In this document: positions 1 through 26,066 of the stretch, one piece after another
How positions within the stretch are numbered: position 1 is the first letter of the stretch
Layout: the number at the start of each line of letters is the position of its first letter
Source: a virus
IMG/VR virus record: IMGVR_UViG_3300031992_000417
Span: 1 to 26,066 of that record
Strand: one strand, 5' to 3'
DNA length: 26,066 bases
Made by a program: the position numbers and the translations under genes
Notes under the pieces: model-generated
Told to the model about the DNA's origin: nothing
The model's database searches: none
What the model saw: only the letters and a program-made list of their open reading frames with translations

Positions 1-127
1 AATAAATAATAAAAATAATAGTAATATAAATAATTTACGATTAGGAACATCATCCCCTAACGGGGCTGATATCCCTAATCCAGATAGTAATCCAAAGATA
101 GAAAAAGAAATTAGTAGAGATGAAGCC
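1..127. repeat. Terminal direct repeat, copy 1 (identical to 25940-26066); marks a closed or terminally redundant 25,939-bp genome
   Basis: Base-by-base comparison by eye shows 1-127 equals 25940-26066 with no mismatch. The reading frame of the ORF starting at 25434 continues through it. Confidence 0.93.
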
Positions 128-208
128 GAACTTATAGTTAACCCGCAATGGGTTTCCCCCACTCTACTTCTTACTTCTACTGGAAAATATTTTAGAGTTA
201 AAGATTAA
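2..208 (+). CDS. 3' end of the rep-like ORF that begins at 25434 (wrap-around continuation; 2-127 duplicate 25941-26066)
   Basis: Position 1 is the third base of the codon at 25938-25940. The frame stays open (...NNLRLGTSSPNGADIPNPDSNPKIEKEISRDEAELIVNPQWVSPTLLLTSTGKYFRVKD) to TAA at 206-208. The terS RBS follows immediately. Confidence 0.7.
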   Translation: MNNKNNSNINNLRLGTSSPNGADIPNPDSNPKIEKEISRDEAELIVNPQWVSPTLLLTSTGKYFRVKD

Positions 209-228
209 ATTGATAGGAGGGAAGTTTT

Positions 229-597
229 ATGGCGCTGACTACTAAACAAAAAGTATTTGCTGAAACATATATTGCTAATGGTTTTAACGCATTAAATGCG
301 TATAACGTAGCGTTTGGGGGCGGTCAAAAAAACAAACCGTCTTATCCTTACACATTATTAAAGAAACCTGAAATCCAGGAATATATAGAGCAAAGACGTA
401 AAGAAATGTATGAAAGTTTAAACATAGACAGTATGCGCGTAATGACAGAAATTGCCAAAATCGCATTTCAAGAAGAGAACAGCAATACCGTCTATGCTAA
501 ACTAAAAGCATTAGAGTTGTTAAGTAAAAATTTATCATTACAAACACAAAAGACCGAAAATAAAGATATTATTGAGGTCCAATTAATGGAGGATTAA
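229..597 (+). CDS. terS: Terminase small subunit (Terminase_2-like N-terminal HTH)
   Basis: AGGAGGG at 215-221 lies upstream of ATG 229. MALTTKQKVFAETYIANGFNALNAYNVAFGG fits the 'LT.KQ..F...Y...GN...A...AGY' small-terminase pattern. The gene sits upstream of terL. It has no in-frame TAG and ends in TAA. Confidence 0.78.
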   Translation: MALTTKQKVFAETYIANGFNALNAYNVAFGGGQKNKPSYPYTLLKKPEIQEYIEQRRKEMYESLNIDSMRVMTEIAKIAFQEENSNTVYAKLKALELLSKNLSLQTQKTENKDIIEVQLMED

Positions 598-598
598 T

Positions 599-838
599 AT
601 GATTGACTTTGAAGCAAAGAAAGCAGAAATTGAAGAGAAGTGGAAGCCTTGCGCCGAAGCGTGTAATGACTTATTAAAGGCATTAAATGAGTTCCGCAGT
701 ATTTCATTAGATGATTGCGACAAGAATAATACAGAAGAAGTCTAGAATTGTATGGCGCTTGGTCGCGACATAGATAACCGCACAATTTATATTTTGCGTT
801 CCCTATTGGTTCAACACGGGAATGTTTTGTTCTTATGA
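599..838 (+). CDS. Hypothetical protein (79 aa, one in-frame TAG at 743-745)
   Basis: ATG 599 starts two bases after the terS stop (TAATATG). The TGA at 836-838 overlaps the terL ATG (ATGA). It is open only if TAG is sense. No family recognised. Confidence 0.55.
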
Positions 839-2076
839 AAATCCAAGTTCATAAGAACATTTTTAATGCCGTTTATTTACCATATTTAGAGGATTTTAGC
901 ACACGCTTTATTGTTTTTTATGGCGGCGCTGGTTCGGGCAAGAGCCATTTTATCGCGCAACGATTAGTATATAAGGGGTTGAAGTCATAGCGCAAGATTT
1001 TAGTATTGCGTAAGGTCAATCGCACTACCAAAGCATCTACATTCTAGTTGCTTCTGGATACGGTAAGCCAGTTCGGCATTTACAATATGTGTAGTATAAA
1101 CCGCACTGATTTTACCATAACTTTGCCAAATGGCACCCAATTTTTATGTATGGGGTTAGACGACCCTGAAAAGATTAAATCAATCACCGGCTTAACTGAC
1201 GCTTGGTTGGAGGAAGCAACTGAATTTACTATGGACGATTTTAGCCAGGTAAATTTGCGTATTCGCGACCCCAAAGCGAAGGATTAGCAGGTGGTTTTGT
1301 CATTCAACCCAGTTTCAAAAGCCAATTGGTGCTATCTACAATTTTTTGCTGACAATCCAGAATTGGATGAGTTTAGGAAAAATGTTGTAATAGTTCATAC
1401 CAATTATTTGGATAATCCGCATTTACCAAAAGAATATGTTGAAACATTATTGTAGATGAAAAAGACTAATGAAGTCTACTATAAGATTTATGCTCTTGGT
1501 GAGTTCGGCAGTTTGGATAAGTTAGTATATAACAATTGGCAGGTAATGGATTTTGACCCATAGAAGATAAAAGGACCATTGCTTTGCGGACTTGACTTTG
1601 GATATACAAATGACCCCACGAGATTTATCGCGTCTATATTATGCGAAGACGAGGGGCGCATCTATGTATTCAAAGAATGGGGTGGCACCGGCTATCTTAA
1701 TGATTAGATTGCTGATGCGATAAAAGAAATGGGTTTTGCTAAAAGCACGATATGCGCTGATAGCGCTGAATAGAAAAGTATAGATGAGATAAAGCGTGCG
1801 GGCGTATCGCGCATTAAGCCGTGCGCGAAGGGCAAAGGCAGCATTTTATAGGGCATCCAAAAAATTCAATAGTTTGAGTTAGTTGTAGCCCCGTCTTGTA
1901 AAGAGACAATTGAAGAGTTAAGTAATTATTCGTGGAAAAAAGATAAAAACACGAATGAATACATAAATGAGCCAATAGATGCGTTCAATCACTGTTTAGA
2001 TGCTTTGCGGTATAGTATGTAGTGTGTTGAAGTGCGTGCCCCATTGGCTACAATAAAGAAAGATTTACTGTTTTAA
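835..2076 (+). CDS. terL: Terminase large subunit (PBSX/Terminase_3-type ATPase plus nuclease)
   Basis: Walker A FYGGAGSGKSHF, then LEEATEF, IYALGEFG, CGLDFGYTNDPT and DAFNHCLDALRYS motifs. There are 10 in-frame TAGs and no TAA/TGA until TAA 2074-2076. I checked every codion-free reading of the frame codon by codon. Confidence 0.92.
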
Positions 2077-2090
2077 GGAGGTCTATATCA

Positions 2091-3470
2091 TTGATTACAT
2101 TAAATAGTAAAGAGGAATTAACTATTCCGGTTATTAAGCGCATTGTAGAAAATCATTATGGAAAAGAACTACCACGATTATAGAAATTAGAAAGATATTA
2201 CAAGAATGATAATGATATTCATCGTCGTATAATGAGTGATAATACAAAACCAAATAACAAGACTGCCAACCCGTATGCCAGTTATATTACTGACACATTG
2301 GTTGGTTATTTTATGGGCGAACCAGTTAGTTATAATGCGGAAGATAAGAACTTATTACAAGATTTAAATATGATATTTGAATACAACGATGAAGCAGATG
2401 AGAATACTGAATTAGCAAAAGACGCCAGCATTTATGGTGTAGCATTTGAAGAGTTGTATTTCAGTGAAGACGACAAGATGATTAGGTTCAAGCGTTTAGA
2501 CCCAAAGGAAATTATTCCTATTTATGATAAGACAATTGAATAGAATTTAATCGCAGTAATTAGATATTATGAAGACTTTGATTATGTTGAGGAAAAGAAA
2601 AGTTTCGTTATTGAGATTATTGATGATGTTGAAGTAAATAGATACCGCACAGGTGAATTGTTTAATTCTTTTACTCTATTGGAAAATTATCCCCATTATT
2701 TTGGTATGGTGCCCGTCGCTATCTATGAGAATAACGAGGATTAGATGGGCGACTTTGAGAAGGTCATTGACCTAATTGATGCGTATGACAAGATGGAGAG
2801 CGATAGCCTAAATGATTTTGAATATTTTGTCGATGCTTATCTGGCTCTTTACGGATTTACCGCGGATAAAGATGACATAAAGCAAATGAAGGAAAATCGT
2901 GTGCTTTTGATGGATGAAGGCACAAGTGCTGAATGGCTTATCAAGAGTGAGAATGACGCAACGACCGAAAATATGAAGAACCGTTTAGACACTGATATTC
3001 ATAAATTCGCTAAATGCCCGAACCTCGCTGATAAAGAGTTCGCAAGCAATGCGTCTGGTGTTGCTATTAAGTTTAAGTTATTAGGCACTGAAAACCTCAC
3101 ATCTATTAAAGAGCGCAAATTCAAGAAAGGTTTACAATAGCGTTTAGAACTTATGAGTATGATAGGCGGATTATTAAATACTGGTTTTGATTGGCGTGGT
3201 ATTGAAATTATCTTTACTCGTAATATTCCAAGTAATGATATTGATATTGCCAATATGGTTAATACATTATCTGGCATTGTAAGTGACGAAACATTGCTCG
3301 CGCAAATTCCATTTGTAGAAGATGTTGAGGCAGAATTAGAACGCCTTAAAACGCAAAAAGAGGAAGATAAATTAAACAATCCATTCTTTGCTACTCCTGG
3401 TGTAAATTACGAAACAGCCGCGCAAGCAAAGGATAAAGAAGCGGAGGATGACAATAATGAATTGGACTGA
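2091..3470 (+). CDS. Portal protein (SPP1 gp6-like)
   Basis: TTG 2091 lies 9 nt after AAGGAGG (2075-2081). Motifs: ...LERYYKNDNDIHRR...KPNNKTANPYASYITDTLVGYFMGEPVSY..., ...GDFEKVIDLIDAYDKMESDSLNDFEYFVDAYL.... Four in-frame TAGs (2181, 2541, 2742, 3138). TGA stop at 3468. Confidence 0.9.
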
Positions 3471-3846
3471 AATTTTAATGAAAATTTTTGAGTTGTGTGT
3501 TATTCCTCTTCTTGGAATTTTAACTACTTATTTAGTCCAGTGGATTGCTGTAAAAAAAGAAGAAATTAAAGAACACACTCATAATGAAAAAGTAAATAAG
3601 TATTTAGATTTACTTGAAGGCACAATTTCAAATTGTGTCATCGCTACTAATTAGACTTATGTTGAAGCGTTAAAAAACTAGAATGCTTTTACTGCGGAAG
3701 CGCAAAAGCACGCTTTTGAGATGACTTATAAACAAGTTATGCTAATTCTTACTGATGAAGCAAAGTAGTATTTAACCGAAGCCGTTGGCGACCTTCAAGA
3801 ATACATTACCGCATAGATTGAGGCGCAGGTGAATTTAAATAAATGA
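3457..3846 (+). CDS. Membrane protein, LL-H-type holin-like (N-terminal TM helix plus helical tail)
   Basis: ATG 3457 lies 9 nt after GGAGG (3443-3447). ILMKIFELCVIPLLGILTTYLVQWIAV is a hydrophobic helix. The tail ...VIATN[TAG]TYVEALKN[TAG]NAFTAEAQKHAF...AQIEAQV resembles my recollection of LL-H holin family proteins. Four in-frame TAGs. The TGA at 3844 overlaps the next ATG. Confidence 0.55.
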
Positions 3847-4733
3847 ATATATTTAATGAATATTCACAACCAACTATTGATTTCATCTGGGCTCTACTGG
3901 CGGCGGCTTATGAAGATGAAGACAAGTTAGACAAGATATTAGAAGATATCGCTGATGATGTATTCAAAGAAGTTAGTAAAATCTTAAAGGATTTAGAAAA
4001 ATCCGGCAGAATTGATTTAAATAAAAAGATACGATTGGGCGACCATCCTGCGATATACAAGGCATTAAAAGATATTGAGAATAAACAATGGCATAGATTT
4101 ACTGAATGGTGTTGGATAGGAAATTAGGTAATTACAGAGAGTTTAATGCGAACTTATCGTGATACATTGTTATGGACTTACAATACATTTAGACCTAAAA
4201 TCCCAACAGCACCAACAGAGAAATCATTAGATGTTTAGATAAAAATTACTGATACATATATCCATAATCATTATCTTAAAATTCCTTGGTGCTAGGATGG
4301 AAAAATATATAGCGATAGACTATGGGGCAATGTTGCGAATTTCCAGAGTAAATTATCATATGTGCTAGAATAGGGTATCGCTCGTGGCAGAGGCGTTGAT
4401 TGGATGATGGATGAATGGCGCAAACTTACCAAGACTGCGGGTTATGAAGTGGCAAGGCTACTGAAAACAGAAACAATGGCTATGTGGAGTGAAGCAACAA
4501 AGGAAGCATATTTAGATATGGGAATTGAGTATGTAGAAATAATTAACCCAGAGCCTTGTGATGAAGTTTGTAGCGATTATGTTGGCGAGATTATCCCATT
4601 AGAAGAAGCAATCATTGGGGATGAATTGCCGCCTTATCATCCTAATTGTGTATGCGATTTCCACGCTTGGCGCGAAGATGTAAGCGCTGATGAATACGCG
4701 GCTTACAAAGAAGAATACGATGAAGAGGACTGA
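3843..4733 (+). CDS. Head morphogenesis protein (SPP1 gp7 / Mu F family)
   Basis: ATGA overlap with the upstream gene. ...IPWC[TAG]DGKIYSDRLWGN..., ...ARLLKTETMAMWSEA..., and C-terminal ...LPPYHPNCVCDF (the PP.HPNC.C signature). Four in-frame TAGs (4125, 4236, 4293, 4371). TGA stop. Confidence 0.85.
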
Positions 4734-4779
4734 AAATTTTTAGGACAATTTTGTTTCACCGATTTGTTCTAATTTTCAT
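4733..4779 (+). promoter_or_regulatory. Conserved intergenic module, copy A (23-nt exact core AAAATTTTTAGGACAATTTTGTT plus a 24-nt related flank)
   Basis: 4733-4755 is identical to 23175-23197. The next 24 nt match 16/24 and end in the shared AATTTTCAT. Both copies start at or next to a stop codon and precede a T5-7A7-8 tract and a promoter-like element. Confidence 0.55.
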
Positions 4780-4802
4780 TCCTATTGGACGAAAAAATGT
4801 AG

Positions 4803-4831
4803 TTCATTTTTAAAAAAAATTAAATTAATAT
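4803..4831 (+). promoter_or_regulatory. Candidate promoter for the scaffold/capsid operon (TTCATT, 17 nt, TAATAT)
   Basis: It is positionally homologous to the better promoter at 23257-23285 when the two conserved intergenic regions are aligned. The -35 is weak. Confidence 0.3.
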
Positions 4832-4876
4832 AGAAAAGGTAGAACTCATAGGAGGGCTACCGAGGAGGTTTTTATT

Positions 4877-5461
4877 ATGGCAGAAGAATTAAATAAGGGT
4901 TCAGTTGTTGAAACATCAACTGCGGAGAACGCAGGGGATAACGCACCGAAAACTTATACGGAAGAAGAAGTCCAGGCTCTCTTACAACAAGAGGGAGACC
5001 GCCGAGTTTCAAGTGCGTAGAAAAAGTGGCAGAAAGATTTGGAGAACAAGATGGCGGAAGCGGAGAAGTTAAAGAATATGGACGAAAGCCAACGCAAAGA
5101 ATACGAATACGAACAGAAACTTCGCGAACTGGAAGACCGCGAGCGTGATTTTGCTATTACTCAAAACAAGTTAGAAGCAACCAAAGTGCTCGCTAATCGT
5201 CATCTGCCAGTAGAATTTGTTGATTATATCGTAGCGGAAGATGCCGAAACAATGATGAATAATATTACTACTTTTGAAAAGATGTTTAATAGTGCCGTGG
5301 CTGATGCCGTGGCTATGAAGATTGCGTCTCCCGCACCTAAAACGGGTGCTGCTAAATAGACCGGGCTTACTCGTGAAGAGTTTAAGAAGTTGTCTATTTC
5401 ACAACAAGCGGAGATTTACCGCACTAATCCAGAATTATATAAGCAGTTATCCCGTGATTAA
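4877..5461 (+). CDS. Capsid scaffolding protein (DUF4355-like, coiled-coil, acidic)
   Basis: GAGGAGG at 4862-4868 precedes ATG 4877. ...TYTEEEVQALLQQEGDRRVSSA[TAG]KKWQKDLE...KLRELEDRERDFAITQNKLEATKVLANRHLPVEFVDYIVAEDAE... fits scaffold proteins found upstream of HK97-fold capsids. Two in-frame TAGs (5018, 5357). TAA stop. Confidence 0.8.
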
Positions 5462-5493
5462 TATTATTTTATATATGAAGGAGATTATATATT

Positions 5494-6435
5494 ATGAGTT
5501 ATACTGCTATGTCTCATACTGTTTATGAGAATTTTGTTTTAGAAAATAAACTTGAAGATTTACTTATTACTAATCTTGACCTTAACCAGTTCGCTACTCA
5601 CGACGATAGTCTTGTTGAAAATCCTGGTATGAAGAAGGTTATCCACACTTATACTTCTAGTGGTGATGTTGAAGACCTCGCTATGGGCCAAGGCAATACT
5701 GATGGTATTGTTGTTTCTTTCAGCGATGAAGAGTATGAAGTTGGAACCACACAAGGTCGTTTCTCTTACTACGACGAGCAAGAAATGACTGACCCAATGG
5801 TTGTTGATGCTGGTCTCGATGGTCTCGCAAAGAGAATGGCTAACGACCTCACTGAAAAGGTTGTTGCTGAATTTGATAAGGCTGATTTGATTGCTTCTGG
5901 CGTTAATTGGTCCTTTGATAGTTTTGTTGATGCTATCGCTCTTTATCCTTATGAAGATGAAGCAGGTTTATTCTGCTTAATCAATCCCGCACAAAAGGCT
6001 GATATCCGCAAGGCTCTCGCTGACGACCTTAAATATGTTGAGGATTTTGCTCGCACTGGTTATATTGGTTCTGTTTGCGGTGTCCCTATTTATGTAACCA
6101 AGGCTGTTGCTGATGGCACTGCTTTCATTGCTACCAAGGATGCTGTTACTATCTTCACCAAGAAAGGTGCTGAAACCGAGCAAGAGCGTGATGCTAATAC
6201 TCGTTTAAATACTGTTTATGCCCGTAAGGTTATGCTTGTTGCTATCACTGATAAAACTCGTGTTATCAAGATGACTGCCAAAAATTGGTCTTATACCGCT
6301 GTTGTAAGTCCTGATGTTGATGATATTGGCACTTATTTTGAGCGTTCTGGTTCCGCTGGTTCTTATGTCTATACCAAGACTACTGATACCGCATTAGACG
6401 CAAATAAGACCTATTACACAAGAGAATTAGCCTAA
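5494..6435 (+). CDS. Major capsid protein (HK97-fold family)
   Basis: A 313-aa uninterrupted ORF after AAGGAG, directly downstream of the scaffold and followed by the strongest terminator in the window. ...VYENFVLENKLEDLLITNLDLNQF...NPGMKKVIHTYTSSGDVEDLAMGQGN... resembles Firmicutes siphophage capsids. It has no TAG. Confidence 0.88.
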   Translation: MSYTAMSHTVYENFVLENKLEDLLITNLDLNQFATHDDSLVENPGMKKVIHTYTSSGDVEDLAMGQGNTDGIVVSFSDEEYEVGTTQGRFSYYDEQEMTDPMVVDAGLDGLAKRMANDLTEKVVAEFDKADLIASGVNWSFDSFVDAIALYPYEDEAGLFCLINPAQKADIRKALADDLKYVEDFARTGYIGSVCGVPIYVTKAVADGTAFIATKDAVTIFTKKGAETEQERDANTRLNTVYARKVMLVAITDKTRVIKMTAKNWSYTAVVSPDVDDIGTYFERSGSAGSYVYTKTTDTALDANKTYYTRELA

Positions 6436-6454
6436 TTTATAATTAAATATAGAG

Positions 6455-6493
6455 GGACCTACCTGCTGATGTAGGTAGGTCCTTATTTTTTTT
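6455..6493 (+). terminator. Rho-independent terminator after the capsid gene
   Basis: A 10-bp GC-rich stem GGACCTACCT (6455-6464) / AGGTAGGTCC (6473-6482), an 8-nt loop, then TTATTTTTTTT. Confidence 0.9.
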
Positions 6494-6510
6494 AATTGGA
6501 GAGAACAATT

Positions 6511-6804
6511 ATGTTAGATAGAATTAAATTATTATTAAATATCCTTGATGATGAATAGGACGAATTACTTTCTACTTTAATTGCTCTTTGTAAAGATGAA
6601 GCATATATTTATTGTAATTTACCAGCATATAATGCGGCATTAGATGGCGCAGTTATTCAAATGGTAATTGAACGCTACAATCGCATTGGCAGTGAAGGCG
6701 CTACTTCATAGTCTTCTTCTGGTGTTTCAATGAGTTATGATAGTTTTTATAGCGATAAAGTTAGATGGATGTTGAATAAACAAAGAAAGGTGAAGATGAT
6801 ATGA
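6511..6804 (+). CDS. Head-tail connector (gp6-like, Phage_connect_1 pattern)
   Basis: MLDRIKLLLNILDDE[TAG]DELLSTLIALCKDEAYIYCN...VIQMVIERYNRIGSEGATS[TAG]SSSGVSMSY... follows the 'lk..L.i..d..D.ll..li..a...i..Y.n' connector pattern. Two in-frame TAGs. The TGA overlaps the next ATG. Confidence 0.78.
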
Positions 6805-7121
6805 TTAAACGAGATTTAATTCAACGCATTCGTGTCATCCCAACTGATGACGCGCAAGGCGGTTCAACAATTACAATTGAACCTTATGAGTTTATTAAGG
6901 CGCACGTATCTATTACTGCTACTGGTGAATAGATTACACAATATGGTATTACTACATAGAAATTAATTAATGTAGTTACTGATATAAAATTAGATGAATA
7001 TATTCATACCCGCTATGTTTTTAATGGCGATAAATATAAACTTATGAGCCAAGTAAAACGCGGTCGTGAATGGTTCAGCGTGATGATGGAAGTTATTGAA
7101 GAGGAGGCTGAACCGGTATGA
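6801..7121 (+). CDS. Head closure / head-tail adaptor protein (SPP1 gp16-like by position and size)
   Basis: ATGA overlap at 6801-6804. 106 codons with two in-frame TAGs (6930, 6957). It lies between the connector and later head-tail joining genes. Its TGA overlaps the next ATG. Confidence 0.7.
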
Positions 7122-7450
7122 TGAAGTTTGATAAAGACACCAATGTTATCACAATGATTGCGAAAGATACTGGGGATTTTATCATTAATGTAGAGAATTA
7201 TAAATTGGATGAGGGCGACGAGGTTTATTTTACTGTTAATGACAAATTAGAGAAACCCACCGCACTTATCTCAAAGAAAGTCACTGTATTTAATGAAGAT
7301 AACACCGCAATTATCCGCTTAACTTCCACGGATACTAATTTACAACCTGGGACTTATTACTATGATATCCAAATCAATACTGCGGATGGGCGTGTTGATA
7401 CTGTTTTAGGTCCCGCTAAATTTAAAATTTTAGGAGGCGTGAAATTCTAA
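7118..7450 (+). CDS. Small Ig-like beta-sandwich protein (BppU_N-like pattern)
   Basis: An uninterrupted 110-aa ORF. ...[24 protein letters not shown]...[29 protein letters not shown]... resembles the N-terminal Ig-like domain of baseplate or fibre anchor proteins. TAATG overlap with the fibre gene. Confidence 0.7.
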
Positions 7451-9576
7451 TGAGTGAAGAAAAAAAAGTATTAGATACTGAAATTGTTGTATCTATGTCT
7501 AACGCCACTTATAAAGGTGAAGTAGGACCACAAGGACCCAAGGGAGAACCAGGAGATAGCGCTTATGACATTGCTGTTAAGAACGGGTTTGAAGGCACAG
7601 AAGCAGAATGGCTTGCCTCTTTACATATTGATGGAGATTGGGAAGGACAAATCGGTTCTGCTGGTAAAAGCGCTTATGAAATCGCAGTTGATAATGGATT
7701 TGTAGGCACTGAAATAGAATGGTTAGCGAGCCTTAAAGGTATTAAGGGTGATACCGGCGCAACCGGACCGAAAGGCGATAAAGGCGACACCGGGGAAACT
7801 GGGCCACAAGGACCAAAAGGCGATAAAGGTGATACTGGCGCAACTGGACCGAAGGGTGATACTGGACCTGCGGGGCAAAATGGCGCTACACCTGTAAAAG
7901 GTGTTGATTATTTCACCGCACAAGATATTAATGATTTTATTGCGTAGGTCCCACAACCAGATTTAACTAAATATAATAAAGATATTTTTCTTAATAATGA
8001 TGAAACATTAACAGATGAAATTTATAACATACTTTATACTTGGAATACCGCGCAAACTGATTTCCGTTTAGGTTATATCCCAGGGTATAATTTATATTTC
8101 GAGAACCGTTATGTATTTGCGGTAAAACGAAGTCAATCTTATGGCTTACCAGAATTATTTTATTGGGATTATGATACTTCAACTTCTTGTTATTATATGA
8201 TAGGGACATTCCCGTAGTATTCTTCTACTAAAGGGTTTTATTATCACTATATAGCCCCATCAACTTCGGCATTTAAATAGGCTATTTCTGCTAATGTAAT
8301 TCGTTTAAAAGACGAAGATAAATTGGCTTCAACCAATTTCTTGCCACAACAATTTGCTTATATTAAAGAAAATTATGCGACCAAAGCCTATGTAGAAGAG
8401 ATTGTGCGCGGTATTGAAACCGGTGCTTTAAAGCGTTCTGTCGTTTAGACTTTGCCAACAGAGGATATAGACGAAGATACTATCTATATGGTGCCAAAAA
8501 CAGGTAGCACCGGTGATGTTTATAATGAGTATTTGTATGTAAATAATACTTGGGAATTAATTGGTAGCACAGAAGTTGATTTAACTAATTATGCTACAAA
8601 GAGTTATGTTGATGGCGCAGTATTTAGTGGGGATTATAATGACTTAACGAATAAACCAACTATTCCATCTGCTTATACCTTACCCACCGCTACTACTTCC
8701 TCTCTTGGTGGTGTTAAGGTTGATGGCGAGACCATTACTATTGAGGATGGTGTGATTAGTGCGGCTAGCGGTGGTGGTGCCACTTATACTGCCGGTAATG
8801 GTATTAACATTGATGAAAATAATGTTATTAGTAATAATAATTCAACAATAAATTTATTAAACGCAGAAATGACGGCAATAAATACTACCAGTATTCACAC
8901 CAAAGACGAACTTATTGAATTATTAAAACAAGAAAAAATAATATATGTAAATGATGTTACTTGGTATGGCACTCAAATTTCAAGCACAGAATTAGGATTA
9001 CGGAATAATAGAATTAAATATGAAGATTCTACAAGTATGAGCGGACTAGTTAGCACATCCATTACGAGCACGATAACTTTATATTCCGAGCAATATTATT
9101 AGTTAGTGCTAAATAAAAAAGCGACTTTATCATCTAATGATAATAGCGCGCAATGTAGAACTTGGTCGTCTCCAATGGTATCAACACAATTACCACTTTG
9201 TGTTATTGGCTATAATACATATAATGGAAAATATGTTGGGAAAAATATTTAGGATTTAAATAATCGTGTTCCTGTGAATAATACGGCTGATGGCTCTTAT
9301 AAACTTACATCAACTGTTACTTCTGGTTCCGCTACTTATGCTTGGGTTGAAGATAGTTCCGGTTCAAGTTTTAGTGGCGATTATAATGATTTAACTAATA
9401 AACCAACTTTATTTAGTGGAAATTATAATGACTTAACTAATAAACCTACAATCCCAACTGGGGAAACTTTGCCAACGGCACCAGCGGGGGATGGAACTTA
9501 TTTATTGAAAGTTTCTGTTTCTTCTGGAACTCCAACTTATTCTTGGGAAAGCGTTGTAATAGGAGGTAGTTATTGA
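7450..9576 (+). CDS. Collagen-like fibre protein (708 aa)
   Basis: Track ORFs 7450-7947, 8452-9102 and 9274-9576 share one frame, and the gaps between them are open except for TAG (6 in total). It has Gly-X-Y tracts, a duplicated SAY(D/E)IAV.NGF.GTE.EWLASL motif, [33 protein letters not shown] and three SG(D/N)YNDLTNKPT motifs. All of these are typical phage fibre motifs. TGA stop. Confidence 0.85.
7738..7884 (+). repeat. Collagen-like Gly-X-Y tract (17 consecutive triplets; a shorter 5-triplet tract lies at 7516-7560)
   Basis: [49 protein letters not shown] read directly. The underlying DNA is an imperfect tandem repeat. Confidence 0.92.
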
Positions 9577-9577
9577 T

Positions 9578-10486
9578 ATGAGTTATGCTTTAATTAATAC
9601 TAATGATTTAACTACTCTTGGTAATGCTATTCGTGCGAAAACTGGTGATAGTAATAATTTAAGTATTAGCGAAATGGCTACTGCTGTCAATGGAATTACA
9701 ACTGGTAGTGGTGGTTCTAATTCTCCGCCTAATCGTGGTATGACATTCGAACAAACTAGCGATGGTGAGGGAAACCCAGTTATAAATATAGATTTATATG
9801 GAGCATATCAATATCATTTAAGTTATTCATCAATCTCGGCTGTAAAACCAGTGGTTCTTTTAACAAATATTTGTAGTCTAATTGGAAGACAATATAAGGA
9901 AATTGGTTGGTATACAACAAACTACATTAATATTACTTTACACGATAATAGTATAGATACCATTCCAGCATATTTTTTAAAACACTAGTATACGCCAAGT
10001 ACTGATAATATTATTCATCTTAGTTTAGCAGATAATACGCAAATAAAAACGTTAGAAGAAAATTGTTTGGAGTATTGCGGTCAAATATAGTTACCAACTA
10101 ATTTTTTTGATAGTATAGAGGCAATAGACTCTTATGCTTTGAATTATGCTAATTTTTAGTCTTATAATAATGGTATATTGGAATTGCCTACTAGTTTGAC
10201 GCGTATTAATAGTTCGGCTTTTAATGGTATTAGGGGAATTACAACTTTGATTATCCATAGAGATAATTTGGCGTCGATTGGCTAGTATGCTTTTCGATAT
10301 AGTAAACTAACAACCGTATATTTTATTGGTAATCGCGAGCAAGGTATAACGATAAATAGTCAAGCCTTTTCGAATACATCTGACCTTACTGATATTTATG
10401 TGCCTTGGAGCGAAGGCGATGTTGCTAATGCCCCTTGGGGTGCTACTAATGCGACTATCCATTATAATTGGACGCCGAGTGAATAA
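9578..10486 (+). CDS. Leucine-rich-repeat (BspA-type) fibre or receptor-binding protein
   Basis: The ATG lies 1 nt after the fibre TGA. N-terminus MSYALINTNDLTTLGNAIRAKTG..., then LRR units (...IDSYALNYANF..LELPTSLTRINSSAFNG...LASIG[TAG]YAFRYSKLTTVYF...INSQAFSNTSDLTDIYVPW...APWGATNATIHY). Four in-frame TAGs. TAA stop. Confidence 0.8.
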
Positions 10487-10499
10487 TAATATATTAAAA

Positions 10500-10534
10500 T
10501 TTGGGTGATATTTTATTATCACCCAAATTATTTT
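10500..10534 (+). terminator. Rho-independent terminator after the fibre cassette
   Basis: An 11-bp stem TTTGGGTGATA (10500-10510) / TATCACCCAAA (10517-10527), a 6-nt loop, then TTATTTT. Confidence 0.8.
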
Positions 10535-10550
10535 GAGGAAGTAGATAAAG

Positions 10551-11183
10551 ATGGCTTTAATTGGGACTTTTGAATTAATAAATTTTGAAAGTGATATAAA
10601 TATTGAGACCCCGTGGGGGAGTGCTGATAACGCTTTTGACCCTACGTATATTTTAGATATATGCTGTGAAATGTTTTTAGAAGGTAGCACGGAAGTATGC
10701 CCTGTTGATACTGGATTATTAGTTAGTTCAATTTCTGCCACCACTGATGGAGATGGTTTTATCGCAATAGCAGATACTGATTATGCGTAGTATGTTGAAT
10801 ATGGCACCTGGAAAATGGGTGCGTAGCCCTATTTTGAAGAACCTTTCTATGAGGCTTGCCAAATTGCGATATAGAACTGTTTAGGTTTATATGTGGCAGT
10901 TGTAGTAGGAACATATGGATAGGCTACTTCGGCGATATATGAAACTTATCATATGTTGGTCCAAGAAGCCTATGAAGAATATCGGGCAGAGATTGAAATG
11001 ATATTAGGCTCGCCTGGGACAAGTGATGAAAAAGGCATAGAAATGGGTGAAGCCTGGGCTGAATATAAAGCAAGACGGGAAGAATTAACAGCAGAACGGG
11101 ATGATTATTTAGCAAGCGCTTTTTCTCAAAGTAAAGATTATGAGGATGGCATAGATTTTTCTTATGAAGTAGAAATTGATTAA
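10551..11183 (+). CDS. HK97 gp10-family head-tail joining / tail-completion protein
   Basis: ...CPVDTGLLVSSISATTDGDGFIAIADTDYA[TAG]YVEYGTWKMGA[TAG]PYFEEPFYEA... matches the gp10 signature (vP.DTG.L..s......YA.yvE.GT....a.Pf..pa). Four in-frame TAGs join track ORFs 10551-10790 and 10953-11183. TAA stop. Confidence 0.85.
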
Positions 11184-11200
11184 AAGGAGGGCATTGCCTT

Positions 11201-11383
11201 ATGGCATTTTTAAATAATAAAATGACCGCCTATACTGCCCCAGATGGGTTGGTTTATGATTATGCGGTAGCCCGTGAAGATGGCGAACACTTATATGTAA
11301 AGTATTTATACTTAACTAAATTTGATAATATCAATAATTATGTATTGGTGGATGACCCATATGATACAAAAGATAAAAACTGA
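11201..11383 (+). CDS. Hypothetical small protein (60 aa)
   Basis: AAGGAGG at 11184-11190 precedes ATG 11201. Uninterrupted, TGA stop. No family recognised. Confidence 0.55.
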   Translation: MAFLNNKMTAYTAPDGLVYDYAVAREDGEHLYVKYLYLTKFDNINNYVLVDDPYDTKDKN

Positions 11384-11774
11384 TTTATGTAATTTAGTGC
11401 GTTCGCTTGGCTATAATATCACAGATAATGGGGCTTATGTAGAAAATTTTCCTTGGCTGATGTTAAGGGTAAGTAGCAATCACAATTACCGCACGACAAC
11501 TACAATAGAAAATGATTTAACACTTATTATTGATATTTTTAGTATTTATAAAGGTGAAAAAGAAATACTCGATATTGTTAGCAATATCACTAATCATATT
11601 TGGGAATTAAAAGAAAACAATCCAAATATTATTTATATTAATCAAAGAGATTTAAAGATTATTGATGATAAAGCAACCGGTCCCGTTAAAAAGCACGGGA
11701 TTGTTTATTATACATTTTCACTATCTTCTTCTATTGGAGAGGAGGACAACACAGATGATACAACCGGGAATTGA
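11361..11774 (+). CDS. Putative tail terminator / tail-completion protein (assigned by position)
   Basis: The frame is open from 11322. I prefer ATG 11361 because GGTGGA lies 8 nt upstream. The gene lies between the gp10-like gene and the major tail gene. No TAG. TGA stop overlaps the next gene. Confidence 0.6.
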   Translation: MIQKIKTDLCNLVRSLGYNITDNGAYVENFPWLMLRVSSNHNYRTTTTIENDLTLIIDIFSIYKGEKEILDIVSNITNHIWELKENNPNIIYINQRDLKIIDDKATGPVKKHGIVYYTFSLSSSIGEEDNTDDTTGN

Positions 11775-12138
11775 TGTTGTTGTAATGATTGATAATAAAC
11801 CAGTAGCAGGACAAACTAATGCGAAATTAAATAGAATGATGAGCGCTATTGAGATTACGAATAAAGTTACTGGTGATTGGAAAGAATATATAGCAGGATT
11901 GCGGAATTGGAAAATTCAGTGCGATGGTTTATATGTGGTAGATGATGAAAGTTTAAATTCATTAGAAGATGCTTTTATGAATAACACAGAAATAGAAGTA
12001 AAATTATCTCTAAATAATAAGAACTATTTTGGTCGGGCTTTGATAATTGACTATCCCTTAAACTCAAATTATAATGCGTAGTTCAAGTATAATTTAACAT
12101 TATTAGGAAATGGAGCATTATCAATTGTTAATAACTGA
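11755..12138 (+). CDS. Major tail (tube) protein, TP901-1/phi13-like small MTP
   Basis: GGAGAGGAGG precedes ATG 11755. ...VAGQTNAKLNRMMSAIEITNKVTGDWKEYIAGLRNWKIQCDGLYVVDDESLNSLEDAFMNNTEIEVKL...GRALIIDYPLNSNYNA[TAG]FKYNLTLLGNGAL fits the siphovirus tube-protein pattern. One in-frame TAG (12079). TGA stop. Confidence 0.78.
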
Positions 12139-12415
12139 ACGCCCGCAGGTAGAGATAGATAAGTGGTATGCTATCGCAATAGGAGAAATAGGCATACCAC
12201 CTATTGATTTCTATACTATGACAGTGGAAGAATTAGAATTAGCATATAAGGGTTATCAGTAGAGGTTAGAAGATTAGACTAATTTGTTCTTATTAGCATT
12301 AATTAGAAGCAAAAGCGATAATAAATATGAACTTTTTCATATAACAGAAGATTTGGGATATAATATAGGTAGTTTAGAAGAACGCCAACAAGTATTCCAA
12401 AAATTAAATCTATAA
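12110..12415 (+). CDS. Small helical protein in the tail-chaperone / tape-measure slot (101 aa)
   Basis: This is the first ATG after an in-frame TAA at 12095, and it overlaps the MTP 3' end in the +1 frame. ...IGIPPIDFYTMTVEELELAYKGY[TAG]QRLED... resembles the 'P.eFw.mT..E' motif of small proteins encoded beside tape-measure genes. Two in-frame TAGs. TAA stop. The RBS is weak. Confidence 0.5.
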
Positions 12416-12428
12416 GGGGTTATATAAA

Positions 12429-12623
12429 ATGGATTTAATAAATCAACAAATTTAGACACTAATGGATAATTAGAGTTAGGTTAGTATTAGTTAGCCACCA
12501 CAAGACCAAACTCCACAAATGGTTTTACAAAATAGTAATGCTAATAATGAGATGACCGAAGAACAAATTGCTCGTGTCGCTGGACGCGGGATTGATAGAG
12601 AAGGAGGTAATTATTAGTGCTAA
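12429..12623 (+). CDS. Gln-rich microprotein (64 aa) with 5 in-frame TAGs
   Basis: GGGG lies 10 nt upstream of ATG 12429. MDLINQQI[TAG]TLMDN[TAG]S[TAG]VSIS[TAG]PPQDQTPQMVLQNSNANNEMTEEQIARVAGRGIDREGGNY[TAG]C. The TAA at 12621 overlaps the start of the giant ORF. Confidence 0.42.
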
Positions 12624-15600
12624 TTAATGGTGTTGATATTTCAAATTTAGGTATTAAATTATATGATAGAGTATTAAATTCTAATGAGATTAATACTATT
12701 GATGATTGGTTAGATGGAGATATCCAACCAACTAATATTAGACAACAAGTTAAATTTAGAAATATCAAATTAAGTTTTTTATTTTTGAGTAATAATGAAG
12801 AAGACGCATTTTATCGTATTAGTCAATTAACAGCAATGCTGAAACAAGCAACAATTGTATTTGATGATATTAATTTAGAGTTTAATGTAAGCATTACTGG
12901 GACTGCTAATACTCAACGATTAAAAAATGGTAATTTTATCGTTTCTTATAATCTTCATAGCGATTGTGGTAAAGGGCCTCGTGAGGTTTATACAACAAAT
13001 GCCAATCTTACCAGTGCTTTTAATTTAAATGTAATTTATTATAAGAACTCTACTGAATTATTAGCAAGTGAAACAGTTGTAATTAGGGCTTCAAGTTTTA
13101 CAGGTGTTAATGACAGCCCAGCGAGTATTGGCATAGATGTAAATAAGTATTTAACAGATTACTATAACACAGGAGTAATTACCAATTTAAATGGATTAGA
13201 ATTAACTTATAGTAATTTGGCTTATGTGGGGACAGTTATTATTAACTATTCGCCAATTCAATATAATTTAACTATTGACTATATGATGGATGATGGAGAA
13301 GGATAGTTTATTGATGACACCGAAGAAACTATTGCTTTTACATATCAACAGTTATAGTCTATTTAGACTATTGGTTAGTTAATTCAGCCACAAGCAAATC
13401 AACCAATAGGATATAAAACTAATATTATATTTACGGGAGCATTAACCGTAGAAAATATTTTAGCGCAAAGCCCAATTAAAGTTTTATATCAAAAAATAAC
13501 AAATCCAGCGCAAAAGACTATTGAAGTCAAATACTACGATGAGGCAGATAATGGCAATTGGCGTTTATTAAATACTGTTAATGTCGTAGTAAATGAAACT
13601 GAAATTTATGATGGTTCAGTCCTTGGTGATATTATTGATGTATCCGCAGAGAGACCAGATGAGCGTTATTATAACAATGGTTATATAGTAGACAATGATG
13701 CTAATAATTTAATTGTATTTGAAGAATTAGATTTAAGTTATAGTGTTAGATACCCACGAATTGAAAAAACAATTTGGGTAGAATATTATGCTGGCACTTA
13801 CCCAGGCTGGTATAGAATGCTTATTTCTTCTTTAACAGTAAAGTATAAAGATAGTTATAGCACCGATTTTGATTTATCTCAATTAGGTCTTAATTTAAAT
13901 AGATGTAAAACAAAAGATTATGAGGAAGGCAGAGTATTTAATTCAGGCAGTTTAGGAACCTATGATGATGTTGTCACTACTGGAATTATTCAGGTTTATT
14001 ATGTGCCAATAGATTATGAAATTGTAGTGAATTTTTAGACTGATGATGACCCTACAATTAATCAACAGACTTTTACAGTTAATATTTTAGATTTTGTTGG
14101 CTCTCCCTCATTAAATGATATTATCCCTATTAGTGAGTATCGTCCAGAGGGTTATTAGTTAGATGTTGAAAAAAGTTATAATGGAAAATTAGAGTTAGAT
14201 GAATTAATAGCATCTTCTCCTATTACTATTACATTTACTGAAATTGAAGCAGACCAAACTAAAAATATTATTATTCGTTATAAACAAGAATTAGCAAGCA
14301 CTTTTTCTACACTTAATACAAGTCTTATTAGTATTAATAAAAGTGATTGTGTTGGTGGCGTGCGTTTAAAGAATATAATTAATTTAGATATGTATAAACC
14401 AACTTATTATGAAAGTGGTATTGTTGATATGTATAGCGATACTGCGTTGGTTGAATTTGATGATTTATAGAGTTCTTATGATATTCTTTATATGGCATCT
14501 TATTATTCTACTCCCGTAAGGTATTATACAGATGATGTTGATGATATGAACTGGATAGGTAGCGCTTCTATATCTTATCGTATTATTGATTTTGAGACCA
14601 CCACAACCTTATTTGATTTAGGTTTAGATTTAAATATGTTTAAACCATCTTATGGCGATAATGGTGTCTGCCAATATAATGGTCCAGTAAATTTCTTGTC
14701 ATTAAGAGAATTATTTAGTATTAATATTATATATGATACAATTGAAGAACCAGAAGGCGATGACGGTATTGATTACCCACATAGGTTCTTATTTACTTGG
14801 GCCAATGATTTTGGTAGTTTTGAAAGCGTATATCCAAATTTAGATTTTAGACATTCATATATTAATACTGGTTTTACTTGCGATGATATGGCACGCGTTA
14901 CAATTACAATGGAATGTGACAAAGTTGATAGAAATACACCATTCCACGATATCAATGGTCCTTATGGCTACTTATTTGGTAGTGATGGTGGCGTTACTGG
15001 CGCTTTTTATATGCGTTTTAATAACCAAACAACTCATCACGCAGGTGAATTAACGGGTGTTAATACTTATGAAGCATAGGCTGGTTATCATTCATCTGTA
15101 TTAACCTTAACTGAATAGGATGCTGTTGGTTTTAGTGCCAATACCGGTATTTATGCGTCAGCCCAAGAGGGTTATAGTAATGCGACATTTACTTATACAA
15201 ATCCATTAGCGGTAGAGGGTTTCCCATATAATAGAATTGTATATCCTATTTATTTATTTGCTAATAATAATGGCGGACGATACGAATATGGTATTGGTGG
15301 CATTGGTATTTATGGTTGCCGTATTTATTATAACAATGTGCTGGTTCGTGATTTTATTCCAGTCCAAGAGTATGATAAGATTGGTGATTTGGTCGCCCCA
15401 AGCAATTGTTTATATGATAAAGTTAGCAAGACATTTTTTGAAGATGCTAGTGGCAATAACGGTTTTAATATAAAAGATGATGACCGTTATGTAGATACAA
15501 ACCCAGCCCATAAAATTGGATTTTGTTATGTAAATTATTATCAAAATAATTTAAGATTTAAGACAGTCAAATATTTCTTCCGTGGGGATGATTTTACTGA

Positions 15601-18600
15601 TGGCAAGACCTATGACCCATTTGAAGAATGGGAAATAGAAGATAATCAGCCAATGTTCTATAAGCCAGGCGTAATTACTGATATAGGGAATATCAATTTT
15701 ACATTTAATGGATTAAATGGTTAGGTCTTTAATGTTCTTTATGAAGAAGACGAAAATAACATTGTCGTAAATTATTATCGTGATGATAATGATGGCGGAG
15801 ACCCCGTTTTATTACATAGCGATACAATAACATTATCACAGCGCGACTTTTATTAGGTTCCTACTTTTGGTGATATTGTTAGATTAAATAAATATAAACC
15901 AGCAGGTTATAAAACTGATTATGAGTTCCCTGAAATGAAGGTGTCATTAGCCAGAGTATTAGCGCACGCGCCATATACAATTACTTATACGCCTGAAACG
16001 GAACCATTAGAAGATTATACAACAACTATCAAATATATTAAAAAAGTTTATGGCATTAGAACTTATGAAACCATTGCGGAAGATATTTTACATTTTGATT
16101 AGACAGATTTTAGAGATGGCGAATATATTGATTTTTACATTGAAAAAAATAAATATAAACCAGAGCGTTTCTATGTAGATGGAGAATATTATCAATGGTA
16201 TGAGATGGATGAAAAATTAAATAGCCCAAGTGATTTAAAACCAATCTATACAGTGGTTTATGATTGCGCGCGCCAGTATATTGATGTAAATTACTATACT
16301 GATGAATGGGACGAAGAGAACTTAATTGCTTCTACCACTTGGTCTTATCAATTAGATGAGTTTGACCCAGAGTATCCATTCTATATTGTTGATTAGTTGC
16401 CAAATACTTATATCAATAAATATCGTCCAAGAAATTGTGATGGAGGACAATTACAAAATAGTGATGTAGCATATACTTTTTATACTCTCGCTGATTTAGA
16501 AGAAATCGCAATTGTATATGAAAGTATTAGCGAACCAAATGACCCAAATGAAGCATATTATGAAAAGAAAGTTTTATGTTTTGGTGATTTATGTAATAAA
16601 ATTTATCCAAGTATAAAAGATATCAATTTGGGTATATAGAGAGGTGTTTTACCTCATCCATTACAAGTGCCATATATTGATTTAGGCTATAAACCAAAAG
16701 AAATTGGGCGTTTAAGAGTTGAATTAACTGGCACTGCTAAACCAATTGGTGTTATAGCCCCAACAAGCCCATATTCTAATTTAGATACGGGATTTTGCGG
16801 GTTATTTGGATATCGTGGAGCACCAAATGATTTCATCGCTATTGCGAATACAAGTTATAGTGAAACTAAATTACCAGATACAATAGCCAGCCCATATATA
16901 TCAGTGAATGAGGAATTTGGAATAGATACATTGAAACCTGTATGGTCCAAAGGTGAATTTTATATTCAACCTCGTGTTCCTAGCACAGAGGGGGCATTTT
17001 GGATTTGGGATTACAGCGGTCCTTCAAGTATCGATGGTTAGAAATATATTGATAATGTAATGACAAGAAATAGAATGCCGCCTAATGATGTTTATTATAT
17101 CAAACCAGGTATGGTAGCCAGTTTTAGAAGAGGGTTACCTTTTGATGTTGATAATGATTATAATACAATATCAGCATTTAAAGAAAATAAATTTACTAAA
17201 ACCTATACTTGGGAAGGCGTGCCTGATAAAGAAACAGATGGATATATGTAGGTTAATAGTGATAGATTACTGTCCCAAGGGCTACAATCATTTGATGAAA
17301 CAGAAAGATATGATAATTAGGACGGCACCTGGGTTGGAGATTATGCTATTGCTAACCCATTTACAGTAGTATTAGATGCTTATAATAATTATTGTAGTAT
17401 TTGGAATTATCACGATAGCAATTATCCATTTATATGGAAATTTGAAAATACTGATAATTCAATTTGGGAAGATATAGAGAGACCAAAAGGGTCTTTATCT
17501 TTATTTACTACAACAAATCCATATTCAGGAAAACCCAATATATTAGATGACTACTATTGGTCTTACCCTTCTATGACAGCATTATAGGGCGGTATGACTA
17601 TGAGGTTTTAGCAAACTGTTTTAGGTTTAAACCCATACGATGCTAATAGTTGGAAAACAAAAGCAAATGGTGAAGATGAAATAGGTTATGGTTATATTAA
17701 AACTACTGTTAGAACAAAAAAGAAAAATCCTGACACTGGCAAATGGGAGAAAGTTGAAACTGAAATATCAAGAAATGTTATGTGGGCTGACTGGGTATTC
17801 CCAACATTCCCTTGGTTAGCGGGGGCTGCTATTTATAGTTTAAAAATCTATGATAGAGATAAATTAGTGCGTGATTTAATCCCAGTAGGTAAGGGCGATA
17901 AGATATATGATTATATAATGCCAGAAAATGGTTTATTTGACCTTATTACTGAAATTTTCTTTGGAGATAGCAACCCAGGTAAAGCAACATAGCGTTTAAA
18001 TACGGTTAGTAGTGAAGAATTTACTTATACACCATTCTCATTATATGCTATTCCAGATTTTAATATTTATGGTAAAATTACTACAAATTATTATGATTAT
18101 GATAATTCATTTATTGAAAATAAATTTGTAGATGTCCCGATGTGGTTTTGCGGGCGTAATACAACCATTGAAGAAATACTTGAATGGAATGATTATAAAC
18201 CTGATGATTACCACTTGGATGGATGGATTGATGTTGATTAGGACTGGTCTTGGTTAGGCGATAAAATGAACCTCGCTCAAATTTATGAAATGGGTTCAAT
18301 TAATGTTTATTACCGTCTTCGCACATTTACTAAAACAGTTGTATATTATCGTGATAATGTCCGTATTGGCAGTAGAGATATAATGTATTCATTAGAAGAT
18401 ATCCAAAACGCTCATAATTTAGCAGATTTAGGTATCAATGTAGATTTATATTATAACTCACAATTTAAACACGGTCGTGTTGTTTATAACGAACAAATCA
18501 TCGCACAAGATGATATTGAAGCATTTATTAATGCTCCAAGTCCAATAGTGGTATATGATAAATTAACACAAGAAGAAGCACCTAATCTTTTATATGTTGA

Positions 18601-21600
18601 ATATTATAGAGGCGGGGCTTACGATGACGGACTTATTACATTAGATGAAAATGATAGTAATTATTTAGATTGTGATTTAACCGCAAGGGTTCTTAATCCA
18701 AATGGAGCAATTAAATATTATAATCATTATCATCAAGCGCTTTATGAAGATGAAGACTTTGGCGAATTTATCCCATATCAAGTCAAAGTTTTAGATAAAT
18801 ACGCGGGTTTACACGCTGGTCCTGCTCGTAAATATAAAACTCTCGCAATGATTATATAGCGCGATACTTATACAATTATTCAAGAGCGTAATGGCTGGGG
18901 TAGATTAAGAGAGTATCCTAATGCGTGGATTTTATTAAGCGCTACTGAACCTATTACTGGTCCTGGTTAGAACCCAGACTATGACAATGGTTATGGTAAG
19001 GCTACTACTGAAACCAACATTAATTTAAGGTCTTCACCAAGTTTAATGTATAATAACAATATTATTGGCGTTATTCCAACGGGCACAGAGGTTGATATTA
19101 TTGGTGAAATGACCCGCGTTAGTGGGAGAAACTGGTATCCAGTGCGTTATTTGACTTATCAAGGCTATGTTGTTGATGAATATATCAATATTACTAAATC
19201 ATATTTAGGAGAACAACTAGTTATTCCATTTGGTGAATATGTTGATATTACAAAAATGACAGTAGATAGATTATGGTGCTATGCCCCTGATTTTGAAAGT
19301 TGGATTAAAGCAGAAGATATTAGTTTTAATCAAGCAGGTAAATTATATAACGGATTAAAAATTGATGTTATTGATTTAGATGGAATTGATTTCAGTAATG
19401 TATCTTCATTAGAAGATATGGGTATTGATATTTAGAAGTATGTATTGCGTTTCCATAATGATAGTAATTATAGTTATAGTGGCGACTATACATACAACGC
19501 ATTTAGTCAATTACATAATATTGATGTTGTATATCCAGAAACAATTTACAACTATTCTTGTATTTATTACCAAGATAATAAAGCAGAACAAAATAGATTA
19601 GGCGCATCTGCGTTTAGTTGCTCCATCAGTGATTGGAACCCAGATTGGGATACATTCATTGCTACCTCTTGGCAAACAGAAGAAGTTTATGGAGAAGCCG
19701 TGGCTAAAAATGGCACACAAACAACTGGTAATATTAATATCCGTAAAGAAAAAGATGTTAATAGTGAATTAGTTGGGACTGTTCCAATAGGCGAAACAGT
19801 GTCTATCACCGGTGAAAGTTCTGTGGTTGGTAGTTATACTTGGTATCCTGTTCTTTATGGAGAATACGCTGGATATATCCGCACTGTTAATTTAACTGTG
19901 GTTAGCGAATATGGTGGGACTATGGAAATTAATCCTCAATTATATCGTGATACAGTATTAACATTAACCTGGGATTATTTCGGTTTTGAACGCAACTTAT
20001 ATCGTCCTACTGGTTATGGTGAAGGTATTTACTTATGGAACCCTCGTTCTTGGGATAAAGACAATATTAAATTTAGTTTTGAAGAATTAATTAAATGTGG
20101 CACTCAATATGTTGTATATCCAATCTTTAACCCAGACACTTATAAGATTTGGGTATAGGGTAATTATTTAGGAAAATATGTATAGAGAAGTATTAACGAC
20201 CCATATTATGGGACCACATACTATCATATGTATTTAAATAATCCAGGTATTAAAATAGATTTAAGCGATGAAACACACGAATATAATTTATATAATACCG
20301 ACCATTATAGTATTTATGGTGCTGGTGAATGGCGTAATGATTTAGGCTATGGCGGGCACGAATATTCCGGTAATTATTTCTATATTAATAGTGGTGAAAA
20401 CGCATATTATAACACACGATTAGGTCCTATTGTATTTTCTCTTTCAAGCAATTATCGCTTTAATGGTATAAGTATGCCATATAAAACAATGTCTCCATCA
20501 AACGGGAATGTGCCAGACGCAATCCAAAATACTAAAAATGGAGATGTGTTGATTGGCGATGTATCGAATTATCGTTATAGCCCAACTGATATAGTAGGTA
20601 TTGGTAATGACTATGAAGGAAGAGAAAGATAGTATTACATTACAGGCAAATTAAGCCAATTACAAGATAATACAAATCTTATTGGTTATCATTATGATGT
20701 GCCTGATAACTCCACTGATTATGATTTACGCAATCAATGGTGTCGTGGTATTATTTATGAAGTTATTAGTTATTATGACTTTATGATGATACATTATTAT
20801 GTGCCAGTGCCAAAAGGTTTATGGTATCGTTATAATGGAGAAACATTAAGAATGCCTGATAATGGATTATTTGATTTACTTACGGGTGAATTTAAACAAG
20901 GATTTAGGGCGAGCAAAGACAGCGATTTAGTTCCTACTGGTTTTAGTGGCACATTGGGTGATGGCAAAGAACTTATTTTCTTACGCAATCAAAATATTAG
21001 TGATAATGCTTATGACTTATTTAATGGTTGGGAATATGAAACAACCGATGTGTCTATTATTAAACGGACAACTGAAAATACTATTGGATATCAATAGCCT
21101 GATGAATATAGTATTTAGATGCGTAATTTAACCGCTGGGCTTATCTTACCAATTGCTAAACAAACTAATGATAGTTAGAATTAGGTTGTTGGTTCTTGGG
21201 ATAAATCTTGTGATGAATGGATAAAACGCGATAAGTTAGAAACTGTCAGTGGATACAATAGTATTGTCGCAGAAGAAGCAACTTATAGTTTAGTGCCTGG
21301 AACTCTTTCAAATTTCTATGTATATAATGACCCATTAGCAGTAAGTCATATTGGAGAATAGAGTGATTATTCTTATGGCAATGCCCCTGGGGTTATTAAA
21401 GTATATTATGTATGTCCTACTCCCGTTGACGGAATGCTATTTGACGGAGCACATTGGATACCCAGATACTATACAAGTTCTGCTACAACTCCATTAAATA
21501 AGAACTATGTAATTACCAAAGATACCAATTATTACAAATTCCCAATCGCAGACAATGAATACCGTATAAATAGTTATTTATATGGTGAGCGCATCACAGT

Positions 21601-21688
21601 ATTGTATGTATGCCAGAACAACACTAACTGGGGCTATACTGGTTAGGGTTGGATTGAAATTGATGGCAATACCAGCGAAGTATTATAA
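12617..21688 (+). CDS. Giant tail protein (3,023 codons): Dit N-terminal domain fused to long arrays of adhesin-like repeats, three 'LVRDxIPV' modules and SH3b-like modules
   Basis: GTG 12617 lies 9 nt after AGGAGG (12602-12607). Fifteen track ORFs (12617 through 21646) all sit in frame 2. I translated every gap and found only TAG (33 in total) and no TAA/TGA until 21686. The N-terminus MLINGVDISNLGIKLYDRVL...FRNIKLSFLF...AFYRISQLTAMLKQATIVFDD fits distal tail protein (Sipho_tail) N-domains. Then come many ~70-90-aa units with (I/V)x(V/I)xYY strands, for example TIEVKYYDEADNG at 13517 and NIVVNYYRDDNDGG at 15758 (MucBP-like pattern). Recurrent modules lie at 15251-15454, 17825-17980 and 20747-20905. 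SH3b-like modules lie at 18776-18955, 19004-19192, 19721-19894 and 21509-21670. Confidence 0.85.
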
Positions 21689-21708
21689 TAGAATGGGGGA
21701 TAAATCAA

Positions 21709-22056
21709 ATGAATGAAAATTATTACCCAATTACATTTGATGGGGACAGTTTCATTATTAACAATAATGGGACTGCCCCAGCCCCTTGTAAGATTACAAT
21801 TGTCCCATAGGTAGATTTTGTAAATCTTACAATTGAGGGTTTAAGTGAAAAACCAATTAGTGTTTCACAAGTAAGAGCAAATGATACATTAATTATTGAC
21901 GGAGAGGAACGCACAATTACTATTAATGATAATACAGCATTTGATAGATATAATGGTTGGGAGTTCCCAAAAGTTTAGCCAGGATAGAATACGGTAAAAA
22001 TATTAAACGGCACACATATATAGATTTCAATAGAATTTAATATGAGGTATTTATAA
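21709..22056 (+). CDS. Distal tail protein, C-terminal domain only (115 aa)
   Basis: GGGGGA lies 8 nt upstream of ATG 21709. ...FIINNNGTAPAPCKITIVP...LTIEG....TLIIDGEERTITINDNTAFDRYNGWEFPKV[TAG]PG[TAG]NTVKI... matches the C-terminal 'i.N.Gt...P.i.i......l.iD......v...g.n....f..L.pG.N.i' pattern of siphovirus Dit proteins. Four in-frame TAGs. TAA stop overlaps the Tal ATG. Confidence 0.8.
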
Positions 22057-23174
22057 TGTTTAAAATATATAATAGTAGTCGTCGTTTTTTAACCATATTA
22101 GACACAGGGTTAAAGAATGTTTATACCACTGATAGTTTAGACACTGGTTGGAGAAGTTTATGTTTTTAGGTGCCGTGTAAAACCGAATATCTCCAATACA
22201 TAGAAGAAGAAAATTATATAGAAACCGAAGATTATAACTATATCATAAAAGAAATAAAAAGTGAAGATAATATTTTTTTAACAGTCTATTGCCAACCTGA
22301 TATTGATGATTTTGAAAGTCAGGTTCATCCATATTTTGATGTTAATCAATTAGGGTTAAAACAAGCCTATGAGTATTGTTTAAATGATACTGGTTGGGAA
22401 TTATCTTATCATAGTTCTAATTATACGAGATTACAGAATGAATATTAGGGTAGTAATAAATATAAAATTGAAATGATACGCAAAATGGCAAGTGATTTTA
22501 ACCAAGAGATATGGTTTGATACAAAAAATAAAATATTATATATTTATGATTGGTTAGGCAAGGACTTCGGGGCCTTTTATTCTAATGAGTTAAAATTAAA
22601 ACTATTAAAATAGTTTTCAAATACTTATGATTATGGAACAGTGGTATATCCTATCCCAAATAAAAAAATGAGTGGTAATATTTGGACTATTAATGATGGA
22701 AAAGATTATATTGAAAATTATGATTATACCACAAAACGCATTGTAAAATTTTATAAAGATGATAATGCTAAATATGCGGAATAGTTATTACGAGGAGCAT
22801 AGCAATATTTAAATGAAATTAGTGTGCCAAAAACTACTTATGAAATTGCTTTAACAGATATTGGCTCATCTGTTGCTCTTGGAGATAATATTGTTATTGT
22901 TGATAAAATTAAAAATATTAAAATTAAACAAAGAGTGGTAGAAATTATACGGTATCCATTAGAACCAGAAAAAAGCAAATTAATCATATCTAATTTACCA
23001 AGTAATTTTTATAAAATGTTTATAGCAGGTAACAGACAATTAGAAAAAGATATGACATTTGTGAAAGAAACAATAGAAACTAATGGAGATTTAATTAATT
23101 TGAATGATACGCATATTAACGACATTATAGATAAGTTAGACAAGGCTAATATTATTACTATTAATTTTGATTAA
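22056..23174 (+). CDS. Tail-associated protein Tal (Prophage_tail / TIGR01665 N-terminal domain, gp27-like); no obvious C-terminal enzymatic extension
   Basis: TAATG overlap with the upstream gene. ...SLCF[TAG]VPCKTEYLQYIEEENYIETEDYNYIIKEIKSEDN...LKQAYEYCLNDTGWEL..., ...AE[TAG]LLRGA[TAG]QYLNEISVPKTTYEIALTDIG... Five in-frame TAGs join track ORFs 22170-22448 and 22824-23174. TAA stop. Confidence 0.85.
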
Positions 23175-23221
23175 AAAATTTTTAGGACAATTTTGTTCTA
23201 ACGGTTTATAAGAATTTTCAT
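23175..23221 (+). promoter_or_regulatory. Conserved intergenic module, copy B (partner of 4733-4779)
   Basis: 23175-23197 is identical to 4733-4755, and the following 24 nt match 16/24. It starts immediately after the Tal stop codon. Confidence 0.55.
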
Positions 23222-23256
23222 ATACTTATGAAAAGTCAAGGCATAGCGATTTTCAC

Positions 23257-23285
23257 TTGATTTTTTTAAAAAAATATTATATAAT
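23257..23285 (+). promoter_or_regulatory. Sigma70-type promoter (TTGATT, 17 nt, TATAAT) for the TAG-free accessory genes
   Basis: -35 TTGATT at 23257-23262, a 17-nt A/T spacer (TTTTTAAAAAAATATTA), and -10 TATAAT at 23280-23285. It lies about 50 nt upstream of ATG 23337. Confidence 0.6.
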
Positions 23286-23336
23286 ATATTTGTAAAAAAG
23301 ATAAAAAATAATTTATTTGAAAGGAAATAATAAAAA

Positions 23337-23510
23337 ATGGCTAATAAATATAGTGTTACGATTGATGTTAAGACTGATATGGAACTATCTGCGACTGATT
23401 TGATAGATTATTTCCGCACGTTAATTCTTGAAGGGGACGCCGTTATGCCGTGTGATGCTGAAAGAATTACGATTAAGTCTAACGGTTATGAAAATGTTAT
23501 TTTTGGATAA
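23337..23510 (+). CDS. Hypothetical small protein (57 aa, TAG-free)
   Basis: MANKYSVTIDVKTDMELSATDLIDYFRTLILEGDAVMPCDAERITIKSNGYENVIFG. It is preceded by the 26-nt leader ATTTGAAAGGAAATAATAAAAAATGG, shared exactly with the next gene. TAA stop. It falls below the ORF-track length cut-off. Confidence 0.55.
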   Translation: MANKYSVTIDVKTDMELSATDLIDYFRTLILEGDAVMPCDAERITIKSNGYENVIFG

Positions 23511-23575
23511 AAAAATTTAATATCATATATATAACATAAAGTTAGAAATAAAAATTTGAAAGGAAATAATAAAAA

Positions 23576-24076
23576 ATGGTTCTGGAAATTATTGATGTAA
23601 AGTATCGTGATATGTTTGGTATTAACCCTAAATATGAACGCATTATTGAAAATAAACTTAATGATGCGGACGGTTTTAACGCATTTAAGGTAATGGTGAA
23701 TACCGCATTAGAAAATCTTACAAAAGAAATTGAAGGCAAAGTGCGAATTGGTTTGATTGAGCCTCATATGTTTGGGAAATATTATGGATATAATAATGAC
23801 CCTCATAATTATCATCGTGATGTATTTGAAGGTTATGCTCCTCATCCTTATTCGGCAAAACAATTAAACCAGAAAATTGGCAATCTCTATGCCCCGGCCC
23901 GGCTCACTAAATATGTTAATAATGGACTAATGAGACGAGGAAAATATGGAGTAAAAAGTGAGACTTATAGTTATTATTTGCCTTATGATTTTTTCACGAC
24001 GAATGACCCCACGATTAAGTTTGTCCCTAATGATTGGGAGCGTGAAGGTATGAGACTTACATCTAATGATTTTTAA
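23576..24076 (+). CDS. Hypothetical protein (166 aa, TAG-free, His/Tyr-rich middle); no family recognised
   Basis: An uninterrupted ORF with the same 26-nt leader as 23337. It is followed by a 3' UTR and an intrinsic terminator. Confidence 0.78.
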   Translation: MVLEIIDVKYRDMFGINPKYERIIENKLNDADGFNAFKVMVNTALENLTKEIEGKVRIGLIEPHMFGKYYGYNNDPHNYHRDVFEGYAPHPYSAKQLNQKIGNLYAPARLTKYVNNGLMRRGKYGVKSETYSYYLPYDFFTTNDPTIKFVPNDWEREGMRLTSNDF

Positions 24077-24142
24077 TTCGTTTATCACTATGTTTTATAA
24101 TGTTTATATAATATAAGCAGTTATTTTTAGTAGTCATACGGA

Positions 24143-24176
24143 ATAGCACACCTAATAAAAAGGTGTGCTATTTTTA
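24143..24176 (+). terminator. Rho-independent terminator
   Basis: A 10-bp stem ATAGCACACC (24143-24152) / GGTGTGCTAT (24162-24171), a 9-nt A-rich loop, then a T run. Confidence 0.85.
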
Positions 24177-24199
24177 TACCCATTTTTAGGAGGTCTAGA

Positions 24200-24373
24200 A
24201 TGAGAGACGCAATTAACGAGTTAAATAAAAACTCAATTTCAAAGGCTACTGGTATCTCATACGGACGCCTCCGCAAATACGCATCTGGTCTTATTAAAGA
24301 TTTAACACCAGAAGAACAAGAAAAAATCTACCAATATCTAATAAATTTAGCCAATTTATTTAAAAAAAATTAA
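24200..24373 (+). CDS. Small helix-turn-helix protein (57 aa, TAG-free)
   Basis: AGGAGG lies 7 nt upstream of ATG 24200. ...NKNSISKATGISYGRLRKYASGLIKD... is an HTH-like segment. TAA stop at 24371. Confidence 0.65.
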   Translation: MRDAINELNKNSISKATGISYGRLRKYASGLIKDLTPEEQEKIYQYLINLANLFKKN

Positions 24374-24398
24374 TACAAAAATCCAAGGAGGTCTTAAA

Positions 24399-24992
24399 AT
24401 GGAAGACAAATATGGCACACCCGCCATTAATTTGCCAGAAGAAGACGAAGAAGAAATTTGGATGCCGGCACCAGGCTATGAGGACCGCTATGAAATTTCA
24501 AGTTTTGGCAATTTAAAAAATAAAAAAACAGGATTATTACGAAAATTAGATAAAGACCATTTCGGGTATCCAGTCGTATGTTTAAGAAAATACGACCCTA
24601 TTATAAAGAAGTATAGAACTCATTCTGTTTATATCCATAGATTAGTATGTGAAGCGTTTAATGGACCACCTACTGCTGAAAATAATATCTGCGACCATAT
24701 AGACCGATGTATCGTGAATAATTATTATCTCAATCTTCGTTGGACCGACCACAGAGGAAATAAAATGAATAGTAAAACTTCTTCTGCTCGGCGCCCACAT
24801 ATTAAAATTAAAACTACTCCTATTGTTCTATTGGATATAAATGGGAATTTTATAGAACGATTTAATAGTATATTAGAAGCCCACGAAAAAACTGGTATTA
24901 GTATATAGTAGATATAGCATAATCTACGAGGGGCACGGGAACCTTTTAAAATCGGGTATTTTAAGACCGAAGCGGATTATTTTGACAAATAA
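24399..24992 (+). CDS. Free-standing HNH homing-type endonuclease (NUMOD4-like N-terminus, HNH_3 core, C-terminal IENR1/NUMOD1-like DNA-binding helix)
   Basis: AAGGAGG lies upstream of ATG 24399. YEISSFGNLKN (NUMOD4-like), HRLVCEAFNGPP...CDHIDRCIVNNYYLNLRWTDHRGN (HNH). With TAG as sense the ORF runs through TAG TAG ATA TAG (24906-24917) to ...FNSILEAHEKTGISI[TAG][TAG]I[TAG]HNLRGAREPFKIGYFKTEADYFDK and TAA at 24990. Confidence 0.82.
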
Positions 24993-25010
24993 AAAAAAAT
25001 TTGATATAAT
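24982..25010 (+). promoter_or_regulatory. Near-perfect sigma70 promoter: TTGACA, 17 nt, TGATATAAT (extended -10)
   Basis: TTGACA at 24982-24987, a 17-nt spacer, TG at 25002-25003, and TATAAT at 25005-25010. It overlaps the last codons and stop of the HNH gene. Confidence 0.75.
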
Positions 25011-25097
25011 ATAATTACAAAATAAATAAGTTCTTTTTTAAAAAATCACTAAACAGGATAAGGGCTTATATTATTTTCCTTCTTAATTTCATTGATG

Positions 25098-25197
25098 GTA
25101 GAGCCGTATTATAATATTCAGGGTTTTTTTCCTGGGATTTTTAGCCATTTTCCCACAACTCCTTTCACCTCCCCTGAATATTCTAATGCGGCTCTAT
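25098..25197 (+). other. Long inverted repeat / hairpin (26-bp stem, 48-nt loop with a nested stem) in the leader downstream of the consensus promoter
   Basis: GTAGAGCCGTATTATAATATTCAGGG (25098-25123) pairs with CCCTGAATATTCTAATGCGGCTCTAT (25172-25197). There are 23 Watson-Crick pairs, one G-U and two mismatches. The loop contains TGGGA...TCCCA. Confidence 0.8.
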
Positions 25198-25235
25198 TAC
25201 TAAAAACAAATTTATTCCAAAAGGAGATACAAATA

Positions 25236-25415
25236 ATGACAAAGACCAAAAAGATTTATTCAAGTAAAATAGCCGGAGCCTTATATAGATAGGGTTTTAA
25301 AATTATCGGCACTGAACCCAATCCGCACAAACCGTGGTTGGATGTGTTTATTTTTAATGATACAGATGCTTTGAATGAGGCGTTTGATAAGATATTAACC
25401 AATAGAAAATCATAA
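25236..25415 (+). CDS. Small DUF5659-like protein (59 aa, one in-frame TAG)
   Basis: AAGGAG at 25221-25226 precedes ATG 25236. MTKTKKIYSSKIAGALYR[TAG]GFKIIGTEPNPHKPWLDVFIFNDTDALNEAFDKIL fits the 'a..L...Gf.........vf.F.d' pattern. TAA TAA stop at 25413. Confidence 0.65.
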
Positions 25416-25433
25416 TAAGAAGGAGTATGCCAA

Positions 25434-26066
25434 ATGCCAAATTATAAACAAGCACCTAAATTATATCATAACAAAACTAATTTTAATAGTGATAACTATT
25501 ATAATCTACCGCAGGAATTAATGGATTGTATTTTTACTCAAATTGATGGTAAAAGTGGTAATCAAATTAAATTAATTATCGTATTACTCGGCACATTAGG
25601 TAATGGAACATTCGGTGTGAGCGAAAAATGGATATGCGAGCGCACAGGAATGGTCCAATAGACATATAGTAAAGCGCGCCAAGCGTTGATAGAACGCGGT
25701 TGGGTTTATGTTGAAGATGGTAAATTATATGTATTGCCTTCTATCATTCGTTATGGGTTTCATTATCCAGAAGGAATTAGTGATGAAGAGAGGGCGGCTA
25801 TTAGGGAAAAAACAATTTCAAAATGTGTCAATGACATCAAAAAGCAATATGGGTTGGAAGTGAAGACACAATTTGAAAATGTCCCATAGGCACAATTTGA
25901 AAATGTCCCATCGGGACAATGTGAAATTGTGTATAATATAATAAATAATAAAAATAATAGTAATATAAATAATTTACGATTAGGAACATCATCCCCTAAC
26001 GGGGCTGATATCCCTAATCCAGATAGTAATCCAAAGATAGAAAAAGAAATTAGTAGAGATGAAGCC
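25434..26066 (+). CDS. Putative replication initiator / winged-HTH DNA-binding protein (5' part; continues to 208 via the terminal overlap; 237 aa in total)
   Basis: AAGGAG lies upstream of ATG 25434. ...GNQIKLIIVLLGTLGNGTFGVSEKWICERTGMV[TAG]QTYSKARQALIERGWVYVEDGKLYV... is wHTH-like, as in phage replisome-organizer/DnaD-like initiators. Two in-frame TAGs (25659, 25887). Iteron-like repeats lie inside its 3' part. Confidence 0.6.
25867..25931 (+). repeat. Iteron-like direct repeats (24-nt period, 2 exact copies plus 1 degenerate) followed by an AT-rich tract; candidate origin
   Basis: CACAATTTGAAAATGTCCCAT occurs at 25867-25887 and again at 25891-25911. A degenerate third unit, GACAATGTGAAATTGTG, lies at 25915-25931. 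After that comes about 45 nt of almost pure A/T (25931-25975). Confidence 0.6.

Follow-up and report, generated by a model that had tools for sequence, protein, structure and literature searches.

The window analyzed here, 26,066 nucleotides in all, is the complete circular genome of a tailed phage, and comparison with related loci strongly supports the proposal that TAG, normally a stop, encodes glutamine throughout it (translation table 15), leaving TAA and TGA as the only terminators. We hold with high confidence that the best overall explanation combines this genome-wide reading of TAG as Gln with a decoder probably supplied from outside the genome. The unique length of 25,939 bp (25.9 kb) follows from a 127-bp terminal repeat: positions 25940–26066 (no strand assigned) are an exact copy of bases 1–127 and represent the assembly overlap of the circle. 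The phage is uncultured and siphovirus-like, its lineage is known from herbivore gut and rumen metagenomes, and its host is likely one of the Bacillota; among species-representative genomes, the closest prophage terminases reach only 53–55% identity to its own. Gut phages that recode TAG have been described before, and this genome fits the pattern of those with code 15 (Borges et al.; Cook et al.).

TAG as a sense codon

Translated with table 11, the plus-strand open reading frames of at least 100 amino acids total 4,668 residues, the longest being 318. With TAG read as sense, coding density rises, the total becomes 9,110 residues, and the longest frame reaches 3,025 codons; treating TGA as sense instead of TAG brings almost no gain in plus-strand totals. 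Such a gain in density and ORF length, seen only with TAG read through, is one ground for regarding it as a sense codon. The result is 28 packed ORFs, all on the plus strand, that together occupy 96.0% of the unique sequence (25,939 bp), in agreement with the initial annotation (28 ORFs, about 96%). Of their 8,351 codons, 98 are in-frame TAGs (1.17%), spread over 20 of the 28; the annotation had the same spread and much the same frequency (about 1.2%), its hand count of 99 being one too many. Alongside 166 CAA and 30 CAG, these 98 codons make up one third of the glutamine codons.

Eighteen ORFs stop at TAA, one of them across the circular junction, and 10 at TGA, both of which are read by release factor 2. 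No ORF has an internal TAA or TGA: the three plus-strand frames hold 840 TAA and 676 TGA triplets, of which the coding frames contain only the 28 terminal ones, compared with 98 of the strand's 516 TAG triplets. The earlier statement that TAG never serves as a stop is to some extent circular, since TAG was taken as sense in calling the ORFs, yet C-terminal homologue alignments among close recoded relatives require no TAG stop except in one case of 15 for L001. The most extreme frame runs for 3,023 codons (12617–21688) without TAA or TGA. Since such triplets occur at about 5–8% in the other two plus-strand frames, its openness is not due to chance, as had been argued.

No TAG-specific nucleotide context was found around the in-frame TAGs, which argues for a general reassignment and not programmed read-through. 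The latter, as in Qβ A1 or the TMV-type CAA-UAG-CAA-UUA signal, likewise has UAG read as sense, often as Gln, by near-cognate or suppressor tRNAs, but here 98 sites in 20 genes share no context and lie inside conserved domains, not at gene ends.

Distribution of TAG across the genes

The small terminase subunit (229–597; Pfam Terminase_2, E = 3.4e-18) has no in-frame TAG, and the 79-residue ORF that follows (599–838; 79–92% identity in close relatives) has one. The large terminase, terL (835–2076), has 10, the number first reported, at residues 52, 71, 151, 207, 243, 291, 313, 339, 346, and 396, and its Terminase_3 and Terminase_3C matches run over them (model positions 3–201 of 201 and 1–153 of 155). 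The portal (2232–3470; SPP1_portal, E = 6e-107, positions 35–413 of 416) has three. The four initially assigned to it must be corrected, because the start is the ATG at 2232, in agreement with relatives' portals of 410–412 residues, and the fourth TAG lies upstream. Next come a holin-like membrane protein (3448–3846; PHROG 13712 holin, E = 7.6e-30; four TAGs), a MuF-like head morphogenesis protein (3843–4733; Phage_Mu_F, E = 1.5e-6, slightly under the gathering score; four), the scaffolding protein (4877–5461; PHROG 172, E = 4.7e-38; two), and the major capsid protein (5494–6435; PHROG 544, E = 1e-21; none). A head-tail adaptor and two small head/neck ORFs occupy 6511–7450 (PHROG 132, E = 4.8e-22), with two TAGs in 6511–6804, two in 6801–7121, and none in 7118–7450.

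The tail region opens with a collagen-repeat fibre (7450–9576; many PHROG tail-fibre families, best E = 1.2e-26), whose six TAGs agree with the earlier count, followed by a BspA-type leucine-rich-repeat protein (9578–10486; LRR_5, E = 5e-13; four). The gene at 10551–11183 (four TAGs) had been labeled gp10-like; its match to PHROG 5 (E = 1.5e-7) lends that name weak support and suggests a tail completion/Neck1-like protein. A small ORF (11201–11383) and the tail terminator (11340–11774) are free of TAG, the major tail protein (11665–12138) has one, and two small ORFs have two (12110–12415) and five (12429–12623); the terminator and major tail protein are assigned from PHROG matches (PHROG 176/PHROG 1407 for the region 11201–12623). 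The giant ORF (12617–21688) starts with GTG, has GAAGGAGG 9 nt upstream, and contains 33 TAGs, as originally counted. Its sole Pfam match is SH3_3, found twice, and its homologues in relatives are ORFs of about 3,000 residues. The C-terminal domain of a distal tail protein, Dit (21709–22056; SPP1_Dit, E = 7e-11; four TAGs), and a Tal (tail-associated lysin-type) baseplate protein (22056–23174; Prophage_tail, E = 7e-28, and Prophage_tailD1; five) complete the module.

At the right end, three small genes lack TAG (23337–23510, 23576–24076, and the HTH-like 24200–24373), the first two preceded by a repeated promoter-like element. In the adjacent HNH homing endonuclease (24399–24992; NUMOD4, HNH_3, NUMOD1), all three Gln-type codons are TAG. 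A strongly structured RNA of about 100 nt (25097–25198; z = −5.9) follows a perfect sigma-70 promoter and is conserved, with compensatory changes in relatives. For the next small gene (25237–25415; weak DUF5659 match; one TAG), the ATG at 25237, with its AAGGAG ribosome-binding site, replaces 25095 as the start. Finally, a DnaD-like replication initiator (PHROG 186, E = 5e-9) runs from 25434 to 26066 and over the circular junction to the TAA at 206–208; its wrap-around translation gives 237 residues with two TAGs, and L001 and L002 have the same synteny.

Glutamine as the encoded residue

The identity of the residue was examined by codon-by-codon alignment to 23 related loci. In the TAG-free relatives L008–L010, Gln stands opposite the window's TAGs in 58 of 112 cases (0.52), a rate equal to the self-conservation of genuine Gln codons (0.52). 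The log-likelihood for these three loci is −227 for Gln and −338 for Lys, the next best, a difference of 111, and for all loci −1,628 and −2,169, a lead of 541 units; the glutamine assignment first made by inference thus acquires comparative support. Wherever a TAG site is conserved, all non-TAG relatives use CAA or CAG. Among relatives down to about 67% terL identity, Gln or TAG occupies sites 5357 and 6709 without exception and site 3138 with three exceptions; the same holds down to 67% for terL residues 71, 151, 339, 346, and 396 (1045, 1285, 1849, 1870, and 2020) in all relatives and for residue 313 (1771) with one exception (Asn, L019). Sites 10788 and 10824 in the Neck1-like gene are Gln or TAG in nearly all relatives, and the Pfam terminase and portal models match end to end over TAG positions.

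The motifs that the initial annotation had seen continuing across TAGs are real: sites 1771, 10788, 10824, and 21976 are mostly Gln in relatives, as is the TAG at 3652 in the NQTY motif of the holin, although 21985 (PG[TAG]N) is variable (Glu, Ile, Thr, or Val). In distant terL homologues (35–60% identity) Gln is not favored opposite TAG, because the TAG sites lie in variable columns; at the ADSAE[TAG]K site these have Pro, and the phage's own lineage has Gln.

Two readings would deny this assignment, and we give each next to no credence. That the TAGs are genuine stops in a decaying, pseudogenized element, or systematic C-to-T miscalls of CAG, could appeal to every TAG being one transition from CAG, but it is effectively refuted: interruptions are always TAG and never TAA or TGA, the codon most often paired with TAG is CAA, which differs from it at two positions, and the proteins are under strong purifying selection (terL protein 92–94% identical at about 80–84% DNA identity). 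Moreover, the same TAGs, along with differing sites, recur in dozens of independent assemblies (ENA, Logan, NCBI, and IMG/VR), which rules out a sequencing artefact. Some anaerobic Bacillota decode UAG as pyrrolysine, but for this or another non-Gln residue the prospects are equally slight, as the substitution profile fits Gln by more than 100 log-likelihood units over Lys-like or other profiles, the genome has no pyl genes, and its TAG density is far higher than in known pyrrolysine users.

Probable decoding in trans and its possible cost

ARAGORN (default, intron, mitochondrial, and relaxed-threshold runs) and Rfam at E ≤ 1 detected no tRNA in the window, and none turned up in 53 relatives' loci (22 + 31, where a few of the 31 duplicate IMG/VR contigs). 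Genes for a release factor or an aminoacyl-tRNA synthetase are likewise absent from the window, and Pfam and PHROG scans of all ORFs (PHROGs only for the 708-residue fibre) returned no translation-related match. Since TAG also occurs across all gene classes (replication initiator, packaging, head, tail, and lysis), we infer that UAG decoding is probably supplied in trans.

A missed decoder encoded by the phage itself, either a non-canonical or split tRNA-like RNA or a small RF1-inactivating protein acting with a host near-cognate tRNA-Gln, is unlikely but deserves consideration. Near-cognate Gln insertion at UAG without RF1 is established in RF1-deleted Escherichia coli. Novel RNAs or enzymes have been raised as a possibility by Borges et al. 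(bioRxiv 10.1101/2021.08.26.457843). The three TAG-free genes (23337–24373) lie behind early-type promoters, a cell with the standard code could express them, and two lack a recognizable function; the conserved RNA at 25097–25198 is a further candidate. That RNA, however, folds into a single long stem with no cloverleaf, and relatives do not retain its CUA triplet; ARAGORN at a 70% threshold with introns gives one CUA candidate, within the capsid gene; g24 and g25 are present in just one relative (34–46% identity) and so do not represent a lineage-wide factor; and near-cognate read-through of 33 TAGs is improbable. We are more doubtful still that the host itself, an amber-suppressing strain or an undescribed lineage of RF1-less bacteria, reads TAG as Gln and is mirrored by the phage. 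The two TAGs in the replication initiator, the lack of code-switch apparatus, and the absence of tRNAs from the whole lineage would suit it. So would the sister phages, as expected if they track different host translation environments: L013, L019, and L020 use TGA as Trp, have no tRNAs, and stop only at TAA and TAG, and the others are TAG-free, with TAG stops at 0 of 36 ends anchored by homology and at 2 of 57 by ORF call. Against it, TAG stops are also few in some ordinary AT-rich prophages (L025, L026, and L030), and Borges et al. (bioRxiv 10.1101/2021.08.26.457843) describe small prophages with recoded TAG in Prevotella and Oscillospiraceae genomes that use the standard code. The same argument from host code has been made for code-4 Mycoplasma phages by Cook et al. 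(PMC11210395), and such Mycoplasma/Spiroplasma phages, which share their host's code, are likewise recoded without a suppressor tRNA of their own. The TGA-recoded sisters look just like them. For the present phage the analogy is hypothetical, as we know of no bacterium described in which TAG encodes Gln.

Metaproteomics has proven that crAss-like phages read TAG as Gln (PMC9523058). Small clades with recoded TAG have also been described, and only 40–52% of code-15 phages had a suppressor tRNA that could be detected (bioRxiv 10.1101/2021.08.26.457843; PMC11210395). With code-15 gut phages (crAss-like, Lak, Garnet, Amethyst, and Topaz; Borges et al.) this genome shares in-frame TAGs all through its structural and lysis genes, standard-code relatives with Gln at the TAG positions, TAA and TGA stops, low GC content, genes all on one strand, a likely Bacillota host, and same-clade sisters on code 11 or code 4; it is small, as in Topaz (22 ± 3 kb), Garnet, or Amethyst (about 34 kb). 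It differs in lacking a suppressor tRNA or release-factor gene, in having no integrase where Garnet and Topaz prophages have a TAG-free one, and in carrying TAG in the replication initiator, so that there is no clean standard-code early module from which to switch code. Among cultured phages, the nearest large terminases belong to siphoviruses of Clostridium, Bacillus, and Enterococcus (vB_CpeS_BG3P, BC-7, and others), which also have an SPP1-type portal and Dit/Tal baseplate genes; the identity is 50% or less, however, and these phages are about 48–72 kb in size and use the standard code.

If decoding is indeed supplied in trans, the simplest UAG reader would be a tRNA-Gln whose anticodon is CUA and which the host GlnRS charges, provided by the host chromosome, by another resident element, or by a phage infecting the same cell. 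This reader would have to be efficient, as a single ORF demands 33 consecutive read-throughs. In recoded relatives the TAG share is 0.03 in the scaffold and 0.06 in the major capsid gene versus about 0.26 elsewhere; these two genes and the major tail protein together have 10 TAGs to 149 CAA/CAG, against 368 to 1,021 in other genes (Fisher p = 6e-10, a value inflated by relatedness). This avoidance, which suggests competition or a limiting decoder and so also speaks against a host that simply reads TAG as Gln, affects capsid and scaffold, the two proteins made in greatest abundance, and UAG decoding would thus probably be slower or costlier than decoding of CAA or CAG.

TAG as a sense codon

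Read with the standard bacterial code (table 11), the + strand of the window has ORFs of at least 100 aa totalling 4,668 aa, with a maximum length of 318 aa. Reading TAG as sense raises the total to 9,110 aa and the maximum to 3,025 codons, whereas treating TGA rather than TAG as sense gives just 5,126 aa, almost no change. Only the TAG-sense reading produces a sharp rise in ORF length and coding density, and frames delimited by TAA and TGA alone resolve into a single tiling of + strand ORFs, a curated set of 28 that covers 96.0% of the unique sequence.

Of the 8,351 codons in these ORFs, 98 (1.17%) are TAG; they are located in 20 of the 28, and no ORF has an internal TAA or TGA. Of the 840 TAA and 676 TGA triplets that occur in the three frames of the + strand, none but the 28 terminators is in frame, as against 98 of the 516 TAG triplets. 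This distribution of in-frame TAG versus TAA and TGA is not due to chance. The earlier count of 99 TAGs in 20 of the 28 ORFs was essentially exact, as were those for the large terminase (terL, 10), the fibre (6) and the giant ORF (33). The portal had been credited with four TAGs and contains three if translation begins at ATG 2232, the start that fits the 410–412-aa portals of relatives. The statement that no ORF ends in TAG agrees with the 18 TAA and 10 TGA termini found, but is partly circular. At C termini anchored by homology, the close recoded relatives also end in TAA or TGA, with one TAG exception among 15 in the related locus L001.

Conserved domains continue across the TAGs. The Pfam models Terminase_3 (3–201 of 201) and Terminase_3C (1–153 of 155) align through them, and together with the SPP1_portal match (35–413 of 416) they cross 11 TAG positions. 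Context-dependent programmed read-through was rejected, because the 98 TAGs share no stimulatory context: the bases from −6 to +6 are broadly like those surrounding CAA and CAG, with no common motif. The lack of a TAG-specific context means that this is reassignment instead.

The databases contain over 100 relatives of terL at 78–94% identity, every one of them annotated with a length of 413 aa, and their contigs do not yield these proteins under table 11, so the gene caller of the collection had already applied an alternative code. TAG-bearing relatives occur in independent assemblies from ENA, Logan, NCBI and IMG/VR/JGI, from samples whose record names point to cattle and other herbivores, among other sources. 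Rumen and herbivore samples in which relatives occur include ENA ERZ28613383 and ERZ919304 and IMG 3300001517. The ~80–84% DNA identity of terL, compared with 92–94% identity of the protein, reflects strong purifying selection. Comparison of these sequences indicates that the TAGs are not an artefact. The original observation, that TAG is a sense codon across the genome, is confirmed.

The residue encoded by TAG

Because the gene caller had assumed that TAG is Gln, the Q that it assigned in database proteins was disregarded and DNA was used throughout: 23 related loci were fetched, and each codon of the window was aligned to its counterpart. In three TAG-free relatives (L008–L010), Gln lies opposite the window TAGs in 58 of 112 cases (52%; 39 CAA and 19 CAG), and true Gln codons of the window are kept exactly as often across these alignments (0.52). 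When substitution models were derived empirically from the alignments for all 20 amino acids, Gln had the highest log-likelihood, both in the TAG-free relatives (−227 versus −338 for the runner-up, Lys, a difference of 111) and over all loci (−1,628 versus −2,169 for Lys, a difference of 541). The identification of TAG as Gln, considered probable in the initial annotation, is thus the best model by more than 100 log-likelihood units, and the alignments support the view that TAG encodes Gln in the window. Pyrrolysine at UAG was rejected, there being no genes for the Pyl machinery and the Lys model lying 111–541 log-likelihood units below that for Gln.

The same pattern is seen at individual positions. 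Sites 1045, 1285, 1849, 1870, 2020, 5357, 6709, 10788 and 10824 are occupied by Q or TAG in all relatives with a terL identity of ~67% or more, with one exception at site 1771 and three at site 3138, and at conserved TAG sites the non-TAG relatives all have CAA or CAG. The most frequent partner of TAG is CAA, which differs from it at two positions, as expected of synonymous drift rather than of error; a preferential derivation of TAG sites from CAG was tested, and no significant preference was found. With TAG included, the Gln codons of the window comprise 98 TAG, 166 CAA and 30 CAG, such that TAG makes up one third of them and the Gln content is 3.5%.

A Codetta-type approach with 138 terL representatives at 35–60% identity gave no Gln signal, since the ten TAG sites of the protein fall in columns that are variable at that depth. 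Residue 313, for instance, is Pro in distant terminases and Gln within the lineage. Distant terL sequences being uninformative, close relatives were used instead. Tal, the tail-associated lysin-type baseplate protein, yielded just one distant locus in IMG/VR as a second anchor.

Organization of the genome

The window has a GC content of 33.5%, and bases 1–127 are identical to 25940–26066. An exact terminal direct repeat of 127 bp is the usual mark of a circular assembly, and the window is therefore a complete circular genome with 25,939 bp of unique sequence. The DnaD-like replication initiator spans the junction (25434..26066 followed by 128..208, with its stop at 206–208), and the relatives have the same gene order across it.

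All genes are on the + strand. Searches of the ORFs against Pfam and PHROGs (PHROGs only for the fibre) identified the small terminase, large terminase and SPP1-type portal, a holin-like protein, a MuF-like protein, the scaffold and the major capsid protein, an adaptor, a collagen-repeat fibre, a BspA-type LRR protein, a tail completion/Neck1-like protein, the tail terminator, the major tail protein, the C-terminal domain of the distal tail protein Dit, and Tal. Three small TAG-free genes (23337–23510, 23576–24076 and 24200–24373) and an HNH homing endonuclease (24399–24992; NUMOD4, HNH_3 and NUMOD1) are also encoded, and a small gene and the replication initiator close the list. No integrase is present among the 28 ORFs, and neither a tape-measure protein nor an endolysin was recognised anywhere in the genome. 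The giant ORF of 3,023 codons (12617–21688) accounts for 35% of the genome and lies at the position expected for the tape-measure gene. Its only Pfam matches are two SH3_3 domains at approximately aa 2130–2430, and ORFs of ~3,000 aa are kept in relatives. All three Gln-type codons of the HNH gene are TAG, which suggests either that this mobile gene has adapted over a long stay in a recoded background or that it came from another recoded phage.

A perfect extended σ70 promoter at 24982–25010 (TTGACA, 17 nt, TG-n-TATAAT) is kept in relatives and is followed by a hairpin of ~100 nt at 25097–25198, with a 27-bp stem and z = −5.9. Compensatory changes are seen in L001, L002 and L007, although the covariation count is only indicative, and the hairpin, which has no Rfam match, may act as a leader, as a small RNA or as a structure at an origin. 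The positions of promoter and hairpin imply that the next gene begins at ATG 25237, not 25095. An AT-rich promoter-like repeat occurs three times (23268–23304, 23509–23545 and 24993–25029); the first two copies lie upstream of the TAG-free genes that begin at 23337 and 23576, each together with the same ribosome-binding region (TTGAAAGGAAATAATAAAAAATG), and the third overlaps the perfect promoter. Within the replication gene, at 25808–25911, are three iteron-like direct repeats of 24 nt (ACACAATTTGAAAATGTCCCAT), two of which are in tandem and all of which are likely to mark the origin; the in-frame TAG at 25887 is located exactly at the join of the two tandem copies. In the fibre gene, 37 nt at 9414–9450, within a repeated 12-residue motif, are 100% identical to fibre/structural genes of Pseudomonas jumbo phages of the PA5oct group, and megablast of the whole genome against cultured phages found nothing beyond this match.

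Among 185,579 species-representative genomes (GTDB), no close relative or integrated copy was found. The nearest terminases there (53–55% identity) belong to prophages in Sedimentibacter, Bacillota and Oscillospiraceae MAGs, and among cultured phages the closest (≤50%) infect Clostridium, Bacillus and Enterococcus. Judging from these terL neighbours at 50–55% identity or less, the host probably belongs to the Bacillota. No contig of a relative exceeds ~28 kb or carries host flanks.

Decoding of TAG and comparison with known recoded phages

Gut phages that recode stop codons and read TAG as Gln are already well documented, and all features of the window fit this pattern. The reading as Gln has been proven by metaproteomics in crAss-like phages (Peters et al., PMC9523058), and small TAG-recoded clades are known, among them Topaz (22 ± 3 kb) and Garnet and Amethyst (~34 kb), as are clades that mix codes 11, 15 and 4 and a route to recoding that starts at low GC and passes through the loss of TAG stops (Borges et al., bioRxiv 10.1101/2021.08.26.457843). 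Topaz phages have one gene direction and a Firmicutes host; the genome described here has 25.9 kb, with all genes on the + strand and a probable Bacillota host. Topaz is temperate, with a TAG-free integrase, and Garnet prophages also carry an integrase, which the window lacks.

The lineage exists in three coding states: heavily TAG-recoded (L001–L007, L011–L012 and L014–L018), essentially without in-frame TAG (L008–L010 and L022–L023), and TGA-recoded (L013, L019 and L020). The TGA-recoded loci and L008–L010 have 67–81% terL identity to the window, and none has a tRNA. Suppressor tRNAs have been detected in just 40% of TAG-recoded genomes (Borges et al., bioRxiv 10.1101/2021.08.26.457843) and Sup-CTA tRNAs in 52% of code-15 phages (Cook et al., PMC11210395), and are therefore frequent but not universal. 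In the window, no tRNA was found by ARAGORN in default, intron or mitochondrial mode or at the 80% threshold, nor a tRNA or ribozyme by Rfam at E ≤ 1. At 70%, the sole CUA candidate has an intron and sits within the capsid gene. No tRNA was found in 22 + 31 related loci (53 in all, with a few contigs shared between the 31 metagenome loci and the IMG/VR loci). Neither a release factor, an aminoacyl-tRNA synthetase nor a tRNA-modifying enzyme was identified among the ORFs by Pfam and PHROGs (fibre by PHROGs only). For large recoded phages, the proposed model is that an early block in standard code installs the new one. TAG occurs here in every functional module (replication initiator 2, terminase 10, holin 4, HNH 3), leaving no clean early block that could do so.

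The 33 TAGs of the giant ORF mean that decoding must be efficient. In recoded relatives, the TAG share of Gln codons is 0.06 in the major capsid protein (5494–6435 in the window) and 0.03 in the scaffold (4877–5461), compared with ~0.26 elsewhere, and is highest (0.39–0.46) in the terminase, MuF, HNH and neck protein. The avoidance spans orthologues in L001, L007, L011 and L015–L018; pooling capsid, scaffold and major tail protein gives p = 6e-10 (Fisher), a value overstated since the genomes are related. This suggests that TAG is a second-rate, poorly translated Gln codon.

Most simply, a tRNA-Gln(CUA) or its equivalent would be supplied from outside, whether from the host, from a resident element or from another phage infecting the same cell. 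It is unlikely that the phage instead encodes a non-canonical decoding factor, for which the candidates would be the TAG-free early genes at 23337–24373 and the conserved 100-nt hairpin RNA at 25097–25198: none is tRNA-like, and the two TAG-free genes without a recognised function are not lineage-wide. As a hidden suppressor the hairpin was rejected, because it is a single long stem in which CUA is not conserved. Since no member of the lineage has a code-switching gene and TAG occurs even in the replication initiator, decoding could be a property of the host, an uncultured herbivore-gut member of the Bacillota that would naturally read TAG as Gln, through constitutive amber suppression or lack of RF1. 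The sisters that read TGA as Trp, in which 16 of 36 in-frame TGAs have TGG opposite in the window and the stops are TAA and TAG only, speak for this reading and would then be tracking code-4 hosts, much as code-4 Mycoplasma phages probably merely share their host's code (Cook et al., PMC11210395). The TAG-free sisters, which almost never end genes with TAG (L008, L009 and L010 are essentially without it, in frame or as stop), would fit both. Taken together, the two kinds of sister look as if they followed different host translation environments. The lack of TAG stops in 'standard' relatives is nevertheless weak evidence, since certain ordinary, unrelated AT-rich prophages lack them too. We consider such a host very improbable; if it were real, this phage family would lead to the first bacterium in which the amber codon has been reassigned.

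For annotation, table 15 is needed: under table 11 the genes are shredded and the 3,023-codon ORF is invisible. The point of interest that remains is a compact, complete recoded phage (25.9 kb, 28 genes) that has relatives in each of the three coding states and neither a suppressor tRNA nor any other visible decoder of TAG. Published surveys leave open how TAG is decoded in the roughly half of code-15 phages that are without a detectable suppressor tRNA. A genome of 25.9 kb offers few hiding places for an additional factor, and would make a convenient test case if the host were found.

Follow-up and report, generated by a model that had tools for sequence, protein, structure and literature searches.

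The window, that is, the whole 26,066-nt stretch of DNA analysed here, is the closed genome of a siphophage-like phage from a cattle-rumen family, in which UAG is now an ordinary Gln codon throughout the genome and no decoder for it is encoded in cis. The family it belongs to is tRNA-less throughout and uses three genetic codes side by side, a point missed in an earlier note on this DNA. The central claim of the earlier note, a recoded phage without visible recoding machinery, is borne out: searches with ARAGORN, Rfam, PHROGs and Pfam revealed no tRNA, release factor (RF) or aaRS alongside its 99 in-frame TAG codons.

Positions 1-127 of the window are identical to 25940-26066 (an unstranded overlap reflecting assembly closure, not a biological repeat), giving a complete, circularly closed unit of 25,939 bp, in agreement with the 25.9 kb noted previously. 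The source contig (ENA ERZ27257202 k141_2620257) is 26,080 bp long, equal to 25,939 bp plus a 141-bp overlap; the "k141" in the record name suggests that 141 is the assembler k-mer length, which fits a circular assembly. When TAG was read through, + strand ORFs of 100 aa or longer together coded for 9,138 aa instead of 4,697 aa, and an ORF of 3,023 aa appeared; no comparable coding gain on this strand was obtained by reading through TGA or TAA. In the final set of 28 genes, TAG accounts for 33% of Gln codons and is present in 20 genes, while every gene stops at TAA or TGA and none at TAG. The earlier estimate of about 100 amber codons, including some in the replication and terminase genes, agrees with this count (10 in TerL, 2 in the replication initiator). 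TAG columns in TerL alignments (17 relatives) contained Q 555, K 102 and E 83 times, suggesting that TAG is read as Gln; such an alignment reveals the residue replaced by TAG, not the residue inserted. The GC skew is unidirectional across the genome.

All genes lie on the + strand, and comprise a full packaging, head and tail set with a dedicated replication initiator. The small terminase TerS (229-597; phrog_51, E 5e-18; TAG at 0/8 Gln codons) is followed by the large terminase TerL (835-2076; phrog_3717, E 9e-76; TAG at 10/20 Gln codons), in which TAG is enriched across the family, the portal protein (2091-3470, start probably at 2232; phrog_64, E 2.5e-142; 4 TAG), a holin-like membrane protein (3448-3846; phrog_13712, E 8e-30; 4 TAG), a minor head protein of the SPP1 gp7/Mu F-like type (3843-4733; phrog_115, Pfam Phage_Mu_F; 4 TAG), the scaffolding protein (4877-5461; phrog_172; TAG at 2/12 Gln codons) and the major capsid protein (MCP, 5494-6435; phrog_544; no TAG). 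Next are a head-tail adaptor (6511-6804) with small connector-region ORFs (6801-7121 and 7118-7450; phrog_132, phrog_1084), a collagen-repeat fibre protein (7450-9576; tail-fibre PHROGs; 6 TAG), a BspA-type leucine-rich-repeat protein (9578-10486; PF13306, E 5e-13; 4 TAG), and a block at 10551-12138 (phrog_5, phrog_176, phrog_1407) containing a Neck1-like protein (10551-11183), a small ORF (11201-11383), the tail terminator (11340-11774) and the major tail protein (about 11755-12138). Two small ORFs without a family match (12110-12415 with 2 TAG, 12429-12623 with 5 TAG) occupy 12110-12623, a place in which one would expect tail chaperones or a tape-measure protein.

The 3,023-aa giant ORF (12617-21688) contains SH3_3 domains and 33 in-frame TAG codons; it is kept at 2,950-3,011 aa in the relatives compared, and its counterpart in relative L131 contains 45 TAG in the available portion. 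Downstream are a stand-alone Dit C-terminal-domain ORF (21709-22056; PF22768, E 7e-11; phrog_33; 4 TAG), a Tal-like prophage tail endopeptidase (22056-23174; PF06605, E 7e-28; 5 TAG), three small TAG-free ORFs (23337-23510, 23576-24076 and 24200-24373, the last an HTH protein), an HNH/NUMOD homing-type endonuclease (24399-24992; phrog_59, PF07463, PF13392; 3 TAG), a small DUF5659-like ORF (25236-25415; 1 TAG), and a DnaD-like replication initiator of 237 aa (Rep, 25434-26066 and through the junction to 208; phrog_186, E 5e-9; 2 TAG), with iterons inside the gene at 25808-25911. PHROGs and Pfam searches recognised no integrase in the genome, and neither an endolysin nor a tape-measure gene among the proteins. 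A GGAG-type Shine-Dalgarno motif was present for 20 of the 28 genes.

ARAGORN detected no tRNA in the window with default settings, nor when its thresholds were lowered and the genome was circularised. Its intron and mitochondrial modes returned nothing but noise, and none of the calls listed had a CUA anticodon. Rfam matched neither tRNA nor tmRNA at E<=10. A covariance model trained on three genuine tRNA(CUA) genes from related prophages, run with filters off, gave a best score of 8 bits (E 2.1) and no tRNA. In the related lineage ARAGORN works, finding a canonical tRNA(CUA) in prophages L022, L025 and L029. Anticodon-type stem-loops with CUA numbered 14, compared with 12.6 expected by chance, and the single example touching intergenic DNA was weak and AU-rich. 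The window contains no T-arm motif GGTTCGA, and none of its intergenic DNA holds GTTCRA. These results uphold the earlier failure to fold a cloverleaf or find a T-arm in non-coding DNA, which had been put at under about 1 kb and totals 913 nt (4734-4876, 6436-6510, 10487-10550, 23175-23336, 23511-23575, 24077-24199, 24993-25235 and two short gaps). The three "TTCTAAT" candidate anticodon loops listed previously need partial correction, as the second reads TTCTAAC and the third starts at 25181, within the 3' arm of a conserved 28-bp stem.

Of the seven larger intergenic regions, three form intrinsic terminators (6453-6493 on the + strand after the capsid gene, with similar hairpins at 10498-10529 and 24141-24180), which accounts for the strongly structured intergenic DNA; the others are low in GC without significant structure, except for the element containing the 28-bp stem. 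The 20 nt that separate the stop of Rep from the start of TerS (209-228, unstranded) form an empty tRNA slot, a position that in related Bacillota prophages holds tRNA genes, including tRNA(CUA) in the TAG-recoded ones. No release factor, aaRS or tRNA-modifying enzyme was matched among the 28 proteins by PHROGs, or by Pfam among the 18 without a clear structural assignment (giant ORF included). This covers the three unknown ORFs singled out in the earlier note, 599-838, 23337-23510 and 23576-24076, the first two of which matched no PHROGs or Pfam family at all. Because the genome is complete, both strands are devoid of tRNA-like RNA, its proteins include no RF, aaRS or modification domain, and it has no conserved TAG-free early gene from which a switch might be made, decoding is predicted to occur in trans, and to this extent the previous proposal stands as far as sequence analysis goes.

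TAG has the profile of a codon with a small cost, missing or rare only in MCP and scaffold, the proteins needed in greatest amount. Eight genes are TAG-free, compared with 5.6 of 28 expected under random placement. No standard-code early module was found, and none of the conserved genes stays free of TAG throughout the family. Avoidance is confined to the capsid, scaffold and Rep genes, with Rep carrying 1-7 TAG in every subclade genome. In the five subclade genomes examined MCP never contains TAG (0/24, p=4e-5), and in the wider family it has 3/46; scaffold is depleted family-wide (5/116, p=1.6e-9). The absence of TAG from the three small ORFs of 23337-24373 is not significant, because they contain only 4 Gln codons in all, and TAG is present in homologues of the HTH ORF in relatives. 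The ratio TAG/(TAG+CAG), 0.75-0.85, is close to that of the synonymous pair TTG/(TTG+CTG), 0.86-0.91. No difference was seen between the base that follows TAG and the one following CAA or CAG (p=0.16), and thus no sign of RF1 escape was detected in the +4 context. The 33 read-throughs of the giant ORF, or 45 in the L131 portion, would require efficient decoding; by simple arithmetic, 90% read-through per codon would yield about 3% full-length giant protein.

About 35 relatives of approximately 25-26 kb, mostly from cattle rumen, likewise lack tRNA genes. ARAGORN found none in about 40 family loci, TAG- or TGA-recoded, and the tRNA(CUA) model run on 40 loci matched no family locus among them. 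Codes 11, 15 and 4 are interleaved on the family TerL tree, suggesting repeated changes of decoding environment. The family contigs are all at most about 26.8 kb, with no integrated members among them. The nearest TerL matches in genomes are only about 50% identical. Most of the genomic TerL relatives belong to Bacillota prophages, which, together with the Shine-Dalgarno motifs, the SH3_3 domains and the DnaD-like Rep, points to a Bacillota-type host. Prophages L022, L025 and L029, from Bacillota MAGs and Topaz-like, share with the window the TerL lineage (51-52% identity), TAG as a sense codon and a Bacillota-type module order, but upstream of their terminase genes they encode a canonical tRNA(CUA) of their own, its CCA end included in the gene. 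A further difference is the TAG-free tyrosine integrase of L022. L022 and L025 adjoin DNA of 56-57% GC, taken to be host flank.

ORF 23576-24076 (166 aa) has homologues in the relatives of about 26 kb (39-87% identity among aligned homologues), in which TAG occupies 0/7 Gln codons, a difference that is not significant (p=0.1). It is restricted to the subclade of the window and missing from other TAG-recoded subclades. It models as a putative winged-helix-like DNA-binding fold (pLDDT 80.7), with weak resemblance to winged-helix replication-initiator domains (E 0.04), and structure comparison matched nothing translation-related. A conserved structured element on the + strand (25096-25199) combines the 28-bp stem with an inner hairpin and contains CTCCTTTCAC without variation. 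It is covarying and RNA-like, with 10 compensatory pairs and a preference for the + strand, and contains an anti-Shine-Dalgarno-like motif and no CUA loop. The element is linked with the replication module and not specific to recoded members; it too is confined to this subclade, other TAG-recoded subclades being without it. It is not tRNA-like.

The best reading, which we put forward tentatively and at slightly less than even chances, is passive use of a tRNA(CUA) already in the cell, encoded by a Bacillota-type host on its chromosome or on a mobile element residing there. Against it stand the interleaved codes of the TerL tree, which it leaves unexplained, the lack of integrated members among the family contigs and the low TerL identity (about 50%) of the nearest genome matches. 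Nor is any bacterium known to have a constitutive, efficient, cost-free Gln amber suppressor. Decoding UAG in a sense-like manner should be intolerable for a standard-code host in which RF1 is active and many genes stop at TAG, and this shifts the balance towards a host that is itself recoded or a state that another element imposes. A host with a code-15-like code, which lacks functional RF1, has tRNA-Gln(CUA) on its chromosome and simply shares its code with the phage, is unlikely, despite genome-wide recoding without an early standard-code module, TAG near synonymous equilibrium without +4 context bias, and giant ORFs whose 33-45 read-throughs demand a sense-like state. The TGA-recoded sisters are also tRNA-less, a pattern assigned to code-4 hosts by Cook et al., and precedents exist in the Mycoplasma/Spiroplasma phages (host code 4) and Absconditabacteria phages (host code 25), which, like the window, carry no tRNA for the reassigned codon and spread it over almost all genes. 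In contrast to those phages, no bacterial host with UAG as Gln is known: known bacterial stop reassignments are all of UGA (Shulgina & Eddy 2021), and UAG to pyrrolysine in archaea is the only prokaryotic genome-wide UAG reassignment reported by 2026. Code-4 and code-11 sister lineages would have to track hosts of those codes, and the TerL tree would need many jumps among three host codes; furthermore, the flanks of related recoded prophages resemble ordinary host DNA, and Topaz and Garnet prophages occur in standard-code hosts.

Code hitch-hiking, in which the phage is productive only with a co-infecting TAG-recoded helper phage giving tRNA(CUA) and possibly RF2 or anti-RF1 functions, would make it a translational dependant rather than a structural satellite. 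Recoded phages and prophages bearing tRNA(CUA) are known from this broad lineage and from gut and rumen, Borges et al. suggest that recoded phages could sense co-infecting phages via suppressor tRNAs, and the genome is small, without a recognisable endolysin or tape-measure gene. We nevertheless regard this as quite unlikely, as the phage has its own packaging, head, tail and replication initiator genes, unlike known satellites, and the near-equilibrium TAG usage in almost every gene, Rep included, argues for a decoder present at every infection and not through occasional co-infection. An exact-match search with the anticodon arm of a related suppressor found 0 viral contigs from samples of the window family. 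Improbable, and weakened relative to its place in the earlier note, is an unrecognised phage factor (ORF 23576-24076, another small ORF or the RNA at 25096-25199) that makes UAG readable, perhaps because it keeps RF1 from being made or from acting and so leaves UAG to near-cognate tRNA-Gln(CUG). The three adjacent TAG-free ORFs, the conservation of one of them and the covariation of the element are consistent with such a factor, but its candidates are missing from other TAG-recoded subclades, the 0/7 count lacks significance, the modelled fold showed no translation-related resemblance, and near-cognate decoding is unlikely to sustain 33-45 consecutive read-throughs. Detection failure is the explanation suggested by Borges et al. 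for tRNA-less recoded phages, and the intergenic DNA has physical room for one small RNA; however, a hidden non-canonical suppressor tRNA (armless, split, permuted or intron-containing) is highly improbable, given uniformly negative searches on both strands of the whole genome and in about 40 related loci, chance frequencies of CUA stem-loops and intergenic folds otherwise accounted for.

The premise that TAG-recoded phages are mostly large is out of date, and framing this one as exceptional is not supported, because suppressor tRNAs were detected in only 40% (Borges et al. preprint) or 52% (Cook et al. 2024) of TAG-recoded phage genomes, and recoded clades of 22-34 kb have been described (Topaz 22+/-3 kb, Garnet 34+/-5 kb, Amethyst 34+/-6 kb; Borges et al.). 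The window shares with these clades a small genome, TAG as Gln, a single structural and lysis block, unidirectional GC skew and an animal gut habitat; like its family, they mix codes 11, 15 and 4 and include many genomes without a detectable suppressor tRNA. A close relative, Cattle_ERR2019370_scaffold_714822, is named in the style of the Borges et al. dataset. Unlike Topaz, Garnet and Amethyst, the window has no integrase, no member of its family was found integrated, there is no TAG-free lysogeny or early module, and TAG is low in capsid and scaffold rather than concentrated in late genes. The large phages with code-change modules (Lak, crAss-like, Jade and Agate) also read TAG as Gln in gut or rumen, but have genomes of 150-660 kb, suppressor tRNAs, standard-code early regions and sometimes RF2, RF1 or TrpRS, all of which the window lacks. 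The phage is therefore a clean example of a known, unsolved puzzle, not a new kind of system.

If a tRNA(CUA) already in the cell is used, the phage would express its genes only in cells that read UAG efficiently as Gln from the start of infection. The cell's GlnRS would have to charge the cognate tRNA(CUA), and RF1 would have to compete little or not at all. The likeliest source of this tRNA would be a suppressor gene in a Bacillota-type host, either chromosomal or carried by a mobile element resident there, for example a recoded prophage like the tRNA(CUA)-bearing L022, L025 and L029. The phage itself would be a passive user of the decoder.

Reading TAG as a sense codon increased the coding content of ORFs of ≥100 aa on the + strand from 4,697 to 9,138 aa and yielded an ORF of 3,023 aa, with no comparable gain on this strand from TGA or TAA read-through. 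Under the standard code, the + strand breaks up into short ORFs. The 28 genes of the window, all on the + strand, contain 99 in-frame TAGs, accounting for 33% of the Gln codons (99 TAG, 167 CAA, 30 CAG). All 28 genes end in TAA or TGA, and none in TAG. Alignments of the large terminase (TerL) with 17 IMG/VR relatives showed mostly Q opposite TAG (Q 555, K 102, E 83), including columns in which Q is invariant. The columns show that TAG mostly replaced Gln, and insertion of Gln at UAG is the natural inference. Decoding as pyrrolysine was rejected on the basis of the same Q-dominated columns, invariant Q positions among them. The gain in ORF length with TAG only, the TerL columns and the absence of TAG stops bear out the claim of an earlier note that the phage is recoded.

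Comparison of the window with itself showed that positions 1-127 are repeated exactly at 25940-26066, giving a unit of 25,939 bp. The same sequence is present in ENA contig ERZ27257202 k141_2620257, whose 26,080 bp correspond to the 25,939-bp unit plus an overlap of 141 bp, taken to be the k-mer length of the assembler. Because of the exact 127-base end repeat and this agreement in length, the window was treated as a complete, circularly closed genome.

Based on PHROGs and Pfam searches of the window proteins, the gene layout is that of an ordinary siphophage-like genome. The + strand encodes a small terminase (TerS) and TerL, an SPP1-type portal, a holin-like protein, a Mu F-like minor head protein, a scaffold and major capsid protein, an adaptor, a collagen-like fibre, a BspA-type LRR protein, a Neck1-like protein, a tail terminator and a major tail protein, followed by the giant 3,023-aa ORF (12617-21688, only Pfam match SH3_3), a stand-alone Dit C-terminal-domain ORF of 115 aa (21709-22056), a Tal-like endopeptidase, three small ORFs (23337-23510, 23576-24076 and 24200-24373), an HNH/NUMOD endonuclease, and a DnaD-like replication initiator (Rep) that spans the junction. 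A satellite would lack capsid, tail and packaging genes of its own; here terminase, portal, scaffold, capsid, connector, tail tube, Dit-C and Tal are all encoded. No integrase was detected in the window by PHROGs or Pfam, and no tape-measure protein or endolysin was recognizable anywhere in the genome. The giant ORF, which makes up 35% of the genome, occupies the place expected for the tape-measure protein and the Dit N-terminus, and the 115-aa ORF directly after it contains the Dit C-terminal domain alone.

Several repeats were observed. The Rep gene contains three 24-nt direct repeats (25808-25911, AGRCACAATTTGAAAATGTCCCAT-like), two of them in tandem, which probably represent origin iterons; a fourth copy, in the gene for the holin-like protein (3618-3641), doubles as an inverted-repeat partner. 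Two pairs of similar sequences recur in intergenic DNA, 4733-4779 / 23175-23221 (47 nt, 83% identity) and 23260-23340 / 23499-23579 (81 nt, 73% identity); the members of the second pair end with the same ribosome-binding and start regions. Both pairs probably represent duplicated promoters or operators at the borders of modules. The fibre protein contains a repeated 13-residue motif (coding DNA 8621-8690 and 9368-9479). In a megablast search of GenBank phages, the sole match was a 37-nt stretch of this repeat (9414-9450), which shares 97-100% identity with tail or structural genes of PA5oct-group jumbo phages of Pseudomonas.

The window was searched extensively for a decoder of UAG. ARAGORN found no tRNA or tmRNA in the window, and no tRNA in the circularized genome at lowered thresholds, the relaxed run that the earlier note had proposed; its intron and mitochondrial modes gave nothing beyond noise, and none of the displayed calls had a CUA anticodon. 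Rfam at E ≤ 10 returned no tRNA in the window, and four chance-level matches to sRNAs or snoRNAs. Anticodon-type stem-loops of the form U-CUA-R numbered 14 on both strands, versus 12.6 expected. The non-coding DNA totals 913 nt, in line with the estimate of under about 1 kb in the earlier note, and contains no GTTCRA T-arm motif. The coordinates in that note were essentially right, except that the second of its 'TTCTAAT' candidate anticodon loops reads TTCTAAC and the third begins at 25181; the first two fall within the repeat pair 4733-4779 / 23175-23221. The three most stable intergenic folds have the form of intrinsic-terminator hairpins, with a U run after two of the three, and structured intergenic RNA was rejected as a tRNA substitute on this ground. 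None of the proteins matched a release factor, aaRS or tRNA-modification family in PHROGs or Pfam. The window thus encodes neither of the decoders in the model of Borges et al., a suppressor tRNA(CUA) of its own and a release factor or aaRS of its own.

Related TAG-recoded prophages provided a positive control. A scan of GTDB genomes with the TerL alignment recovered mostly Bacillota prophages of ~50% identity. Four loci had in-frame TAGs in TerL, three of them on 42-156-kb contigs of Bacillota MAGs. Canonical tRNA(CUA) genes with an encoded CCA end are located upstream of the terminase genes in prophages L022 (8822-8899), L025 (5848-5926) and L029 (3726-3804); in these tRNAs, the loop-proximal pair of the anticodon stem is an A-C mismatch, leaving effectively 4 bp. 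L022 and L025 adjoin DNA of 56-57% GC, taken to be host flank, and L022 contains a TAG-free tyrosine integrase. In standard-code prophages of this lineage, the same position often holds an Asn, Trp, Arg, Ser, Met or Tyr tRNA, and the window has a gap of 20 nt there (209-228). The three suppressors were used to build a covariance model, which scored 89-93 bits on them. With filters off, it scored ≤8 bits (E 2.1) anywhere in the window; of the 40 loci searched with it, those belonging to the family gave no match. The tools detect tRNA(CUA) in the three prophages, and it is absent from the window. Exact searches of IMG/VR with the anticodon arm of a related suppressor gave no match and then 11 unrelated matches, none from the samples of the family. 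The relative on GTDB contig JAZNBJ010000071.1 (L018, 20.8 kb) is TAG-recoded and tRNA-less, with a TerL of 53% identity containing 3 TAGs. It is binned in a Candidatus Gastranaerophilaceae MAG; either this phage contig was binned wrongly, or the bin gives a hint about the host.

To define the family, relatives were gathered by TerL searches of IMG/VR and JGI metagenomes, and by look-ups through the 166-aa ORF at 23576-24076. About 35 non-identical relatives were obtained, with complete-looking contigs of 24.4-26.8 kb, and no tRNA was found in any family locus scanned. Their record names point to cattle rumen (STEW19 scaffolds, and Cattle_ERR2019370_scaffold_714822, which follows the naming convention of the Borges et al. 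dataset), and one contig bears the name of a brushtail possum. A metagenome scan found no integrated copy, none of the family contigs (all ≤~26.8 kb) being embedded in host DNA; of the features characteristic of the Topaz/Garnet type, the TAG-free integrase is thus missing from the window and the integrated form was not found in the family. Assignment by ORF-length gain and in-frame stops in TerL divided the family into three code groups: TAG as Gln, TGA as Trp (TGA aligned with W 94 times and with F 45 times), and the standard code. On a neighbour-joining tree of TerL, members of the three groups are interleaved, which implies several independent code switches. TAG serves as the stop codon of 0-1 of ~20 genes in the closest standard-code relatives, and of 6-7 of ~19 genes in the TGA-recoded members.

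An explanation by a tRNA that escaped detection is opposed by the relaxed, intron and mitochondrial ARAGORN runs, Rfam, the lineage model and the manual scan for CUA stem-loops, all of which were negative or at chance level. Since the genome is complete and has <1 kb of non-coding DNA, ~35 relatives are tRNA-less, and tRNA(CUA) is readily found in related prophages, this explanation appears very unlikely for the window and the family, and is largely excluded as far as sequence searches can tell. The earlier note was therefore right that suppressor tRNA, release factor and aaRS are missing, as seen with ARAGORN, Rfam, the covariance model and PHROGs/Pfam.

A phage-encoded factor of another kind was also considered. 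The 166-aa ORF (23576-24076) has 14 aligned homologues in ~26-kb relatives (39-87% identity), which are TAG-free; their Gln codons number only 7 altogether (p = 0.1). The ORF matched nothing in Pfam or PHROGs and is absent from other TAG-recoded subclades, and its AF2 model (pLDDT 80.7) gave weak matches, all to winged-helix initiator or regulator folds (E 0.04). The ORF was rejected as a recoding factor, given its restriction to one subclade, the lack of a family match and its weak likeness to winged-helix initiators. The 57-aa HTH ORF (24200-24373) looked correlated with recoded members, and was rejected because its own homologues carry TAG; standard-code coverage of this region amounts to essentially one locus. 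An RNA element at 25096-25199 (+), upstream of a small ORF and the Rep operon, consists of a 28-bp stem with 10 compensatory pairs, enclosing an inner hairpin and the invariant CTCCTTTCAC, whose complement, the AAAGGAG ribosome-binding site, lies ~55 nt downstream. It has no Rfam match, and a model of the element matches only the subclade with the same replication module, plus the family member L001 weakly. The element is real and covarying; it was rejected as a tRNA substitute because it is not tRNA-like, and its confinement to the subclade sharing the replication module argues against a general recoding device.

The distribution of TAG gives a further indication of how it is decoded. Random placement of TAG among Gln codons would leave 5.6 of the 28 genes without any TAG, versus 8 observed, and there is therefore no standard-code module. 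For other recoded phages, a pattern has been proposed in which recoding affects the late genes and spares the early ones. The pattern in this family does not look so, and the window has no early module compatible with the standard code with recoding mainly in late structural and lysis genes. Counts of per-gene TAG use over 21 non-redundant TAG-recoded loci showed depletion in scaffold (5/116, p = 1.6e-9), capsid (3/46), TerS and Rep (5/55), and enrichment in TerL, minor head protein, Neck1 and HNH. In the subclade of the window, the capsid gene has no TAG among 24 (p = 4e-5), and Rep has 1-7 TAGs in every genome. TAG looks like a slightly costly codon, avoided in the most heavily expressed genes. 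TAG/(TAG+CAG) is 0.75-0.85 in the window and the relatives L001 and L131, and 0.67 in a further relative, L136; the synonymous ratio TTG/(TTG+CTG) is 0.86-0.91 and 0.80, respectively. Other subclades have TAG/(TAG+CAG) of 0.25-0.55. No signature of RF1 escape was seen, as the base after TAG did not differ from that after CAA/CAG (p = 0.16). Family-wide (648 TAGs), C directly precedes 4% of in-frame TAGs, versus 18-22% of CAA or CAG codons; this is avoidance of CTAG, and may be a host restriction or repair signature.

The giant ORF contains 33 TAGs, and its homologue in L131 contains 45 in a partial sequence. By our arithmetic, read-through of 90% per codon would give only ~3% full-length giant product, so UAG must be read essentially as a sense codon. 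The presence of TAG in Rep and the lack of a conserved TAG-free gene imply that decoding capacity must be present at DNA entry. Judging from these sequence features, the decoder must already be present in the cell. The proposal of decoding in trans in the earlier note thus holds, with no cis decoder found, TAG in Rep and 33-45 read-throughs. We propose that UAG would be decoded by a Gln-charged cognate tRNA(CUA) supplied by the cell, with little competition from RF1. This tRNA could come from a chromosomal suppressor, a suppressor carried by a recoded prophage or a plasmid resident in the cell, a recoded phage infecting at the same time, or a recoded host. Several features point to a host of the Bacillota type: strong Shine–Dalgarno motifs in 20 of the 28 genes, the SH3_3 domains, the DnaD-like Rep and the TerL relatives. 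For a closer host link, the GTDB scan gave only the ~50%-identical Bacillota-type prophages, and an exact search with the capsid protein had no recorded match. The window has no phage tRNA for the codon and has TAG in nearly all genes, as expected of a phage that shares the alternative code of its host. It seems improbable that the phage infects a rumen bacterium of the Bacillota type that constitutively reads UAG as Gln, in which case the family would track hosts of three codes. Known bacterial stop reassignments all involve UGA (Shulgina & Eddy 2021, PMC8629427), and the sole UAG reassignment mentioned in a 2026 preprint on translation-table prediction is archaeal, to pyrrolysine; according to these sources, reading of UAG as Gln is not recorded for any bacterium. 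A host natively reading UAG as Gln would be the first bacterial code-15-like organism.

The case is less exceptional than the earlier note claimed: TAG recoding without a tRNA is a known, unexplained phenomenon. Borges et al. described the small recoded clades Garnet, Amethyst and Topaz (34, 34 and 22 kb), clades mixing codes 11 (standard), 15 (TAG as Gln) and 4 (TGA as Trp), and 24-kb recoded prophages with TAG-free integrases in standard-code hosts, and suggested that missing tRNAs are non-canonical. Sup-CTA tRNAs were found in only 52% of code-15 phages (Cook et al. 2024, PMC11210395). It is a recognized puzzle how UAG is decoded in the roughly half of all TAG-recoded phages that have no detectable suppressor tRNA, and the usual answer is that the tRNAs escape detection. 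The present case adds a complete minimal genome, together with a whole family, in which recoding is genome-wide and this answer is very unlikely. The small rumen phage family therefore offers a compact and tractable system for finding the source of the trans decoder, and might also point the way to the bacterial host, or the element resident in it, by which code 15 is imposed.

Follow-up and report, generated by a model that had tools for sequence, protein, structure and literature searches.

A Dit N-Domain Extended by a Giant, Putatively Adhesive Arm in a Small TAG-Recoded Phage Genome

A Single Giant Gene Behind the Tail Tube

We found that one gene dominates the gut phage genome contained in the window analyzed here (the whole stretch of 26,066 nt, IMG/VR record IMGVR_UViG_3300031992_000417). 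It is most probably one genuine gene in which TAG is read as Gln, and its product is probably a baseplate-anchored fusion of a distal tail protein (Dit) with an adhesin, that is, an extreme variant of the so-called evolved Dits. The genes of the tail region follow one another in the order tube, chaperone-like ORF, small ORF, giant, Dit-C, and Tal:

11755..12138 (start approximate), + strand, major tail tube protein (PF06199 Phage_tail_2, E=3.6e-17; phrog_1407)
12110..12415, + strand, chaperone-like ORF of 101 aa, matching the C-terminal half of 163–181-aa orthologues
12429..12623, + strand, 64-aa ORF overlapping the giant start with its stop, from a family of 39–68 aa found in all relatives
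12617..21688, + strand, giant ORF with TAG as Gln, conserved and collinear in the relatives L003, L005/L006, L008, and L013 (dN/dS 0.02–0.03)
21709..22056, + strand, gene of 115 aa for a Dit C-terminal (galectin-type) domain (PF22768 SPP1_Dit, E=7e-11; phrog_33 Dit, E=1e-18)
22056..23174, + strand, short Tal of 372 aa (PF06605 Prophage_tail, E=7e-28; PF18994)

Decoding and Conservation of the Giant Gene

The giant ORF consists of 3,023 sense codons and a TAA, with 33 in-frame TAG codons (the first at codon 230) and no TAA or TGA inside, an absence expected by chance at ~1e-81 given the base composition. It starts with GTG at 12617, 8 nt downstream of the SD sequence GAAGGAGG, and terminates at 21686–21688. 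Since the window carries a 127-nt terminal direct repeat, the genome amounts to 25,939 nt and the giant ORF takes up 35.0% of it; the code-15 ORF and its collinear relatives bear out the claim of an earlier note on this DNA that one 3,023-codon ORF fills 35% of a 25.9-kb genome. The predicted product has a mass of 347 kDa and a pI of 4.5, contains 9.1% Tyr and 3.8% Ala, and lacks any TM-like segment.

In-frame TAG codons occur in nearly all + strand genes, which all end with TAA or TGA, and their frequency in the giant ORF is matched by that in essential genes, e.g., those for TerL (10 TAG) and the portal. In aligned relatives, the residue most commonly found opposite a giant-ORF TAG is Gln (23 of 101, vs. 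a background of 2.3%), and the alignable TAG positions give 8 TAG-to-TAG pairings vs. 93 pairings of TAG with a sense residue. By its in-frame use and these alignments, TAG is a sense codon genome-wide in this phage and is read as Gln (code 15). ARAGORN detected zero tRNA genes in the window, hence no TAG suppressor tRNA is encoded there; code-15 phages commonly, although not universally, carry one.

The giant ORF is real and constrained. It is collinear in independent metagenome assemblies (L003, L005/L006, L008, and L013), which excludes a chimeric or collapsed assembly, and in some relatives it is called as one protein of 2,842–3,214 aa. The orthologous genes of relatives contain 18, 4, or 0 TAG codons, compared with 33 in the window, and these relatives exclude that the TAGs are true gene terminators. 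The module order recurs at 40–70% identity in assemblies that differ in sample and origin (JGI, ENA, and Logan), and in close pairs dN/dS is as low as given above, the differences being almost all synonymous. Comparison with relatives also locates cassette-like variability at aa 1400–1700, 2100–2400, and 2500–2800. Two apparent cases of separate genes were dismissed: the frame change in L008 is a 1-nt indel within a single repeat unit, while that in L009 coincides with a scaffold gap (junk sequence inside the gene).

A Dit Divided Between Two Genes

Along the giant polypeptide, the following parts were delimited:

12617..12991, + strand, Dit N-terminal ring-forming domain, aa 1 to ~125 (BLASTP, profile search, AF2/Foldseek)
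13007..14731, + strand, seven ~80-aa repeats, aa 131–705, beta-rich (repeat HMM 45–72 bits; no Pfam/PDB match)
14759..15466, + strand, large module A, aa ~715–950, a 'YINTG...LVRDFIPV...LYDKVSKTFF' domain, putatively lectin-like and receptor-binding
15728..16516, + strand, three repeats, aa 1038–1300 (repeat HMM)
16649..17986, + strand, large module B, aa ~1345–1790, of the module A family with a large internal insertion (end motif 105.9 bits)
18059..18556, + strand, two repeats, aa 1815–1980 (repeat HMM)
18995..19231, + strand, SH3b domain 1, aa 2127–2205 (Pfam SH3_3 E=1.9e-9, 38.0 bits; HMM 114 bits)
19316..19696, + strand, two more degenerate repeats, aa 2234–2360 (repeat HMM 20 and 40 bits)
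19709..19939, + strand, SH3b domain 2, aa 2365–2441 (Pfam SH3_3 E=6.5e-13, 49.1 bits; HMM)
20219..20911, + strand, large module C, aa ~2535–2765, of the module A family, in a variable region (end motif 70.5 bits)
20912..21685, + strand, C-terminal ~258 aa, including an unconfirmed fourth 'SH3b-like' stretch (Pfam, HMM, hhalign)

By sequence homology and by predicted fold, the first ~120 residues are a Dit N-domain, as the earlier note had proposed for the first ~125. In BLASTP, residues 1–118 align with residues 1–115 of the classical, ~240-aa Dit P0110 (36% identity, E=1e-22), and a profile search with the N-domain recovers ~230-aa Dits carrying PF22768 in the same chain. The AF2 model of the domain (pLDDT 85–90) has as its top Foldseek matches the Dits 4v96, 6v8i, and 2x8k (E 2.5e-5) of phages TP901-1, 80alpha, and SPP1, and against BFVD it finds 'Distal tail protein' (E 2e-9). 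None of the deposited phage genomes matches the N-terminal 229 aa of the giant.

The galectin-type C-domain (PF22768) was not found within the giant polypeptide. It is encoded by the next gene, which the earlier note had missed: this 115-aa ORF has its own SD (GGGGGA) and ATG after the TAA of the giant, is spanned entirely by PF22768, and aligns with residues 136–242 of P0110 (BLASTP E=2e-13). As read from these matches, the Dit has been divided in two at the linker between its domains. The same TAA-SD-ATG layout is present in L003 and L005, and in L013 a separate PF22768 ORF also follows the giant. A frameshift fusion of the giant with Dit-C, the frames of which overlap by 25 nt, was rejected because in each of three genomes Dit-C comes with an SD and an ATG of its own. 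In L011, the intermediate Dit-N fusion is followed by a 220-aa ORF whose similarity to Dit-C is not significant.

Repeats, Large Modules, and SH3b Domains

The repeats were found by windowed phmmer and an iterated HMM, whereas self-BLAST of the giant protein detected none. The HMM defines 14 copies of the ~80-aa unit, arranged 7+3+2+2 and scoring 20–79 bits, with a maximum of 5.6 bits in 50 shuffles, in agreement with the at least a dozen units of ~70–90 aa previously noticed. A model of repeat 1 shows a beta-hairpin with short helices (pLDDT ~80–88). The description of these units as MucBP-like is not supported: Pfam detects no MucBP (PF06458) in the giant at E≤1, the repeat profile has zero matches among PDB sequences, and hhalign with Flg_new_2 (InlB-B) repeats gives a probability of 0.2%, i.e., no relation. 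The sole hint comes from YwfG, which Foldseek matches weakly to a low-confidence model, as discussed below.

The three larger modules with a shared end motif, in turn, are supported by an HMM at coordinates matching those reported before. The end motifs lie at aa 882–946, 1724–1787, and 2703–2763 (nt 15260–15454, 17786–17977, and 20723–20905) and score 70–106 bits vs. ≤2.3 in the control. Module B begins with a motif read from the sequence as 'PYIDLGYKPKE' and varies among relatives at aa ~1400–1700. It had escaped notice that modules A–C belong to an unannotated domain family with at least 3,290 member proteins. Stand-alone homologues are located at tail-fiber/RBP positions among the distal tail genes of Firmicutes prophages, where they adjoin DUF6273 proteins and precede an XkdX/amidase cassette or an integrase. 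The structure model of the module A orthologue P0047 with its flanking repeat reached a pLDDT of 55 only, so that its weak Foldseek match to YwfG (E~2e-3, probability 0.57, TM <0.2) serves as a hint only. Superantigen and ubiquitin-like matches to this low-confidence model are likewise weak.

Of the four SH3b modules claimed earlier, those at 19004–19192 and 19721–19894 are confirmed, with best SH3_3 (PF08239) matches at aa 2134–2190 and 2372–2426 (Pfam gathering cutoff 27). Those at 18776–18955 and 21509–21670 were negative with Pfam at E≤1, with the SH3 HMM, and with hhalign against the confirmed copies; they are conserved segments. SH3b domain 1 falls in a gap in L003 and L005, and domain 2 is kept in L003, L005, and L008. 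When Pfam and PHROGs were run on ten overlapping pieces of the giant (table-15 translation), SH3_3, hit twice, was the only domain found. Sequence and profile searches of the PDB, made with the full-length protein and with profiles of the N-terminus and of the repeat, returned nothing useful, and ~70% of the giant (repeats, large modules, and C-terminus) is without an assignable fold.

A Tail Module Lacking a Recognizable Tape Measure

The giant follows the tube and chaperone-like genes and thus occupies the usual place of the tape measure (TMP) gene, a feature overlooked in the earlier note. Between tube and giant there are only the 101-aa and 64-aa ORFs and no TMP, and Tal comes after the Dit-C gene. 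Neither this genome nor the tail modules of nine related loci yielded a detectable tape-measure gene; the extended, split Dit-N and the absent TMP occur together in 10/10 loci examined. The classical-Dit relative L012, in contrast, has a TMP in a normal TMP-Dit-Tal layout. We found no published report of siphophages without a TMP, and a review presents the TMP-Dit-Tal triad as a conserved feature of all siphophages (PMC7291167).

We conjecture that the 64-aa ORF could act as a minimal tape measure. That this 39–68-aa family is the vestigial C-terminus of a TMP, as suggested by its visual likeness to the C-end of the L012 TMP, was rejected on HMM scores (−2.8 bits, with shuffles reaching 4.3).

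Proposed Architecture of the Baseplate

The ancestor presumably had a ring-forming Dit N-domain and a galectin-type C-domain in one chain. In this lineage, the N-domain is followed in its chain by beta-rich modules totaling ~2,900 residues, and the C-domain is encoded separately as the 115-aa protein. In the extension, the 14 repeats are probably spacers or a stalk, accompanied by the three large modules of ~200–450 aa and at least two putative cell-wall-binding SH3b domains. The N-domains may form a (presumably hexameric) ring between the tail tube and Tal, as in other Dits, each subunit projecting a flexible arm of ~347 kDa that would bind to glycans or peptidoglycan in the cell wall of a host that is Gram-positive and probably clostridial. 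A Firmicutes host is suggested by TerL, whose closest catalogued relatives belong to Clostridium and Bacillus phages. Such a modular, repetitive composition with large modules and SH3b domains fits an adhesin, in line with the very large modular adhesin envisaged earlier, with the binding function inferred. The RBP-position context of the module homologues, the cassette-like variability, and the InlB-B-type repeats that follow the N-domain in intermediates of 679–1,054 aa point the same way. As no other receptor-binding gene follows Tal in this genome, the giant could be the main baseplate adhesin, whose variable cassettes would set the host range. Yet a collagen-like fiber (7450–9576) and a BspA-type LRR protein (9578–10486) could also bind the host, and the giant is therefore perhaps not the primary receptor-binding protein.

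A bolder reading, to which we give little credence, is that a clade of ~20–26-kb Firmicutes phages abandoned the conventional TMP, and that Dit-anchored arms took over reach and host recognition from a tail reduced to a stub. Such a tail would consist of the terminator, a tube of a single ring or a few rings, the Dit-N ring, and the short Tal, its length being set at most by the 39–68-aa peptide, whose gene lies upstream of and overlaps the Dit gene. Six arms of up to ~350 kDa each might then replace the long tail.

Alternative Explanations

An assembly artifact, either a chimeric or a repeat-collapsed 9-kb ORF, is hardly credible. The gene is internally repetitive, the scaffold of L009 has a gap with junk inside the gene, and L008 needs a 1-nt correction, but the repeats are only ~20–30% identical at the protein level and give no off-diagonal BLAST matches, a divergence too great for repeat-driven misassembly; the module order recovered from JGI, ENA, and Logan samples and the nearly exclusive synonymous differences between close pairs also speak against it. 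We regard it as improbable, although less remote than a faulty assembly, that some TAGs are genuine or regulated stops yielding a short Dit-N and a ladder of truncated arms, with the full length rare or conditional on a late code switch. With 33 TAGs, suppression that is anything short of very efficient would truncate most chains, no suppressor tRNA was found in the window, and relatives differ in how many TAGs the giant gene contains (0 to 33); moreover, Borges et al. proposed that in hosts with the standard code, recoding postpones the expression of late genes (10.1101/2021.08.26.457843). Nevertheless, the pairing of TAG with Gln and other sense residues contradicts this scenario, purifying selection acts along the full length, which zero-TAG relatives share collinearly, and the equally TAG-rich TerL and portal genes imply that efficient TAG decoding must exist in late infection.

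There is also a slight chance that the N-domain is not a Dit but a tail-tube or other Hcp-fold protein, or that the giant functionally replaces the TMP. Dit-N, tube, terminator, and Hcp proteins share one fold, and tube proteins do appear in the Foldseek list (E~2e-3); yet a separate tube gene is present and the homology leads directly to classical Dits with PF22768 in the same chain. As to the TMP, position after the chaperone-like genes and failure to find a TMP favor replacement, but the giant has no TMP PHROG or Pfam match and is beta-rich and Tyr-rich, without a hydrophobic segment (maximum KD19 1.12 and zero windows >1.6, vs. 2.09 and 23 such windows in the L012 TMP). Furthermore, established Dit structures suggest that the extension would exit the ring where the peripheral galectin domain sits, outside the tube lumen. 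A single TAG-decoded Dit-adhesin fusion thus stays our preferred reading.

Relation to Known Systems and Implications

Classical Dits (SPP1 gp19.1 2x8k, TP901-1 4v96, 80alpha 6v8i, and p2 ORF15 2wzp) share with the giant the N-domain fold and sequence family, the locus just upstream of Tal (here with the Dit-C gene in between), and the presence there of the C-domain family PF22768. However, they are ~230–300 aa long, carry the N- and C-domains on one chain, and come after a TMP gene, exactly as in L012. Published evolved Dits, known from Lactobacillus phages J-1 and PL-1, lactococcal 936/Skunavirus, and S. thermophilus phages (Dieterle 2014/2017; Hayes 2018, via PMC7291167), have galectin C-domain loops into which one or two CBMs are inserted, all within a single chain (PMC7291167). 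As in these proteins, which are multicopy at the tail tip and serve on Gram-positive hosts, a Dit ring protein bears extra putative host-binding modules here, and the scale on which it does so lies, as the earlier note had suspected, beyond that of the evolved Dits described in the literature consulted. Unlike them, the giant adds ~2,900 aa and at least 20 modules directly after the N-domain. No BppA-type CBM was detected in it, and the separate C-domain measures only 115 aa, without CBM in galectin-domain loops. Because this domain is encoded by a separate downstream gene, the giant falls outside the published meaning of an evolved Dit.

Intermediate in size are the Dit-N fusions P0085, P0090, P0095, and P0101 (672–1,054 aa), with a homologous N-domain (E 1e-27 to 1e-34), a tail module without a detectable TMP, and a short Tal. 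They are 3–5 times shorter, and their Flg_new_2 (divergent InlB B-repeat) extensions are not detectably related to the repeats of the giant. YwfG of Lactococcus (7yl4–7yl6), a Gram-positive surface adhesin with an L-type lectin and MucBP, is the best, albeit weak, structural match of the module A and flanking repeat model. Its lectin-like beta-sandwich followed by small beta-grasp repeats would be comparable in kind to the module A region as modeled, with no sequence relationship to the giant.

Some 12 times as large as a classical Dit, the giant is by far the largest Dit derivative found, and its extension is appended after the ring domain with the galectin domain detached. If our interpretation holds, a Dit ring can directly anchor a complete, very long adhesin, and the abundant large-module family of gut Firmicutes prophages gains a first functional handle, useful for host prediction and receptor-binding protein engineering. 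The lack of a recognizable TMP in a tube-encoding clade would challenge the universality of the TMP-Dit-Tal triad and make tail-length determination testable in a minimal system. Were the stub-like tail real, it would represent a transition from siphovirus to 'podovirus-like' morphology made from siphovirus parts. The gene would also exemplify how standard-code gene calling conceals giant genes of this kind as short fragments. In public databases, the giant protein is present as dozens of 100–400-aa 'hypothetical protein' fragments.

Small TAG-recoded gut phage clades have been described, i.e., Topaz (22±3 kb) and Garnet and Amethyst (~34 kb) (10.1101/2021.08.26.457843); the parts of that source drawn on here mention neither a giant Dit gene nor TMP absence. 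Going by the published description, our phage resembles Topaz in its code 15, its 20–26-kb genome, and its heavily recoded structural genes, with Firmicutes hosts given for Topaz. The window itself has no integrase or suppressor tRNA, and the integrase carried by the relative L011 recalls the Topaz and Garnet prophages of that description.

Genetic code and integrity of the giant gene

The genome comprises 25,939 nt with a terminal direct repeat of 127 nt and a GC content of 33.5%. The giant ORF (12617-21688, + strand), which takes up 35.0% of it, starts with GTG at 12617, is preceded 8 nt upstream by a strong Shine-Dalgarno sequence (GAAGGAGG) and ends with TAA at 21686-21688. Its 3,023 codons include 33 TAG and neither TAA nor TGA, the absence of which has a probability of ~1e-81 at the base composition of the window. 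The product (347 kDa) is acidic (pI 4.5), contains 9.1% Tyr and lacks hydrophobic segments. Reading the window with code 15 (TAG as Gln) is justified, since in-frame TAG is present in almost all + strand genes, every gene terminates with TAA or TGA, and in a three-way orthologue alignment Gln is the residue most often opposite TAG (23 of 101 positions vs 2.3% background). TerL alone has 10 TAG; the genes without TAG are those for MCP, TerS and the terminator, 7118-7450, and 23576-24076, which encodes a 166-aa product without assigned family. No tRNA gene, suppressor tRNA included, was detected in the whole window. The recoding is not the novelty here because TAG-to-Gln reassignment has already been published for gut phage clades with small genomes (22-34 kb), among them clades infecting Firmicutes (Borges et al., 10.1101/2021.08.26.457843).

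The N-terminal 229 aa used as a query retrieved 46 homologues, all of them short fragments, which is what standard-code calling of recoded genes would produce; no deposited phage genome matched this query at E<=1e-3. Translated with TAG as sense, the relative contigs, which come from independent samples, carry orthologues of 2,943 codons from ATG (2,953 stop to stop; 18 TAG) in L003, about 2,870-2,934 codons (3-4 TAG) in L005 and L006, and at least 2,977 codons with 0 TAG in L008 when one single-base indel inside a repeat unit is allowed for. An exhaustive profile search additionally recovered single-protein relatives of 2,842-3,214 aa, one of which (L013) lies in a gene neighbourhood matching that of the window. 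The giant proteins are collinear among relatives at 40-70% identity, and close pairs differ almost only synonymously (dN/dS of 0.02 and 0.027). The earlier note proposed one real giant ORF and named two scenarios that would undo it, i.e., misassembly and several genes ending at genuine TAG terminators. Because the orthologues are collinear across independent contigs and dN/dS is low, misassembly is excluded, and so are TAG-ended multiple genes, given the long-ORF relatives that include the TAG-free one of L008. The 1-base frame shift of L008 (10967, GAA(A)GT; one contig) is either a sequencing or assembly indel or a true frameshift, while the frame change in L009 is an assembly artefact, as it is located at a run of N.

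The TAG count of the giant gene is graded across relatives (33, 18, 4 and 0 in the window, L003, L005 and L008; proteins P0065-P0071), and TAG is still a sense codon in other genes of all loci examined. Such a gradient within one phage family could serve to time or order code reassignment.

A split distal tail protein

The first ~125 aa of the giant protein are a Dit N-domain, as the earlier note had suggested. In an AlphaFold2 model built with the homologue alignment (pLDDT ~85-90 across residues 1-120), the top Foldseek ranks against PDB are Dits (TP901-1 4v96, monocin 9j1k, 80alpha 6v8i and SPP1 gp19.1 2x8k; also NF5, Bxb1 and p2; best E 2.5e-5), with generic tube proteins one to two orders of magnitude below; the BFVD match is a 'Distal tail protein' (E=2e-9). 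We found that the N-terminal profile search also recovers many proteins of ~226-243 aa, which Pfam identifies as classical Dits, their residues ~140-240 matching PF22768 (the SPP1_Dit C-terminal domain). One of them, P0110, aligns by residues 1-115 with residues 1-118 of the giant protein (36% identity, E=1e-22) and by residues 136-242 with the 115-aa product encoded directly downstream (36% identity, E=2e-13):

21709-22056, Dit-C gene, 115 aa, covered over its full length by PF22768 (E=7e-11) and also matching phrog_33 Dit

This gene has its own Shine-Dalgarno sequence and ATG downstream of the giant's TAA in three genomes (the window, L003 and L005), and in L013 the PF22768 ORF is called separately, directly after the giant gene. 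Since the two halves of P0110 align to two neighbouring genes, an ancestral two-domain Dit was split at the inter-domain linker; Dit-N gained an extension of ~2,900 aa, and Dit-C became a stand-alone protein. In the searchable literature, 'evolved Dits' have one or two CBMs inserted in galectin-domain loops (PMC7291167), whereas here the extension follows the N-domain and the C-domain is a separate gene. The giant is an extreme form of functionalised Dit.

Modules of the extension

Modules of the giant protein and the evidence for each
aa 1 to ~125, Dit N-domain (homology and fold)
aa 131-705, seven ~80-aa repeats (repeat HMM)
aa ~715-950, large module A (motif HMM)
aa 1038-1300, three repeats (repeat HMM)
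aa ~1345-1790, large module B, enlarged by a sizeable insertion (end motif)
aa 1815-1980, two repeats (repeat HMM)
aa 2127-2205, SH3b domain 1 (Pfam and HMM)
aa 2234-2360, two degenerate repeats (repeat HMM)
aa 2365-2441, SH3b domain 2 (Pfam and HMM)
aa ~2535-2765, large module C (end motif)
aa 2766-3023, C-terminus with no fold match (Pfam, HMM, hhalign)

An iterated HMM detects 14 copies of the ~80-aa repeat at 20-79 bits, 50 shuffles reaching at most 5.6. These repeats had been described as MucBP-like, a label that proved unsupported because they have no Pfam match and no relative among PDB sequences, and no relationship could be detected with the Flg_new_2/InlB-B repeats, which come after the homologous N-domain in intermediates of 672-1,054 aa. 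The three copies of a larger module were borne out: all share the start motif YI[DN]TG.. and the end motif IY.C.IY.N..LVRDFIPV...LYDKVS..F (70-106 bits vs at most 2.3 for the control). Among four proposed SH3b-like modules, two pass both Pfam (SH3_3 matched twice) and HMM, whereas the other two are unsupported though conserved in relatives. Variable cassettes among relatives cover aa ~1400-1700, 2100-2400 and 2500-2800; SH3b domain 1, within the second, is missing from L003 and L005. Sequence searches and two structure models left ~70% of the giant protein without an assignable fold.

The large module (YI[DN]TG...LVRDFIPV...LYDKVS..F) defines an unnamed family that matches no Pfam entry and counts at least 3,290 proteins, mostly tandem duplications of ~380-410 aa (members include P0060-P0063 and P0212-P0329; loci L014-L016). 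Stand-alone members are found among distal tail genes of Firmicutes prophages, flanked by DUF6273 proteins. In L014 and L015 they precede XkdX and, in L014, an amidase gene as well; the L016 member has a PhageMin_Tail tape-measure gene on its upstream side and an integrase on its downstream side. Receptor-binding proteins (RBPs) are typically encoded at such positions. No other RBP gene was found downstream of the short Tal (372 aa) of the window. The model of a module A orthologue was poor (pLDDT 55), and its best, weak Foldseek match was Lactococcus YwfG (E~2e-3, probability 0.57), followed by beta-grasp proteins. YwfG combines an L-type lectin with MucBP domains; the match fits, without proving, an architecture of a lectin-like sandwich and small repeats.

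From the few family matches, the homologues in RBP position and the lack of an RBP gene after Tal, we infer that the giant is a putative baseplate-anchored multivalent adhesin, a reading drawn from sequence, gene context and the two structure models. By analogy with established Dit rings, six copies of it would be expected. In each, the ~80-aa repeats may provide spacing, whereas binding would be the task of the three large modules and the SH3b domains. A Firmicute is the probable host, as the nearest catalogued TerL relatives are those of Clostridium and Bacillus phages (47-50% identity).

Gene order and the missing tape measure

The genes are ordered TerS, TerL, portal, holin-like, minor head protein, scaffold, MCP, adaptor, head closure, collagen-like fibre, BspA-LRR protein, Neck1, terminator, tube, a 101-aa chaperone-like ORF, a 64-aa ORF, giant, Dit-C, Tal, an unknown gene, HNH, an unknown gene and a DnaD-like gene. 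No TMP was found in the window (11340-12626 and 21709-23174 flank the giant), nor in the tail modules of nine extended-Dit-N loci (L001, L003, L005, L008, L009, L010, L011, L013 and L017). In all ten, the interval between the tube and Dit genes holds only a chaperone-like ORF of 79-181 aa (not called in L013) and then an ORF of 39-68 aa, represented in the window by:

12110-12415, chaperone-like ORF, 101 aa, matching the C-terminal half of 163-181-aa orthologues
12429-12623, 64-aa ORF of a conserved small-protein family, its stop overlapping the giant's GTG start

The long chaperone-like orthologues occur in L001, L003, L005, L008, L009 and L010; L011 has a 90-aa short form as in the window, and L017 a 79-aa ORF at the same position. 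Next comes the Dit-N fusion, for which complete genes encode 679-3,214 aa. Contigs that extend beyond it show an ORF of 115-220 aa, whose identity as Dit-C was confirmed for the window, L003, L005/L006 and L013, and then a Tal of the Prophage_tail family (339-372 aa; annotated as such in the window, L011 and L017). In contrast, L012, the relative with a classical Dit, encodes a typical TMP (at least 959 aa) upstream of it, and the Tal downstream measures at least 622 aa. Members of the small-ORF family end in ...NKIGLEVQRQGG in relatives; by eye this resembles the C-terminus of the L012 TMP, yet the similarity was not significant in an HMM test. A 'minimal tail' is our conjecture to account for the absence of TMP. 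No description of a siphophage without TMP was found in the searchable literature. Three points should surprise a specialist: the scale of the giant, the split Dit architecture and the clade-wide absence of TMP.

Other genes

The interval 7450-10486, between the head-closure and Neck1 genes, encodes a collagen-repeat fibre (708 aa) and a BspA-type LRR protein (302 aa), suggestive of appendages of the neck or collar with a possible further role in host binding; the fibre orthologue in L009 bears a Peptidase_G2 chaperone domain. No endolysin was recognized anywhere in the window, and a holin-like ORF (3448-3846; phrog_13712, E=8e-30) is located between the portal and minor-head genes. The HNH endonuclease gene (24399-24992; NUMOD4/HNH_3 type in relatives) is part of a short non-structural region, with TerS following it across the circular junction, a layout typical of HNH-assisted cos packaging.
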